DNA of 64,000 nucleotides from an uncultured bacterium (GTDB lineage: Bacteria; Hydrothermota; UBA3073; NMUJ01; CBEVQO01), in the NCBI GenBank assembly GCA_965552055.1, contig CBEVQO010000001.1:384001-448000 (forward strand), written 5' to 3'. Made by a program: the position numbers and the translations under genes. The notes under the pieces were generated by a model that worked only from the letters and a program-made list of their open reading frames with translations, was not told where the DNA came from and did not search any database. Below are positions 1 through 64,000 of this stretch, one piece after another (the stretch's first letter is position 1; each line of letters opens with the position of its first letter).

Positions 1-536
1 TTTTTATGCTAAGCGATGTATCAAAGGTATTGCTTATGATAAGATTAAGAGAAGTAGGAGTAGGTGCTGTCTATATCCCGGTAATATGGATGTGCTTCAA
101 TCTTATTTATGCTGGCTTATCTTATCCCGCAGGAATACTCGCAGATAAATACGGAACATACAAAGTTTTAATATTCGGCTTTATACTTCATACTTTCGTC
201 TATCTTGCTTTCATATTTGTTACCCATAAATTTTCTGCAATCCTCTTATTGTTGCTTCTCGGGGTATATAAAGGTATTTCCGATGGACAGTTAAGGCGTT
301 TAACATCTACCTTTACAGAGAAGAAATTGGGAACAGCTTACGGACTTTATCATTCACTTACAGGTGCAAGTTTGCTTATCGGCAACTTAATCTTCGGAAG
401 ATTATGGCAAAGCTTTTCTGTAAAAATGGCTTTCACTTATGCATTCATCCTTTCGCTTTCAGGCACTATACTCTTTATAATCCTTTCCTATTTAATAACA
501 AAAAGCGAAAGAGGATTTACAGGTTTGCCAAGATAA
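1..536 (+). CDS. MFS transporter, C-terminal part (5' end outside window)
   Basis: Hydrophobic helices; MFS loop motif 'GILADKYG'; 'GTAYGLYH'; frame open from the window edge. Confidence 0.85.
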   Translation, partial: FMLSDVSKVLLMIRLREVGVGAVYIPVIWMCFNLIYAGLSYPAGILADKYGTYKVLIFGFILHTFVYLAFIFVTHKFSAILLLLLLGVYKGISDGQLRRLTSTFTEKKLGTAYGLYHSLTGASLLIGNLIFGRLWQSFSVKMAFTYAFILSLSGTILFIILSYLITKSERGFTGLPR

Positions 537-1258
537 TAAACTCCAAAATGTAGATGCGGAGCAGTAGCTCTGCCAGCTGCACCAACTAGCCCTATAATCT
601 GACCCCTGCGAACAATTTGACCTTCAATCACAAATATCCTATCTAAATGACAGTAAAATGTATATAAGCCCATGCCATGGGAAATTATAACCGTTTTGCC
701 CATCAGATAAAAATCACCTGTCAAAACTGTAAGCCCCGAATTTGAAGCAAAAACAGGCTCACCATATCTACCTGCAATATCTATCCCTTTATGTATCGAA
801 ATTTTCGAACCTATTCTCCTCCTCTCGCCAAAATAAGATGTTATTTTGCCATGCAACGGCTTAATAAAACCACTTTTAAAGTAAACTTTGGCAGTATATT
901 CCTTCATCTTTCTTATGCAAAGCAGATTCTCCTTTCTTATTCTTTTGCGAATACGCTTTGGAAATTTATATCTCAATTTTAGTTTAACTTCTCGCACCCT
1001 CAATGGCTTTATAGAAATACTCTTGCTATATATTTTGCCTTTTATCCTCAACTTTATATCCACCTTGCATGTTTCTGCAAACATATCAACGCGACCAATT
1101 GATAACCATACACCTTTGTAGCGAAAAGGAGAAGAAAAATTGAAATCCTTTGTAAGAACCTCAAAACTATCCCTCGAAGCTATAAAAATTAAATCACCCT
1201 GATGAATTTCCGAAGGAAGTATTAAAAACTTTGTGAATAAAAGCAAAAGTTTCAGCAT
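488..1258 (-). CDS. M23 family metallopeptidase with N-terminal signal/anchor
   Basis: HKGIDIA (HxxxD) and PHLHF (HxH) motifs; 'YCHL'. Confidence 0.92.
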   Translation of the reverse strand: MLKLLLLFTKFLILPSEIHQGDLIFIASRDSFEVLTKDFNFSSPFRYKGVWLSIGRVDMFAETCKVDIKLRIKGKIYSKSISIKPLRVREVKLKLRYKFPKRIRKRIRKENLLCIRKMKEYTAKVYFKSGFIKPLHGKITSYFGERRRIGSKISIHKGIDIAGRYGEPVFASNSGLTVLTGDFYLMGKTVIISHGMGLYTFYCHLDRIFVIEGQIVRRGQIIGLVGAAGRATAPHLHFGVYYLGKPVNPLSLFVIK

Positions 1259-1263
1259 CAGAA

Positions 1264-1290
1264 ATTTTATTTTAATCTCATAATTGTAAA
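1264..1290 (-). promoter_or_regulatory. Putative promoter TTTACA-15bp-TAAAAT, 5 nt before the M23 ATG (leaderless)
   Basis: Boxes read directly: TGTAAA 1285-1290 and ATTTTA 1264-1269 on the + strand. Confidence 0.6.
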
Positions 1291-1292
1291 GT

Positions 1293-1470
1293 AATTTTTA
1301 GCCCCTCCTCCGCTGTCCCCACCTTCCCGATTAAGTCAGCCCACTACTACCCCCGCTATAACGCAATCAGAAGATAAAGCATAAAACACCAGAGTAACCC
1401 ACAACCCCGTAATGGGCTGACATATCAACCCATATGTAATGTGCTCGGCTACGCCTCGCATTAAAATTTT
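1293..1470 (-). repeat. Dispersed structured GC-rich element, full copy 1
   Basis: Reverse complement nearly identical to 52077-52253 (about a dozen differences by eye); internal 13-bp inverted repeat; GGCGTAGCC mini-hairpin; G-rich end. Confidence 0.92.
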
Positions 1471-1522
1471 ACAGGTCATACCCGATACTGATATGGCTTC
1501 TTACCTCCTATGAAATAATTTG

Positions 1523-1549
1523 TTGACAGAGGGAAATGTTGATTATAAT
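1523..1549 (+). promoter_or_regulatory. Putative promoter TTGACA-15bp-TATAAT
   Basis: Perfect consensus boxes; followed by AGGAGG and GTG at 1568. Confidence 0.75.
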
Positions 1550-1567
1550 TATGCAAAAGGAGGGAGT

Positions 1568-4462
1568 GTGAGACATGTTGCTTTATTATTTCTCATTTTA
1601 ACAGGGACGGCTTTCGCAAAGGTGTGGGTTGTAGATACCACAGGTGCAGAGGGTGACTCATTACAAAAAGCGATTGATTCTGCATGGCAAGACCCGGGGA
1701 TTGATACAGTGCTGGTAAAGAACGGAACCTATCATCTATTTATAAATGACACTATTGGTTTGATAATGCGTGATTCCGTGGTGCTCATGAGTGAAAACGG
1801 AGCTGAAAAATGCACGCTAACAGCAGTATCAGAAGATGGCACAGATACCGCATGGCATGTCATCTATTGCAGTGGATGGGATACTGCATCGCACGCAGCA
1901 ATTATAAAGGGCTTCACAATAAAAGATGGCAATGCAACGGGTCCTTCTACTCACAAGCATGGTGGCGGAATCTTTATCTCCCGTGCATCACCCACAATAG
2001 ACTCGTGCATAATAATAAACAATTATGCCTCTTATGATGGCGGAGGAATTTACATTTATTCCTATTCCTCACCCACACTGAAAAGCAACACAATAACAAA
2101 CAATCACGCTTATGATGATGGAGGAGGGATTTGCATTTCTGACTGTTCTTCACCCATAGTAAATTCGTGTATAATATCAAACAATTCTGCTTCTGATGAT
2201 GGCGGAGGAATTTACATTTATTACCATTCCTCACCAACAATAGATTCATGTGTAATAACAAACAATTCTGCTTCCGATAATGGTGGCGGGATTTACATTT
2301 ATTACTATTCTTCGCCTGTACTGAAAGGTAACACAATAATAAACAACTCCGCTTCTAATGGTGGAGGCGGAATTTACATCTGTGACAATTCTTCACCTGC
2401 ATTATCAGGCAACATGATAACAAACAATTCTGCTAATTATGGCGGAGGAATTTACATTTATTACTATTCTTCACCGACAATAGATTCGTGTATAATATCA
2501 AACAATTCTGCTACTTATGATGGCGGAGGAATTTACATTGATTACTATTCCTTGCCTGTACTGGAAGGCAACACAATAACAAACAACTCTGCTTCCGATG
2601 ATGGTGGAGGAATTTACATTGAAGACCATTCTTCACTCACAATAGATTCTTGCATAATAACACACAACTCTGCTTCCGATGGTGGAGGTGGAATTTATAT
2701 TTATTACTATTCTTCACCTACACTAAAAGGCAACGCAATAACAAACAATTCTGCTAATAAAGGTGGAGGAATTTACATTTATGACCATTCTTCACCCACA
2801 TTATCTGGCAATATAATCGAAAGCAATTCTGCTGATGCTGGAGGCGGGGTTTACATTTATAATTCCACGCCTACATTGAAAGGCAACACTATCTACGCTA
2901 ATTCAAGCGAACTATCAGGTGGAGGAATTTACATTTATTACTATTCTTCACCTGTATTACAGGGTAACATTATTTACAATAATTCAGCTGGATTGAAGGG
3001 AGGCGGAATCCGCATTAATCGGCATTCCTCGCTTACCTCAATAGGAAATATTATTTACAGTAATTCGGCTGATTCAGGTGGAGGTGGGCTTGCTATACGA
3101 AATTATTCACAGGCAAAATTAATGAAATGCGTTATAGGTATGAATAAAAGTGTAAAAGGTGGTGCAATATTTGATACGCTTTATTCAAAAGTTATAATTG
3201 ATAGTTCGTTCATCGTTGATAACGGCGATTATTCTAACGCAGGACTCGCTTATATTGCATCGAATGCAGATTCAGGGATTACATTTAAACTCACATACAG
3301 CCATATATACTACAACACTCTACAACCTGACACTGAAATTGTCAATTTATCCGGTGTAACAATAAATCTTGAAAATAACTTCTGGTGGGATACGACAGAC
3401 GCTGAAATATCTGCAAAAATATATGGTGCAAATGTCCATACTCCATGGTCTAATGACTTTATACCGGGTGTGCCGGGCGAACCTGTTAGCATTGACTCTT
3501 TAAAAAATTACGATAAAGATTTCTCACAGGTTGTTAATTCACTTGACAAAGAAGATACACTTTATATAAGGATTTACGGAGAGGACAGGAATGCACATCT
3601 ACATGAAATCGCAGTTGTAATAATAAAATCGAGTGTTTACCCACAGGGAATAGCAGTTGGGCTCGTTGAAACAGATACAAATTCAGGAATATACGAAGGT
3701 ATCGCTTATGTTCTGGAGAGCACAGGAAATGAGGATATAAGGGATGACGACATAAATCAAATAATACGGGTCGATCCAGCAGGTGATGATATAACACTTC
3801 AAAGCAATATTGATATTACAAAGAAATTCATCGTCAAGTATAAGGGCGGACTACCACAACCCGATATTGCCCTTTCGGATACCATGCATGACTTTGGAAC
3901 ATCTTCCCTTTATGACACAATTGACTGGAAAATGTGGGTAAAGAATGCAGGTAATGAAACTCTATCGGTTGACAGCGTTAAAGTAAATCTGCCTTTTAAA
4001 TTAATCTCACCTTCATTGCCTCAAATCATATTGCCTGGTGATAGCACAGAGTTTACAGTAAGATTCAATCCACAGGATACGGGCAATTTTGTTGATACTA
4101 TGAAAATTTACTCGAATGACCCGGATGAACCTGTTGCAAAAGTGGTATTAATTGCATCATGCGTGGGATTACAGGAAATATTGCCAAAGACATTCAAAGT
4201 AAGCAATATGCCAAATCCATTCAGCAACTTCACACAGATTAAATATCAATTACCAGAAGAAGAAAAAGTTAAGATTGAAATAATAGATATAACAGGAAGA
4301 TTGATAAAAGTATTGGTTGACGAAAAGAAATCACCGGGGTATTATTCTGTAACATGGAAAGGTAAAGATACGCAGGGCAGAAATGTCCCACCTGGAATCT
4401 ACTTCTATCTCATAAAAGCAGGAAAAAATAGAGCGATTAAGAAAATGATAAAATTGAAATAA
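1568..4462 (+). CDS. Secreted right-handed parallel beta-helix repeat protein with Ig-like (ASH/choice-of-anchor D) domain and T9SS/FlgD-type C-terminal domain
   Basis: Start moved to GTG 1568 (SD AGGAGG, signal peptide ...TAFA); about 15 'NNSAxxxGGGIYI' repeats; C-terminus 'PNPF...IIDITGRLIKVL...PGIYF'. Confidence 0.88.
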   Translation: MRHVALLFLILTGTAFAKVWVVDTTGAEGDSLQKAIDSAWQDPGIDTVLVKNGTYHLFINDTIGLIMRDSVVLMSENGAEKCTLTAVSEDGTDTAWHVIYCSGWDTASHAAIIKGFTIKDGNATGPSTHKHGGGIFISRASPTIDSCIIINNYASYDGGGIYIYSYSSPTLKSNTITNNHAYDDGGGICISDCSSPIVNSCIISNNSASDDGGGIYIYYHSSPTIDSCVITNNSASDNGGGIYIYYYSSPVLKGNTIINNSASNGGGGIYICDNSSPALSGNMITNNSANYGGGIYIYYYSSPTIDSCIISNNSATYDGGGIYIDYYSLPVLEGNTITNNSASDDGGGIYIEDHSSLTIDSCIITHNSASDGGGGIYIYYYSSPTLKGNAITNNSANKGGGIYIYDHSSPTLSGNIIESNSADAGGGVYIYNSTPTLKGNTIYANSSELSGGGIYIYYYSSPVLQGNIIYNNSAGLKGGGIRINRHSSLTSIGNIIYSNSADSGGGGLAIRNYSQAKLMKCVIGMNKSVKGGAIFDTLYSKVIIDSSFIVDNGDYSNAGLAYIASNADSGITFKLTYSHIYYNTLQPDTEIVNLSGVTINLENNFWWDTTDAEISAKIYGANVHTPWSNDFIPGVPGEPVSIDSLKNYDKDFSQVVNSLDKEDTLYIRIYGEDRNAHLHEIAVVIIKSSVYPQGIAVGLVETDTNSGIYEGIAYVLESTGNEDIRDDDINQIIRVDPAGDDITLQSNIDITKKFIVKYKGGLPQPDIALSDTMHDFGTSSLYDTIDWKMWVKNAGNETLSVDSVKVNLPFKLISPSLPQIILPGDSTEFTVRFNPQDTGNFVDTMKIYSNDPDEPVAKVVLIASCVGLQEILPKTFKVSNMPNPFSNFTQIKYQLPEEEKVKIEIIDITGRLIKVLVDEKKSPGYYSVTWKGKDTQGRNVPPGIYFYLIKAGKNRAIKKMIKLK
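1958..3090 (+). repeat. Intragenic imperfect tandem repeats of about 72-75 bp (beta-helix rungs)
   Basis: Recurrent aacaattctgct...ggcggaggaatttacattt units. Confidence 0.85.
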
Positions 4463-4463
4463 A

Positions 4464-5639
4464 TTGGGTAAAGGAATTTTCATAAGTGCAACAAAAAGAA
4501 ACATCGGTAAAACATTTTTCATAATCGGATTGATAAAGTTGTTAAAAGAAAAGGGCTTCAAAGTTTCTTATATAAAACCAGTAGCCCAGCATTACATTGA
4601 AGTTAATGGCGATAAAATATCACGAGATGCTTATCTTATGAAAAAAATTTTTGACTTTGATGCAGATTTAAAACTAATGAGCCCATGTATCCTTGCTCCA
4701 GGTATTACTGCTGATTTCATCACTGGTAAATGGAAGCCACCTTTATCAAAAATTTTAAATTCTTACTTAGAATTGCTCGAAGATTCCGATTTCGTATTGA
4801 TAGAAGGAACAGGGCATGCAGGAGTTGGCTCAGTTGTAAAGATATCAAATGCAAGAGTAGCAAAGGAACTAAATGCAAAAGTGGTTTTAATCGCAAGAGG
4901 AGGAATAGGTAGCACAATTGATGAAATAACATTAAACTCTGCACTATTTGAGAAATTCGATAGAAAAGTAGAAGCAATCGTAATAAATAAAATACTGCGG
5001 GAAAAATATACAAAGATAAAAAATACACTTGAAAAAGCATTCAAAGATACAGGAATTTACCCTATCGCATTCATTCCCTATGAGCCAATTTTATCAAGTC
5101 CAACTTTATCGGCAATAAAAGAAGAAGTAGGAGCATCTATCCTTACAACCTATCAAGACCTCGATGTGCATGTTGATAATGTAATTGTAGCAACAATGGG
5201 TGCAGGAGAAGTGCTCGAAAATATAATGAATAATAATGCAAAATCTTTAATAATAACATCGGGTGATAGAACAGATGTAATACTGGCATGTTGCACATTG
5301 TATTATCAGGGTAGAAGAAACATCGCAGGAATATTGCTGTCATCTCCACCTTCAAGAAATGTATTGAAAATACTCGAAAAGATAAATATAACGGTTCTCT
5401 ATTCAAAAGAAGATGTGTATTCTCTTGCTGCAAAAGTAAACAACTTAACTGTAAAAATACATCCGCATGATAAAGAAAAGATAAATCTTGCATGGAAACT
5501 GGTGCAAAATTTTCTGGATTTCGAAAAATTTATGGAATTCACGGAAAAAGAAGAAAAAGTAACCGTTACCTTCAAATGGAAAGCAACATTTTACAAAGTT
5601 CTACATTTTTTAAAGAAAATTTTCTATTTCGGAAGATAA
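4464..5639 (+). CDS. BioD-like AAA domain plus DRTGG domain protein (like the N-terminus of class II phosphate acetyltransferase)
   Basis: 'GKT' P-loop, 'YIKPV', 'LIEGTGHAGVG', 'ITSGDRTD'; no PTA catalytic domain. Confidence 0.8.
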   Translation: MGKGIFISATKRNIGKTFFIIGLIKLLKEKGFKVSYIKPVAQHYIEVNGDKISRDAYLMKKIFDFDADLKLMSPCILAPGITADFITGKWKPPLSKILNSYLELLEDSDFVLIEGTGHAGVGSVVKISNARVAKELNAKVVLIARGGIGSTIDEITLNSALFEKFDRKVEAIVINKILREKYTKIKNTLEKAFKDTGIYPIAFIPYEPILSSPTLSAIKEEVGASILTTYQDLDVHVDNVIVATMGAGEVLENIMNNNAKSLIITSGDRTDVILACCTLYYQGRRNIAGILLSSPPSRNVLKILEKINITVLYSKEDVYSLAAKVNNLTVKIHPHDKEKINLAWKLVQNFLDFEKFMEFTEKEEKVTVTFKWKATFYKVLHFLKKIFYFGR

Positions 5640-5641
5640 AT

Positions 5642-8131
5642 TTAAGGTCTTTTCAAGAAGCGTATTATCGCTACGCCTTTTCCCCAGTGTTTCCTCTGCT
5701 CCCATATTTTCTTAAAACCATTGTTTGTCTTCATGCCCAAATATGCCCATTGGTCGTTTTCTCTTACTCGAATTGCTCCTTCTTCTTCGGGTTTAATTTT
5801 TTCACTTTGTAAAAGAATTGCCAAACTGTCTCTTTTTTTCTTACCATCTTTACCTATTAATCCTCCCACTCCATCACCACAGATACCTATCAAAACGGTA
5901 TCACCTACGGATAATGATTTTAGGTAATTGTATAAACGTTTGGCTTCACGGACTCCTTCTTCAAGGGAGTATGTATGAAATCTTTCGGTATCTATTGGAG
6001 TTCCATTTCTTATGACAACTACCCAGATGCCAGGTTCATCTTCAAAGTTTATCACATTTCCAGCTGCAAGGAACTTTATGTAGTTTCCATCTTTACTCCC
6101 TGCTGACTCTATTGCGTGGGGATATGCTGCTGAGCCGAGAGGCATTAAGCGCTTTTTATGAATTCTTAATGGGAGCCGAGTAGAGATTTTCCCTTTCTCA
6201 AAAGTAGTGTACATTGTGTCCATATAATGGCGTGTAAATTTGTCTTTTGTTACTGGCAATGTAACTCTTTCTATACCCTTATTCCTAAAAGGCTCTAAAT
6301 CGGTAGTGTAGAAAGGTTTTACATTGTTCCAATACAAATCCACATGATATCCATAATGGTTAACTGTATCAATAAGAACCTTTAATCTTATTTGTTTTCT
6401 TTTTCCATTATTATGTTTAATTAAATCCCTTAAGGATAAATCTTTTAAATTCAATAAAATTGAGGTATCTTTAATCACAATGTCTTCTTTCCAGCTCAAA
6501 TAAGGTATATCTGTTCTTATTTTTATTCTTAATTCCCCTTCTTGTGAAGGTAAAGATAAATAAGGAGAAAATAATTCTAACTCAATTATAAGCGTATCCC
6601 TGTTTATATTTTCATTTATTATGGCCCAAATTAAATTGTCTTTTACAAAATTATTTCCGTGATAACGGTTAATAAGACTTTTCTGAACGGCAAATCTATA
6701 AATAATTGAGCTTTCATGAACCCAATCATTTGAATTATCAGTAAACCATACATCTTTTTCTGCAATATTTTCCGGACCCACATTTATTAACTGCTGCAAA
6801 TTTTCTATCAAAAAGGCGTTAAGATCATCAATATTAAAAGGAATCGTTTTATCCCAAAATCCCTTAAAATATTTTCCATTAGAATTAAGCCAACCTGTAG
6901 ATTTCCACATATAATATTCAACATAATTATTAACATATTCTCGCGGAATAAAGGTATCTATGTTACAATAATATTTACTTAAATCTATAGAAGGATCCCC
7001 ATAATGCAACGCAATTATCGCGTTTGTCTCCCATGATTTTAAATCTGAGACTTTTATTAAAGGTATCTCGATTGTATCATTGCGTTTAGAAGTCCAGAAT
7101 AATATCCTCCATTCGGTTCTTACACTTAATTTCAATTTTCCTTCTTCATAATCCATTAGCAATGAAGGAAAAAATTTGATATCTGTAATTAATCCTCCAA
7201 TTATTCCTCCAATTATTCCAATGGGTAAAATTATAGGAGGTAAGTTTAATAATTTTTTATACCTTTTCCCTTGATTTTTGTATTCGAGTATACCTGTTAA
7301 GAATGACCTTGAAATAGGAGAATTAATTAGTTGAATTGTGAGAACCTTTAAAATATCCATTGAAGTGAAACCCACGATATCTTCCACTATTTCTTCAAGA
7401 GCGATTGCGATAGGCAGAGTAATAATCAATGGAAGGAAAATAGGACCATAAAAAGCAGTCAATAGCTCAGGCGTTTTTAACAAAATCACTATTGCGTCCT
7501 CAAAATCTCTATTTGATAAACAATAATATACCCAATACAATTTTAGTAATATCTCAGCGGAAGCTGTAACAGTTACATCTTCCGCTAACAACGCTTGAAG
7601 GCAATTCTCTAAAGCTGAGTATTCTACAAAATCCAATATATTATTTAAGGCAGGAGAATGTTTATAAACATACGCATCCATCATAGTTTCCATCGATTTA
7701 AATTTCTTTGCCTCTGCTTTGCTTATTCCAAGCATCGGGTATCCCACCCCTGTCTCCACAACTAACCACGGCACATAAAGGTCATATCCGTATTTATCTT
7801 GTAAAAGATGAGTAATACAACCGAGCCAAAAGCAAACACCGTTTATGTCTTTCTTTTCCCATTTAGTTCGTAAAATCTGCAAACATTTTTCCATACCATG
7901 AAATTCACCTTGATTTAAAACCTTTTGAAAGTAATCAGGTCCTATACATCCGATAACAAATAAAGCTCGATGAGTCTGTGTAAAGTTTACATTTGGAAAT
8001 TTTTCTTTTAACATCTCTTTTACAGTAGGCCAGATACAATCACCCGAATAAAGGTGTGTCGCCAAATCCATTGCCTTTATTTGTCTACAAAAAATGCTCA
8101 TAAGGAACAACATTGGATACAATTTTTTCAT
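5642..8131 (-). CDS. Secreted protein with N-terminal zinc-dependent phospholipase C/P1-like domain and C-terminal ILEI/GG-type domain
   Basis: Signal peptide, then TH...GCIGPD...H...THLLQD metal-ligand pattern; C-terminal 'SAG...G...GIWVVVI...FHTY...GDG...WAYLG'; SD GGAGGGG. Confidence 0.6.
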   Translation of the reverse strand: MKKLYPMLFLMSIFCRQIKAMDLATHLYSGDCIWPTVKEMLKEKFPNVNFTQTHRALFVIGCIGPDYFQKVLNQGEFHGMEKCLQILRTKWEKKDINGVCFWLGCITHLLQDKYGYDLYVPWLVVETGVGYPMLGISKAEAKKFKSMETMMDAYVYKHSPALNNILDFVEYSALENCLQALLAEDVTVTASAEILLKLYWVYYCLSNRDFEDAIVILLKTPELLTAFYGPIFLPLIITLPIAIALEEIVEDIVGFTSMDILKVLTIQLINSPISRSFLTGILEYKNQGKRYKKLLNLPPIILPIGIIGGIIGGLITDIKFFPSLLMDYEEGKLKLSVRTEWRILFWTSKRNDTIEIPLIKVSDLKSWETNAIIALHYGDPSIDLSKYYCNIDTFIPREYVNNYVEYYMWKSTGWLNSNGKYFKGFWDKTIPFNIDDLNAFLIENLQQLINVGPENIAEKDVWFTDNSNDWVHESSIIYRFAVQKSLINRYHGNNFVKDNLIWAIINENINRDTLIIELELFSPYLSLPSQEGELRIKIRTDIPYLSWKEDIVIKDTSILLNLKDLSLRDLIKHNNGKRKQIRLKVLIDTVNHYGYHVDLYWNNVKPFYTTDLEPFRNKGIERVTLPVTKDKFTRHYMDTMYTTFEKGKISTRLPLRIHKKRLMPLGSAAYPHAIESAGSKDGNYIKFLAAGNVINFEDEPGIWVVVIRNGTPIDTERFHTYSLEEGVREAKRLYNYLKSLSVGDTVLIGICGDGVGGLIGKDGKKKRDSLAILLQSEKIKPEEEGAIRVRENDQWAYLGMKTNNGFKKIWEQRKHWGKGVAIIRFLKRP

Positions 8132-8143
8132 GTCCCCTCCTTC

Positions 8144-9495
8144 TTAAAATTTGCAGATTTTTTGCTGAGAGACATTATTATTTCTTTTTACTTTTAAAAT
8201 ATACACTCCTCTCGATAAGTTCGATAAATTTAAAGGAAATTCTTGAACTCCTAATCCCTTTAATTGGAAACTTTCTCTCATTCTTAATCTTCCCATAATA
8301 TCATAAACTTTAACTTCAACCTCCTCGTCTCCAACAGCTATTAATTGTAGATTTATAAAATCTCTGCAAGGGTTAGGATAAGCAACAAAGTGCTCCCTGC
8401 ACGCCTCAACATCCCACACTATCCTGCCAAATATTCTATCACTTTGCCAATCGGGAGAAGTCTGTCTCTGATACACTACTAAAAATTGTCCAAATGCACC
8501 TGCCAGATTAAAATCATCCGCAATCGGAGTTATAGTATTAATATCAATAATCTTACCATTAGGAGTAAAAAGGGAACCAATTATCTTATCTCCATGTGCC
8601 CAGATTATCATAAAATGCTTATTATTATGTGCTACTATAGGCCAACAGCAATCTCCTTCGTCTAATCTAAGCGAAGTAATTCTCCCTAAATTTTCATTTA
8701 AAATTATAAGAGAAACATCTGGAATGCCTCCTCCGTATGCCACAAAAATCTTTTCTCCATTATAAGAGACACTTTGACCAAAAGTAAGCGTACCTTCATA
8801 TCTAGCTGGATTACAGGAAATTTCTATTTGCTGTGCATTCGTCAAATCTTTTGTCAATTTAACCCCCAAAAGGTCTGAATAATAATACCCAGCACATCCA
8901 TAGATTATAAAATAATAATTCTTTGTGTTTACAATATCAGGAAAACAAAAATAATATCCTGTTTTATCAAGTACCACGGGCTCTCCGAGGACTTTGCCTT
9001 CAGGCGATACCTTCACCACTCTCAACTCATCCCCTGACTCCGTCTTACAAATCCAGCACACAACAAAATTTTCACCATCGAAACAGGCAGAAGAGGGACC
9101 ATACGAATCCGTGATTAAGAAAGGAACACTATCCAACACAACGCCATTAATGGTTACTCTTACTCCGTACAACATACTTTCCTTCTTTGAAATAATACAT
9201 AAGAAAACTCCTGCTCCATAAGAGAGTGCCCATAGATAACTACTATCTGCAATTAAAATTGAAGGTTCTATTACCTCCCCTGAAGGTGTTATTAAATTCC
9301 CCCAAACACTTTTATAATAAGTTCCATTACCAAGATATTTCCATTTTACCCATGCCACAAAATAGGTATTTTCGCCAAATACCACTTTTGGACGTTCCTG
9401 CCCATAACCTTCTTCACAACCTCCAATTGTAAACTCGTCCCCCACTATTATTTTTGCTGTATCAGTGAAGAAAATTAGTGCTAAAACTACCCCAT
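8144..9495 (-). CDS. T9SS-type C-terminal domain protein with beta-propeller-like repeats; probable 5' frameshift (ORF track start 9445)
   Basis: Repeats 'F.V.W....I.G..(V)...G.V'; C-terminus 'YPNP...YDIMGR...GVYILKV'; a hydrophobic in-frame extension to 9493 lacks an in-frame start, and the promoter-proximal ATG at 9495 is out of frame. Confidence 0.7.
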
Positions 9496-9500
9496 CGTAA

Positions 9501-9527
9501 ATTTTAATCCAATTATTTTAATGTCAA
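9501..9527 (-). promoter_or_regulatory. Putative promoter TTGACA-15bp-TAAAAT, 5 nt before ATG 9495
   Basis: TGTCAA 9522-9527 and ATTTTA 9501-9506 on the + strand. Confidence 0.7.
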
Positions 9528-9565
9528 CAATCTTATCAAAATTTTCGCACTTTTTCATTTTACCC

Positions 9566-9592
9566 TTGACAGATTAAAAAATGAATTAAAAT
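9566..9592 (+). promoter_or_regulatory. Putative promoter TTGACA-15bp-TAAAAT, 6 nt before the MoxR ATG
   Basis: Boxes read directly; no SD. Confidence 0.72.
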
Positions 9593-9598
9593 AAGAGT

Positions 9599-10591
9599 AT
9601 GAAAGATATTGAACTTGTTGATAAAATCAAAGAAGCAAAGCAAAAGTTACTTTCGGAGATTCATAAAGTCATAGTTGGTCAGGATGAAGTTATCGAGCAG
9701 ATACTTATTTCACTTCTGGCAGAAGGTCATGCTTTAATCGTTGGAGTACCGGGTCTTGCCAAAACTTTAATGGTTAATACACTTTCAAAACTACTTTCTT
9801 TATCATTTAACAGAATTCAATTTACTCCCGACCTTATGCCACTCGACATAATAGGCACAGACATAATTCAGGAAGACCCAAAAACAGGCAGGCGTTATTT
9901 CGTATTTGTAAAAGGTCCGATTTTCGCAAATATAATTCTGGCTGATGAGATAAACAGAGCGCCACCAAAGACACAATCAGCATTATTACAGGCAATGCAG
10001 GAATACAGGGTCACAGTCGGTGGCAAAACTTATGAACTGGAGAGACCTTTTTTCGTACTCGCTACACAAAATCCAATAGAGCAGGAAGGAACATATCCAC
10101 TGCCAGAGGCACAAATCGACCGCTTCATGTTCGAAATTAGAATAACTTACCCTTCTTTTGAAGAAGAGGTAAAAATAGTTGAGGAAACCACAAGCAATTA
10201 TAATCCCGATGTAAAAAGTGTTATGACAAAAGAAGAATTATTGGAGTTGCAGGCACTTATTCGCAGAGTACCTGTATCTGATGAGGTTTTGAAAGCAGCT
10301 GTAAGATTAACATGGCTAACAAGACCGGTTGATGATAGTGTCCCTGAATACATTAAAAAATGGGTGAAATGGGGAGCATCACCAAGAGCTTCTCAATACT
10401 TAATCCTTGGAGCAAAAGCAAGATGTCTGCTTCAAGGAAGATTAACACCATCTTTTGAAGATATAGAATATGTGGCTTTGCCTGTTTTGAGACACAGAAT
10501 TATTACAAATTTCGTCGCAGATGCAGAAGGTATAACATCAGAAGACATAATCAGAAAATTGTTAAAAGATAAGAAATGGCAGAAAATTTAA
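9599..10591 (+). CDS. moxR: MoxR family AAA+ ATPase
   Basis: GVPGLAKT Walker [46 protein letters not shown]. Confidence 0.95.
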
Positions 10592-10927
10592 TTATTCTAT
10601 CCATATTTTTACTTTTGCGTCTTCTGTTTCAACATTTACGATGTCACCTTCTATTTTATCCAGTTCATCAAGATGTTTTATTATTTCATGGATGTTAACT
10701 CCGCCTGCCTGTTGTGGAATGAGAGAAGTGGATAATAAAATCTTTGCAGCAGATAGTGGTATCCTTACATTTACTTTTGTGCCTTCTTCATCTTCAACTT
10801 CTATCCTGAATATCTTTCCTTTCTTTTTCTCTTCTTTTACCTCTATCTCTTTAAGAAGTTTTTCTGCCTGCTCTACTTCCATTTTGCCGTCTCTTACCAT
10901 TTCAAGTATTTTTTTAATATCTTCCAT
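10592..10927 (-). CDS. SHOCT-like domain protein (DUF2089-associated)
   Basis: 'KKILEMVRDGKMEVEQAEKLL' followed by 'RIEV...VNVRIPLS'. Confidence 0.75.
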   Translation of the reverse strand: MEDIKKILEMVRDGKMEVEQAEKLLKEIEVKEEKKKGKIFRIEVEDEEGTKVNVRIPLSAAKILLSTSLIPQQAGGVNIHEIIKHLDELDKIEGDIVNVETEDAKVKIWIE

Positions 10928-10935
10928 ATTCCCTC

Positions 10936-11361
10936 CTATATTCTTATGTCAACAACTTCTTCTTTTGTTTCAACTTTTATTTCTGTTCCAAATGCAAAAG
11001 GTATTTTGCGGAACCTTTTTGTAAATTTGCAAAAAAGAATTAAAACGAATGTAAGGAAGCGTGGCACCACTATCTTGAAATCAAAATCAGATGTCCTTAC
11101 ATCTATCCATGAGAAAAATACTTTTGAGGGATGTAAAATTGTACTTTCCCATAAGATATAAAGCAGAAAATAAAATGAAGAAAGACCATAAAACCACGGC
11201 CTTGGAAAAAGAAAATAAGAAATCAAAACATTGATGAGAAAGAAGAAAATAACAACAATTCTCAAATATTTCTTAAACTTTGAGATATACAGGCAGCATA
11301 ATAAAATGTAGATTAAAAGGGTGAAAGCAAATAATATGGATAAAAGGATTTTACAGATCAT
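10936..11361 (-). CDS. Membrane protein (about 3 TM helices) in the DUF2089 operon
   Basis: Hydrophobic N-terminal half; ATGA-type overlap with the upstream gene. Confidence 0.7.
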   Translation of the reverse strand: MICKILLSILFAFTLLIYILLCCLYISKFKKYLRIVVIFFFLINVLISYFLFPRPWFYGLSSFYFLLYILWESTILHPSKVFFSWIDVRTSDFDFKIVVPRFLTFVLILFCKFTKRFRKIPFAFGTEIKVETKEEVVDIRI

Positions 11362-11720
11362 TTTAACTTTTTAAATAACTCGAGCAACTTTTCAAAAGTT
11401 ATTTCACCACGCTCGAACATAGAAAGCGCTTCTTTTCGCTTCTCCGCTTTTTCGTTTTCATCACTAACTTCATATCCCATCTCCTCAATTGCCTGCTTTA
11501 TCAGACTTTTTGCTTTGGGATAGGAAATGCCGAGTTCTTCACATACAGCACTTATGTTACCTTCTTTCAGTAAAAATACTTCGAGAAATTTCAGCGTCTC
11601 ATCCGATAATCTCAAAATCCTACTCTGCTCGAACCTGCCAATTATTCTTGTGCCACATCGCTTGCACTCATACTCCCTCACCACAAGCTCACCACCACAC
11701 GAAGGACACTTCCTGACCAT
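11358..11720 (-). CDS. DUF2089 family protein (Zn ribbon + HTH + SHOCT-like), putative regulator
   Basis: CPSC...CKRC; 'FL...EGNISAV...LGISYP'; 'GEITFE'. Confidence 0.88.
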   Translation of the reverse strand: MVRKCPSCGGELVVREYECKRCGTRIIGRFEQSRILRLSDETLKFLEVFLLKEGNISAVCEELGISYPKAKSLIKQAIEEMGYEVSDENEKAEKRKEALSMFERGEITFEKLLELFKKLK

Positions 11721-11726
11721 CAAATT

Positions 11727-11753
11727 ATTATATCAAAAATTTTAATTTGTCAA
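11727..11753 (-). promoter_or_regulatory. Putative promoter TTGACA-15bp-TATAAT, 6 nt before the DUF2089 ATG
   Basis: Perfect boxes. Confidence 0.75.
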
Positions 11754-11836
11754 TAAAAAATTTTAATTTTTATGTTAAAAATTTTAAAAAATTTGTTAAA
11801 AAATTTAAAATTCATGTTAAAAATTTTAAAATACAT
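11732..11836. repeat. Five 21-bp-phased units (core near AAAAATTTTAA) overlapping the DUF2089 promoter; candidate operator array
   Basis: Units start at 11732, 11753, 11774, 11795 and 11816. Confidence 0.7.
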
Positions 11837-11975
11837 ATTTTTTTAATTTTTCGGGCAGAATACACACTACCTTTTATCCAGTTGAATTATATCCTTTTTA
11901 GAATTAGTTGCTCTAGTGAAAAATTCTTTTTGTGTCATCTGGTAATACAACTATTGTTACTTTTCCCATCATAAT

Positions 11976-12002
11976 ATTGTAATAAAAATAAGAAGATGTA
12001 AA
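11976..12002 (-). promoter_or_regulatory. Putative promoter TTTACA-15bp-TACAAT ahead of a 19-aa micro-ORF (11972..11913)
   Basis: Same geometry as the other promoters; ATG codons 3 and 6 nt downstream. Confidence 0.5.
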
Positions 12003-12006
12003 GGGT

Positions 12007-12090
12007 AAAATTTAATGCGAGCGTAAGAGAGCCTATCACCAATGGGTTGTGAGGAGGGTGGTGGGGACAGGGAGGTGGGGCTAACAATTT
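12007..12090 (+). repeat. Short, diverged copy of the dispersed element (both ends kept, central stem-loop missing)
   Basis: tttaatgcgagcg...atgggttg matches the 5' end and gtggggacag.ggaggtggggcta matches the 3' end of 52077-52253. Confidence 0.8.
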
Positions 12091-12832
12091 ATTTTTTAAA
12101 GTAATTTATTGCATTTTGGAATATTTTAAGTCCTGTTTGATTGTAGATTTTTCTTTTATCCGGGTGATGGTATGGTGTCAGGAAGCGCTCTGGGTGTGGC
12201 ATCATTCCCAATATTCTTCCTGTTTTATCGCATATACCTGCTATTGCTTCTGATGAGCCGTTTGGATTTAAGGGATATTTCATCGTCGGTGTGCCTTTCT
12301 CATCAACATATTGAAAAACAATTTCATCCTCTCTTTTCAATTTCTCGATATAATCATTGTCTCCCACAAATCTTCCTTCTGCATGTGCAACTGGCAAATC
12401 GATAAATTCTATTCCTTCTGTAAAGATGCATTTCTTTGAAGATACTTTTAGATGCACCCATCTTGCTTCGAAATGACATGATTTATTCATAACAAGGCTG
12501 ACCCTGTAATCACCGAGTAATCCGCATTTTACAAGTACCTGAAAGCCATTGCATATACCTATAATCAAATTGCCTCTTTCAACGAAATCAAGTATTTCAT
12601 CTTTCAAATATTTTTCTATAAGCAATGCAAGGATTTTACCGCTCGCTATGTCATCACCATAAGTGAAGCCCCCGGGGAAAGATATAATTTGGTGCTCTTT
12701 TATCAGATTTTTATTTTTTATGAGTTCTGTAATCAGGATTTCTCTTACTTTTGCTCCACACAATTCAAAAGCGTGTTTTGTTTCTTTATCGCAGTTTGTA
12801 CCCGGTGCAAGTATCTGGAGTACTTTTATCAC
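12089..12832 (-). CDS. purQ: Phosphoribosylformylglycinamidine synthase subunit PurQ
   Basis: PGTNCD, PGGFTYGD, GICNGFQ, AHAEG, NPNGS, GMMPHPER. Confidence 0.95.
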   Translation of the reverse strand: MIKVLQILAPGTNCDKETKHAFELCGAKVREILITELIKNKNLIKEHQIISFPGGFTYGDDIASGKILALLIEKYLKDEILDFVERGNLIIGICNGFQVLVKCGLLGDYRVSLVMNKSCHFEARWVHLKVSSKKCIFTEGIEFIDLPVAHAEGRFVGDNDYIEKLKREDEIVFQYVDEKGTPTMKYPLNPNGSSEAIAGICDKTGRILGMMPHPERFLTPYHHPDKRKIYNQTGLKIFQNAINYFKK

Positions 12833-12836
12833 TTTA

Positions 12837-12863
12837 ATTATAATTCTCTGATGGATATGTCAA
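12837..12863 (-). promoter_or_regulatory. Putative promoter TTGACA-15bp-TATAAT, 4 nt before the purQ GTG
   Basis: Perfect boxes. Confidence 0.75.
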
Positions 12864-12869
12864 TAATTC

Positions 12870-12897
12870 TTGACATCGAGATAATTTGGTTTATAAT
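12870..12897 (+). promoter_or_regulatory. Putative promoter TTGACA-16bp-TATAAT
   Basis: Perfect boxes, divergent from the purQ promoter. Confidence 0.7.
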
Positions 12898-12905
12898 TTA
12901 ATGAT

Positions 12906-13172
12906 ATGATTATGCACAGGAGAAGGTCGCTTTCCTTTGCGCGTTCGAGTTTTATTCTGGGTGTATTAACTTATGTATTTTGCTGGTGCTTCATTGGAAT
13001 TATATTAGGAGTGATTGGATATGTTCATGGTAAAATAGCTTTGCAAATGATGGAAAGAGAAGGTAATGTGCAATCCAACAAATGGCTTGCAGAATCAGGC
13101 AAGTTATTGAGCATTATCGGGGTTGTGGTTAGTGTTATTGTTTCAATTTTAGTGATAGTTTTGGGTAAATAA
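12906..13172 (+). CDS. Small two-TM membrane protein (DUF4190-like)
   Basis: 'SFILGV...GIILGVIG...G..AL...LA..G..LSIIG' pattern. Confidence 0.7.
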   Translation: MIMHRRRSLSFARSSFILGVLTYVFCWCFIGIILGVIGYVHGKIALQMMEREGNVQSNKWLAESGKLLSIIGVVVSVIVSILVIVLGK

Positions 13173-13179
13173 ATGGGGC

Positions 13180-13476
13180 GTGAAATATAGTGGAAATGAA
13201 TATTTTGAAGCATTAAAAAATTTCTTTGCTGAATATAAAGAGCATAAAGCTGCTCCACCTTCTTTCATCTGGCGGTTAAAAGGAGATGTACGAGAAAAGC
13301 ATGGACAAAGGAATTATACTCACAAAAGGATATCAATTCGTATCTCGAGAAATGTATAAAAGATGAAGAGAAAAATAGGATTTTATCTTGTAAGATTCAC
13401 CATTGAGCAACTTGAATATTATAAAGAAAACAGAGATAAATACCTGCACTGGAGGAAGCTGTCAGAGAAGAAATAA
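13180..13476 (+). pseudogene. Probable decayed gene remnant
   Basis: Protein-like stretches in three successive frames (VKYSGNEYFEALKNFF / KAWTKELYSQKDINSYLEKC / IGFYLVRFTIEQLEYYKENRDKY). Confidence 0.35.
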
Positions 13477-13485
13477 AAAACACCC

Positions 13486-13512
13486 TTGACATTGAAAGAA
13501 ATTGATTTAAAT
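13486..13512 (+). promoter_or_regulatory. Putative promoter TTGACA-15/16bp-(T)TAAAT(T) before ATG 13519
   Basis: Boxes read directly. Confidence 0.6.
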
Positions 13513-13518
13513 TACAAG

Positions 13519-13872
13519 ATGAAGAGAAGTTCTACATACATTCTTGATGAATTCTTAAGGAAGAGAAGGGAGGAAAATGAGAAAGAGAGAAAAAGGATAT
13601 TATTGAAAGTTAAAGAAACTCTTATAAAGATTAGAAATAAGTATGGCATTGAAGGGGCATTTGTTTTGGGTTCGTTGATAAAGCCTTATAGATGGGGTAA
13701 ATTTTCGGATGTTGACATTGCAGTGGAAGGTGCTTCAAAATATATTCTTGATATAATGAAGGAGATTGAGGATGTTACGAATTGTTCTGTTGATGTGATA
13801 GACCTTGACCGCCATCCTTTAAAGGATTACATAAAAAGGAAAGGGTTAAAAATTTATGGAAGAGAGGATTAA
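13519..13872 (+). CDS. Minimal nucleotidyltransferase (MntA-like antitoxin)
   Basis: 'LGSL...SDVDIAV...VDVIDL' pol-beta motif; start moved to the promoter-proximal ATG. Confidence 0.88.
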   Translation: MKRSSTYILDEFLRKRREENEKERKRILLKVKETLIKIRNKYGIEGAFVLGSLIKPYRWGKFSDVDIAVEGASKYILDIMKEIEDVTNCSVDVIDLDRHPLKDYIKRKGLKIYGRED

Positions 13873-14125
13873 TATATTAAAAGCCGATATAGAAGAGCAG
13901 TTAAAGATTATAGACAGGATTTATGCCAAGATTCAGAAAAGGAAAACACATTTTAAAGAAAGTGAAGAAAATTTGGAAAGCATGGCGTTGCAGATTCACA
14001 ATTTTTATTGTGCTGTTGATATTGAAATAGACCCTGAACGCCTTGAAATAATCTTAAATTTCACAGAAAAAGCTTATCCTGAGTTGAAGAAGGATATAGA
14101 GGAGTTTATGGGAAAGTTGGGGTGA
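13856..14125 (+). pseudogene. HepT-like HEPN toxin with in-frame internal deletion
   Basis: N-terminal 'ALQIHNFYCAV' joins directly to 'DIEIDPERL'; only 89 aa; no R-x4-6-H motif. Confidence 0.7.
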
Positions 14126-14169
14126 ATGAAGATACGGGCTATCCTGCGTCCACTTTTTTCATTTTACCC

Positions 14170-14196
14170 TTGACTTTTTTGATTTATGAGTAAAAA
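14170..14196 (+). promoter_or_regulatory. Putative promoter TTGACT-15bp-TAAAAA, 6 nt before the uvrB GTG
   Basis: Weaker -10 box; upstream 23 nt shared with the moxR promoter. Confidence 0.55.
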
Positions 14197-14202
14197 TTAA
14201 AT

Positions 14203-16269
14203 GTGGAATTCAAATTACATTCAAAATATAAGCCGACAGGCGATCAGCCACAGGCAATAGAAAAACTTGTTGAAGGAATAAAAAAAGGATACAGGTATCA
14301 AACACTGCTCGGAATAACAGGCTCAGGAAAGACATTTACAATAGCAAATGTAATAGAAAGAGTGCAGAAACCAACTCTTATAATCTCCCACAATAAAACC
14401 CTTGCAGCTCAATTATACGGCGAGTTAAAAGCATTTTTCCCGGAAAATGCAGTGGGATATTACATAAGTTATTATGATTATTACCAGCCAGAAGCATATC
14501 TTCCCGAAACCGATACATATATTGAAAAAGATGCGTCAATCGATGAGAATCTGGATAGATTGAGATTAGAAGCAACAAGTGCACTGCTCGAAAGGAGAGA
14601 CGTAATAATAGTAGCTTCGGTATCCTGTATTTTTGGTATAGGTAATCCCGATGAATTCAAAAAAGTAATAATTCAAATAAAAAAAGGAGATTTCCTGGAA
14701 AGAGATGTTTTTATTCAAAAACTTGTGGATATTCATTACGTTCGTAATGATGTTGATTTTTTAAGAGGGACATTCAGGGTTCGTGGTGATATTGTTGATG
14801 TTAGACCTTCGCATGCAAACTGGGGTTTGCGGGTGGAGTTCTGGGGCAATCAGATTGACAGAATAAGAAAAATTGACCCTGTTACAGGTGATACAATTGA
14901 AGATGTAGAAAGAGCCATCATTTACCCTGTTAAATACTTTGTTACAACAAAGCCACGCCTAGAAGAAGCGATAAAATCCATCGAAAAAGAACTGGAAGAA
15001 AGGGTAGAATACTTCAGGAAACAGGGAAAACTTGTAGAAGCTCAGAGATTATGGACAAGAACAAAATATGACCTCGAATTGCTAAGAGAGATAGGTTACT
15101 GTCCCGGTGTAGAAAACTATTCAAGGCATCTTGATGGAAGAAAACCGGGTCAGCGCCCTGCCTGCTTACTTGACTATTTCCCTGACGATTTCCTTTGTGT
15201 AATAGATGAATCTCACATGACAATCCCTCAGCTCCGTGCAATGTATAATCAAAACAGAGCAAGAAAAGAAACATTGATAAAATATGGATTTAGATTGCCA
15301 TCTGCACTTGATAACAGACCTTTAAAATTTGAAGAATTTTTATCACTTGTGAAACAGGTAATATTTGTATCAGCCACACCGGGTGAATTTGAGTATGAAG
15401 TATCACAGCAAGTTGTTGAACAGATAATAAGACCTACGGGTTTGCTTGAACCCGAAATCGAAGTGCGTCCAAAAAAGGGTCAAATTGAAGATTTGCTCAG
15501 TGAAATAAGGAAAAGGATACAAAAAGGAGAAAGAACACTTATTACCACTTTGACAAAAAGGATGGCAGAGGATCTGGCAGATTACCTTGCGAAGATGGGA
15601 GTAAAAGTTCGCTATTTACACGCAGAGATAGACCCTATTGACCGTGTGGATATCCTTAGAGGATTGAGATTGGGTGATTTTGATGTAATAGTGGGAGTAA
15701 ATCTTTTGAGAGAAGGGCTTGACCTTCCCGAAGTTTCACTTGTAGCAATACTCGATGCAGATAAACTTGGCTTTTTGCGTTCTTACACTTCTCTAATACA
15801 GATAGCTGGTAGAGCTGCGAGAAATGTAGATGGCAAGGTTATAATGTATGCTGACAAAATAACAGAGGCAATGGAAAAAGTGATAAAAGAAACAGAAAGA
15901 AGAAGGCGATTACAAATGGAATATAACAAAAAGCATGGTATAACGCCTCAAACAGTTTACAAAACAAAAGAAGAAATTTTGAAAACAACTATAGTGGCGG
16001 ATGCAGACCTGAAAGATGAGCGACACGAAGAACTCATGGAGGAAACTTTGCAATATCTTGATGAAAAACAGATTGAAGAACTTGAAAAAGAAATGAAGCG
16101 CCTGGCAGAAGAATTAAGGTTTGAGGAAGCAGCAATTATTCGTGATAAAATAAGAATGTTAAAAGGAGAATTGAAGCCAAAAGATTTGAAGAAGAAAAAA
16201 TATCACAAAAAAAGTCCCTTAATGAAACAATTGAGAAAATACGCAAAAGAACATCTTCGTGAGAAATAG
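14203..16269 (+). CDS. uvrB: Excinuclease ABC subunit B
   Basis: [41 protein letters not shown]-terminal UVR domain. Confidence 0.98.
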
Positions 16270-19200
16270 TTATTTAATCAAAATTACTTTGCGTGTTGCT
16301 TCGAAATCTTTCGTATTTAATTTGAGGAAATAAATGCCTGTTGCACATTTTTTACCTTTATTGTCCTTACCATCCCATTTTATAGTGTAAATACCAGGAG
16401 AGAGTTTACTATCTAAAAGATTTCTGACGACTCTTCCTGTAATATCGTAAATTTTGATTTCTACATCCGACTTTCTACCGATGGAATATTTGATGACCAT
16501 TGAACCTTTGAAAGGATTAGGCATAGGATGTCCCATCCAGAATGTATAAGTAGGTTTGCTGGATGTTGGTAGTGCTCCACCTGTGGGACTACCAAGTGTA
16601 ATTAACTTCAGGGCAGGATCTGTTGATGCTTTCGTAGAAGGTCTATAAATGGTGACAATACATCTTAGAGAATCATAGGTAAGTGTATCAAGCGCTCTTA
16701 AATCTACCTCTCCTCTTATCTGATTTGTGAAGAAACCAGAAGAGTTTCCTGGTAAATCGGTATCGGATATGAGCTGCCAGACACCGTTTTGACGGTACTC
16801 AATTTGTACTTTGATAGAATCATCAGCTGAGGATTTCTCCCATATAAGATATCCCCAACCAAAAGGCCTTGGTTTGTTATAAGTCCTCGATAAATCTTTA
16901 TAGTATACTCCGAGTGTTATCATTGAACCTTCCGTGTTTGTTATTTTATACCATTTTACCAATTTGATGTTATCTACTGCAGCCGCCCAGCCCCAATTAC
17001 CTCCGTCAGTATAATGCCATCTTACCTGTACACTTTCGGCTGGTAGATAGGTTGACAAATCAATTTTTGAATTGCCACTGCCAGTTGCGTTATGCGTAGC
17101 AACCACTGTCCATGTTCCCCAAGAAATACCATCGTGGAATCTAACTTCAGCAGTCAGTTGTTCACCAGTTTGATAAAGTCTAAAGCCCCATCCATAATAC
17201 AAAGAGCATTGTACTGCATCTCCAATATATTTTGCGGGTGCAGTTAAATATTCGTCTGCCGTAGAATTATTTCTGCCTGCATCGTCATCAGAATAATATG
17301 CATAATAACTGCCAGCGGATGGTGGGTCATATCCTCCGAGATCACTTTGCCCTGTAGTTGTGATATTCCATGTATATCCATCATTATCACCATCTGTTAT
17401 CGTCCAGCCTGTAGGCAGACTACCTGATTCGAAGTTTTCATCAATTAATACTATTCTATTAGTAATAGTCTGGGATAACACTACGCTATCACCTTCTACA
17501 TAAGTCCCACCTGTAAATGTGTTTTCACTAAATTGCTCTCCGCTGCATTGAGTCCATGCACAAGTAGATTCTGGTAATGTTGTATCAACTACGAAACATC
17601 TGACCTCACTCCATGGACTCCAGCATCCCGAACCTGCTGGGTCTCTTGCTCGCACTTTCCACCAATATGTGACATTATGCGATAAAGTTGGGAATGAGAA
17701 AGTCACAGTGTCACCACTTGGATACAGTGAAGTGATACTACTTTCAGGTGTGGAAAAAATAGAACTTGTATCCCAATAAATTTTATATTCGATATCATCA
17801 CCCTCATTGTCAGTTGAATAAAATTGCACCTCAGGCGTAGGATCAAACACTCGTGCATTGTTAAAAACTTTAAGTATAGTAGGTTTTGAAGGAGCTCCGG
17901 AAACTATTGCAAAGCCTTCATATGGATAGTAATTATGTTTCGTAACTGTTATCCACATTGTATCACCTACATTTTGCGGATTTATATTAAATGTTACTGT
18001 ACCTGTTGCATCTGTATAATCTGCTTCATGCAACTCAGGTGTTTGAGTGTAAATCCACACACAAACAAGTGCATCTTCAATTGGAGTGACTCCATCATTG
18101 TCTTTAACAGTCACAGTAAAAGTACCTGGTCCTGGTGCTACAAAATTATCATGGATTACTTGTAATGTATCCGGAATATCTGTCCACATATCCATAGAAG
18201 GTTCATTAAATATATGATATGCTTCAAAGTAATATTGTTTGCGCGAAGATGAAGTATTGTTTTCAATCCAATAAAGTCCCCACTGTGTCCATCTTCCAAC
18301 TTCATATAATCTTCCGGGCACACTATCTGTAAACATTGCATCGAACTCTCTTCTCTGTAGCCAGTCATCTTCATCCCAATAAGTTGGAACTACACTTCCA
18401 AAATAGCTGACTCCTCCATGTTTATCTAATTTAGCCCATGTTTCTCCAAAACATTGGGTAACATTCGCATCTTCAAAATCACCTGTCAAACAACAGTGCC
18501 CTATTGCCATTGGATATCTATTAACATTTGTAGTTAAATTTGTCAACTCCGTTACATTGAAGTCACTTGAATATCCTATTGCCCACTGGTCTTTATCTCC
18601 ATGTGCTGTATAAACGCAAAATGCAATACCTGTATCATTTATCTCACTTACAATACGACCTTCTTCTTCACCTGATGCATAAATAAATGTATCAACATCT
18701 GCTACTGCATAACCGTTATTTATAAGCAATTGACGGCAATAAGCGTTTGTCGCGATTCCTACATTCTGGAAGTTTGCATCATATCCTGCAATGAATAATG
18801 CGCGCTTAAGCCAATCTGTTCCTTGTGCACCAAAATCTGCGTGTTCCCATTGTATTATTTTATTTACAGCAATTTTTCCTTCAATAGTATCATTTACGGA
18901 AATTCTTCCATAAAACATATCCGGCAAATATCCTACGCCGTCAACTTCTGCATAATATAGGTCTGTCTGATCGCCTGAACTATCACCTACTGCAGACGCA
19001 GGTAACCCAATCGTACTGGAATTCGGATCACCAATTATAACAAGGTAGGTAGCAATAGGGGTTTGCGCTTCAATTGTGTCATCAATTTGAGAAGCAGTCC
19101 AACCACTCGCATCCCACATTCTTACTTTAAATCCTTTCTTCTTTTTCCAACTCGCTAATAGATCAGCGATTACTTTACCTTCGCCTTTATAGAAAATGTC

Positions 19201-19938
19201 ATAATAAATGGGCACGGGAGCGACATCTTTTCTTTCGACATAGTTTAAAATCATCCTTTTCATAAAATGTTCCCACGCAGGAGAATAGTGTTTCTTTATC
19301 ATTTCTTCAGTTTTTTGTAGGTCACCACCTATAGACACAACACGCGCAACGATTTTAGTGTAAACTTTTATTTTGTCTGTAACAGGGTTATACTGGATAG
19401 GGTAAAAGCAAACAGTCACAATTCTATGTCCGCGAGCAAAGCCTTCGTGGTGCATCAAATCAACAAGTTTGCCGGGGTAATACTCATTTGTAGAATAAGT
19501 TTTTTCATCAAGAACGAATACAGGGCGCGCACCTTTTATCTTTGGAACAGAAGCAAGTGCAGGCATTATTCTATAAGGAATGCCCAAATCTTCGAGCGAT
19601 ATTTCTTTGTATTCAGCGTCTATTACTTCGATTTTCAATTCTGCCTCATGCGGTACTTCGATTACACCTGTCAGCATTGGCATTTTCGGTTTACCTATTT
19701 CTCCAGTGTACGCATAGCCAGGTAACCTTAATAACGCAAATGTTTCACCCGTTGAGTTTTCCATGAAGTCAGTTTTTATAACTTTGTAATCTACTCCCTT
19801 AACTTCAGCTTCCAATGTTACATCCACCAGTGACTTTGTAAGACACCTGACACTCGGTTTTTGCGGCTCCTTTGTACCATCAAAAGGAATCCATTTACCT
19901 TCAATAAATACAAACGATAGAAACACCAATACCAGCAT
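16270..19938 (-). CDS. C25 (gingipain-like) cysteine peptidase with propeptide, Ig/FnIII, cleaved-adhesin-like domain and T9SS/FlgD-type C-terminal domain
   Basis: Propeptide 'GKPKMP'; 'TDLYYA...PDMFYGRI'; candidate catalytic residues 'TAHG' and 'HCCLTG'; 'DGDNDGYTW'; 'PNPF...YDITGR'; SD AGGAGG. Confidence 0.9.
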   Translation of the reverse strand: MLVLVFLSFVFIEGKWIPFDGTKEPQKPSVRCLTKSLVDVTLEAEVKGVDYKVIKTDFMENSTGETFALLRLPGYAYTGEIGKPKMPMLTGVIEVPHEAELKIEVIDAEYKEISLEDLGIPYRIMPALASVPKIKGARPVFVLDEKTYSTNEYYPGKLVDLMHHEGFARGHRIVTVCFYPIQYNPVTDKIKVYTKIVARVVSIGGDLQKTEEMIKKHYSPAWEHFMKRMILNYVERKDVAPVPIYYDIFYKGEGKVIADLLASWKKKKGFKVRMWDASGWTASQIDDTIEAQTPIATYLVIIGDPNSSTIGLPASAVGDSSGDQTDLYYAEVDGVGYLPDMFYGRISVNDTIEGKIAVNKIIQWEHADFGAQGTDWLKRALFIAGYDANFQNVGIATNAYCRQLLINNGYAVADVDTFIYASGEEEGRIVSEINDTGIAFCVYTAHGDKDQWAIGYSSDFNVTELTNLTTNVNRYPMAIGHCCLTGDFEDANVTQCFGETWAKLDKHGGVSYFGSVVPTYWDEDDWLQRREFDAMFTDSVPGRLYEVGRWTQWGLYWIENNTSSSRKQYYFEAYHIFNEPSMDMWTDIPDTLQVIHDNFVAPGPGTFTVTVKDNDGVTPIEDALVCVWIYTQTPELHEADYTDATGTVTFNINPQNVGDTMWITVTKHNYYPYEGFAIVSGAPSKPTILKVFNNARVFDPTPEVQFYSTDNEGDDIEYKIYWDTSSIFSTPESSITSLYPSGDTVTFSFPTLSHNVTYWWKVRARDPAGSGCWSPWSEVRCFVVDTTLPESTCAWTQCSGEQFSENTFTGGTYVEGDSVVLSQTITNRIVLIDENFESGSLPTGWTITDGDNDGYTWNITTTGQSDLGGYDPPSAGSYYAYYSDDDAGRNNSTADEYLTAPAKYIGDAVQCSLYYGWGFRLYQTGEQLTAEVRFHDGISWGTWTVVATHNATGSGNSKIDLSTYLPAESVQVRWHYTDGGNWGWAAAVDNIKLVKWYKITNTEGSMITLGVYYKDLSRTYNKPRPFGWGYLIWEKSSADDSIKVQIEYRQNGVWQLISDTDLPGNSSGFFTNQIRGEVDLRALDTLTYDSLRCIVTIYRPSTKASTDPALKLITLGSPTGGALPTSSKPTYTFWMGHPMPNPFKGSMVIKYSIGRKSDVEIKIYDITGRVVRNLLDSKLSPGIYTIKWDGKDNKGKKCATGIYFLKLNTKDFEATRKVILIK

Positions 19939-20048
19939 CCCCCCTCCTTTTTGGCTTATTTAAGCAAGCAAAAATTATAACATTAAAAATTTTAAATATT
20001 TCCTTATGAAATTAACATTTTTGTGAAACACTTCATGCACATCTTGCA

Positions 20049-21956
20049 TTATTTTTGCAATTTTTGCAATCTTTTATATACACCTTTTACTTTTGGATTT
20101 ATTCTCAATGCTTTTTTGTACATTTTAATTGCATTTTTAATTTCTCCTTTTATCTCGTAGAGTAAACCAAGTTTGGCATAAGGTTCAGCGTATCCTTGGA
20201 TTTTGAGTCTTATTGCTGCTTTATACATTTCTTCTGCCATTTCATACTTACCCTTTACAAAATAAAGAAAACCAAGCCGTGTAAAATGCATTGCTCGAAT
20301 ATAATCTTCTTTTGTAACATTAATCACTTTCCTATACATTATAATGGCTGAATCTATTCGGGTCTTCATCTCATACAATCTGCCAAGCATCGAATAGGGT
20401 ACATAGCAATCAGGGTCTTCCTTTATCTTCCTTTTTAATTCAATAAAAATACTGTCGTGGACAATTTGTTTTAAAGGAGTAATTGCTGGATTGAAAAATT
20501 TATATCTCTTAATGCCAGGAGCATCCTTAATATAAATTACAAATTTATCGTCAAAATAACAAAGATTCCATTTTTCACTATTCCATAAATAGTCATGAAT
20601 AGGGTAATTCGTTGCTCCGAAAACATAATCGACTAAAACACATTTTATCTTGTATTTTTCCAATATTTTTTCGAAATTTTCTTTAGCATACAGCACTTTC
20701 AAATAGTTTTCAATTATATCTTTACCGCACACATCGCTGCGACCATCAATGAATACTTTAAAGCCACGCCAGATTAAGTATTCACCAATATTATATGTAT
20801 TGAATATGTTCCCACAAATTTCATTCTTTTTCAAAAAATCTACTGCTTTTTTGGGCAAATTCCTTTCATCGATTCCAAATTCTACAAATCTTTTAACTCC
20901 GCCACTTATTATCTGTCCACATTTAAATGTATATACCGTAAGTAATAAAATTATTCCTTCAATGAGAAATCCAGCCCATTTTTTCTTTACCTTTATTCTG
21001 GCACTAAAATTATAAGCAACAATTGGCGCAGATATTATTAAAAATATAGGTATATTCCTTATAGCGAAAATTGGAAGAACTACAAAAAATATAAAGAGAA
21101 AAACATGCAGAAGATTAATTCTTTTGTTAAAAAAGAAGGAAAAAATACAAAAGATTAAGTATGTTTTAAATAAGTTAAGTGGCAAAATTCCTTTGTGTGC
21201 AAGATGAAAAAGTGGATTATATTCACTAATAAAAGAAAGAACATAGCGCGATTCTTTGAAAGCAAACAGCCATTGAATGGGTTTTATCAAAATTTTATAT
21301 CCCCATGGATTAATCAGGATGCCTGTGCATGCTATAATTAAAAAACACAGATGATTCAAACATCTTTTAAAGTTTCTTTTTAAAAGATTAGTCATTAGAA
21401 AAATTCCTATGAGTGATAATCCGTATAGAAATCCAAGATGAAAATTTGACCATAAAGTAAAAATAAGAAAAATCAACAGTGCAATTTTCTTAAACGGGAT
21501 TTTACTTTTTTCGTATGAAAACAATGCTAATTGAAGTAAGCTAAGTAATAAAAAGCTGATAATTTGTGCACGGGTTCTATAACCAGGTCCAAATGATAAA
21601 ATTAAAAGCATAAATATTAAAGCACAGATATAAACATCCGCTTTTAGAACTTTTTGTGCAGTTAAAAAAACTATCAGCAGAGTTAGAGAAAGGAGTAAAT
21701 ATTTTAGAATGATGAGACCTTTAGCTCCTGTTTTTGAGTAAACGGAATAAAAAATAACGGAAGAAAGCCAGTGGTGTGGTATCCATTCTCTGCCATATGC
21801 AGTATAAGTGAAAATATCTTTGCGAGGGATGGTATGGTTTTCTAAAATGTACTTTCCTGTATAAAAATGCAACCAAATATCAGGGTCAGAGATTTTAAAA
21901 ATCGACATCGATGAGAGAAAAAGAAATAAAAGTAAAATTAGCCGCAAATTTCTCAC
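20049..21956 (-). CDS. Multi-TM membrane protein with C-terminal TPRs (GT-C-like fold, putative)
   Basis: 'DPDIWLH..TG..I' first-loop motif, many TM helices, 'VFIDGR', TPR repeats. Confidence 0.65.
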   Translation of the reverse strand: MRNLRLILLLFLFLSSMSIFKISDPDIWLHFYTGKYILENHTIPRKDIFTYTAYGREWIPHHWLSSVIFYSVYSKTGAKGLIILKYLLLSLTLLIVFLTAQKVLKADVYICALIFMLLILSFGPGYRTRAQIISFLLLSLLQLALFSYEKSKIPFKKIALLIFLIFTLWSNFHLGFLYGLSLIGIFLMTNLLKRNFKRCLNHLCFLIIACTGILINPWGYKILIKPIQWLFAFKESRYVLSFISEYNPLFHLAHKGILPLNLFKTYLIFCIFSFFFNKRINLLHVFLFIFFVVLPIFAIRNIPIFLIISAPIVAYNFSARIKVKKKWAGFLIEGIILLLTVYTFKCGQIISGGVKRFVEFGIDERNLPKKAVDFLKKNEICGNIFNTYNIGEYLIWRGFKVFIDGRSDVCGKDIIENYLKVLYAKENFEKILEKYKIKCVLVDYVFGATNYPIHDYLWNSEKWNLCYFDDKFVIYIKDAPGIKRYKFFNPAITPLKQIVHDSIFIELKRKIKEDPDCYVPYSMLGRLYEMKTRIDSAIIMYRKVINVTKEDYIRAMHFTRLGFLYFVKGKYEMAEEMYKAAIRLKIQGYAEPYAKLGLLYEIKGEIKNAIKMYKKALRINPKVKGVYKRLQKLQK

Positions 21957-21960
21957 TTTA

Positions 21961-21988
21961 ATTTTATATTTTAATCTGGCTTTGTCAA
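21961..21988 (-). promoter_or_regulatory. Putative promoter TTGACA-16bp-TAAAAT, 4 nt before GTG 21956
   Basis: Boxes read directly. Confidence 0.6.
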
Positions 21989-22038
21989 TCTTTTTAGGCT
22001 ATTTTTATTGACAAAATTAGAAAGCGATTACATATCTT

Positions 22039-23403
22039 ATGATGAAAGAAAGTTTGCTCGATTATTTGCGCGATATTTATATCGCTTTACCGGAAGATAT
22101 AAGAGATGTTTATAAATTCTTTTTTCCCATTGAGAGATTAGCACTTCATTATTCTTCTTTTTTAATGTATTCGCAATGGTTTTCTGAAGAAAAAATAAAA
22201 GAATATCAAATAAAAGAACTAAAAAAATTACTTTCCCACGCATATAAAAATTCAAGATGGTATAGAAGAATATTATCAAAAGCAGATATTTCTGATGCAG
22301 ATTTTGAAGATTTTAAAGTTTTATCAAAACTTCCTATCTTAAAGAAAGAAGATTTAAAACATCATTTAGAAGAGATTTGCATTGAGAATTATAAAAGATA
22401 TTTTCACATTAGAGGGAGTTCGAGTGGTTCTACGGGTACTCCTGTGCAGTTTGTTGCAGGTAAAAGATGGATAGCTTTCGGTAAAGCGGTTGTGAACAGG
22501 TTTATGAAATGGCATAACTGCGATATTAAGTTGAGAAAACTGGAGATAATGTATAGAATGACAGATGACCTTTATATTAAGAGATGGAAGAAATTGATAA
22601 TCTCTGCATTCAAAATCGGTGATAAAACTGCATCACAAATTGTAAAACTGATAAAAGAGTTTAAACCACAGGTAATAAGGAGTTTTCCCATGACAATCCA
22701 TACATTGATAAAGTATCTTAAAAAATATAATGTTAAAATTAGACCAAAAATGATTTTCACAACTTCAGAGACTTTGTTTCCTCATATTAAAGAAGAAATT
22801 GAAAAATTTTTTGTCTGCAAAGTATTCGATTTTTATGGAGGAAATGAGACGAATGTAACGGCATGCGATTGTGAATACCAGTCAAAACATGTAAATTTTG
22901 AATGCGGTATTTTAGAAATAGTAGATGAAAAAGGCAAACCTGTTCCTGAAGGAAAAGAAGGTTTTGTTGTTATTACAGATTTTACAAATTATTTGATGCC
23001 TTTAATAAGATACGAAATGAGAGATTTAGCAGTTTTATCGAAAGAAAAATGCTTATGCGGTAGAAATTCACCTGTAATCGAGAAGTTACTCGGAAGACAG
23101 GATGATATTCTAATAACGAAAGATATGAATTATGTAAGTAGATTGGATGAAGCTTTTCACAAAAGCAAAGGAATTTTTGAAGCCCAAATTGTTCAGGAAA
23201 AACCAGGGTATGCGGTAATCAAGATAGTGAAAGACGAAGATTTTCAGCAAAAAGATTTAGAGATTTTGACAGAAGAACTGAAAAAAAGATTGGGTAAAGA
23301 TTTTGAAATAGAATTTGAATTTGTGGATGAAATCCCCCGTTTAAAATCGGGAAAATATAAATTTGTGATTAATAAGTGCTTGGAGAATTTAGAAAGGACA
23401 TAA
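22039..23403 (+). CDS. Phenylacetate-CoA ligase family (CapK-like) adenylating enzyme
   Basis: SSGSTGTP, YGGNE, MPLIRY, GRQDD, SGKYK. Confidence 0.88.
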   Translation: MMKESLLDYLRDIYIALPEDIRDVYKFFFPIERLALHYSSFLMYSQWFSEEKIKEYQIKELKKLLSHAYKNSRWYRRILSKADISDADFEDFKVLSKLPILKKEDLKHHLEEICIENYKRYFHIRGSSSGSTGTPVQFVAGKRWIAFGKAVVNRFMKWHNCDIKLRKLEIMYRMTDDLYIKRWKKLIISAFKIGDKTASQIVKLIKEFKPQVIRSFPMTIHTLIKYLKKYNVKIRPKMIFTTSETLFPHIKEEIEKFFVCKVFDFYGGNETNVTACDCEYQSKHVNFECGILEIVDEKGKPVPEGKEGFVVITDFTNYLMPLIRYEMRDLAVLSKEKCLCGRNSPVIEKLLGRQDDILITKDMNYVSRLDEAFHKSKGIFEAQIVQEKPGYAVIKIVKDEDFQQKDLEILTEELKKRLGKDFEIEFEFVDEIPRLKSGKYKFVINKCLENLERT

Positions 23404-24536
23404 AGGATTATCTTTCAGGGCATTTAATTCCTCCTGCGATAAATTTGGCTTATATTGCTATATTTACCAGAATTTTTCCGCCTTCTGCTTATGGTAAATT
23501 TATTTTGTTGATGGTTACCATAAATTTTTGTTTTAACTTTTCATCGACATGGATTTATAATGGAATAATAAGATTTTATCCCGAAGAGAAAGAGAAAATT
23601 TCTAAAATTTTGTTTCTTTTAACCCTTTTATCATCACTTCCTTTTATTTTCATTTTTTTCTTTTTTGAAGGTATTTATTTCAAATTAGGAGCGTTATTAT
23701 TTATTTTGAAAAGTATTTTTGATAATTCACTTGCATTTTTACAGGCACAAAGAAAAGCAAAAAAATTCTCTGCCATGCAAATAGCTTATTCTTGTTTAAA
23801 TTTAATCTTTTCTTTCATTTTTGTGAAATTTCTGAGAATTGGACTAAATGGCTTAGTTATGGGAGGAATTTTTGCTGTTCTTGTTTTGCTTTTTATGTTG
23901 AAAGAGGTAAAAATTGAATTTTATTTTGAAAAGAAGATAGCAAAAGCAATGTTAAATTACGGTGTCCCTTTAACATTTTCTAACCTTTTTTCACTTTCGC
24001 TTATTTATATTGACAGGTACTTTATAAACTTTTTTTTATCAGAAAAAGAAGTTGGTATTTATTCGGTAAGTTATACATTAGCAGAGCGTTTTATAATTTT
24101 GCTGACTTCGTTATTTGTGACAGCAAGCAGACCTATATGTTTTCAGCTATATACCAAATCAAAAGAACAGGCTGTAAAATACAATAAGAAAATTTCAAAA
24201 ATATTTGTAGTTATAGGTTTATGTCTTACTCTTTTAATTATAACATTTTCAAAATTGATTTTAAAAATATTTGCAGGGAAAGAATTCTGGGAAGGAATCA
24301 CAATTTTCCCCTATATAACATTTTCTGCTTTTTTCTTCGGTTTACAGAAAATCAGCGAAACTTTTATACTTCTGGAGAAAAAGACAAAGATTTTGCTTTT
24401 TATCTTTATGATAGCATGTTTCTTAAACATCGCACTTAACTTTGTTTTAATCCCTAAGTTTGGCATTACAGGAGCAGCTATTTCGACATTTATTGCATAT
24501 TTAACACTTTTTATTCTTACCGCAATAAATAGTTGA
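23376..24536 (+). CDS. Oligosaccharide flippase (Wzx/MOP family)
   Basis: 'FTRIF.P..YG', 'IDRYFI...VGIYS', 'LIPKFGITGAAI'. Confidence 0.88.
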   Translation: MLGEFRKDIKDYLSGHLIPPAINLAYIAIFTRIFPPSAYGKFILLMVTINFCFNFSSTWIYNGIIRFYPEEKEKISKILFLLTLLSSLPFIFIFFFFEGIYFKLGALLFILKSIFDNSLAFLQAQRKAKKFSAMQIAYSCLNLIFSFIFVKFLRIGLNGLVMGGIFAVLVLLFMLKEVKIEFYFEKKIAKAMLNYGVPLTFSNLFSLSLIYIDRYFINFFLSEKEVGIYSVSYTLAERFIILLTSLFVTASRPICFQLYTKSKEQAVKYNKKISKIFVVIGLCLTLLIITFSKLILKIFAGKEFWEGITIFPYITFSAFFFGLQKISETFILLEKKTKILLFIFMIACFLNIALNFVLIPKFGITGAAISTFIAYLTLFILTAINS

Positions 24537-24559
24537 CAAGGATGTATTGAGGTTAAAAT
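24533..24559 (+). promoter_or_regulatory. Putative promoter TTGACA-15bp-TAAAAT, 5 nt before the tdh GTG
   Basis: The -35 box overlaps the flippase TGA stop. Confidence 0.72.
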
Positions 24560-24564
24560 GTAAG

Positions 24565-25602
24565 GTGAGAGCTATTGCTAAAACTTTTGCAAAGGAAGGT
24601 CTCGAGATAATTGATGTTAAGATACCTGAGATTAAGGAGAAAGAAGTTTTAATAAAAGTAAAAATGGCAGCCATTTGTGGGACAGATGTTCATATTTATA
24701 AATGGGATGAGTGGGCTCAAAGCAGGATAAAAATACCTCAAATTATAGGACATGAATTTTGTGGAGAAGTTGTTGAAGTGGGCAAAGCAGTTTCGAAAGT
24801 GAAAAAAGGCGATTTTGTATCTGCTGAGACGCATATTGTTTGTGGCAGGTGCATACAATGTTTATCAGGTCAGATGCATTTGTGTTCAAATTTGAAAATA
24901 CTGGGTGTCGATTGTGATGGATGTTTTGCGGAATATGTGAAGATACCGGAAGATATTGTCTGGATCAATGAACCTTCTTTGCCACCTGAAATTGCAGCTA
25001 TTCAAGAGCCTTTCGGTAATGCTGTTTATTGTACACTTGTTGAGCCTGTTAATGGCAAATCTGTGCTAATAATGGGTGCCGGACCTCAGGGACTATTTGC
25101 TACAGCTATTGCCCGTGCATCAGGAGCAACTCTTGTAATCGTGGTTGAGCCATCGGATTTCCGTAGAAAAATGGCAAAAGAACTGGGCGCCGATGTGGTT
25201 ATAAATCCAAATAAAGAGAATGTTGAAGAAATTGTTATGGAAATGACAAAAGGAGTGGGAGTAGATGTGTTTCTTGATATGGCTGGTATCGAATATTCTA
25301 TAAAAACAGGACTTAAACTCTTAAGAAAAGGAGGAAGATTCTCTGCGTTTGGTATTCCTTCGAGACCTATTTCGATAAATTTCGCTGATGACATAATTTT
25401 CAAAGGTATAACAATTTACGGCATAAACGGTAGATTGATGTTCGATACATGGGTTAAAGCGAGAAATTTTCTATCAACTAAAAGAATAGATATTTCTAAA
25501 GTAATCACCCATAAGTTTAAATTCTCCGAATTTAATAAAGCGTTTGAAATATTAACTTCACCTGAAAAGAATTGTGGCAAGATATTGCTTATTCCCGATT
25601 AA
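24565..25602 (+). CDS. tdh: L-threonine 3-dehydrogenase
   Basis: ICGTDVHIYKWDEWA, GHEF, SAETH, QEPFGNAV, GINGRLMFDTW; start moved to GTG. Confidence 0.92.
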   Translation: MRAIAKTFAKEGLEIIDVKIPEIKEKEVLIKVKMAAICGTDVHIYKWDEWAQSRIKIPQIIGHEFCGEVVEVGKAVSKVKKGDFVSAETHIVCGRCIQCLSGQMHLCSNLKILGVDCDGCFAEYVKIPEDIVWINEPSLPPEIAAIQEPFGNAVYCTLVEPVNGKSVLIMGAGPQGLFATAIARASGATLVIVVEPSDFRRKMAKELGADVVINPNKENVEEIVMEMTKGVGVDVFLDMAGIEYSIKTGLKLLRKGGRFSAFGIPSRPISINFADDIIFKGITIYGINGRLMFDTWVKARNFLSTKRIDISKVITHKFKFSEFNKAFEILTSPEKNCGKILLIPD

Positions 25603-26170
25603 TCCTTTTCTTTATGTATTCGCAGTAGAGGGCAATTGCAGGGTTGTGACCCAACACTCTATCTTTTACGATAAAAGTGGTAACAGGTGCTTTTGAATAT
25701 CTTGTAAAAATTATATCATGACCTATACACAATCCACAAATTATATTTAAATCGGTCTTCTTTTCATTCAAAATATATGCCTGGCCTACTGGATTACACA
25801 TCGCTTCTTCTCTTTCTTCTATTATCTTTTTAAGATTAAATTCATCTTTTGAAATTCCACAGACTTTACAACAAACAGAATAAACTTCAAAACCTGCATT
25901 TTCAAGAATTTGAGATAAAATTTTGGCTTCATGGGATAAACCAATACAAAAAGCAATTCCTATCTTTTTATAATTCATTCTTCGGCAAAATTCTATTATT
26001 TCTTCTAACCTATTCTTTTTGCAATAAAATTCACCTTCGATAGAAGTCGCTACCTTCATCATTTCTTTTAATTTCTCGTCCTTTTCATAAATTTCTTTTA
26101 TTTTTTCTTTTAAATTAAAGCAATCTTTTCCCTTATAACAATCTTTATTTTTACAATTTACACATTTCAT
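25589..26170 (-). CDS. DUF1847 metal-binding protein
   Basis: GIAFCIGL, VCCKVC, MCNPVGQA, GLCIGHD, KDRVLGHNP. Confidence 0.9.
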   Translation of the reverse strand: MKCVNCKNKDCYKGKDCFNLKEKIKEIYEKDEKLKEMMKVATSIEGEFYCKKNRLEEIIEFCRRMNYKKIGIAFCIGLSHEAKILSQILENAGFEVYSVCCKVCGISKDEFNLKKIIEEREEAMCNPVGQAYILNEKKTDLNIICGLCIGHDIIFTRYSKAPVTTFIVKDRVLGHNPAIALYCEYIKKRINRE

Positions 26171-26892
26171 TTGTGTTTAAGAAGTAGCATCAACATAATT
26201 CCGAGCAATATGAGGACTATTTGAGGTATTGATTTTTTCCATTCCGTTTGCTTTCTGAGTTCTGGTATGAGGTCGACGAGTGCGATATAGGCGAATCCAC
26301 CGGCTGAAAAGGCAAGAAGAGGCGATTTTAAAGCATTTATACTCTCACCAACAAAAAAGGTAATAACTCCTCCCAGGATACATGTTAGCGCTGATAAAAA
26401 GTTATAGAAAATAGCCTTTCTTATTGTTAATCCGGCATAAAGCAATACTCCGAAATCTCCGAGTTCCTGTGGTATTTCGTGTAAAGCAACTGCAATTGTG
26501 GTGATTACACCGAGATGTTGTGATGTAAGAAAAGAGCCAGCTATTACAACACCATCAAGAAAATTGTGAAAAGCATCACCAATTATGTTGAGATAAGCAA
26601 CAGTATGAACCGGGCATTCAACCCTGTGACAGTGTCTCCAGTATAGAAATTTTTCGAGTATGAAGAAAACTATTATTCCAAGCACAAAGTTATAAACGGC
26701 AGATTCCGACCCTTCCCAGGCTTCAGGAAGTAAATGAAACATTCCTCCACCAATCAAAGCACCTGTAGCGAAACTCACAAGAGCATAGATAATCTTTTGT
26801 AAATTCTTGCGAAATAAGAGTGATAAAATTCCAACTAAAGACAATAAACTAATACCCGCTGTGGCAAGAATAATATTTAACAAAACATTCAT
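26167..26892 (-). CDS. ZIP family metal transporter
   Basis: HLLPEA, HNFLDG, HEIPQELGDF, DLIPEL. Confidence 0.93.
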   Translation of the reverse strand: MNVLLNIILATAGISLLSLVGILSLLFRKNLQKIIYALVSFATGALIGGGMFHLLPEAWEGSESAVYNFVLGIIVFFILEKFLYWRHCHRVECPVHTVAYLNIIGDAFHNFLDGVVIAGSFLTSQHLGVITTIAVALHEIPQELGDFGVLLYAGLTIRKAIFYNFLSALTCILGGVITFFVGESINALKSPLLAFSAGGFAYIALVDLIPELRKQTEWKKSIPQIVLILLGIMLMLLLKHK

Positions 26893-28739
26893 GAGTTATC
26901 GATTAAATCTTCGGGTATTTCTTTTACAAAGCGTGACAAAGGTCTTGGAAATCCGTAAGCCACCTGTGGTGCGAGTAGAAATACTTCTTCTTTTGCTCTT
27001 GTAAGTGCAACATAAAAAAGACGGCGCTCCTCTTCCATCTCATCTTCATCATATAAGGCATCACGATGGGGGAAACATCCATCGGTTAGACCTATCAAAA
27101 TTACTCTTTTAAATTCAAGACCCTTTGCATTATGTGCAGTCATCAAAATTACTTTTTCTCTTGAATCCGACTCTTTTAATCTATCCACATCTGTATAAAG
27201 TGATATTCTTTGCAAAAATTCGAATATCGTATCGTAAGGGCGAGCAATTCGCAATAATTCTTTGACATTCTCAATTCTGTCCTCTGCTTCAACCTGTTTA
27301 CTTCCTGTTTTTAATTTCTTTAAATAATTTATACTCTCCATAAACCTTATCAAAGCATCATAAGGTGTTGCATTTCTCTCCTTTATATCTTTTATCAATA
27401 AGTGTAGAGACCTTAATCTCATTATTTTTGGTGCAGAAGGCAGTATTTTATGAACTTCATTTAAAGCTTCCACAGGTGATATTCTTTTTCTCTCTGCATA
27501 GTTCAAAATCGTATCGACTGTTTTTTTACCAATATTCGGTAAAAGTTCGAGCACACGCCTTAAAGAAACACCATCTTGAGGATTATCCACTATTTTTAAA
27601 AACGCAATTAAATCTTTTATTTCTTTTCTCTCATAAAATCTGAAACCGCCTATTATTTTATATGGTATTCCTTCTTTTATGAGCATTTCCTCAATAGGTC
27701 TTGTAAGATGATGCATTCTATAAAGGATTACTGTATCTGATATTCCATTTTGTTTCAATATCTGGCAACATATTTGAGCTTCTGCATCCGGATCTGGTGG
27801 TCTTATTAATTTTATCTTTTTTCCTCCTCTTTTATCTGTGTATAAATTTTTGCCCAATCTTTTTTTGTTATTTTTTATAACCGCAGATGCTGCACGCAGA
27901 ATAATTTCGGTTGATCTGTAATTTTTTTCAAGGTTTATTATCTTTACATCTTTAAAAATTTTCGGGAAATTTAAAATGTTGTCTATTTCTGCTCCTCTCC
28001 ATCCATAAATTGATTGATCTTCATCGCCCACGACCGTCAAATTTTTGCATTTTTCTGTCAAAAGTGTTAATAATTTAAATTGTGCATAATTAGTATCCTG
28101 ATATTCATCCACAAGAATATAGCGAAAAGGCATGCTTTCTCTAATATCTTTAAAAGTGGACAGTAATTTAACGGCGTTAAATAGCAAATCATCGAAATCC
28201 ATTGCATTTAATTCTTTTAATTTTCTTTGATAAATTTGATAAACATTTTTTATCTGGGGGTCATAAAATTCAATTAATGGAAATTCTTCTGGAGGAATTA
28301 GTTTATTTTTTGCAAGAGAAATTCTGTATTGGCATAATTCTGGTTTTACAGAAAGTCCCCCTTCCTTTATTATTTCCTTGATAAGTCTTTTAGAATCTTC
28401 TTCATCGAAAATAGTGTAATTGGGTGTGTATCCTAATCTTTTTGCGTAGAATCTGAGTAATTTTGCACAAAATGAATGGAAGGTAGAAATCCATACTTTT
28501 TCTCCTGTTTTTCCTACAAGTTTTATTACTCTTTCTTTCATTTCATCTGCAGCTTTATTTGTAAAAGTTACTGCAAGAATTTCATGTGGTTTTATGCCTT
28601 TTGACAGAAGGTAGGCGACTTTACAGGTCAACACAAGGGTCTTACCGCTTCCTGCACCAGCGTTTACAAGAATAAAGCCCTCTGTTTGCAAAACAGCTTC
28701 TCTTTGATTGGGATTTAAAATTTTTAAAAAATCGTTCAA
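26889..28739 (-). CDS. pcrA: UvrD/PcrA family DNA helicase
   Basis: AGAGSGKT, VDEYQDTN, VGDEDQSIYGWRGA, AKGLEF, EERRLFYVALTRAK. Confidence 0.93.
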   Translation of the reverse strand: MNDFLKILNPNQREAVLQTEGFILVNAGAGSGKTLVLTCKVAYLLSKGIKPHEILAVTFTNKAADEMKERVIKLVGKTGEKVWISTFHSFCAKLLRFYAKRLGYTPNYTIFDEEDSKRLIKEIIKEGGLSVKPELCQYRISLAKNKLIPPEEFPLIEFYDPQIKNVYQIYQRKLKELNAMDFDDLLFNAVKLLSTFKDIRESMPFRYILVDEYQDTNYAQFKLLTLLTEKCKNLTVVGDEDQSIYGWRGAEIDNILNFPKIFKDVKIINLEKNYRSTEIILRAASAVIKNNKKRLGKNLYTDKRGGKKIKLIRPPDPDAEAQICCQILKQNGISDTVILYRMHHLTRPIEEMLIKEGIPYKIIGGFRFYERKEIKDLIAFLKIVDNPQDGVSLRRVLELLPNIGKKTVDTILNYAERKRISPVEALNEVHKILPSAPKIMRLRSLHLLIKDIKERNATPYDALIRFMESINYLKKLKTGSKQVEAEDRIENVKELLRIARPYDTIFEFLQRISLYTDVDRLKESDSREKVILMTAHNAKGLEFKRVILIGLTDGCFPHRDALYDEDEMEEERRLFYVALTRAKEEVFLLAPQVAYGFPRPLSRFVKEIPEDLIDNS

Positions 28740-28759
28740 ATTTATTTAATAGAAAGATT

Positions 28760-29683
28760 TCACCATTCAAAACTTTGCACAACTATTATATCTTTTTTTC
28801 GTGCTTCTTCTATAAATTTTTTCCTTGCGAAATGAGTTACTATTACTTTGACTATATTCTGTTCACCGTATTCTGATACTACTGCATTTACTTTCTCTGC
28901 GAGTTCATCAAATACTTCTTCCTGTTCGCGTCTCTCAGATATTCTTAATTTTGCTTCTCCTATTATTAAGACATCTTTGCCATCTTTTTTGCCTTTACCG
29001 AAGATATTTATCTCTTTGCCACCGATTTCTTCTCTTATAAATTTTTCTTTTATTTCTATGTTATATTTTTCCTTCAATATTTTTGGTAACATTCTTGCTG
29101 CTTCGTTTTCGAATGCGTAGCTTATTGTCCTTGATAGTCCACCGAGTTCCTGTCTCGTTGATTTAATGGCTTCTGTAAGAGTCCTTATCTCATCTTCTGT
29201 TCTTTTTTGAGCTTCTGCTAATTCTTCTACCCTCTGTTCTGTTCTTTTTTGAGCTTCTGCAAGTTTTTCCACCCTCTCTTCTGTTCTTTTTTGAGCTTCT
29301 GCCAGTTCTTCTACTCTCTGTTCAAGTTTCTTCTGAGCCTCTGCTAACTCCTGGACTCTTTGCTCGGTTTTCTTCTGTGCTTCTGCTAATCCTTCCACCC
29401 TTTTTGCTAATTTTTCCACTCTTTGCTCGGTTTTCTTCTGTGCTTCTGCTAGTTCTTCCACTCTTTGCTCAGTTTTCTTCTGAGCCTCCGATAATTCTTC
29501 TACTCTCTTTGCTAATTCTTCTACTCTTTTTTCAGTTTTCTTCTGTGCTTCTACAAGCTCCTTGATTGCCTTTCGTATTTCTTTAAATTCCATAATTTCT
29601 TCTCTCAATTTCTGGAATGCCTCATATATAGGTTCTCTTATCGCGGATGGTAACTCACTCAGTATGTCCCTTATTGTTCGCAT
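28760..29683 (-). CDS. Coiled-coil repeat protein with C-terminal PD-(D/E)xK-like domain (DUF3782-like)
   Basis: 14-aa repeats 'EQRVEELAEAQKKT'; C-terminal 'EINIFG...IIGEAK'; start at the promoter-proximal ATG. Confidence 0.8.
   Translation of the reverse strand: MRTIRDILSELPSAIREPIYEAFQKLREEIMEFKEIRKAIKELVEAQKKTEKRVEELAKRVEELSEAQKKTEQRVEELAEAQKKTEQRVEKLAKRVEGLAEAQKKTEQRVQELAEAQKKLEQRVEELAEAQKRTEERVEKLAEAQKRTEQRVEELAEAQKRTEDEIRTLTEAIKSTRQELGGLSRTISYAFENEAARMLPKILKEKYNIEIKEKFIREEIGGKEINIFGKGKKDGKDVLIIGEAKLRISERREQEEVFDELAEKVNAVVSEYGEQNIVKVIVTHFARKKFIEEARKKDIIVVQSFEW
29195..29565 (-). repeat. Intragenic 42-bp (and 21-bp half-unit) tandem repeats
   Basis: Recurrent ttctgttcttttttgagcttctgc and ttttcttctgtgcttctgcta units. 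Confidence 0.85.
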
Positions 29684-29690
29684 CCCATTT

Positions 29691-29717
29691 ATTATAATCA
29701 AATTAAAAATTTGTCAA
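29691..29717 (-). promoter_or_regulatory. Putative promoter TTGACA-15bp-TATAAT, 7 nt before ATG 29683
   Basis: Perfect boxes. Confidence 0.75.
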
Positions 29718-29741
29718 TTAAAAATTTTTTATAAAAAACTA

Positions 29742-29768
29742 TTGACAATTTGATATTTTGTTTAAAAT
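29742..29768 (+). promoter_or_regulatory. Putative promoter TTGACA-15bp-TAAAAT, 8 nt before ATG 29777
   Basis: Boxes read directly. Confidence 0.72.
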
Positions 29769-29776
29769 TTCAAGTC

Positions 29777-30685
29777 ATGGTAGTGCTGATATTTTTGGTA
29801 GGGATAAATATAGGAGACGCCGTAAGAATGTTAAATGAAACCTGTCTCGAGCCCTACATATCGCCTGTGATGAGAGGATTTCTTATGGGACTTAATACCA
29901 ATCTTTATCATACCGGACGCTCACACGCATTGCTCGGAGGAGATGTTAGCTTAAGCCTTTCTTTTGTAACTATACCGGATAAGTACGATTATGCTACCTA
30001 TAAAGTGTTGAAATGGAATTCGTCAGCTCTTAATTTCACAGATACAGTTGAAATAAAGTGGACAACAGCATCGGGTCCTGAGAAAAGCGATAGTACACTG
30101 GGTGAAGAATATCTGCCACCTGTCCTTCCCCGTGGTTTCAATGTAAACTTATTACCGCTTCTTCTCGTTCAGGTAAATATAGGTTTGTTGCGAGGAGTAG
30201 AAGTCGGACTTAGATATCTCCCTGTTTTTAAATTACTGGGCGAAAAGTTTGCTTACTGGGGCGCAGGAATAAAGCTCGACCTTAAGAAGATGAGGGTGCT
30301 AAAGACTCCTTTCCATCTTACTCCATTCTTTTTCTATCAATCTATAAGATGGGGTGAGTTTGCAAAAGTTGATATTATAAGTATTGATTTGATATTTTGT
30401 AAAACTATAAATTTGCATTTATTTACGTTGACACCTTATATAAGTCCAGGGATAGGTTTTGCTACTGCGAGATTCTCCTATGGCTTTAAATATACCGATC
30501 CGCTTACTAACGAGCAAAAAGAAATACAGTTATCACCTTCTTTTGGCTATTTTGCTCCGAAATTATCAGGGGGACTGAGATTTAGATTTCCCTTAATGCC
30601 ACTTGTTGGCTGGACGCTCGTATTTAACGCTGTATTTACTGAATTTCCATCTTTTTCAATTGGTCTTGGTTTAACTGCGAGATGA
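29777..30685 (+). CDS. Putative outer-membrane beta-barrel protein (DUF6588-like)
   Basis: Short hydrophobic N-terminus; 'Y..P...GF..GLN..LYHTG'; 'QVNIGL..GVEVGLRYLP'; amphipathic beta strands. Confidence 0.6.
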   Translation: MVVLIFLVGINIGDAVRMLNETCLEPYISPVMRGFLMGLNTNLYHTGRSHALLGGDVSLSLSFVTIPDKYDYATYKVLKWNSSALNFTDTVEIKWTTASGPEKSDSTLGEEYLPPVLPRGFNVNLLPLLLVQVNIGLLRGVEVGLRYLPVFKLLGEKFAYWGAGIKLDLKKMRVLKTPFHLTPFFFYQSIRWGEFAKVDIISIDLIFCKTINLHLFTLTPYISPGIGFATARFSYGFKYTDPLTNEQKEIQLSPSFGYFAPKLSGGLRFRFPLMPLVGWTLVFNAVFTEFPSFSIGLGLTAR

Positions 30686-31092
30686 GTGATTTCGAACCCA
30701 AAATTGTTTGCTTTTTCTGTAAATGGTGCACCTATGCTGGAGCTGATCTCGCTGGCACTTCCCGTATGAAATACAAACCAAACGCAGTGCCTATCAGAGT
30801 AATGTGTTCTTCAAGGGTGTCACCTGCACATATCCTTAACGCTTTAAAAGAAGGAGCTGATGGAGTTCTCATAGGAGGATGTCATCCGGGAGACTGTCAT
30901 TACCAGACCGGTAATTACAAAACCTTAAGAAGGATTTTATTACTGAAAAAGATGTTACCGCAATTCGGGATTGACCCGAGAAGAGTTAGACTCGAATGGA
31001 TATCAGCAGCGGAATCCTCAAAATTTGTTAAAGTTATGGATGAATTCATCGAAGAAGTAAGAAAACTGGGTCCCCTTAAGATTCACCAGTGA
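30682..31092 (+). CDS. mvhD: Hydrogenase iron-sulfur subunit (MvhD/FlpD family)
   Basis: [37 protein letters not shown]. Confidence 0.92.
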
Positions 31093-32627
31093 TAGCCAAA
31101 ATAAATTCAGCAGCGGTTATAGGAATAGATGCTTACAAAGTGGATGTAGAAGTTGATTTATCTCAAGGTTTACCCCAATACCTTACCGTAGGACTTCCAG
31201 ATAGTGCAGTTAAAGAATCAAGAGACAGGGTAGAGAAAGCGATAAAAAATTCTGGTTTTTCCTATCCTCTAAAAAAGATTACGATAAATTTAGCACCTGC
31301 TGATATCAGGAAAGAAGGCTCTGCTTTTGATTTACCAATAGCCATTGGAATTTTAACCGCTCAGGGGCTTATAAATCCCGAAAATTTAAAGGATAAAATA
31401 ATCGTAGGTGAATTATCACTCGATGGAAGTGTAAGAAAAGTAAAAGGAGTTTTACCTATTTCAATTTTTGCAAAAGAAAAAGGATTTAAAGGCTTAATTG
31501 TTCCTGATGAAAACAAAAAAGAGGCAGCAGTTGTTGAAGGAATTGATGTTTATCCTGTGTCTTCGCTTGAACAAACAGTTAAATTTTTAAATGATGAAAT
31601 AGAAATTGATAAATTTACCGTTGACAAAGAAGAAATTTTCAAATCATCTCAGGAATATGGTGTTGATTTCTCGGAAGTTAAAGGTCAAGAGAGTGCTAAG
31701 CGTGCAATTGAGGTAGCGTGTGCAGGAGGGCATAACATTTTGATGATAGGACCGCCAGGTGCAGGTAAAACGATGCTCGCAAGAAGGATACCTACAATCT
31801 TACCGCAAATGACCCTTGAAGAAGCACTTGAAACAACAAAAATTCACAGTGTTGCAGGCTTTCTGCATGGTGATATGCCGATAGTAGCTGTTAGACCATT
31901 CAGAGCACCACATCACACAATCTCTGATGCAGGTCTTATAGGTGGAGGTTCTTATCCCCGACCAGGTGAAGTAAGTCTGGCTCATAATGGTGTTCTTTTC
32001 CTTGATGAATTTCCTGAATTTTCAAGAAGAGCGCTTGAAGTTTTGCGTCAACCTCTGGAAGATGGTTTTGTGACGATTTCAAGAGCAAGTATGTCTTTAA
32101 CTTTTCCAGCACGATTTATGCTTGTAGCTGCAATGAACCCCTGTCCTTGCGGATATTATGGCGACCCGCATCACAACTGCACCTGTACCCCTCAAATGAT
32201 TCAGAGATATGTTTCAAAAATATCAGGACCTCTACTCGACAGAATCGACATCCATATAGAAGTGCCTGCACTATCTTATAAAGAACTTGCAGAAAAAAGA
32301 GAAGGAGAACCATCGGCAAAAATTAGAGAAAGAGTAGAAAAAGCAAGAAAAATACAACTTGATAGATACAAGGGTATAGAAGGCATTTATTGTAACGCAC
32401 AATTAGATTCAAAATTGATAAAAGAATTTTGTAAGTTATCGAAAGAATGTGAAAATTTACTTTCTACTGCGATAGATAAATTTGGTTTATCAGCGCGTGC
32501 ACATGATAGAATCCTGAAAGTAGCCAGAACAATAGCGGATTTAGAAGGCGAAAAGGAAATTGCTCCGCATCATATAGCTGAAGCAATTCAATATCGCACA
32601 CTCGATAGAAAATACTGGATGTTTTAA
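31089..32627 (+). CDS. comM: YifB/ComM family Mg-chelatase-like AAA ATPase
   Basis: [47 protein letters not shown]. Confidence 0.93.
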
Positions 32628-33361
32628 CGGCTTAAATAATTTATATCACCATAAATCACAAGTTCAAGTTCGCCTCTATATTCTTTTATTCTTCCATAGC
32701 ATTCAACTTTTTGACCGGGGAAAATTACGAAATGAGGATTAAAGATTACACATTTTATTGTGTTTTCGGGAGTTTTACCATCAGCGAGCACAAATATTTT
32801 GCCTTTTTTAATATCCCAAACATCTTTAACCCATCCCCTCACCCACACTACTTTACCCAGATATTTTTCGTTTATTTCCCCTATTTCAGTATATCTTTTA
32901 TTCAAAAATTTTAATCTGTCAATTGCATTCAAAAGAATTACAGGTTCTCCTGCTTTTATCTGTATTACTCCTGTTACTTCTACATAATCTCCTTCTCTTG
33001 GTACATGCAATCTTTCTGCTATATCGCCGTAAGCACGCACCCTTATTTCGCCCGTACCATCATCAAGTAAAAAAGAAATATACCCCTGCTTTATAAAAGG
33101 ATGACGAATAACTGTGCCCCTAACCCTTACCGTTGCAAAATTCATACCAATGTCAATATCTTTTATTTTTATCAGGTCAACTTCTTTTACTCTTGCCATG
33201 AAATAAATTGCAGCTAAGCCAACTATGGATACACAAATTGAAAGGATTTTTGTCAATCTAACGGATAACCTTTTCTTGATTTCAGCACCACAATAAGGGC
33301 ATTTTTCAAGAGCCCCCACAAATTTGCCACAACTGGGACAATAACTGCCTTTCTCTTCCAT
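32624..33361 (-). CDS. Zn-ribbon + TM + tandem OB-fold protein
   Basis: CPSC...CPYC; one TM helix; '[10 protein letters not shown]' and 'YRGELEL' OB-fold motifs. Confidence 0.75.
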
Positions 33362-33368
33362 TTTATAA

Positions 33369-33395
33369 ATTTTATTCAAAAAAATAATTTGTCAA
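33369..33395 (-). promoter_or_regulatory. Putative promoter TTGACA-15bp-TAAAAT, 7 nt before ATG 33361
   Basis: Boxes read directly. Confidence 0.7.
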
Positions 33396-33396
33396 A

Positions 33397-34335
33397 TTAA
33401 AATGCAAAATTATCAAATGTAAGCTTCGCTGCACCAAATAAGCCTGCATCATCTTCGAGTGATGAAATTGTTATCTCCAAATCTTTACGCATAAGATAAA
33501 AAACTCTTTCGTTTATTTCTTTAACCATGCTTTCCCAGAAGAATTCATGTGCACGGGAAATTTTACCACCTATGATTATCTGTTCAAGGTCGAGCAAATT
33601 CAAAACAATGGATATCCCTATCCCGAGATATCTTCCAAATCTTTCCCATACTTCTTTTGCAAAATTATCACCTGCTTTTGCATGTAAATAAACTTTTTCG
33701 CAGGTTATTTCTTTTTCTTCTCTCAGTGATGTTTTTATCCCCTTTTCAAGTCCTTCTTTTACCCATCTATGTATTGCCTGTGCTGATGCGTATTGTTCGA
33801 GACATCCTCTTGAGCCGCATCCACATTTCACCCCATCTTTTTCAACAGTTATATGACCAAATTCTGAAGCACCACCGTGAGTACCGCTCCACAATTTACC
33901 ATCAAGAATAAGCCCTCCTCCCACTCCTGTCCCTAATGTTATGAAAAGAACATTACGCTTACTACGAGCAGAACCCAACCATTGCTCACCAACAGCAGCA
34001 CAATTCGCATCATTCTCAAAAATGAAAGGAAAAGGTAAAATTTTAAATTCCTCCCTTATTTTAAAACCATTTAACTCAGGAATGTTTGGAGATATTGTCA
34101 AAACTCCATTTATTTTATCAATGATGCCAGCAAGCCCTATTCCACATCCCACAATATCATTAAATTCTTTTTTAAAATCATTGCAAATCTCATATATCAA
34201 TTTTACAATTTCTTCTTTTTTTCTTGGAGTCCTAACCTCTTTTCTTTTTAAAATTTTACCACTATAATCAAAGAGTGCAAATCTTAGATTAGTTCCTCCA
34301 AGGTCAATTCCTATTGCTTTTTTATTTTCTCCCAT
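33397..34335 (-). CDS. ROK family sugar kinase (glucokinase-like)
   Basis: GIDLGGT, ENDAN, TLGTGVGGG, EFGH, CGCGSRGCLE. Confidence 0.93.
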   Translation of the reverse strand: MGENKKAIGIDLGGTNLRFALFDYSGKILKRKEVRTPRKKEEIVKLIYEICNDFKKEFNDIVGCGIGLAGIIDKINGVLTISPNIPELNGFKIREEFKILPFPFIFENDANCAAVGEQWLGSARSKRNVLFITLGTGVGGGLILDGKLWSGTHGGASEFGHITVEKDGVKCGCGSRGCLEQYASAQAIHRWVKEGLEKGIKTSLREEKEITCEKVYLHAKAGDNFAKEVWERFGRYLGIGISIVLNLLDLEQIIIGGKISRAHEFFWESMVKEINERVFYLMRKDLEITISSLEDDAGLFGAAKLTFDNFAF

Positions 34336-34859
34336 TCTTTTTTTAACTTCTTTTTATTTACCCATTTCTCAATGTGCGAAAAGTCAAGATTTTTATACAA
34401 TTCTAATATGCTCTTTATATCTTCAAGATGCCTCGAAGAACCCGTTTCCTTGTAATATTCCAGTTTTTTTATAACCACATCTTCTGGTGAGCAAAAAGAT
34501 GCTTTTAAATTTTTACTAAAAAATTCTTCGCGCCTGCGGTTAAATTCTTCTTTGCTGAATTCATCTTCTTTAAGCAAAAAGAAATCTATTTTAACACCAA
34601 GAGGTATGTAAATAAGATTGAAATGATGCTTTCTTTTAATAGCGTCTTTTATTTCTTCCGGGTTACAATACCAGTTTTCATCAAATTTTTTTACAAATTT
34701 TTCAACATCCCCTTTCTTTATATCCACTATGATATCCATATCATAGGTCATACGCGGTCGTCCATAAATCGCAACTGCAACTGAACCGCTGACCATATAA
34801 GGTATAGATAAATCGTTGAGAACTTTAATAACATACTCAAATATCTCTCTTTGGTTCAT
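34311..34859 (-). CDS. Nucleotidyltransferase family protein (DUF6036/AbiEii-like)
   Basis: 'GSVA...YG.PRMTYDMDI', 'SPEDVVIKKL', 'RHLEDI'. Confidence 0.78.
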   Translation of the reverse strand: MNQREIFEYVIKVLNDLSIPYMVSGSVAVAIYGRPRMTYDMDIIVDIKKGDVEKFVKKFDENWYCNPEEIKDAIKRKHHFNLIYIPLGVKIDFFLLKEDEFSKEEFNRRREEFFSKNLKASFCSPEDVVIKKLEYYKETGSSRHLEDIKSILELYKNLDFSHIEKWVNKKKLKKEWEKIKKQ

Positions 34860-35022
34860 TCAAAAATTTTTTGGCAATTAATCTCTGAATTTCTTCATCC
34901 TTTAAGTGCGGATTTTTCCCTTTATAGTAATGATACAAAAGATTTCTAACAAAATCATGTAATTCAAACACTATTTTAAGCTTTTCATGAGGTTTCAATT
35001 TCTTCAATATTTCATTCTGCAA
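34837..35022 (-). CDS. Small helical partner protein of the nucleotidyltransferase (putative antitoxin-like)
   Basis: 'ILKKLKPHEKLKIVFEL...NPHLKDEEI'; start uncertain (TTG just after the rnfB stop). Confidence 0.6.
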   Translation of the reverse strand: MQNEILKKLKPHEKLKIVFELHDFVRNLLYHYYKGKNPHLKDEEIQRLIAKKFLNEPKRDI

Positions 35023-35024
35023 AT

Positions 35025-35996
35025 CTAATCCTTCATCACTATTGCCTTTTTGGGACACACTGTGAGACATTGTCCACATCCGATACATTTTTCTTTTAAA
35101 ATTTTGTATTTTTCGCCCTCTTTTACTATTGCTTTAAACTGGCATACTTTTACGCATTCACCACAGCCATCGCATAAATCGGGATTTATAACGGCTTTTG
35201 GACGGCTCTTTACTCTATCCACTATTGCTTTTGTAGGACATTTTGCTACACAAATTCCACAGCCCGTGCATTTTTCATAATCAACAACTGCAAGGTTATT
35301 TTCGACTTTTATCGCATTTTCGGGACAACTTTTTTCACAGATTTTACATCCGATGCAGGCAACTTCACATGCATCCCTTGCTTTCTTACCGAAATCAAGT
35401 GAAGCACATGCAACAAAAATTTTGGCATCACGGGGTATAAGTTCAATTATGCCTTTGGGACATGTTTTAACGCATACACCACAGCCCGTGCATTTCTCCT
35501 CGTCAACTTCGGGAAGCCCAGCATCTGTCATATAAATTGCATCAAAAGGACATGCTTTCACACAATCGCCAAATCCTAAGCATCCGTATTTGCACATTTT
35601 ATCGCCATCTCCGAGCACCATCATCGAAGCACAACTTTTTACCCCGATATATTCGTATTTGAATTTGGCTTTTTTTATCCCGCCTCTACATTTTATTTTT
35701 GCCACTTTTGCTTCTACTGTCTTTATTTCTTTACCGAGTTCTTTTGCGAGGGCTTGCGCAACTTCAGGACCACCCGGTGCACATAGGTTTACATCTGCTT
35801 TGCCTTCAAGGAGCGCATGAGCATAACCTTCGCATCCGGGATACCCGCATGCACCGCAGTTAGCACCCGGTAATATTTCGAGCAAGCGCTTTAGCTTCTC
35901 GGGAACTTCTACAGCGAGTTTCCTGTGTATTAAAGTGAGAATCATTGCGAAGAAAAAGCCAAGCCCTCCGAGACCAAGAAGTGCCTTCCAAATCAT
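35025..35996 (-). CDS. rnfB: RnfB-type electron transport subunit with extra ferredoxin domains
   Basis: N-terminal TM helix, LPGANCGACGYPGC, CAPGG, multiple CxxCxxCxxxCP motifs. Confidence 0.88.
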   Translation of the reverse strand: MIWKALLGLGGLGFFFAMILTLIHRKLAVEVPEKLKRLLEILPGANCGACGYPGCEGYAHALLEGKADVNLCAPGGPEVAQALAKELGKEIKTVEAKVAKIKCRGGIKKAKFKYEYIGVKSCASMMVLGDGDKMCKYGCLGFGDCVKACPFDAIYMTDAGLPEVDEEKCTGCGVCVKTCPKGIIELIPRDAKIFVACASLDFGKKARDACEVACIGCKICEKSCPENAIKVENNLAVVDYEKCTGCGICVAKCPTKAIVDRVKSRPKAVINPDLCDGCGECVKVCQFKAIVKEGEKYKILKEKCIGCGQCLTVCPKKAIVMKD

Positions 35997-36005
35997 CTCC
36001 CCCTC

Positions 36006-36359
36006 CTACAAGAAGAATACTTTTATAAGTATCCCGATAATAGCAGCTAAACTCGTAATTAAAAACCATTCAAGGCGTGCTAAACACCGTTCTATGGAAG
36101 TTATTCTCCTATCAATTTCTTTGTGCTTTTCTTCAAGCTGTCTCTGCAAAAGTTTGTGCCTCTCCGTATTATGCTCTTCTATAAGAATAACTGTATCCTT
36201 AATGCTTTTCACCTGTTCTTCTATTCTTATTACTCTGGCTGCAGTCGATTCTTCAAAAATTTCAAATAACTTTTCTCCTTTTAACATTTCCTTAATTTCT
36301 CTTTTTACTGCCTCTTTTACTATTTTTTCAATCTCTTCTTTTGTAAGAATTTCTGCCAT
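36006..36359 (-). CDS. Coiled-coil protein with C-terminal TM helix (DUF1640/CCDC90-like)
   Basis: 'RVIRIEEQVK' heptads, then a hydrophobic tail; SD GGAGG. Confidence 0.65.
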   Translation of the reverse strand: MAEILTKEEIEKIVKEAVKREIKEMLKGEKLFEIFEESTAARVIRIEEQVKSIKDTVILIEEHNTERHKLLQRQLEEKHKEIDRRITSIERCLARLEWFLITSLAAIIGILIKVFFL

Positions 36360-36374
36360 CTTACCTCCTATATT

Positions 36375-37610
36375 CTAAAATAAACTCATCTGGGATTTTT
36401 TCTCTTCGAGACCTTCCAGCTTTATTCTTATCTCACCATATACTCCGTCATAACCAGGGATAACTTCTACCTTGCCTTCTCTCGCATTTATAACACATTG
36501 CGCTATTTTTTCACTACTCGCATGCTTTATCTCATCAAAAGATAAATTCAACAAAATATCAAACTCGTTACCAAGTTCATGTATCATTCTTTTATAATCT
36601 CTTTCAACAACAGGTGACTCTTTTGGTCTCCCGGTCGCAAATGCAATGATTTCCCTCAAAGGTATTAAATGCTTATAAGGAATTGCATTTTCGGGGACAA
36701 AACCTTCCTCTCTATCTGCAAGATTATGCACTCTATGTAAAACACCTATTGTTAACCTTTTTCCACATTTCGGGCATATACAATTTGTGGCTTCGGCTTC
36801 CTTCGGTGATACCCTTATACCGCATTTTCTGTGTCCATCATAATGATATTTGCCTTCTTCTGGGAAGAATTCAACTGTAAAGCCAAACTTTTCCTTATCT
36901 TTATTTTTTATTGCTTTCATTATTTCCCAGTAATTCAATTCGCAATTAAAATAATTTGCTTCTCTGCCTATATTTTGTGGCGAATGAGCATCGGAGTTAG
37001 ATATAAGTGCAAACCTATCAAGTGATGATAATCTCCAGTTCATGGGCGGGTCACTTGATAATCCTGTTTCGAGCGCAAGCACTTTATCTGTATATTCTTC
37101 AAAGCATTCATCAATGGAGTCAAATCCGGAATTTGCACCGAAAAGCGAAAACCAGGGCGTCCACACATGAGCAGGTGCAACATAAACGCCATCAATTTCA
37201 CTTAATCTTTTAAGCATTACTTTTGAATCAAGAGATAACTGTGGTCTGCCATCGGAAGATAAATCACCATATTCTCTCAAAATTTTATTGATTTCTTTTA
37301 CCCTCGCAAAATCAGGTGCAAAAATTATATTGTGAATTTTATAAGTTCTTCCATTTTTTTCGTAAACATTGCTTACTTCCGCTGTCAGCATATAGTAGAC
37401 ATCTTTATAAATGTAAAGATTTCCATTAACTGGCTGCAATTTTTCTTCAAGTTCTTTTAGCCATTCAGGATGAGTGAAATCACCTGTTCCCATGAGTTTT
37501 ATTCCTTTCATCTTTGCAGCGGTTGATATTCCATCTAAATTCATCTCTTTACTGGTGGCTCTTGAATATTTTGAATGTATGTGTAAATCTGCGAAAAAGC
37601 CCATTACCAC
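36375..37610 (-). CDS. Endonuclease Q family PHP-domain protein (TIGR00375)
   Basis: ADLHIHSKYSRATS, GTGDFTHP, ETGLSSD, SNSDAHS, GKYHYDGHRKC, CPKCG, PGYDGVYG. Confidence 0.9.
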   Translation of the reverse strand: MVMGFFADLHIHSKYSRATSKEMNLDGISTAAKMKGIKLMGTGDFTHPEWLKELEEKLQPVNGNLYIYKDVYYMLTAEVSNVYEKNGRTYKIHNIIFAPDFARVKEINKILREYGDLSSDGRPQLSLDSKVMLKRLSEIDGVYVAPAHVWTPWFSLFGANSGFDSIDECFEEYTDKVLALETGLSSDPPMNWRLSSLDRFALISNSDAHSPQNIGREANYFNCELNYWEIMKAIKNKDKEKFGFTVEFFPEEGKYHYDGHRKCGIRVSPKEAEATNCICPKCGKRLTIGVLHRVHNLADREEGFVPENAIPYKHLIPLREIIAFATGRPKESPVVERDYKRMIHELGNEFDILLNLSFDEIKHASSEKIAQCVINAREGKVEVIPGYDGVYGEIRIKLEGLEEKKSQMSLF

Positions 37611-38584
37611 CTCAAAATTACAGACCCCCAGCTGAATCCACCTCCAAATGTGTTTAAAAGCACAATATCACCCCGTTTTAACCTGCCCTGTTCTACTGCA
37701 ACATCAAGTGCAATAGGTATTGTAGCAGCAGGCACATTTGCATATTTATCAATAGTAACTACTGTTTTCTCCCATGGTATGCCCGTTCTTTTCAATGTCG
37801 CCTCAATAATTCTTATATTTGCCTGATGAGGAACATAAAGGTCGATATCATCTGCAGTTAATCCTGCCTTTTTGATGCATCTCTCGGCTGATTCAGCCAT
37901 CCAGCGAACAGCATGTTTAAAAACCTCTCTCCCCTGCATCACAACGGAATGCAATTTTTTGTCAACTGTTTCATGAGAGGCAGGAAGTTTTGAGCCACCT
38001 GCTGGCTGTATCAGAAGGTCACCAACAGTGCCATCTGCTCCCCAATCCCATGCAAGAATATCAGAATCATCATCGGAATTTTCAAGGATAGCAACTCCTG
38101 CTCCATCACCGAAAAGCACACATGTATTTCTGTCTTCCCAGTTTACAGCACGGGACATGGTTTCTGCACCAGCAAGCAAAACCCTTTTGCATGCACCCGT
38201 TTTCAATAACCCTTGAGCAATTATAAGTCCATAAACAAAGCCAGAACACGCAGCTTCTATGTCAAAAGCAGGGAAGCATTTTATATTAAATTTTTTCTGC
38301 ACCCAGCATGCAGTAGCTGGATACATTGTATCGGGTGTCACTGTCGCAACAATTATACAATCAATATCTTCAGGCTTTAATCCTGCTTTCTTAAGTGCTT
38401 CTTGTGTCGCAAATACAACCATATCGGATGTTGCAAGATTCGGGTCATCAAGGATTCTTCTTTCTTTAATTCCCGTTCTCGTTGTAATCCATTCGTCAGA
38501 GGTATCGACCATCTTTTCGAGGTCAAAATTTGTCAAAACTTTTGGTGGTAAATATCTTCCAGTTGCGACAAACTTTATACCCAT
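37604..38584 (-). CDS. fabH: 3-oxoacyl-ACP synthase III
   Basis: DTSDEWITTRTGI, AACSGF, LFGDGAG, PHQANIRI, FGGGFSWG. Confidence 0.95.
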   Translation of the reverse strand: MGIKFVATGRYLPPKVLTNFDLEKMVDTSDEWITTRTGIKERRILDDPNLATSDMVVFATQEALKKAGLKPEDIDCIIVATVTPDTMYPATACWVQKKFNIKCFPAFDIEAACSGFVYGLIIAQGLLKTGACKRVLLAGAETMSRAVNWEDRNTCVLFGDGAGVAILENSDDDSDILAWDWGADGTVGDLLIQPAGGSKLPASHETVDKKLHSVVMQGREVFKHAVRWMAESAERCIKKAGLTADDIDLYVPHQANIRIIEATLKRTGIPWEKTVVTIDKYANVPAATIPIALDVAVEQGRLKRGDIVLLNTFGGGFSWGSVILRW

Positions 38585-38585
38585 A

Positions 38586-38927
38586 TCAGCAAGTCAAATG
38601 CAAAGCAGCTACTACTTTTTTCTTATCGACAAGTTTATTAAATTCTTCACATGCCAATTTTGTTGGCAATACTTTAACTTCTATTCCCCTTTCTCGCAGC
38701 ACTCTCAAAGTCTCATCTGGCACCCTCATCGCCCCATAAGCACCCGTTCCTATTATCAAAACCTCCGGCTTTTCCTTCAGAACATCTTCAAGGTCTTCGA
38801 TGCACAATGAATGCCCTTCTTTTCTCCACCAATCAGGTTTTACTTTGTCAGGAAAGATGATAATATCTGCCCTATAAGCTTTTCCATTCACTATTATTTC
38901 TCCAAAATTATAGCCTTCGATTTTCAT
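38586..38927 (-). CDS. Mth938-like (DUF498) protein
   Basis: 'WWRKEGH', 'IIGTGAYG', 'AALHLTC'. Confidence 0.88.
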   Translation of the reverse strand: MKIEGYNFGEIIVNGKAYRADIIIFPDKVKPDWWRKEGHSLCIEDLEDVLKEKPEVLIIGTGAYGAMRVPDETLRVLRERGIEVKVLPTKLACEEFNKLVDKKKVVAALHLTC

Positions 38928-39388
38928 ACCACTCCCATCTTTTCACGGGGCCTGCATAACACAAAAAATAATAATCCAATTATGGTTGTGTAAAGAATAT
39001 TTGGTAGTGATTGATGAACAAACAGGTATGCACTCATTTTTTTGTTTATAAGGAGGTAGTAAACTTCAAAGAGGATTTCGGTAAAAAATACAATAAGAAT
39101 GTATGATACTATGTTGTATTTATACATATTTTCCGCAAGTAATGAAAGTCCAAATGCTATCAATGTCAGAAACAATGCTAAAAAACCCAAACCGGGTGAA
39201 AAAAATACATCCATAAAAAGACCTATAAAAAAGCCATAAAATAAACCTGCTTTACCTTTAAAAAAGGAAACAAAAAGCACACAGATTAACAGAAGATTCG
39301 GAACAAAATTAAATGGTAATTTGGGCAAAATACTTATCTGAATAATCGCAAAAATAAAAGCCAGTAATATGAGATATGAATTTTTCAT
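38924..39388 (-). CDS. mreD: Rod shape-determining protein MreD
   Basis: Hydrophobic; 'PNLLL...GF..GL.MD'; follows mreC. Confidence 0.85.
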   Translation of the reverse strand: MKNSYLILLAFIFAIIQISILPKLPFNFVPNLLLICVLFVSFFKGKAGLFYGFFIGLFMDVFFSPGLGFLALFLTLIAFGLSLLAENMYKYNIVSYILIVFFTEILFEVYYLLINKKMSAYLFVHQSLPNILYTTIIGLLFFVLCRPREKMGVV

Positions 39389-40143
39389 TTTCTTTTCAAT
39401 ACATATACAAATTTCTGATTCTTTATTCTGTAAAATGGTTCGATTTTGATTATTAATCTCAATTTATCGGGATTTGTATCTACCTCTGTTACTTTTCCTA
39501 TAAGCAGACCTTTTGGGAAAACTTCACCCATTCCCGATGTTATTACAGTATCACCTTTTCTAACATTAGCATCGATCTCAACATAATCAAGAACCAGTCC
39601 AATATCGGGACTATATTTTACAACACCGTTTACTCCCTTTCTTTTAATTGTGGCACTTATTCTGCAAGTATGTCCATAAATTGTTTCAATCCTTGAATAA
39701 TGATTCCCGGCGTTTATTACCTTACCATAAACTCCTTTATTGACGGTTACAGGCATTTGATTTTTAACCCCATCTTCTTTGCCTTTGTTTATAATTGCAT
39801 AAGCAGGGAACAAGCCCTGAGAAAGCCCTGTTATTTCTGCTGCTATTATTTCATATGAAGGAATTACAGGTAGATTCAATAGTTTACGCAAATTCTCGTT
39901 CTCATTTTTCAAATTCTGATAGAGCTGAATCTTCATCTCCAGTTCTCCTATCAGTTTTCTTAACTCTTCGTTTTCTTTCCTAACCTGTGCTAATTCCATC
40001 AATCTGTCAACCCAGTTCGTAAGTGGATTTAATACTTCTGTCAGTTTTATATTCATCTTTTTCCCAAATTCTGTTTTTGATAAAAGCATAAGAATTATGG
40101 AAATTAAAATTAATATTATAAATGTGGTATTCCTTTCTGTCAT
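39385..40143 (-). CDS. mreC: Rod shape-determining protein MreC
   Basis: ENENLRKLL, INKG..DGV, GDTVITSG.G.VFPKG. Confidence 0.93.
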   Translation of the reverse strand: MTERNTTFIILILISIILMLLSKTEFGKKMNIKLTEVLNPLTNWVDRLMELAQVRKENEELRKLIGELEMKIQLYQNLKNENENLRKLLNLPVIPSYEIIAAEITGLSQGLFPAYAIINKGKEDGVKNQMPVTVNKGVYGKVINAGNHYSRIETIYGHTCRISATIKRKGVNGVVKYSPDIGLVLDYVEIDANVRKGDTVITSGMGEVFPKGLLIGKVTEVDTNPDKLRLIIKIEPFYRIKNQKFVYVLKRK

Positions 40144-41159
40144 GATGTTTTTTCAACCAGTTCTCGATATTTGGCGAAGTTCGACAGCATTTTACCAATT
40201 CCGTTAATAACTGAGAAAAGCGGATTTTTACTTCTTTTTATCTTTAAACCTGTTTCTCTTGAGAGTGCTGCATCCATTCCGCGCAGTAATGCTCCACCAC
40301 CGACAAGTGTTATTCCTGTTTCTATTATATCAGAAGCAAGTTGAGGAGGCGTTATCTCAAGCGTTTTCTTAACAGCAGAGACAATTTCGGAGATGGGTTT
40401 TTGCAATGCCTCCCTTATTTCTTTTGAATTAACGGTTATAGTTTTTGGGAGATTTACAGATAAATCAAGTCCCTTTACTTCGATGGTCTCTTCCGGGTCA
40501 ATCGGTGCAGCAGACCCTATTTTTATTTTTATCTCCTCCGCTGTGATTTCACCTATCGATAATTTGTATTTTGATTTAAGATAATCGATTATTGCTTCAT
40601 TCATTTCATCTCCTGCTGTCCTTACTGATGTACATCTCACAACTCCACCCAGTGATATTACAGCGACTTCTGTGGTTCCTCCCCCTATATCAATGATCAT
40701 GTTTCCATGTGGCAAATTTATGGGCAGGTCTTCTCCGATTGCTGCTGCAACAGGCTGGGGCACAAAATGAACATCCCTTGCACCTGCTTTTATAAGTGAA
40801 TCTCTAACGGCTCGCTTCTCAACCAGTGTTATACCGCTTGGAATTGCAATTAAAACCGTTGGCCTAAAGATGCCTCTACTGACCCCTATTTTTTGCATTA
40901 TAAGATGAAGCATCTGCTCAACTTCTTCGACTTCGGTTATGACCCCATCTTTAAGGGGTCTAACAGCTCTTACATAGGGGGGCGTTTTACCCAGCATCTT
41001 CTTCGCTTCCCTACCAATTGCTATTGCACGCTTCACTCTATCATTAATAGCCACAACAGTAGGCTCATTGTAAACTATGCCTTTACCCTGCATGTAAACA
41101 AGAGTATTGGCAGTGCCAAGGTCAATACCAACCTTATGTCTCTCGAAAAATCTCACCAT
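40140..41159 (-). CDS. mreB: Rod shape-determining protein MreB
   Basis: GIDLGTANTL, RPLKDGVI, DIGGGTTEVA, GGGALL. Confidence 0.96.
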   Translation of the reverse strand: MVRFFERHKVGIDLGTANTLVYMQGKGIVYNEPTVVAINDRVKRAIAIGREAKKMLGKTPPYVRAVRPLKDGVITEVEEVEQMLHLIMQKIGVSRGIFRPTVLIAIPSGITLVEKRAVRDSLIKAGARDVHFVPQPVAAAIGEDLPINLPHGNMIIDIGGGTTEVAVISLGGVVRCTSVRTAGDEMNEAIIDYLKSKYKLSIGEITAEEIKIKIGSAAPIDPEETIEVKGLDLSVNLPKTITVNSKEIREALQKPISEIVSAVKKTLEITPPQLASDIIETGITLVGGGALLRGMDAALSRETGLKIKRSKNPLFSVINGIGKMLSNFAKYRELVEKTS

Positions 41160-41161
41160 TT

Positions 41162-41188
41162 AATTTAAACGAAAACTCAATTTGTCAA
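41162..41188 (-). promoter_or_regulatory. Putative promoter TTGACA-15bp-TAAATT directly before mreB
   Basis: Boxes read directly; ATG and GTG lie 2 and 5 nt downstream. Confidence 0.62.
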
Positions 41189-41198
41189 CAATTTTTTC

Positions 41199-41226
41199 TT
41201 GACAGATATAAATATTGCTATAAAAT
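41199..41226 (+). promoter_or_regulatory. Putative promoter TTGACA-16bp-TAAAAT
   Basis: Divergent from the mreB promoter; ATG 41233 lies 6 nt downstream. Confidence 0.6.
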
Positions 41227-41232
41227 ATGGGA

Positions 41233-43095
41233 ATGATGAAAAAATTCTTCATAAGTTTTTTAGGAATATGCTTTCTGGATATCCTTTTCGCTTTACCCAA
41301 TCGGATTCTCGAAATACCGACCCCATGGTTCGCACCTGTTGAGCCTTACTGGGAAGGTGGATTAAGCACTTCTACCGCAGACCTTTCACTTCATCCTCTT
41401 GATTTAAATTTACATTTCTATTACAAAAGCAGGGAGTATGAAATAGCATTCTCGATGTTCGGATGGACAGATTATGCCATTGACTTCGGATACATCATTA
41501 AAAGGGAAGATAAATATCTTTTACAAATAGGCGTTGATAACATTACTTACAGGAAATACATTACAACGGTTGGTCAGCATGGTTTTTATGACGAACAATA
41601 TGCCCATCGTCAGCCAGAAGTATTCTCTATCTATGCTGTCGGAAGAATACAGTGCGATGAAGCAGGTAAACTCTTTGCATATGTGGGACTCGGCAGAGGT
41701 AAGTTCATTGGTTACGGTCCTTTATCAAAATTTATGAACCTCGACATCCTATTACATTCTTACAATCCTTTAATTATTGGATTATTCCTGGGTGTAAAAT
41801 ATTACTTTGAAGATAGATTTTGTGGCATGATAGAGCTCACCGGTAGAAATGTAAACATTGGTTTGCAATACCTTGGTGAGTATGCGGAAATAAGCTGTGG
41901 ATGGTTGAAGCTCGAGCATCTGCGTTCAATTGGCAAACAAAGCATTTATGAGTATCTCTTCCCCAGGGTCTTCTTCACATTTGGGATACATAAAAAGTTG
42001 CCAATCGCAAAGCCACTCGCTTATAAGGCACCCAAAGAAGAGCTTTACATCTTCGGAAAAATATTAGATGCGAAGACAAAGAAGCCGATAAAGGGGATAA
42101 AACTCGCTGTAATTCCGTCATCTGCATACGGCTCTTTTGAAATCCATGAAAATGGCTCGTATATGCTGATGCTGAGAGCGAAGAAATGTAAAGTAAAAAT
42201 AGAAGCACCTAACTATTTCCCCGTGATAAAAGATGTTGTTTTGAAAACGGGTCTAAAAGAAGTAAACTTTTTCCTCGAAAAAGCAGGTCCTCCTGCTGGT
42301 AAAAGGGTGGTAGGCACGGTTACAGGTAGAATCGTCGATGGCAAAACAGGTAAACCTGTCCCGGGTGTCAGAATATCGATAATACCATCATCAGCTTCTA
42401 AATCTTTCAAAATAAGCCAGGATGGAACTTACACTATCGAGCTGTTAAAACCAAAATGCAAAATAAAGGTCTCTGCTAAAGGTTATAAATCTGTAGCAAA
42501 AATGATTAATCTAACAAAAGGAACATATGTTGTAAACTTCTATTTGCATAGAATTACTCCTTCACCAACAGATTATAACAAAAGATTAAAAATAAAAGTT
42601 TACGATGAAGAATCAAAGAAAAAAGTAAAAGATATAAAAGCAAATATATCAGAGGGGTCAGCAGAAATCCTTACAATCACCGAAGGTGAAATCGATGTAA
42701 TGGCTTATTCCCCTGAATTCAAAATAACAATAATGGCAACAGGTTATGAAACAGTGCAAAGGAAAGTTAAAGAAGAAGAGAAAATTGTTAAAGTTTATTT
42801 GAAAAGGAAAAAAATAAAAAAACTCCCGATACCACAAACAACTCAAAATGTGATAATAACCGGAATCATAAGAGATATAAAAACAGGCAAACCCATATCT
42901 AAAGTTAACTTCGTTACACAGCCAGCTGGCTTAATAAAATCAAAAACCGTATATCCAGATGGAAGATATAGAATCGAACTGAAAAAAGGAGGATGCATCC
43001 TTAAAATAAGTGCCCAGGGATATTTCACAGAAGAAGTAAAAATAACATCCGCAAAAAAAATAATAAAACAAAACTTCTCCCTTAGACCCAGATGA
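41233..43095 (+). CDS. Secreted/outer-membrane protein with about four C-terminal carboxypeptidase-regulatory-like domains
   Basis: Signal peptide; repeats 'G.I.D.KTGKP.....I......DG.Y.I.L......I..SA.GY'. Confidence 0.72.
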   Translation: MMKKFFISFLGICFLDILFALPNRILEIPTPWFAPVEPYWEGGLSTSTADLSLHPLDLNLHFYYKSREYEIAFSMFGWTDYAIDFGYIIKREDKYLLQIGVDNITYRKYITTVGQHGFYDEQYAHRQPEVFSIYAVGRIQCDEAGKLFAYVGLGRGKFIGYGPLSKFMNLDILLHSYNPLIIGLFLGVKYYFEDRFCGMIELTGRNVNIGLQYLGEYAEISCGWLKLEHLRSIGKQSIYEYLFPRVFFTFGIHKKLPIAKPLAYKAPKEELYIFGKILDAKTKKPIKGIKLAVIPSSAYGSFEIHENGSYMLMLRAKKCKVKIEAPNYFPVIKDVVLKTGLKEVNFFLEKAGPPAGKRVVGTVTGRIVDGKTGKPVPGVRISIIPSSASKSFKISQDGTYTIELLKPKCKIKVSAKGYKSVAKMINLTKGTYVVNFYLHRITPSPTDYNKRLKIKVYDEESKKKVKDIKANISEGSAEILTITEGEIDVMAYSPEFKITIMATGYETVQRKVKEEEKIVKVYLKRKKIKKLPIPQTTQNVIITGIIRDIKTGKPISKVNFVTQPAGLIKSKTVYPDGRYRIELKKGGCILKISAQGYFTEEVKITSAKKIIKQNFSLRPR

Positions 43096-46000
43096 AAATA
43101 AAAATAACAATCACAAATATACTCATAAATCTATTTAAAAAATTTCTTTTGCCTATCTCCATCTTTTACCTGTCTCTTCTCGTTTTTGCATCACTTGATA
43201 AAACATTTTACCTGACATCCATTCAAAGGCTTATTTCTTTAATTTTTTCCTCTGTTATCCTAATCTTGCTAATCTGCAAAATAAAAATTGAAAATGTGGT
43301 ATTTTATCTCGAAGAAAAATTCCCATTTAAAGGATTACTATTCTCCGCACTTAAAAAGTACGACGCTAAATATAAATACTCTGAAGAAATGATAAGCGAA
43401 ATAAAATGCAAAGCAAAAGAATTATTGAGGGAAGTAAATTTTTTAAATATTTTTCTGAAAAGAATATGGAAAACATTACCTGTCATAAGTATCGCAATTT
43501 TCTTCTTCTTTACTTATAAAATCAATAACATAATAAGAATTTTAAAGCCATTTTTAAAAGAAGAAAGGATACTTCTTTATCCCGGTGACTTCTATTGCGA
43601 AATAGGTGATAGCGTGGAAATTTATGCAAAGCCCGTTGATTTCTCACCCGATTACATTTATTTACATCTCCCGCATGAAATAGTGAAATTAAAAAAGGAA
43701 AAAAAATACAAAGTCATTGTGGGACCGATAGTCGATAGCCTTGAATATTACGCATATTATAAAGATGTGAAAAGCAAAATTTATAAAATTAGATTAAAGG
43801 TGCCTCCTTATATTACATCATTAAAAATAATACTCGATTTCCCCGATTATACCGGAATAAAAAATTATGTAACCTCAGAGCCAAATATAACGGCACTTAG
43901 AGGCACAAAAGTGAATTTCTATGCAAAATGCAATACTCCCTTAAAACAGGTAAAATTTAAATTCAAAAAAGGAGGACATTTAAAGAATATAAAAATCAAA
44001 GACAATGAATTTACAGCGAATTTTAAGGTAATGCAGAGCGATACATATTTTATTAAATTAATTTCCGTAACAGAACTTGAAAATGTTTTCATGTATCACA
44101 TAAATGTAATAAAGGACGATTCACCAAAAGTTACGATAACTTATCCTGCACATGATAAAAAACTCGATGAAAGTATGCGGGTTTTGATTTCCTTCAAAGC
44201 AGAAGATGATTTTGGCTTGTCAAAAGCTCTCTTCATATCCGACCTTGATACATTTACTTTTTATTTCAAAAGAGAACCTAAAGATACCTTTATAACATTC
44301 TTGTGGGATTTATCACAAAAAAATCTTTTACCGGGGGATAAGGTTTATTATTATGTAAAAGTTTTGGATAATGATGCGGTAATGGGGGAAAAGCCTGGTT
44401 TTTCCCAGAGATACAAAGTTTATTTCCCATCGCTTGCAGAAATGTATAAAGAAGTAGAAGAAGAGGGAGCAAAAGTTGAAGAAACTTTAAAAGAAATTCA
44501 AAACCTGATAGAAAGTGCTGAGAAATCGACGAAAGGCGATGTAAGCGAAGCTTTATCAAAAGCTAAAAAACTGTTGAAAGAGCTGGAGAAAGCAACAAAA
44601 GAATACAACGAACTCACTGAAGAAATGGAAAAAAATCCTTTTATAGACGAAGAATTAGCAAGACAAATAAAAGAACTTCAGGATTTGATGGAAGAATTGA
44701 TGACAGAAGAAATGCGACAGGCTCTGCAAAGATTAACAGAAGCATTGAAAAAGCATCCAAGAAAATTGGCAGAAGCCTTAAGAAATTTGAATTTATCCTA
44801 TGAAAATCTTAAAAAATCGATAAAAAGGACATTACATCTCTTAAAGCTTTATAAAAAGGAATTAAAGTTGAAAAGGTTTGCGGAAAAAGCAAAAGAACTT
44901 GCAGAAGCGCAAAAAAGTTTAACGCAAAGGATGCGAAAAGAAAATCCACAGGATTTGAAAAAATTGCAAAGCGGGATTTTACAAAAAATGAAGGATTTGA
45001 AAAGCGAAATCGATAAACTCGAAGGATTTGAAGAAGAGAAAAAATTATCTGCGCAAATTTTAAAAGATATGGAGAGACTCGAAAAAATGATGGGCGAAGG
45101 TAAAGCATCTCCAAAATTATCACGAAAGATAGCAAATGACCTCGAAAAGCTCTCTGAAAGATTTAATGTAGCGTTTAAGAATTTTTTAGCAAAGACAAAA
45201 GAACCTATCTTTAAGGATTTTAAAGATTTACTTCAGTATTTACTTTTTGTATCCTTTGAGATTGATAGTATCGGGATGGATTTAGAATCAGCATATAGAT
45301 TGCAGGCATTAATTGATGGTATGAAACTTGTGAAAATAAGAGTAGATGCAATATTGATGGAGACACCTTTTATTCGGGGAAAATTCGAAGAAAACATTAA
45401 AAATGCAATAAATGCAATGGAGAATATGAAAAGAGCTATAGAAGAGCAAAAAGAATGGCAGTTTAAATTTGAGAAAAAAAGGTCGAAGTCAGAAATTGTT
45501 AAATCGATAAAGAAAATTTTAGATGAGTTAAACAGATTACAGACGCAATCTTTTGCATCGATGATGCAGAGTTTATTTGACAAATTGTCGCAGATGATAA
45601 AAAATCAGGAAGATTTGATGAAAATGGCACAAAGTATACTGCCGTTACCGCTCTCTAACCCTCTCACACAGCAACAACTGCAATCACTCATTCAAAAACA
45701 AATGGAACTGGCACAGAGTTTGAAGAAACTTGCACAGGAAATTAAAGAAAAAGGAGGAAGTAATCTTGGAGATGAGCTTGGCGAAATCGCAGAGGAAATG
45801 GAAAAACTTGCAGACGATATGAAAAAAGGATTAACAGAGGATATAATAAAAAGACAAAAAAGACTACTCGATAAAATGCTTGAAGCAAGGAAATCGGTTT
45901 ATAAGAAGAAAATAACGAGGAAAAGATATTCAGAGCCGGGTAAAGATTTTACAGATTTAAAGAGTCCACCCGTGCCGAAGCTCATCACGAAAAGAGGTGT

Positions 46001-46097
46001 TGACCAGGAAAAAGTAATAGCAGAAAGTAAGAAAAAAATACCAAAATATCTTGAGAAAGCCCGGAAGGAATATTTTGAGGAGATTTTAACACAATGA
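43092..46097 (+). CDS. Large membrane-anchored Ig plus coiled-coil protein (DUF4175-like)
   Basis: N-terminal TM helices; 'PDYTG', 'D..P.V.I..P', 'AEDDFGL', 'LLPGD.V.Y.V.V.DND'; long coiled coil. Confidence 0.75.
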   Translation: MKIKITITNILINLFKKFLLPISIFYLSLLVFASLDKTFYLTSIQRLISLIFSSVILILLICKIKIENVVFYLEEKFPFKGLLFSALKKYDAKYKYSEEMISEIKCKAKELLREVNFLNIFLKRIWKTLPVISIAIFFFFTYKINNIIRILKPFLKEERILLYPGDFYCEIGDSVEIYAKPVDFSPDYIYLHLPHEIVKLKKEKKYKVIVGPIVDSLEYYAYYKDVKSKIYKIRLKVPPYITSLKIILDFPDYTGIKNYVTSEPNITALRGTKVNFYAKCNTPLKQVKFKFKKGGHLKNIKIKDNEFTANFKVMQSDTYFIKLISVTELENVFMYHINVIKDDSPKVTITYPAHDKKLDESMRVLISFKAEDDFGLSKALFISDLDTFTFYFKREPKDTFITFLWDLSQKNLLPGDKVYYYVKVLDNDAVMGEKPGFSQRYKVYFPSLAEMYKEVEEEGAKVEETLKEIQNLIESAEKSTKGDVSEALSKAKKLLKELEKATKEYNELTEEMEKNPFIDEELARQIKELQDLMEELMTEEMRQALQRLTEALKKHPRKLAEALRNLNLSYENLKKSIKRTLHLLKLYKKELKLKRFAEKAKELAEAQKSLTQRMRKENPQDLKKLQSGILQKMKDLKSEIDKLEGFEEEKKLSAQILKDMERLEKMMGEGKASPKLSRKIANDLEKLSERFNVAFKNFLAKTKEPIFKDFKDLLQYLLFVSFEIDSIGMDLESAYRLQALIDGMKLVKIRVDAILMETPFIRGKFEENIKNAINAMENMKRAIEEQKEWQFKFEKKRSKSEIVKSIKKILDELNRLQTQSFASMMQSLFDKLSQMIKNQEDLMKMAQSILPLPLSNPLTQQQLQSLIQKQMELAQSLKKLAQEIKEKGGSNLGDELGEIAEEMEKLADDMKKGLTEDIIKRQKRLLDKMLEARKSVYKKKITRKRYSEPGKDFTDLKSPPVPKLITKRGVDQEKVIAESKKKIPKYLEKARKEYFEEILTQ

Positions 46098-46975
46098 ATT
46101 TGCTTGATTTAAACTTGCTTTCAAAAATTAAGTCACTCGAATTGAAAGCAAAACATGTTATTGAGGGCTTTTTAGCGGGTTTACACAAGAGTCCTTTTCA
46201 TGGTTTTTCAGTAGAGTTTGCAGAGCACAGACAATACATGCCCGGAGACGAAATAAAGAGGATTGACTGGAGAGTTTATGCAAGGACGGACAGGTTTTAC
46301 ACAAAACTTTATGAAGAAGAGACAAATATGAATGTCTTTATTCTGGTGGATAAAAGCAAATCCATGGATTATGGATTAAAAGGTTTGAAGAAATACGAAT
46401 ATGCATCAATACTTGCCGTTTGTATTTCTTACATTTTGATAAATCAAAGGGATAAAATTTCTGTTTTCACATTTTCGGAAGATATTTCAAAGTTTTTACC
46501 GCCTTCTTCTAACTTTTCTCATCTCAAGGCAATAATTAATTTACTCGAAGAAGAGAAGCCCGATGGAGGTACAGATATATCAAAGGCGATAAAAAATCTC
46601 ACAGGATATGTGAAAAGAAAAAGTATGATAATTTTAATATCGGATTTACTTACAGAACAAAAAGCCGTATTGCACTTTATAAAGGGGCTTGCGGTGCAAA
46701 AACACGATGTGCTTGTGCTCCATATACTTGACCCTTCTGAGACGGATTTTCCTTTCAAAGAAGAGATGGTCTTCAAAGATATGGAAAATCTATCGGAAAT
46801 AATGATATCCCCTTATATACATGATTCTTATAAAAAGGTTGTGCACAATTTCATAGAAAAATATAGGGATGAATTTTTGAAGTCGGGCATTGATTATAAT
46901 TTGATAAAGACAGATGAAAAATTTGATAAAGCTTTAATCTATTGTCTGAGAAAAAGGTCAGAAATTTCCATTTAG
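46094..46975 (+). CDS. DUF58 (vWA-like) protein
   Basis: GLHKSPFHGFSVEFAEHRQY.PGD...IDW, DKSKSM, LISD. Confidence 0.93.
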   Translation: MNLLDLNLLSKIKSLELKAKHVIEGFLAGLHKSPFHGFSVEFAEHRQYMPGDEIKRIDWRVYARTDRFYTKLYEEETNMNVFILVDKSKSMDYGLKGLKKYEYASILAVCISYILINQRDKISVFTFSEDISKFLPPSSNFSHLKAIINLLEEEKPDGGTDISKAIKNLTGYVKRKSMIILISDLLTEQKAVLHFIKGLAVQKHDVLVLHILDPSETDFPFKEEMVFKDMENLSEIMISPYIHDSYKKVVHNFIEKYRDEFLKSGIDYNLIKTDEKFDKALIYCLRKRSEISI

Positions 46976-47397
46976 CTTATCAGCTTTGCAAAAGTGTCAA
47001 TCATATTTTTTGCGTGTTTAAAACCAGACTTTATGGCGTTGACCTCAATACCTCCTCTATAATAACCGTAGAGATGAAGAATATCGTAAACGGCGTAAAA
47101 CTGTACTTTTAATTTGCCGTTGCGAGGTATTTTTGATAGCCATTCCATATAACTGTTGAAATCCTTAGGTAACTCGTCTGGATTTTTACCTTTCTTTAAG
47201 ATAAAAGAGTCGATAGCGAATAGCACGGCAAGATACCCAATAGCACATGCTTCTCTTACAGGTTTACTATCGGAATAAATAATTCCATATTCAATCGGTG
47301 TTTCTTTCAAAATTTCTTTAGCATTTTTGTAATACCTTTTTGCTTCCTTTATCGCTTCTTCGGGGGTTTTTGGTATTTTTCTTTTTTCTATCCTCAT
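46972..47397 (-). CDS. DUF5618-like (HEPN-like fold) small protein
   Basis: 'EAKRYYKNAKEIL...Y.D.K.V..A....YLAVL.A...Y.ILH..GYY.G'. Confidence 0.7.
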   Translation of the reverse strand: MRIEKRKIPKTPEEAIKEAKRYYKNAKEILKETPIEYGIIYSDSKPVREACAIGYLAVLFAIDSFILKKGKNPDELPKDFNSYMEWLSKIPRNGKLKVQFYAVYDILHLYGYYRGGIEVNAIKSGFKHAKNMIDTFAKLIS

Positions 47398-49217
47398 TCT
47401 ACCGTTACACTTTTTGCAAGATTTCTTGGTTTATCAACATCCAGTCCTCTCATTCTTGCTATGTGATATGCGAGAAGCTGCAATGGTAATGCGACCAGCA
47501 TGGGTGATAAATCTTCGTGACATTCTGGGATGTAAAACACATCTTCTGCGAGCTTCGATGCCTCTTTATCTCCCTCTGTTAAAATTGCAATTATTCTACC
47601 TTTCCTTGCTTTAACTTCTTCCATATTCGATAGCATTTTGTGATAGACAGATGTCTTTGGATTTACGCATACTACTGGCATATTTTCATCAATGAGAGCA
47701 ATGGGTCCGTGTTTCATTTCACCTGCTGCATATCCCGTTGCATGAATATAAGATATTTCCTTCAACTTTAAAGCACCTTCAAGTGCAGAAGGATAATTCA
47801 CACCTCTACCAAGGAAAATGAAATTTGGCGATTTATAATATTTCTTCGCTATCTCAATAATTTCATCTTCTTTCTCAAGAATTCTTTCCATCTTATCAGG
47901 AATCTGTCTCAATTCATCGACCAGCATTTTTATAGTTTCTTTATTTACTTTTCTTTTAATTTTTCCGAGATACAATGCAAAAGTTATAAGTGCGAACAAC
48001 TGTGCTGTGTAAGCTTTTGTTGATGCCACGCCTATTTCGGGTCCTGCTTTTATAAAAATTACGGCATCGGATTCGCGAGCAATTGAACTCGTCTCAACAT
48101 TTACTATCGATAAAACTTTCATAAATTTGCTTTTCGCTTCTCTTAAAGCTGCAAGGGTATCCGCTGTCTCACCTGATTGACTAATTGCCATAACTATTGA
48201 AGAGCCATCAAGAACAGGCTCCCTGTATCTAAATTCAGACGATATATCAATTTCTGTATGTATTCTGCAATACTTTTCGATTAAATATTTCCCAACATAA
48301 CCGGCATGCCACGAAGTACCACATGCCTGAATGAATATCTTCTGAATACGGGGTAATAATTGTCTTATCCCCTTTAAATCAAAAGGAACAATATCGCTGT
48401 TTTTTAACCTTAATTCAATATTTTTTCTTATTACAGAGGGTTGCTCGTAAATTTCCTTTATCATAAATGTTGGATAACCTCCTTTATCTATCTCTATTTC
48501 TTCCTTCTCGATAGGTATTGCTTTTTTCTGTATTTCTTTACCTTCTTTATTATACACCTTTACACTATCTTTTGTTACGATTGCGAATTCGTCATTTTCC
48601 AATATTATCATTTTATGTGCTATTCCTGTTAAAGCCGGGATGTCTGATGCAACGATATTTTCTCCATCTCCTATTCCTATTATCAATGGTGAATCTTTTC
48701 TTGCGCAAACTATTTTATCGGGCTCTTTAACGGATATTACACAAATAGCATAAGCACCTACAAGGCGCTCTGCTGCTTTCATAACAGCTTTCAACAGGTC
48801 ACCTTCGTAATATTCCTCGATTAAGTGCGCGATTACTTCTGTATCGCCTGTTGTCCTCCATATGTGTCCCTTTGCTATGAGTTCTTCGCGCAGTAGAAGG
48901 AAGTTTTCAATTATTCCATTGTGCACAACTGCGATTTCGTTATTGCAGTCAATTATTGGATGGGCATTTTCGACAGATACCTCACCGTGAGTAGCCCACC
49001 TTGTGTGCCCTATCCCGATGTTACCACCTACAGGTTCTTTATCAAGCAAATCTGCAAGTTTTTTGAGACGACCAACTACTTTGCGAGTGAATAATTCACC
49101 TTTTTCTATAACAGCGATACCAGCGGAGTCATACCCCCTGTATTCAAGGCGCCACAAACCCGATAAGAGCACAGAACTGACATCCCTATCGCCAACATAC
49201 CCAACTATCCCACACAT
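47394..49217 (-). CDS. glmS: Glutamine-fructose-6-phosphate transaminase
   Basis: MCGIVG, LEYRGYDSAG, GHTRWATHG, SQSGETADT, PRNLAKSVTVE. Confidence 0.98.
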   Translation of the reverse strand: MCGIVGYVGDRDVSSVLLSGLWRLEYRGYDSAGIAVIEKGELFTRKVVGRLKKLADLLDKEPVGGNIGIGHTRWATHGEVSVENAHPIIDCNNEIAVVHNGIIENFLLLREELIAKGHIWRTTGDTEVIAHLIEEYYEGDLLKAVMKAAERLVGAYAICVISVKEPDKIVCARKDSPLIIGIGDGENIVASDIPALTGIAHKMIILENDEFAIVTKDSVKVYNKEGKEIQKKAIPIEKEEIEIDKGGYPTFMIKEIYEQPSVIRKNIELRLKNSDIVPFDLKGIRQLLPRIQKIFIQACGTSWHAGYVGKYLIEKYCRIHTEIDISSEFRYREPVLDGSSIVMAISQSGETADTLAALREAKSKFMKVLSIVNVETSSIARESDAVIFIKAGPEIGVASTKAYTAQLFALITFALYLGKIKRKVNKETIKMLVDELRQIPDKMERILEKEDEIIEIAKKYYKSPNFIFLGRGVNYPSALEGALKLKEISYIHATGYAAGEMKHGPIALIDENMPVVCVNPKTSVYHKMLSNMEEVKARKGRIIAILTEGDKEASKLAEDVFYIPECHEDLSPMLVALPLQLLAYHIARMRGLDVDKPRNLAKSVTVE

Positions 49218-49588
49218 AGTCCCCCCAATTCAAAAATATCCACAGGAATTAATTTTTTGTTAACGGGGTCAACAGCAAGCCCCATAGCTTCAAGTGAGAT
49301 AGAACCAAGCACAGGTATGCCTTCTGGAAGACAAATTGTAACAGGGCTCACAGTCCTTTTGCCTCTTACTTCAAGAGCAACATAAGTCCACTTCTTTTTG
49401 ACTTTTCTTCCATCACTCAATTTAACTTCGATTTCTCCCAATATCGGCAAATTGCAACTCTGCACAACATCTTCGGGAATTGATGTTAAATGAGAACCTG
49501 TATCAACAATCATCTCTATTTCTTCCAAAAATTCAAACTCTCCATTTTTAACTATCCCAATTTTAACTTTTTCTTTAAATACACTCAT
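49205..49588 (-). CDS. Clan AA (retropepsin-like) aspartic protease, AF_0612 type
   Basis: 'IVDTGS', 'LG...LEAMGLAVDP'. Confidence 0.85.
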   Translation of the reverse strand: MSVFKEKVKIGIVKNGEFEFLEEIEMIVDTGSHLTSIPEDVVQSCNLPILGEIEVKLSDGRKVKKKWTYVALEVRGKRTVSPVTICLPEGIPVLGSISLEAMGLAVDPVNKKLIPVDIFELGGLCVG

Positions 49589-50892
49589 CTGAATTTTTTA
49601 ATAATATCTTCAATTATTTCCTTTGTCAAGTTTAAGTTACTGGTTTCACAGATTATCCTAACTACCGGTTCTGTATTTGATTTTCTTACATGCAAAAAGC
49701 CCTCTTCAAAACCCAGCCATAATCCATCTTCCAGATTAATATCTGCATCAGGAAAATCTTCCAGTATTTCATCTACAGGTATTTCCTTATCCCATCTTAT
49801 TTTTTCCTTCATCATATAATATTTCGGAAGTTCATCAACGATTTCCGATAATTTTCTATCTTCTTTCGTCAGCAAATCAAGTATAAGAGCCACTCCTGTT
49901 AAGGAATCCCTTGTAAAATTTATTTCGGGATAAATAACACCTCCATTTCCCTCACCACCATATTTTGCACCTACCTCGAGCATCCTTGATACCACATTTG
50001 CTTCGCCTACTGCAGTCCTGTAAACTTTTGCCCCGATTTTATCCGCAATAACTTCAATCAATCTGCTCGTTGATAAATTTGTCACAATTTTATCTCCTTC
50101 TTTTATAACATTTAAACCGCAAAGAGGAAAGGTATATTCTTCGCCGATTGCCCTTCCTTTATCATCAACTATCGATAACCTATCGCCATCGGGGTCTGTT
50201 GCAAAGCCCACATCTAACTTTTTATTCTTTACAATTTCGCACAAATCCTTGAGAGCAGAGGGAACAGGTTCGGGAGACCTTGTAAATTCACCCGTCAATT
50301 CACAGTTTATAGAATAAATTTCACAATTCAATTTTTCCAGTAAATATTTTAACGCATACGAAGTTGCACCATTACAGCAATCAATTCCTACTTTGAACCC
50401 CTTCTCTTTAATCCTTTCTACATCTATTTTTTCAAAAATTTTGTTAATATGTCTTTCAATTGCTTTCCCATCCTTTTCTTCTTTCCCTTTACCTTCTTTA
50501 TAATTTTTGCTTTCATAGATTTTGTAAAATTCATCGATTTCTTTTTTTGACAAAAATAATCCTTTTTCTGATACGAATTTAAATCCGTTCCATTCTTCAG
50601 GGTTATGGCTTGCTGTGACAACGACACCTCCTGCCAGCTTCAATTCTCTTACATTTAAAAGCAGAGTGGGAGTAGGTGCGATATCAAAGTCAACAACATC
50701 ACATCCCGCGGATAACAACCCTTCTTTAAGTTTTTGTAGCAAAATTTTGCCAGATCTACGGGTATCACGGCAGACACCGATTTTGCCATGCTTATAGGTG
50801 CTAAAAGCTTTTCCAAGCGTAAAAGATAAACTCTCATCAAAATCTTTTCCATAAATTCCCCTTACACCCGATATAGTAAAAAATAAAGCCAT
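49585..50892 (-). CDS. glmM: Phosphoglucosamine mutase / alpha-D-phosphohexomutase
   Basis: TASHNP, DPDGDR, GGEGNGG, RKSNTEP; upstream of glmS. Confidence 0.85.
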   Translation of the reverse strand: MALFFTISGVRGIYGKDFDESLSFTLGKAFSTYKHGKIGVCRDTRRSGKILLQKLKEGLLSAGCDVVDFDIAPTPTLLLNVRELKLAGGVVVTASHNPEEWNGFKFVSEKGLFLSKKEIDEFYKIYESKNYKEGKGKEEKDGKAIERHINKIFEKIDVERIKEKGFKVGIDCCNGATSYALKYLLEKLNCEIYSINCELTGEFTRSPEPVPSALKDLCEIVKNKKLDVGFATDPDGDRLSIVDDKGRAIGEEYTFPLCGLNVIKEGDKIVTNLSTSRLIEVIADKIGAKVYRTAVGEANVVSRMLEVGAKYGGEGNGGVIYPEINFTRDSLTGVALILDLLTKEDRKLSEIVDELPKYYMMKEKIRWDKEIPVDEILEDFPDADINLEDGLWLGFEEGFLHVRKSNTEPVVRIICETSNLNLTKEIIEDIIKKFR

Positions 50893-50900
50893 CCAATAAT

Positions 50901-52034
50901 TTATTTATAAACTTCAAGATGTTTCTTTGCTACATTATCCCATGATGTCATTAAACCATATTCTTTTGTTTTTTCTTTTATTTCTCTGTAAAATTTTTCA
51001 TCTTCTACGAGTCTCAGAATTAATCTACAGAGTGCTTTTTTATCTTCTGGTAAAATAAGCAATTCTGGTGATACATTTGCCAGTTCTTCGAATTTTGGTA
51101 TTCTTGAAGCGATAACGGGCTTGCCTGCTCCCATAGCAAGATGGAAAGCACCCGAAGCCGACCTGTAATCTTCATAATAGGGGAAAAGAACAAGGTCGGA
51201 TGCCCCAAAGATATAAGGAACATCTTCATTTGGTAAAAATCTGTTCGGGAAAATAACATTTTCCTCAAGTCCCAGATCTTTTATTAAATTTTCGCACATC
51301 TTGACATAAGGATGTTCCTCGGGTTTCCTTGGATATGCACCGCCTGCTATGAAAAGATAAACATCTTTTTTCTTTTCTACAATCTCTTTCATGGCTTCAA
51401 TCACTATGTGGATTTTTTTATGCGGTCTTACAAATCCAAATAATAAAATTATAAATCCTTTTTCTGGCAGATTTAGATGTTTACGGGAAACTATCGTGTC
51501 AACATCCTGTATCTCTGAACCATGTGGTATCACCACCAGTTTTTCGGAAGGCACTCCTTCTCTTTCCAGAATTTTTTTGCATTCATCAAGATGCAATATA
51601 ACTTTTGTAGCGGGAGATAAAAATTTGCGATTGAATTCTTCCATATCCATTTCAACACCGTAATCCCTTCCGTAATCGCATGTTACATTTGTGTGAACAC
51701 AGTGCATCGTTATAATAAGCTTTGCCTTTTTTGATAATTCTTCTGTGAGATGTGGTAATCTTTCATCAAATCTCCAGATACTATATTCATGTTGCATGTG
51801 TATAACATCAACTTCCTCAAGGTTTTCGAGAATCTGTGATACATAATCTTCTTTTCTGCTCCAGCAGGGATTTACTTTGAGCCGGTCTTCTTCAACTTTC
51901 TCTGCTTCTTTTTCAGCCAGTATCAATACCTTTATATCTTTATCAACTCTTTTCAATCCGTGTATCAAATAATCCGTGTATGTAGCTATACCGCACTGCT
52001 GTGGTAAATAGGTTGATAAGATGCAAATCCTCAT
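50901..52034 (-). CDS. Glycosyltransferase family 4
   Basis: CGIATYT, QHEY, IPHG, FGF..PHK, PY.....ASG. Confidence 0.9.
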   Translation of the reverse strand: MRICILSTYLPQQCGIATYTDYLIHGLKRVDKDIKVLILAEKEAEKVEEDRLKVNPCWSRKEDYVSQILENLEEVDVIHMQHEYSIWRFDERLPHLTEELSKKAKLIITMHCVHTNVTCDYGRDYGVEMDMEEFNRKFLSPATKVILHLDECKKILEREGVPSEKLVVIPHGSEIQDVDTIVSRKHLNLPEKGFIILLFGFVRPHKKIHIVIEAMKEIVEKKKDVYLFIAGGAYPRKPEEHPYVKMCENLIKDLGLEENVIFPNRFLPNEDVPYIFGASDLVLFPYYEDYRSASGAFHLAMGAGKPVIASRIPKFEELANVSPELLILPEDKKALCRLILRLVEDEKFYREIKEKTKEYGLMTSWDNVAKKHLEVYK

Positions 52035-52048
52035 AATCCCCCTTTTAT

Positions 52049-52075
52049 ATTTTGCAGAAATAATAAATTTGTCAA
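52049..52075 (-). promoter_or_regulatory. Putative promoter TTGACA-15bp-CAAAAT
   Basis: Followed by AAGGGGG SD and ATG 52034. Confidence 0.6.
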
Positions 52076-52076
52076 T

Positions 52077-52253
52077 AAAATTTTTAATGCGAGCGAAGCG
52101 AGCACATTACATATGGGTTGATATGTCAGCCCATTACGGTGATGTGGGTTATTCTGGGTTTTTACGCTTTATCTTCTGATTGCGTTATAGCTGGAGTAGT
52201 AGTGGGCTGACTTAATCGGGAAGGCGGGGACAGCGGAGGCGGGGCTAAAAATT
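52077..52253 (+). repeat. Dispersed structured GC-rich element, full copy 2
   Basis: Matches the reverse complement of 1293-1470; GCGAAGC at 52093-52099; stem 52125-52137/52199-52211. Confidence 0.92.
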
Positions 52254-52254
52254 A

Positions 52255-52281
52255 TTGACAGAAGTAGGGATGGATTAAAAT
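52255..52281 (+). promoter_or_regulatory. Putative promoter TTGACA-15bp-TAAAAT
   Basis: Immediately outside the element end; ATG at 52293. Confidence 0.72.
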
Positions 52282-52292
52282 AAATAAAAATT

Positions 52293-52982
52293 ATGGAAAT
52301 TTTTGTTGGAACTTCTGGATGGTATTATTCGTGGAATTTAGAAGGAACTTTTGACTGGTATCTTAAAAATTCTGGTTTAAATGCAATAGAATTGAATGCT
52401 TCTTTTTATCGCTTCCCTTTTCCCAATCAGGTAAAGAGCTGGGCAAATAAAGGGAGAAATCTCCACTGGGTTGTAAAGGTTAACCGTGCGATTACTCACA
52501 TATTCAGGTTGAATGAGAAAGCTTTTGCAAGATGGCAGAAATTTAAAAATTTATTTTCCCCTCTTGATGATTTTATTGACTTTTACTTATTTCAAATGCC
52601 ACCGAATTTTTCACCGAAATTACTTTCGAGGGTTTTTGAGTTCTTTGAAAAAACGGGTCTTAATGGGAGATTTGCCTTTGAGCCGCGTCACATTGATTTC
52701 TGGCATGAAAATGTAATTTCTGAAATAATAGAAAAAGGCATAATATTTGTATCTGTTGATGCTCCAGATTTACCAAGGACAATAATAAATTGCAAAGGAG
52801 TAATTTACCTGAGGATTCATGGCAGAACCGCGTGGTATTCCCATTATTATTCAGATGAAGAGTTAAAAGAAATTGCCGAAAAGATTTTACAACAATCTCC
52901 TGAAAAAGTTTATGTATTTTTCAACAACGACCATGCAATGCTCGAAAATGCACAAAGGTTATGGGAAATCCTTAAAGGATAG
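52293..52982 (+). CDS. DUF72 family protein
   Basis: VGTSGW, ELNASFY, FQMPP, FEPRH, RIHGR, FNND. Confidence 0.92.
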   Translation: MEIFVGTSGWYYSWNLEGTFDWYLKNSGLNAIELNASFYRFPFPNQVKSWANKGRNLHWVVKVNRAITHIFRLNEKAFARWQKFKNLFSPLDDFIDFYLFQMPPNFSPKLLSRVFEFFEKTGLNGRFAFEPRHIDFWHENVISEIIEKGIIFVSVDAPDLPRTIINCKGVIYLRIHGRTAWYSHYYSDEELKEIAEKILQQSPEKVYVFFNNDHAMLENAQRLWEILKG

Positions 52983-52986
52983 AATA

Positions 52987-53562
52987 TTGCCACAGGATTT
53001 TTATGCAAGGGATGCAAAAGAAGTAGCAATTGATTTGCTTGGCAAAATACTTGTAAGAAGATATGGCAGGAGGTTTTTAAAAGTAAAAATAGTTGAAACG
53101 GAGGCATATTATGGACATGATGACCCTGCTTCTCGTGCATATCAGGGCAAAATTACAAGGATAAGCAAAGTTATGTATGAAGAACCTGGCATTACGCTCA
53201 TCTACATGGTGCATGGTGGCTGGCTTATGAACATAGTTACAGGTAAAAAGGGCGACGCACAGGCAGTCTTAATAAGGGCAGGAGAGCCCATCGGTGGTAT
53301 TGACCTTATGAAAAAATTCAGAAAGAAGGACAATTTGAAAGATTTAACAACAGGACCTGCAAAATTGACCGAAGCATTAAAGATTACGAAAGAACATCAT
53401 ATGATAAAAGTTTTCGATTATAATTCTCCTGTTTTCGTAATTGAGGGAGAAAGTGATTTTGAAGTGTGTAGCTCTGGCAGAATAGGGGTAAAACGCGATT
53501 TACCCGAGCCTCTTCGCTTCTATATAAAGGGAAACGAATTTGTCAGTAAAATTAAATTTTAA
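52987..53562 (+). CDS. mpg: 3-methyladenine DNA glycosylase (MPG/AAG family); start uncertain (52948 or 52987)
   Basis: LLGK, IVETEAY, YMVHG, AVLIRA, GPAKL, RIGV, LRFY. Confidence 0.9.
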   Translation: MPQDFYARDAKEVAIDLLGKILVRRYGRRFLKVKIVETEAYYGHDDPASRAYQGKITRISKVMYEEPGITLIYMVHGGWLMNIVTGKKGDAQAVLIRAGEPIGGIDLMKKFRKKDNLKDLTTGPAKLTEALKITKEHHMIKVFDYNSPVFVIEGESDFEVCSSGRIGVKRDLPEPLRFYIKGNEFVSKIKF

Positions 53563-53565
53563 AAC

Positions 53566-53592
53566 TTGACAAGAAGAAATTTTGAATATAAT
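53566..53592 (+). promoter_or_regulatory. Putative promoter TTGACA-15bp-TATAAT
   Basis: Perfect boxes; followed by GAAGGAG SD. Confidence 0.75.
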
Positions 53593-53604
53593 TGAAGGAG
53601 AGCG

Positions 53605-54543
53605 ATGTATCTTGGAATTGATGTAGGTTCTGTAAGTACCGACCTTGTAGTAATCGATGAAAAATATAATGTTTTATGTGATGTTTATTTGCCGACGGCA
53701 GGTGATCCGATTTCTGCGATCAAAAAGGGGTTGAAGGAGATAAAGGAGCGTCTTGGCGAGGTAAAGATAAAGGGAGTGGGTACAACCGGTAGTGGGAGGA
53801 TGCTTGCGGGGATTGTGGTTGGTGCAGACATAGTGAAGAATGAGATAACTGCTCATGCAGTAGCTGCGATACATTATGTTCCCGATGTTCAAACTGTTAT
53901 AGAAATTGGTGGTCAGGATTCCAAGATAATAATAATAAGGGATGGTGTTCCTGTTGATTTTGCGATGAATACGGTGTGTGCTGCGGGTACCGGCTCTTTC
54001 CTTGACCATCAGGCTCATCGCCTTGGTATTCCCATTGAGAATTTCGGTGAAATGGCTTTGAAAGCGAATGCACCCACTAGGATTGCAGGAAGATGCACTG
54101 TTTTTGCTGAATCAGATATGATTCACAAGCAACAAATTGGTCATACGAAGGAAAATATAATAGCGGGTTTATGTCATGCTCTTGTTCGCAATTATCTTGC
54201 TAATGTTGCAAAGGGCAAAGAGATTCTTCCGAAAGTTGTATTTCAGGGTGGTGTTGCTGCAAATAAGGGTATGAAAGCTGCATTTGAAGAGGCACTTGGT
54301 ATGGAGGTTATAGTTCCTCCTTATCACAAAGTTATGGGAGCGATAGGTGCTGCGATGCTTGCAAAGGAATACACAAATGGTTACACAAATTTTAAAGGTT
54401 TTGATATAACCACTAAAGATTTTACTCCCAAGAGCTTTATCTGCAAGGATTGTCCTAATGAGTGTGAGATTGTGGAAATATGGAGTGGTGAGCGTTTATT
54501 AGCGCGCTGGGGGAGTATTTGTGGCAAGTGGAATGTAATTTAG
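53605..54543 (+). CDS. 2-hydroxyacyl-CoA dehydratase activase (HgdC/BadF ASKHA ATPase)
   Basis: GIDVGS, EIGGQDSK, MN..CAAGTGSFL, CTVFAES, GGVAAN; C-terminal CxxCxxxC. Confidence 0.92.
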   Translation: MYLGIDVGSVSTDLVVIDEKYNVLCDVYLPTAGDPISAIKKGLKEIKERLGEVKIKGVGTTGSGRMLAGIVVGADIVKNEITAHAVAAIHYVPDVQTVIEIGGQDSKIIIIRDGVPVDFAMNTVCAAGTGSFLDHQAHRLGIPIENFGEMALKANAPTRIAGRCTVFAESDMIHKQQIGHTKENIIAGLCHALVRNYLANVAKGKEILPKVVFQGGVAANKGMKAAFEEALGMEVIVPPYHKVMGAIGAAMLAKEYTNGYTNFKGFDITTKDFTPKSFICKDCPNECEIVEIWSGERLLARWGSICGKWNVI

Positions 54544-54544
54544 T

Positions 54545-54628
54545 GCCGAAGTGGCGGAATGGTAGACGCGGCGGACTCAAAATCCGCTGGGGGTTAACCC
54601 CGTGGGGGTTCAAGTCCCTCCTTCGGCA
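54545..54628 (+). tRNA. tRNA-Leu (anticodon CAA), CCA not encoded
   Basis: GCCGAAG/CTTCGGC acceptor stem, GCGGA-CTCAAAA-TCCGC anticodon arm, long variable arm, GGTTCAAGTCC T-loop. Confidence 0.96.
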
Positions 54629-54634
54629 CTTGAA

Positions 54635-54946
54635 ATGTATCTGTTTATTGTAATATTTATTCTTTTAATTGCAGTTTTCGGAATCGTAATCGGTGCACAG
54701 AATTATTCTACACTTGTTGACATACAGATTTTAAACAAAACAATAAAAAGTGTTCCTCTCACACTCTTAATAATCGAATGCATCGTTGTAGGAATTGTGC
54801 TTGCTTTTATCGCAGCCATTTACGATAGAATTGTTCTATCAAGAAAATTAAGGGAAAAAGAGAAAGAAGTTAAAGACCTTTTAGAGGAGGTAAAGGCTTT
54901 AAGGATGTTACCGCCTGAGAGTAGCAGTGAAAGAGAATCTTCTTGA
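54635..54946 (+). CDS. lapA: LapA family membrane protein
   Basis: TM-'AQN...V.I'-'PL.LLI'-TM-coiled coil; start moved outside the tRNA. Confidence 0.82.
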   Translation: MYLFIVIFILLIAVFGIVIGAQNYSTLVDIQILNKTIKSVPLTLLIIECIVVGIVLAFIAAIYDRIVLSRKLREKEKEVKDLLEEVKALRMLPPESSSERESS

Positions 54947-55940
54947 AATTTTAACAATAGCACCTGAGAGCGAAAGAGAAGTTCTGTTGCGTAAATATAT
55001 CGACCAGAATCCGAGAGATTTAATAGCATATTTAAAACTGGGAGATATAGTCAGGGGACGCAACCCAAGGGAAGCAACGAGAATCCATCTCAGCATAATT
55101 TACACTCCGAAGATTGACAAAAAATTGAAAAAAATGGCATTAAAAAGCTTGATAAAAGATTCACTCCAGGATAATAATGTTGAGCGCGCAATTTTTTATG
55201 CAAAAGAAATTTTGAAAATAGATTCAAGGGATATTGAAACTTATGAAATTTTATACAAACTTTATGAAGAAGTTGAAAACTGGGAAGGTGCTGTTCATAC
55301 TTTTGATGAGTTAAGGAAAATTCGCAAACAAAAAAGTGACATGGAAGAGGCATCCCGGCTTTATGCACTTTGGGGCAAAAGTTTACTGGATAAAGGTGAA
55401 GATAAGAAAGGTCTTGATAAAATAAAAGAATCTCTCAAGATAAAAGAAAATTCATTCTGGGGATTGCTGTATCTCGGCGAGTATCACAGGAAAAGGGGTG
55501 AGCTCGATAAATGCATAGAAGTGTGGGAAAAGCTTCTTTTCACTTATCCCGATAAATCCCATCTGATACTCGAGAAGCTCGAAGAAGTATTTTACGAAAG
55601 CGGTCAATATGACAAGATGGAAGATTTGTATAAAAGATTTTTGAATGAATATCAGGATAATGAAGAAGCATCTGTTCGTTTTGCCAGAATTTTACTTGCA
55701 AAGGGCGAAACGGAAAGAGCTTTAAATATACTCAGTGCAATAAAGAACAATTTCAAAGCAAAAAGAGAACTCATAAAGCTCCTGATAAAAAATGGCGAAA
55801 TTGATAAAGCATTACAGGAACTCGAAACACTTGAACCCTTACAGAAATTTATATGCAAGAATTGTAAAAGAATTTTTGATGAATTTAGTTTGAAATGTCC
55901 ACAATGTAAATCGTGGCTGACAATAGAGCCAATTTCCTGA
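54927..55940 (+). CDS. LapB/YciM-like TPR protein with C-terminal rubredoxin-like CxxC...CxxC
   Basis: TPRs; 'A.RIH..I'; 'FICKNC...CPQCKSW.TI'. Confidence 0.82.
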   Translation: MKENLLEILTIAPESEREVLLRKYIDQNPRDLIAYLKLGDIVRGRNPREATRIHLSIIYTPKIDKKLKKMALKSLIKDSLQDNNVERAIFYAKEILKIDSRDIETYEILYKLYEEVENWEGAVHTFDELRKIRKQKSDMEEASRLYALWGKSLLDKGEDKKGLDKIKESLKIKENSFWGLLYLGEYHRKRGELDKCIEVWEKLLFTYPDKSHLILEKLEEVFYESGQYDKMEDLYKRFLNEYQDNEEASVRFARILLAKGETERALNILSAIKNNFKAKRELIKLLIKNGEIDKALQELETLEPLQKFICKNCKRIFDEFSLKCPQCKSWLTIEPIS

Positions 55941-57655
55941 AAGAAAAAATCAAAAATTTACCCGATAAACCAGGTGTTTACATAATGAAAGACGCAAAAG
56001 GAAAGGTTTTGTATGTGGGTAAAGCATCTTCTTTGCAGAATCGCCTCAAATCTTATTTTTCTTCTGACCTGCCTGTAAAAACAAAGGCATTAATGAGAAA
56101 AGTTCATGACTTCGATTACATAGTTACAAAATCTGAAGCAGAAGCACTTGCACTTGAAGCAAGTTTGATAAAGTTTCATAAACCAGATTACAACATAAGA
56201 CTAAAAGACGATAAAAAATATCCTTACATAAAGATTACGATTTACGAAGATTTTCCTGCTGTTTATCCAACAAGGGATTTAAGGGATAAAAATGCAATTT
56301 ATTTTGGCCCCTATACAAGTGTAAAGACGATGAAGCGTGCGTTAAAAGCTGTTCGCGATATTTTCCCGGTAAGGATGTGCAGGACGATGCCTAAAAAAGC
56401 TTGCCTTATGTATGATATTGGCAAATGTTCGGGACCATGTGAAGGACATATCTCAAAAGAGGAATATCAAAACCTTGTGAAAAAATTTATAGATTTGTTA
56501 TCGGGTAAAACAGAGGAAGTCGAAAAATTACTTGAAAAGGAGATGAAAGAATATGCCGATGCACTTGAATTTGAGAAAGCAGCTTTAGTTCGCGATAGGT
56601 TGCTTTCGGTTCGTGACCTTGTTAAAAAGCAAAGTGTTATTTTTGATAAACCAGAAGATGCAGATGTTTTTGGTGTAGCACATGCTGGAAATGTTGCATG
56701 CTGTGAGCTCATGCATGTAAGAGAAGGAAGACTCATAGGTGCGGAACACTATATCCTTAAATGCTCAAAAGACGATAAAAATTCGCAAATTTTAAGTGCT
56801 TTCGTATCACAATATTATTCGAGCGCTTATTTTAAACCTCAAAAAGTGATAGTGCCGGAGATTGAAGATAAAGAATTAATTGAAGAGTGGCTTAAATTAA
56901 AAGTTATTATTCCTAAATCTGGCAAAGAAAAAGAAATTTTAAATTTAGCAATGGAGAATGCAAAATTACATTTGATGGAAGAGACGCCGGAAAAAATTCC
57001 TGCTGTTTTGTCGCAGTTAAAAGATATTCTAAAACTTTCTAAAGTTCCAAGAAAAATATATGCTTTTGATGTGTCGCATACTTTTGGTGATGAAATCACG
57101 GGTTCCTGTGTGGTATTTGAAGATGCCCGTCCAAAAAAATCAGAATATAGAAGGTTTAAGATTAAAACGGTTAAAAAGATAGATGATTATTCAGCGATGA
57201 GAGAAATCGTTTTTCGAAAGGTTCGCGATGATGGAGCACCTGATTTTATCCTTGTTGATGGTGGTGTAGGGCAAATAGGAGCTGCTTTAAAAGCTCTTTC
57301 GGAACTTAATGCCGATGTGCCGGTATTCGGGCTGGCAAAGCGCTTTGAGCAACTTTACACTCCTTCAGGCGAAATAGTGTCTATACCAAAAGATTCAATC
57401 GCACTAAGATTGCTTCAAAGGATAAGAAATGAAGCCCACAGATTTGCAGTAAGCTACCACAGGAAATTAAGAGATAAAATCGAATTATCTCTTACTGAAA
57501 TCCCGGGTATCGGTGAAAAGCGTGCAAAAGCTCTCTTGAAATATTTTTATACGATTGACAGGTTAAAAAAGGCATCTGTTGATGAAATAGCAAAAGTCCC
57601 CGGTATTGGTAAGCGTTACGCAGAAATAATTTACAGTTATCTCCATAAAGAATGA
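55913..57655 (+). CDS. uvrC: Excinuclease ABC subunit C
   Basis: PDKPGVY...YVGKA GIY-YIG, FDVSH, VDGGVGQ, HRFA, HhH. Confidence 0.97.
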   Translation: MADNRANFLKEKIKNLPDKPGVYIMKDAKGKVLYVGKASSLQNRLKSYFSSDLPVKTKALMRKVHDFDYIVTKSEAEALALEASLIKFHKPDYNIRLKDDKKYPYIKITIYEDFPAVYPTRDLRDKNAIYFGPYTSVKTMKRALKAVRDIFPVRMCRTMPKKACLMYDIGKCSGPCEGHISKEEYQNLVKKFIDLLSGKTEEVEKLLEKEMKEYADALEFEKAALVRDRLLSVRDLVKKQSVIFDKPEDADVFGVAHAGNVACCELMHVREGRLIGAEHYILKCSKDDKNSQILSAFVSQYYSSAYFKPQKVIVPEIEDKELIEEWLKLKVIIPKSGKEKEILNLAMENAKLHLMEETPEKIPAVLSQLKDILKLSKVPRKIYAFDVSHTFGDEITGSCVVFEDARPKKSEYRRFKIKTVKKIDDYSAMREIVFRKVRDDGAPDFILVDGGVGQIGAALKALSELNADVPVFGLAKRFEQLYTPSGEIVSIPKDSIALRLLQRIRNEAHRFAVSYHRKLRDKIELSLTEIPGIGEKRAKALLKYFYTIDRLKKASVDEIAKVPGIGKRYAEIIYSYLHKE

Positions 57656-59733
57656 AAAGAATTTCTTTATTTTCAGATGTACAATTTTTAAGGGGTGTGG
57701 GTCCAAAATATCTTCCCCTTATCAAAAAATTGTTGAAAAAAGATTCACAGAAAATAAGGGTTTATGATTTGCTTCATCATTTTCCTCGTGATTATTCAAA
57801 AAGGAAGTTGATAAAGGATTTGCGTCCAGGTGAAAAGTCCTTTATTTATGCAAGGATTATTCAGTGTGATGAAAGACAAACCAGCAAAGGTCCTGTTTTT
57901 ACAGTTGATATCAGTGATGGCACGGGCAATGTTCAATGTGCTTTCTTTAACTATTCAGAAATTGCAAAAAAGAGATTTAGATGGGGGAGACTTGTGAAAA
58001 TAGAAGGCGAGCCCCAGATGTTTGGAAAAGACCTGCAATTTGTAAATCCAATTGTAGAATTCAACCCTGAAGATAAAAAGCAAAAGTTACTTCCAGTTTA
58101 TCCTTTAACAGAAGGATTAAGATTAGAACATTTAAGATTTATAATGGAAAATGCAATGAATACGATAGAAGAAGTTGAAGAAACACTCTCGCCTAAAATC
58201 AGAGAAAAATACAATTTGATTGAGAAAAAAGTTGCTTTAAAAAATATTCACTTTCCTGAAGATGAAATAATGTTGCAGAAAGCAATCTATAGATTAAAAT
58301 TTGAAGAACTATTCTTTCTGGAACTCGCAGTTGCTCAAAAATACAGGAAATATAAAAAAATAGGGATACAGTTTGGCAAAGGAAGCAAGCTATCCCGTCA
58401 ATTTTACGAAAGATTGAAAAAAGAAAATCCCGATTTTGAACTCACACGCTCGCAGAAAAAAGTTTTGTGGGAAATTTTTCAGGATATGGAGCGTCCCGAA
58501 GCTATGAACCGTCTTTTGCAGGGCGATGTAGGAAGTGGTAAAACAATAGTTGCATCTTTTTGCATCTTAAAGGCAATAGAAAACGGCTATCAGGTTGCTT
58601 TTATGGCACCAACAGAAATACTCGCAGAACAACATTTCATATTGCTAAAAGATTATTTTGAAGAACTCGGAGTTAAAATAGCTTTATTAATAGGAAGTAC
58701 GCCAAAAAATGAAAAGGAGAAAATTTATAAAGAGCTGAAAGAGGGAGAAATCGATCTTGTGATAGGCACCCATGCCTTACTTTTTGAGAAAGTTGAATTT
58801 AAAAATCTTGGTTTTGTTGTGATTGATGAGCAGCACAAATTTGGGGTGCTACAGCGTGCCAGATTGCGTGAAAAGGGCACAGCACCTGATTTGCTCGTAA
58901 TGACAGCAACACCCATCCCACGCAGTTTGTCTCTAACTCTATACGGAGAACTTGATATCTCAACAATCGAAGAATTACCACCCGGAAGAAAACCAGTGAA
59001 AACTTACATAATATCGGAAGAAAACATAGAAGGTGTTTATAACTTTGTCAAGAAGGAACTGGATAAGGGACATCAGTGTTACATTGTCTATCCTGCAGTT
59101 GAGGAGACACAGGATGAATTGAAAACAGCAAAAGGTGAATATCGCAAATTGAAGGAAATTTTTAAAGATTATAAAGTTGGTTTGTTATATGGCAAAATGA
59201 CAGGTTATGAGAAAACAAAGGTAATGCGTGATTTCAGGGAAGGCAAAATTCAGGTTTTATGTGCCACAACAGTAATAGAAATAGGACTCGATGCTCCAAA
59301 AGCTACCTGTATCGTCATCCAGCATGCGGAAAGATTTGGATTGGCACAGCTGCATCAATTGAGGGGAAGAGTAGGAAGAAGTGAGTTGCAATCTTATTGC
59401 TTTTTAGTAGTATCAAAAAATAAAGTGAAGGATAAAGCAGCAGAGAGATTAAAAGTTTTATTGAGAGAAAACAATGGCTTTAAAATAGCACAGAAGGATT
59501 TGGAAATAAGGGGACCTGGTGAATTTTTGGGTATACGCCAGCATGGCTTTTTGCGTTTAAAAATAGCAGATATTGTGAAAGATTTCGGAATACTGAAAAG
59601 AGCAAGAGAAGCGGCATTTAATTTGATAAAAGAAGACCCTTTACTTTGTAAAGAAGAAAACAGATGTATACGCAAAGAATTTGAAAGATTGATAAATGAA
59701 GGAGAGATTTCACTTGATTTTGAAATAAGCTAA
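57652..59733 (+). CDS. recG: ATP-dependent DNA helicase RecG
   Basis: LLQGDVGSGKT, APTEILAEQH, DEQHKFG, TATPIPR, QLHQLRGRVGR, RGPGE. Confidence 0.97.
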   Translation: MKRISLFSDVQFLRGVGPKYLPLIKKLLKKDSQKIRVYDLLHHFPRDYSKRKLIKDLRPGEKSFIYARIIQCDERQTSKGPVFTVDISDGTGNVQCAFFNYSEIAKKRFRWGRLVKIEGEPQMFGKDLQFVNPIVEFNPEDKKQKLLPVYPLTEGLRLEHLRFIMENAMNTIEEVEETLSPKIREKYNLIEKKVALKNIHFPEDEIMLQKAIYRLKFEELFFLELAVAQKYRKYKKIGIQFGKGSKLSRQFYERLKKENPDFELTRSQKKVLWEIFQDMERPEAMNRLLQGDVGSGKTIVASFCILKAIENGYQVAFMAPTEILAEQHFILLKDYFEELGVKIALLIGSTPKNEKEKIYKELKEGEIDLVIGTHALLFEKVEFKNLGFVVIDEQHKFGVLQRARLREKGTAPDLLVMTATPIPRSLSLTLYGELDISTIEELPPGRKPVKTYIISEENIEGVYNFVKKELDKGHQCYIVYPAVEETQDELKTAKGEYRKLKEIFKDYKVGLLYGKMTGYEKTKVMRDFREGKIQVLCATTVIEIGLDAPKATCIVIQHAERFGLAQLHQLRGRVGRSELQSYCFLVVSKNKVKDKAAERLKVLLRENNGFKIAQKDLEIRGPGEFLGIRQHGFLRLKIADIVKDFGILKRAREAAFNLIKEDPLLCKEENRCIRKEFERLINEGEISLDFEIS

Positions 59734-61166
59734 GGGCTGTATTTTACTAAATAAGTTTTTGGATGAGGCGAGACATACATAACTTTGAATTTCTCGATGC
59801 TATCTTTGATTGCTGGTATCAGGTATTTGTAAGTGGTCATCGTCCATCTGAAAGCATCTATAACTATGTAATCTGCTTTTTTTATAGCCTGCCACATTTT
59901 TATGTGATCTGAAGTCATTGGATAGCCAAATGCTTTTCTATCCGAAAAGAACCACATAAATTCCGGTTTTCTGCACAATATTTTGGCATCCCTCTCAGTA
60001 TATTTTTTACACCATTTTGCGACATCAAAGTAAGAAATCCAGTCGGGTGGATAAGGTCTTCTAACTTGCTCGGAATACCGGAAGATAGCGATAAGGGCAA
60101 AAATTGAAAATATTGCGGTTAAAATATGTAAACCAAATTTTATCTTTTCCACGCTCTTTGAAACAAAGTATAAAACGAAAGGAAAAACAGGAAGAATGAA
60201 TCTTGCCCCGGTCCATACTTCTGGCCAGATAAGAACAACACCCATATAAAAAATCAGGATAAGATGCAAAATGTTAACTTTTCTCAATTTCAACAATGTA
60301 AAGATAAAACCTGCTATCATCAGCCCTGTAATTATTAACGATGCAAAAGTGTTTATTTTACCGATTAATAAAATTTTCGACATCAAAAATCCGCTATACA
60401 TCTTCAAATTGTGCCATATTCTTTTCAGCAAATCCAAAAATGTTATCCTCCCGAGTTCAGGTGCATATGGGTTTTTCCAGAGAAATTGTGCAAAATAACT
60501 TTCGCCTCCACCAGCATACCTGTTGCGTATAAGCCATGGCAAAATCAAAACAAAAATGATTAAAAAAGCAACTAAAAATTCGCGATATTTTTTCCTGATT
60601 AAAAGATAAAGCAAAATTGCAGGAAAATAAGCAATGCCAACGCTCCTAACATAATAAGCGAATATGCTCGCAAAGACGGAAAAAATAAGATAAAGAAATC
60701 TCCCCTCTTTTTCCCATTTCAAGAATAGATAAACAAAAAGTAAAGAAGAAAAGATAAAAGGAACTTCAGATAAAATGACAGAATGATATTTCAGAAAAAG
60801 AGGGTTTATCGCGAATAAAGGCAACAAAAAATTTACTCCTTTTTCCCATATCATTTGCAGGATAAGGTAAAATAAAATTGTGGACACCATTCCCATTAAG
60901 AAAACCCAGATTTTAAATGCCATTATATTCCTGCCGAAAAGTAAGTGAGGAATGGTCAGTAGAAAGGGGAAACCGGGCGGAAAATGTTTTGCAGCAGGCT
61001 CATCGGGCTTATAAATCTCTTTGTAACCTTTACCCGAAATTATCGATTCACACAAAGCAATATAACAAACATTATCGCCACCTGTGGATAATTTTTTATC
61101 GAATAAAAATACTCCAAAAAGAAATTGGCAACAAAGAGAAATTATAAGAATAAAGTGCTTTTTCAT
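59730..61166 (-). CDS. GT-C fold (ArnT/PMT-like) membrane glycosyltransferase
   Basis: 'GGDN..Y..L..SI..G.GY', 'FPPGFP', 'LSEVPF', many TM helices. Confidence 0.75.
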   Translation of the reverse strand: MKKHFILIISLCCQFLFGVFLFDKKLSTGGDNVCYIALCESIISGKGYKEIYKPDEPAAKHFPPGFPFLLTIPHLLFGRNIMAFKIWVFLMGMVSTILFYLILQMIWEKGVNFLLPLFAINPLFLKYHSVILSEVPFIFSSLLFVYLFLKWEKEGRFLYLIFSVFASIFAYYVRSVGIAYFPAILLYLLIRKKYREFLVAFLIIFVLILPWLIRNRYAGGGESYFAQFLWKNPYAPELGRITFLDLLKRIWHNLKMYSGFLMSKILLIGKINTFASLIITGLMIAGFIFTLLKLRKVNILHLILIFYMGVVLIWPEVWTGARFILPVFPFVLYFVSKSVEKIKFGLHILTAIFSIFALIAIFRYSEQVRRPYPPDWISYFDVAKWCKKYTERDAKILCRKPEFMWFFSDRKAFGYPMTSDHIKMWQAIKKADYIVIDAFRWTMTTYKYLIPAIKDSIEKFKVMYVSPHPKTYLVKYSP

Positions 61167-61172
61167 CAAATT

Positions 61173-61219
61173 ATTTTAAATGAAATTTTATGTTGTCAAT
61201 TCTTTTTCTTGATTATAAT
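61173..61219. promoter_or_regulatory. Back-to-back promoters sharing TTGTCAA: (-) TTGACA-15bp-TAAAAT and (+) TTGTCA-15bp-TATAAT
   Basis: ATTTTA 61173-61178, TTGTCAA 61193-61199, TATAAT 61214-61219. Confidence 0.68.
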
Positions 61220-61222
61220 AAA

Positions 61223-61594
61223 ATGATGTATGTGCTTGAGGTGAAAAGGAAGTTTTCAGCAGCTCACAGTTTGCGAGGATATGGTGGGGAATGCGAAAAA
61301 TTACATGGACATAATTTTGAAGTAACGCTGAAAGTAAAAGTTGAAAAATTAAATAAAATAGGAATCACGATTGACTTTAAGAAGATAGATGAAATATTAA
61401 AAGAAATACTGGAAGAGCTGGATCATCAAAATTTAAATGAATTACCTTATTTTTCGGATAAAAATCCATCTGCTGAAAACATAGCAAAATTTATTTTTGA
61501 GAAAGCAAAGGGGAGAATAAAAGAAGGGAAAGTTATTGAAGTAAAAGTAAGCGAAACAGATAAATATTCTGTCAGTTATCGTGAAGATTTGTGA
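61223..61594 (+). CDS. queD: 6-carboxytetrahydropterin synthase
   Basis: FSAAH, C..LHGHN, IDF, LDH..LN, NPSAEN, SET. Confidence 0.93.
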   Translation: MMYVLEVKRKFSAAHSLRGYGGECEKLHGHNFEVTLKVKVEKLNKIGITIDFKKIDEILKEILEELDHQNLNELPYFSDKNPSAENIAKFIFEKAKGRIKEGKVIEVKVSETDKYSVSYREDL

Positions 61595-62198
61595 ATTATT
61601 TACGAGCATTCAGGGTGAAACCACTTTTCAAGGATTGCCTTTCACTTTTATAAGAGTAGCAGGTTGCAACCTCAATTGTAAATGGTGTGATACGCAATAT
61701 GCAAGGGGCAATGGTAAGGAAATGAAAATAGATGACATTATAAATTTTGTGAAAAGACAGGGTTTAAAATATGTGATGGTTACAGGTGGAGAACCCCTTT
61801 TGCAGGAAGAGACTTATATTTTATGTGATGATTTACTGAAAATGGGATACACTGTACTGGTTGAAACAAATGGTTCTATTCTGGTTGACAAATTGAAAAA
61901 AGAAATAATAAAGATTGTGGATGTAAAATGCCCTTCATCCGGTGAACACGAAAAAATGAAGTTTGAGAATTTCAAATATTTGACAGAAAAGGACGAAATA
62001 AAATTTGTAATAATGAATAGAAAAGATTATGAATATGCTAAGAGAATCATTCAAGAATTTGATTTATGGGGCAGAAAGATTTTATTTTCTCCTGTTCATA
62101 ATGTTATGTCTGCGAGAACTCTGGCTGAATGGCTTCTGGAAGACAAATTAAATGCAAAATTACAGATACAATTGCATAAATATCTTTCTATGAAATGA
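61581..62198 (+). CDS. queE: 7-carboxy-7-deazaguanine synthase (radical SAM)
   Basis: F.SIQGE, GCNLNCKWCDT, TGGEP, ETNG, QLHK. Confidence 0.93.
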   Translation: MKICELFTSIQGETTFQGLPFTFIRVAGCNLNCKWCDTQYARGNGKEMKIDDIINFVKRQGLKYVMVTGGEPLLQEETYILCDDLLKMGYTVLVETNGSILVDKLKKEIIKIVDVKCPSSGEHEKMKFENFKYLTEKDEIKFVIMNRKDYEYAKRIIQEFDLWGRKILFSPVHNVMSARTLAEWLLEDKLNAKLQIQLHKYLSMK

Positions 62199-62593
62199 TT
62201 GAATTTGTAAAACTTGCTTTAACTCCAATTGTTTTAATATCTGCAGAGGGATTAATAATTTTAACTGCACAGAATAGATATGGAAGGGTTATTGACAGAA
62301 TCAGGGAATTGTACAGCATCTATCGTGCAGATGTTGAACGGCGCGATATTTTAAAGACAGAACTTTTAATTTTACTTAAAAGGGGCAAAATTTTGCGTAA
62401 TGCTATGATTTTTTATTTCACTTCGATTTTCTTTTGCCTCATCACATCTATGGGTTTATTTTTAAGAATTAGACAGTCTTTTTGTATAATTACTTTTTCA
62501 ATTGCTCTCTTTCTTTTTATTTTGGGAGTAATTTTCAGCATCTGGGATTTGATTTTTTCTTATAAAGCTGTTGAAAAAGAGGTGAGTTTATGA
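62195..62593 (+). CDS. DUF2721-like membrane protein
   Basis: 'ALTP.VLISA.GL......NRYGRVIDRIR'. Confidence 0.8.
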   Translation: MIEFVKLALTPIVLISAEGLIILTAQNRYGRVIDRIRELYSIYRADVERRDILKTELLILLKRGKILRNAMIFYFTSIFFCLITSMGLFLRIRQSFCIITFSIALFLFILGVIFSIWDLIFSYKAVEKEVSL

Positions 62594-63240
62594 AAGCGGT
62601 TGTTCTTGCATCAGGTGGCATTGATTCCTGTGTTTGTCTTGCTATCGCCATACGCCATTATGAAGTTGCGTTGCTACATGTAAACTATGGACAAAGAACA
62701 GAAAAAAAAGAATTGGAATGCTTTGAAAAACTCGCAAATTATTATGGAATAAAGGAAAAACTGATTGTAAATTTGCCTCATTTGAAAGAAATAGGGGGCT
62801 CAAGTTTAACAGATGAAAAAATGGAAATAGAAGAAGGTTTAAGTGATGATATACCATCTACTTATGTTCCTTTTCGCAATGCCAACATTTTGGCTGTTGC
62901 TGTCTCCTGGGCAGAAGTTATAGGTGCTGAGCGCATATTCATAGGAGCAATCGAAGAAGATGCGCCTGGATATCCTGATTGCAGAAAAAAGTTTTACGAT
63001 GCCTTCCAAAAAGTGATAGAAACAGGAACGAAAAAAGGAAACATTAAAATTTGCACACCTTTGATAAAATTGAAAAAGTCAAAGGTTGTCGAAATCGGTG
63101 CAAAATTGGGCGCACCTTTTCATCTCACATGGTCATGCTATAAAAATGAGGAAAAAGCATGCGGTAAATGTGATAGTTGCTTGCGGCGCTTGCGAGCATT
63201 TAAAGAAGCAGGAATAAAAGACCCTATCCCTTACGAATAA
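62590..63240 (+). CDS. queC: 7-cyano-7-deazaguanine synthase
   Basis: SGGIDS, YGQR, TYVPFRN, YPDC, TWSCY, CGKCDSC. Confidence 0.96.
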   Translation: MKAVVLASGGIDSCVCLAIAIRHYEVALLHVNYGQRTEKKELECFEKLANYYGIKEKLIVNLPHLKEIGGSSLTDEKMEIEEGLSDDIPSTYVPFRNANILAVAVSWAEVIGAERIFIGAIEEDAPGYPDCRKKFYDAFQKVIETGTKKGNIKICTPLIKLKKSKVVEIGAKLGAPFHLTWSCYKNEEKACGKCDSCLRRLRAFKEAGIKDPIPYE

Positions 63241-63246
63241 AATTAA

Positions 63247-63273
63247 TTGTCAAAGTTATTTTGAGGTTATAAT
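63247..63273 (+). promoter_or_regulatory. Putative promoter TTGTCA-15bp-TATAAT, 5 nt before ATG 63279
   Basis: Boxes read directly. Confidence 0.62.
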
Positions 63274-63278
63274 TGGTG

Positions 63279-64000
63279 ATGAGGCGGGAGCTTGGTTTAT
63301 TTTCTGTTTTCTCTATTGTCGCAGGTGCTATGATAAGTTCCGGGCTTTTTGTTTTACCCGGCATAATTTACAGGATTGCTGGACCTTCCATAATTCTATC
63401 TTACATCCTCGCAGGTATTTTGATTTTGCCAACCCTTTTCTCCAAAGCAGAGTTAGCTACCGCGATGCCAAAAGCGGGTGGTACTTACTTCTTTGTAGGC
63501 AGAAGTATGGGTGCATGTGCAGGAGTAATTTCCGGGCTATCAAATTGCTTTGCAACAATCTTAAAAAGTGCCTTCGCATTAATAGGAATTGGCGCCTTCC
63601 TACAATTGATAAATCCACAGGTGTCTGAACCGCAAATAAAACTGCTTTCCATAATTCTTTGTGCTATATTCGTAATCGCAAATCTTATAAGCATAAAGGT
63701 AAGCGGAAGATTACAGGCGTTCCTCGTTATCTTTTTGTTAACCGTTCTATTTTTGTTTTTCATTCTCGGAATCGAAAAAATTTCTCTCTTTCATTTTCAT
63801 CCATTTTTCTCAAAAGGCAAACTCAATATGCTCAAAGCAACGGGCATTGTTTTTATCTCCTACATTGGACTTACAAAGGTAGCAGCTGTAGCCGAAGAAG
63901 TTAAAAATCCCGGTAAAAATTTGCCTTACGGTATGTTGCTTGCACTTATCGTTGTATCTCTTTTATATGCTGGATGTGTCAGTGTAACAATTGGTTTACT
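63279..64000 (+). CDS. APC family amino acid permease (runs off the window; absent from the ORF track)
   Basis: MRRELGLFSV...GAMISSGLFVLPG...AELATAMPKAGGTY...AEEVKNPGKNLP. Confidence 0.9.
   Translation, partial: MRRELGLFSVFSIVAGAMISSGLFVLPGIIYRIAGPSIILSYILAGILILPTLFSKAELATAMPKAGGTYFFVGRSMGACAGVISGLSNCFATILKSAFALIGIGAFLQLINPQVSEPQIKLLSIILCAIFVIANLISIKVSGRLQAFLVIFLLTVLFLFFILGIEKISLFHFHPFFSKGKLNMLKATGIVFISYIGLTKVAAVAEEVKNPGKNLPYGMLLALIVVSLLYAGCVSVTIGL

Follow-up and report, generated by a model that had tools for sequence, protein, structure and literature searches.

A genome-wide 15-bp spacing of sigma70-type promoter boxes in an order of Hydrothermota

The promoters read by the primary sigma factor sigma70/SigA (RpoD) have the form TTGACA-N17-TATAAT, and it has long been asked whether sigma, core or DNA twist fixes the 17-bp optimum, with nearly all studies made on E. 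coli-like enzymes. Consensus-like boxes at a distance other than 17 bp are known from single promoters in 17-bp genomes, such as the regulated MerR-family promoters with their 19-bp spacer; another known mode, of the Actinobacteria and Deinococcus-Thermus type, is that of the leaderless-rich genomes, where at many operon heads the start codon directly follows the -10 box. In the accessible part of a survey of 49 species with mapped start sites, 17 bp predominates (PMC12641261). In a structure of S. aureus sigma B the spacer is about 14 bp and the consensus is GTTTWW / GGGWAW; the “-10” element is recognised as duplex by domains 2 and 3, with domain 3 reading part of it, the melted position is unmoved and the spacer is short only nominally (PMC11156646). 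The promoter of the Bacteroidota sigma ABfr is TTTG/TANNTTTG (PMC6847099). A literature search for a lineage with 15-bp housekeeping promoters found none.

The genome described here shares with sigma70/SigA promoters the two hexamers, a C before the -35 box and upstream A/T tracts, and its RpoD likewise has the tryptophan pair and the region 4.2 recognition helix. It differs in that the spacing peaks at 15 bp, the predicted start lies 5 nt past the -10 box, the canonical TGn is depleted with TG moved to -16/-15, and RpoD lacks R441, V454, E458 and the acidic finger. Unlike the MerR and 16-bp E. coli rRNA cases, it is the whole genome that peaks away from 17 bp. Sigma B and sigma F-type systems, too, combine a sigma70-family promoter with a nominally short spacer, but the boxes here are the housekeeping TTGACA / TAWAAT, and the start-site proxies shift closer to the -35 box, unlike the unmoved melting in sigma B. 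As with sigma ABfr, there is a small sigma factor without region 1.1 (272 aa), its gene behind htrA, and a sister family with T at -8 seems dependent on it; however, the Bacteroidota altered both boxes and have no large RpoD, whereas the order here keeps TTGACA and shortens the spacer, and RpoD is present in the source genome. Start codons directly after the -10 box, as in leaderless-rich genomes, serve here as a start-site ruler with a 5-nt gap.

Box spacing in the window and across the genome

The original prediction listed 21 promoter-like pairs in the window (the whole stretch of 64 kb that was analysed), and the coordinates and spacers of all of them were verified, 18 having 15 bp and three 16 bp:

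1264..1290, - strand, TTTACA and TAAAAT, 15 bp; ATG of the M23 peptidase gene (488-1258) 5 nt on
1523..1549, + strand, exact consensus pair, 15 bp; precedes the gene for a large beta-helix protein
9501..9527, - strand, TTGACA and TAAAAT, 15 bp; diverges from 9566+
9566..9592, + strand, TTGACA and TAAAAT, 15 bp; AAA ATPase ATG at 9599, 6 nt gap
11727..11753, - strand, exact consensus pair, 15 bp; in-frame ATG 6 nt on
11976..12002, - strand, TTTACA and TACAAT, 15 bp
12837..12863, - strand, exact consensus pair, 15 bp; precedes purQ, GTG at 12832, 4 nt gap
12870..12897, + strand, consensus pair, 16 bp; back to back with 12863-
21961..21988, - strand, TTGACA and TAAAAT, 16 bp; precedes a TPR protein gene, GTG at 21956
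24533..24559, + strand, TTGACA and TAAAAT, 15 bp; precedes threonine dehydrogenase
29691..29717, - strand, exact consensus pair, 15 bp
29742..29768, + strand, TTGACA and TAAAAT, 15 bp; diverges from 29717-
33369..33395, - strand, TTGACA and TAAAAT, 15 bp
41162..41188, - strand, TTGACA and TAAATT, 15 bp; precedes mreB
41199..41226, + strand, TTGACA and TAAAAT, 16 bp; back to back with 41188-
52049..52075, - strand, TTGACA and CAAAAT, 15 bp; precedes a glycosyltransferase gene
52255..52281, + strand, TTGACA and TAAAAT, 15 bp
53566..53592, + strand, exact consensus pair, 15 bp; precedes an acyl-CoA dehydratase activase gene
61173..61199, - strand, TTGACA and TAAAAT, 15 bp; -35 box overlaps the -35 box of 61193+
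61193..61219, + strand, TTGTCA and TATAAT, 15 bp; precedes queD
63247..63273, + strand, TTGTCA and TATAAT, 15 bp

Twelve of the 18 15-bp sites are exact TTGACA + TANAAT pairs, and in the remaining six a single base deviates (TTGTCA at 61193+ and 63247+; TTTACA at 1290- and 12002-; TAAATT at 41188-; CAAAAT at 52075-). In agreement with the accompanying statement that 16 bp occurs at only three sites and 17 bp in none of the pairs scored, the exact pairs in the window number 12 at 15 bp, three at 16 and none at 17; a looser -10 pattern adds a fourth 16-bp pair at 13486+ and one 17-bp TTGACA pair at 49629-.

Across the whole genome (2.23 Mb, 1818 TTGACA) the pattern TTGACA-n-TAWAAT occurs 12, 253, 47, 17 and 8 times at spacers of 14, 15, 16, 17 and 18 bp, over a far-offset background of 5.1. 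The spacing histogram that had been proposed as a check thus peaks at 15 bp, with only 17 pairs at 17 bp, and the shuffled control proposed alongside it (the 30 nt after each TTGACA, shuffled 200 times) lacks the 15-bp excess, with 7.7 pairs at 15 bp on average and never more than 17, against the 253 real pairs; the reversed pattern gave two. Outside coding interiors, which as set by a simple ORF caller make up 89% of the genome, lie 229 of the 253 sites. Both hexamers are of the sigma70 type, with a TTGACA -35 box and a fixed T, A and final T in the -10 box, whose variants among 416 TAnnnT at 15 bp include TAAAAT (132), TATAAT (121) and TAAATT (38). The C just before the -35 box is enriched (54%), and A/T tracts lie upstream of the pairs. 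A shifted register, in which the -10 box is read 2 nt downstream to give 17 bp, was rejected: its final position would not be T (38%), and start codons would follow 3 nt after it.

A 15-bp pair lies directly upstream of 20 of the 47 tRNA/tmRNA genes (one tRNA has a 17-bp pair only), and the 16S gene has two tandem 15-bp sites directly upstream. The ATG or GTG of long ORFs follows the -10 box at 5 nt in 135 of 421 sites and at 6 nt in 56; counted from the first T of TTGACA, start codons peak at 32 nt (185), against 43 at 35 nt. The tRNA ends lie 6-9 nt after the -10 box, and eight tRNAs have their first base 33-34 nt from the first T, which would place a canonical start at 35 within them. By these proxies, transcription would start some 32 nt from the first T of TTGACA, 5 nt past the -10 box. 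That the pattern is no promoter at all, and instead reflects AT richness, a repeat or the binding site of a transcription factor, we consider extremely improbable: the genome has 35% GC and AT-rich intergenic DNA, but the shuffles never approached the observed count, the spacer sequences of the 15-bp sites are unrelated to one another, the pairs keep a fixed distance and orientation to gene starts, tRNAs and rRNA, and relatives carry identical boxes at 16 or 17 bp. Judged from these sequence features, the TTGACA/TAWAAT pairs 15 bp apart are very likely the housekeeping promoters of the genome.

The 15-bp state within the order and the phylum

All three sampled genomes of the order have the 15-bp peak: the source genome and two relatives of the sister family, G001 and G070, whose -10 box is TAWWTT and whose TTGACA-n-TAWWTT counts at 15/16/17 bp are 54/13/2 and 38/11/3, respectively. 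A trait confined to one family, as TAWAAT only would suggest, was rejected on these counts. A quick tree of RpoB unites the three genomes in one clade (SH-aLRT 91). The 15-bp state has a single origin, and any change on that branch therefore correlates with spacing. The lineage-specific promoter grammar with a 15-bp optimum that had been predicted from one genome is supported, and is order-wide.

The other families of the phylum have sharp peaks at 16 or 17 bp, with G083 alone at 18, and 15 bp is one state of a 15-16-17-18 series. In the 17-bp family (146-265 exact sites) and the 16-bp families (224-245) the boxes are as consensus-like as in the source genome. Family f3 looks 15-leaning by TAWAAT counts (16/9/4), but its own TAWWTT box (16/54/39) puts the peak at 16, and it was rejected as a further 15-leaning family. 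For G050, a 120-kb sample with a looser -10 gave seven pairs at 16 and 15 at 17, compared with 94/42 genome-wide; small samples and the choice of pattern can thus mislead. Close relatives outside GTDB were sought by a contig scan with RpoD, which gave four unrelated genomes, by a protein search, in which none of 7994 scored candidates exceeded about 35% identity over the full length, and by a metagenome scan with RpoB, with no close kin in the one of 64 parts covered. Records of the same species are about 99.7% identical and uninformative on constraint.

It could be argued that the holoenzyme still prefers 17 bp and that 15 bp is a genome-wide dampening of perfect boxes, perhaps tuned by a global factor. 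The boxes of the source genome are unusually near consensus, the E. coli rRNA promoters have a suboptimal 16-bp spacer (PMC5101437), and a library study, in its accessible part, reports high expression in E. coli at 15 to 19 bp with consensus boxes, 17 being best (PMC8695583). The premise that 15 bp is poorly used by the E. coli enzyme is accordingly too strong as worded, while according to the accessible text of a review 15 bp is much less favourable in energetic terms (PMC10911233). However, the boxes of the 17-bp and 16-bp families are equally near consensus, the rRNA and tRNA promoters, which need top output, are themselves at 15 bp, and single-base insertions should erode so sharp a peak if 17 bp were better. 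A stand-alone CarD was not found in 30 genomes, 28 of which gave only Mfd-length matches; this counts against a tuning factor of that type and leaves a CarD-type form of the accessory mechanism originally suggested without support. We regard dampening as very improbable.

Sigma factor, core polymerase and DNA twist as candidate causes

The RpoD gene of the source genome lies behind dnaG and encodes an intact protein with regions 1.1-4, which scores below the NCBIfam RpoD cut-offs. It carries the substitutions R441K, V454P and E458N (E. coli numbering), has lost one residue after region 3.0 and has a 3.2 linker extended by two residues; the K441/P454/N458 combination is unique to the source genome among 38 genomes. 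C-terminal identity of RpoD to phylum relatives is 0.466, the lowest of 15, with RpoB (0.545) and RpoC (0.578) in range, and by this measure RpoD is unusually divergent and accelerated. The suggestion that the primary sigma factor differs has thus found support, in regions 2.4 to 3.2.

The contacts made by R441, V454 and E458 read the extended -10 element (PMC5101437; PMC2613000). Canonical TG at -15/-14 is present in 22 of 45 sites in the 17-bp family with intact 441/454/458 residues, in 4 of 65 sites in two 16-bp genomes with A454/D458, in 20 of 421 sites in the source genome, where TG has moved to -16/-15 in 121 of 421, and in 1 of 31 sites in G001. TGn promoters tend to have longer spacers (PMC2613000), and the accessible part of a review ties E458 to spacer tolerance in sigma S (PMC10911233). 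All nine D458 genomes have mean spacers of 16.06-16.51, and all 19 genomes with a mean spacer above 16.51 keep V/I454 and E458. A sigma factor that no longer makes the region 2.4/3.0 contacts with the DNA immediately upstream of the -10 box could let the spacer DNA take another path, with region 4 docking 2 bp closer, and the optimum would drop from 17 to 16 to 15 bp as the grip is lost. In the source genome the divergent RpoD would be the reader of the 15-bp promoters, to judge by motif likeness; in the sister family a small sigma related to the Bacteroidota primary sigma, and without the same three contacts, may read them. That loss of these contacts caused the 15-bp optimum is our leading proposal, which we rate at somewhat less than even odds. 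Against it, nine of the 38 genomes lean to 16 bp or less although V/I454 and E458 are intact, and both are also kept in G083 with its 18-bp peak, so these residues are no full explanation. Most of the D458 genomes probably belong to a single clade, and the correlation therefore counts as few independent events. The small sigma, moreover, lacks the three contacts throughout the phylum, 17-bp genomes included, where it is presumably not the main reader.

The small sigma also offers another history, in which it took over housekeeping in the ancestor of the order and brought the 15-bp geometry, RpoD then drifting in the source lineage and being lost in the sister family, as in the Bacteroidota. 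Its gene lies in an htrA-sigma-M23 operon, and its best match, in the Prevotellaceae genome G151 (one genome, no tree), is directly behind an HtrA gene; the Bacteroidota primary sigma likewise lacks region 1.1 (PMC6847099). RpoD was not found with three queries in either of the two sister-family genomes, where a different gene follows dnaG, and is without a match in seven of 186 other genomes; since G001 and G070 are each in about 130 contigs, its loss there is putative. The acceleration of RpoD in the source genome would fit such a history, as would the 3.2-4 linker of the small sigma, which is shorter than that of RpoD, but this short linker is also found in 16-leaning families, and conservation of the small sigma is no higher in the order than elsewhere. 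RpoD here is intact and still behind dnaG, and the promoters match those of RpoD-bearing lineages, not those of the sister family: A at -8 is found in 321 of 421 sites, compared with 58 of 65 in RpoD-bearing 16-bp genomes (with TG at -16/-15 in 20 of 65), whereas G001 has T at -8 in 30 of 31. A take-over in the ancestor of the order thus appears rather unlikely.

Structural work places sigma domains 2, 3 and 4 at fixed positions on the core (PMC11156646), which argues that the core, not sigma, sets the distance; the beta flap, which sets region 4 in place (PMC2613000), and the beta' zinc-binding domain would then hold region 4 of any sigma nearer region 2. Such a core could account for two sigma types within one order, both with 15 bp, and the source genome does have changes beside the flap tip and an R-to-K substitution in the zipper. 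Yet flap tip, zipper, lid and clamp helices are all without an indel, and the columns changed in all three 15-bp genomes are few (six in the first 860 residues of RpoC and about 12 in RpoB) and mostly conservative. The zipper substitution was rejected as the cause for the order, G001 and G070 keeping R. The original prediction had named the flap as a possible cause and both flap and zipper as places to look for indels; neither bears one, which leaves a visible flap change unsupported, and the R-to-K change is confined to the source genome. A distance set by the core seems unlikely, though it deserves more weight than a take-over by the small sigma.

The last candidate is a standard holoenzyme on over-twisted DNA, with reverse gyrase and a weak gyrase turning boxes 15 bp apart into the 17-bp orientation. 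Two base pairs amount to about 69 degrees and 6.8 A, and on these helix values the 2-bp offset is about 10 times what modest positive supercoiling adds over the stretch. Reverse gyrase is present in all three 15-bp genomes and above the cut-off in none of 17 other class members, and GyrA of the source genome falls short of its family cut-off and has no GyrA-box, which G070 does have. However, gyrA is normal in G001 and G070, and reverse gyrase is also found in G068, G006 and G126, which peak at 17 bp, and in G010 and G052 (16/17). Because 17-bp genomes have it too, reverse gyrase alone was rejected, and the DNA-twist explanation first offered does not hold by itself. In the accessible part of the library study, spacer length matters little for how sensitive E. 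coli promoters are to supercoiling (PMC8695583). Over-twisting is, in our estimate, improbable, and the lost sigma contacts are the explanation we carry forward.

Promoter spacing as a likely tunable property of the holoenzyme

Promoter spacing is likely something that the transcription machinery can tune, with a predicted dependence on a few sigma residues. On a bolder reading, possible but doubtful, the -35/-10 distance would not be the fixed 17 bp of the textbooks but an evolvable holoenzyme setting (15, 16, 17 and 18 bp in one phylum), governed for the most part by a few residues of sigma 2.4/3.0; in the order here, its shift would have gone along with housekeeping passing, independently and for a second time, from RpoD to a Bacteroidota-type small sigma. 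Since one phylum uses the same two boxes at sharp optima of 15, 16 and 17 bp, swaps of sigma and core can answer directly what fixes the distance. A sigma factor that did prefer 15 bp would supply a set of promoters orthogonal by their geometry, and 15-bp genomes will be misread by promoter predictors that were trained on 17 bp. The sister family may show a route to dropping RpoD without rewriting the -35 box.

Spacer length in the genome

All 21 sites listed in the original prediction, which had proposed housekeeping promoters with a 15-bp spacer, were found in the window with the spacers claimed for them (18 of 15 bp and three of 16 bp), and the 15-bp spacer is a real, genome-wide feature of this genome (G000; 2.23 Mb, 35.6% GC, 97% complete). 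Behind its 1818 TTGACA hexamers, TAWAAT follows at 15, 16, 17 and 18 bp in 253, 47, 17 and 8 cases, over a far-offset background of 5.1; the histogram peaks at 15 bp, as had been foreseen, and not at 17 bp, and shuffled DNA lacks the excess (mean 7.7, maximum 17 versus 253 observed; 30 nt behind each TTGACA, 200 shuffles). The reversed-pattern control gave two matches. Outside coding interiors, which a purpose-made ORF caller puts at 89% of the genome, lie 229 of the 253 sites, and their spacer sequences show no mutual relatedness. In the window, divergent promoters stand back to back, their -35 boxes overlapping or separated by 6-24 bp (12837-12897, 29691-29768, 41162-41226, 61173-61219), and short GC-rich look-alike stretches lie directly 5' of four promoters (~1291-1315 (-), 12003-12027 (-), 52076-52100 (-), 52230-52254 (+)).

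Long ORFs most often have their start codon 32 nt past the first T of TTGAC[AT] (185, versus 43 at the canonical 35), and the gap between -10 box and start codon is 5 nt at 135 and 6 nt at 56 of 421 sites, the pattern expected of leaderless messages. A 15-bp pair lies directly 5' of 20 of the 47 tRNA and tmRNA genes, three of these pairs allowing an alternative 17-bp reading in which one box is weaker; one gene has a 17-bp pair only, and two tandem 15-bp pairs precede the 16S gene. For eight tRNAs the 5' end lies 33 or 34 nt past the first T of the -35 box, so that a transcription start at 35 would fall within the tRNA. Re-reading the -10 box two bases downstream, which restores 17 bp, was rejected, the last position being T in only 38%. 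Given these two rulers and the failed shifted reading, the start sites predicted from such proxies appear displaced toward the -35 box, unlike those of sigma B promoters, where the spacer is short only nominally (PMC11156646). On several contigs, tRNA promoters are so near that leaders would measure only ~1-4 nt.

Spacer length across the phylum

The phylum is likely WOR-3, since the best named homologs of one G000 sigma factor (47% and 43% identity) are labelled candidate division WOR-3; the genome sample holds no family-level relative. Two genes of the window are possibly archaeal-type:
49585-50892 (-), glmM, best match, above cut-off, to the archaeal-type model TIGR03990
12089-12832 (-), purQ, matches to two PurQ models, below or above cut-off

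Each of 150 other genomes of the phylum has at most 16 TAWAAT pairs at 15 bp. Among the 48 of these for which 16-, 17- and 18-bp pairs were also counted, family f4 has a sharp 17-bp peak (e.g., G055, 3/5/265/6 at 15/16/17/18 bp), G017 (5/224/17/1) and G066 (3/245/26/1) peak at 16 bp, and G083 of family f29, whose RpoD looks ordinary, at 18 bp (2/7/26/45); mixtures of 16 and 17 are common, and a few genomes lack a signal. Pairs at 15-18 bp are nearly absent from G078, G058, G088 and G032, whose families may use a different promoter grammar.

G001 and G070, the two other sampled genomes of the order (a sister family), have TAWWTT instead of TAWAAT as their -10 box and peak at 15 bp too (54/13/2 and 38/11/3 at 15/16/17 bp). 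With this box the three genomes of family f3 peak at 16, and no further genome among the 48 has more than 16 pairs at 15 bp. In a quick tree built from RpoB of 20 genomes, G000, G001 and G070 group as a single clade (SH-aLRT 91) whose sisters are 16-leaning families; the 15-bp state thus has a single origin, in the ancestor of the order. Spacer length needs five changes overall on this tree, and the optimum has shifted repeatedly within the phylum.

Sigma factors and the extended -10 contacts

The sigma set of G000 comprises FliA, two short ECF-sized factors, and the products of two genes:
L002:490-2217 (+), rpoD, behind dnaG, 575 aa
L011:2081-2899 (-), G000:C5, small sigma with regions 1.2 to 4, behind htrA, 272 aa

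FliA belongs to a flagellar cluster at L010 (G000:C1:471500-477000) with FlhG-like, FlhF-like and FlhA-like genes, named from sequence reading. The first 120 residues of RpoD resemble, by eye, two tandem copies of region 1.1.

By sequence comparison RpoD stands out from the other subunits. Its C-terminal identity to relatives in the phylum is 0.466, the lowest of 15; RpoB, RpoC and the small sigma show values in the normal range. In 188 genomes with 180 RpoD hits, equally weak scores come from family f15 alone. Aligned to E. coli sigma70, it retains the tryptophan pair and the region 4.2 helix, carries T440M, R441K, V454P and E458N, is one residue shorter behind region 3.0 and two residues longer within region 3.2, and has lost the acidic finger. 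The extended -10 element is read by R441, V454 and E458 (PMC5101437) and is held in a pincer made of regions 2.4 and 3 (PMC2613000); G000 RpoD and the small sigma alike have none of these three contacts. The TG content of the promoters varies accordingly. Canonical TG at -15/-14 occurs at 22 of 45 sites in f4 (residues intact), 4 of 65 in G017 and G066 (A454, D458), 20 of 421 in G000 and 1 of 31 in G001, and TG one base farther upstream at 0, 20, 121 and 3, the relatives being counted in partial sequence (340-397 kb each). In the 38 genomes that have 15 or more sites (for two of them an RpoD of the same genus stands in), every one of the nine with D458 averages 16.06-16.51 bp, and the 19 with longer means all retain V/I454 and E458; nine others lean to 16 or less despite intact residues. 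The link between residues and spacer is real, yet partial and confounded by descent.

We tentatively favor, at somewhat under even confidence, a loosening of sigma regions 2.4/3.0 as the mechanism. Their grip on the duplex just 5' of the -10 box would normally help to hold the spacer to a set path and phase; loosened in steps, partly to give 16 bp and fully to give 15 bp, it would let region 4 on the flap engage a nearer -35 box. The spacing, its distribution and the residue changes are observed here, and the start sites, the sigma that reads the promoters and the causal connection are inferred. That the small sigma took over in the order's ancestor is a reading we consider quite unlikely.

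In G001 and G070, where dnaG has a different neighbor, neither a protein query and two Pfam families nor TIGR02393 found RpoD, and the small sigma is the sole group 1/2-like sigma. Loss of RpoD there is likely, not proven, because 7 of 186 other genomes likewise lack a match at the same threshold (in a survey that included G001) and both assemblies are fragmented. The block of htrA, this sigma and an M23 peptidase is kept throughout the phylum; the best match in a Prevotellaceae genome, presumably the Bacteroidota primary sigma, also sits directly behind HtrA. Bacteroidota primary sigma lacks region 1.1 (PMC6847099). Position -8 is T at 30 of 31 sites in G001 versus A at 321 of 421 in G000, which suggests two distinct sigma readers with one spacer length.

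Core enzyme, DNA topology and known promoters

Encoding of the distance by the core enzyme we judge unlikely. The flap tip and zipper, inspected for indels, have none, nor do the clamp helices, and G000, G001 and G070 share few core changes, most of them conservative; a zipper R-to-K change, considered as a cause for the order, was found in G000 only. In G001 and G070 rpoC lies elsewhere than behind rpoB (L061, L062, L163, L165, L190, L191). A search of 30 genomes for a stand-alone CarD found none.

DNA over-twist is improbable: G000, G001 and G070 are the only sampled members of their class with reverse gyrase, but the enzyme (above cut-off in 11 of 48 genomes) also occurs in the 17-bp genomes G068, G006 and G126. 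GyrA is normal in G001 and G070; the sole gyrA-like gene of G000, outside the window (G000:C1:27241-29580 (+), 780 aa), is short and divergent, does not reach the TIGR01063 cut-off and, unlike that of G070, has no GyrA-box. G000, having reverse gyrase, may have no negatively supercoiling gyrase.

Full-text literature searches, with subscription journals thinly covered, turned up no description of a lineage whose housekeeping promoters have their optimum at 15 bp. The 17-bp spacer predominates in 49 species with mapped starts, and a supplementary spacer-length figure may hold exceptions (PMC12641261); E. coli tolerates 15 bp given consensus boxes (PMC8695583), at an energy penalty (PMC10911233; PMC9440211). 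A dampening design on a standard enzyme seems very improbable. The promoters of G000 very likely work like sigma70 housekeeping promoters, but depart from that family in their 15-bp spacer.
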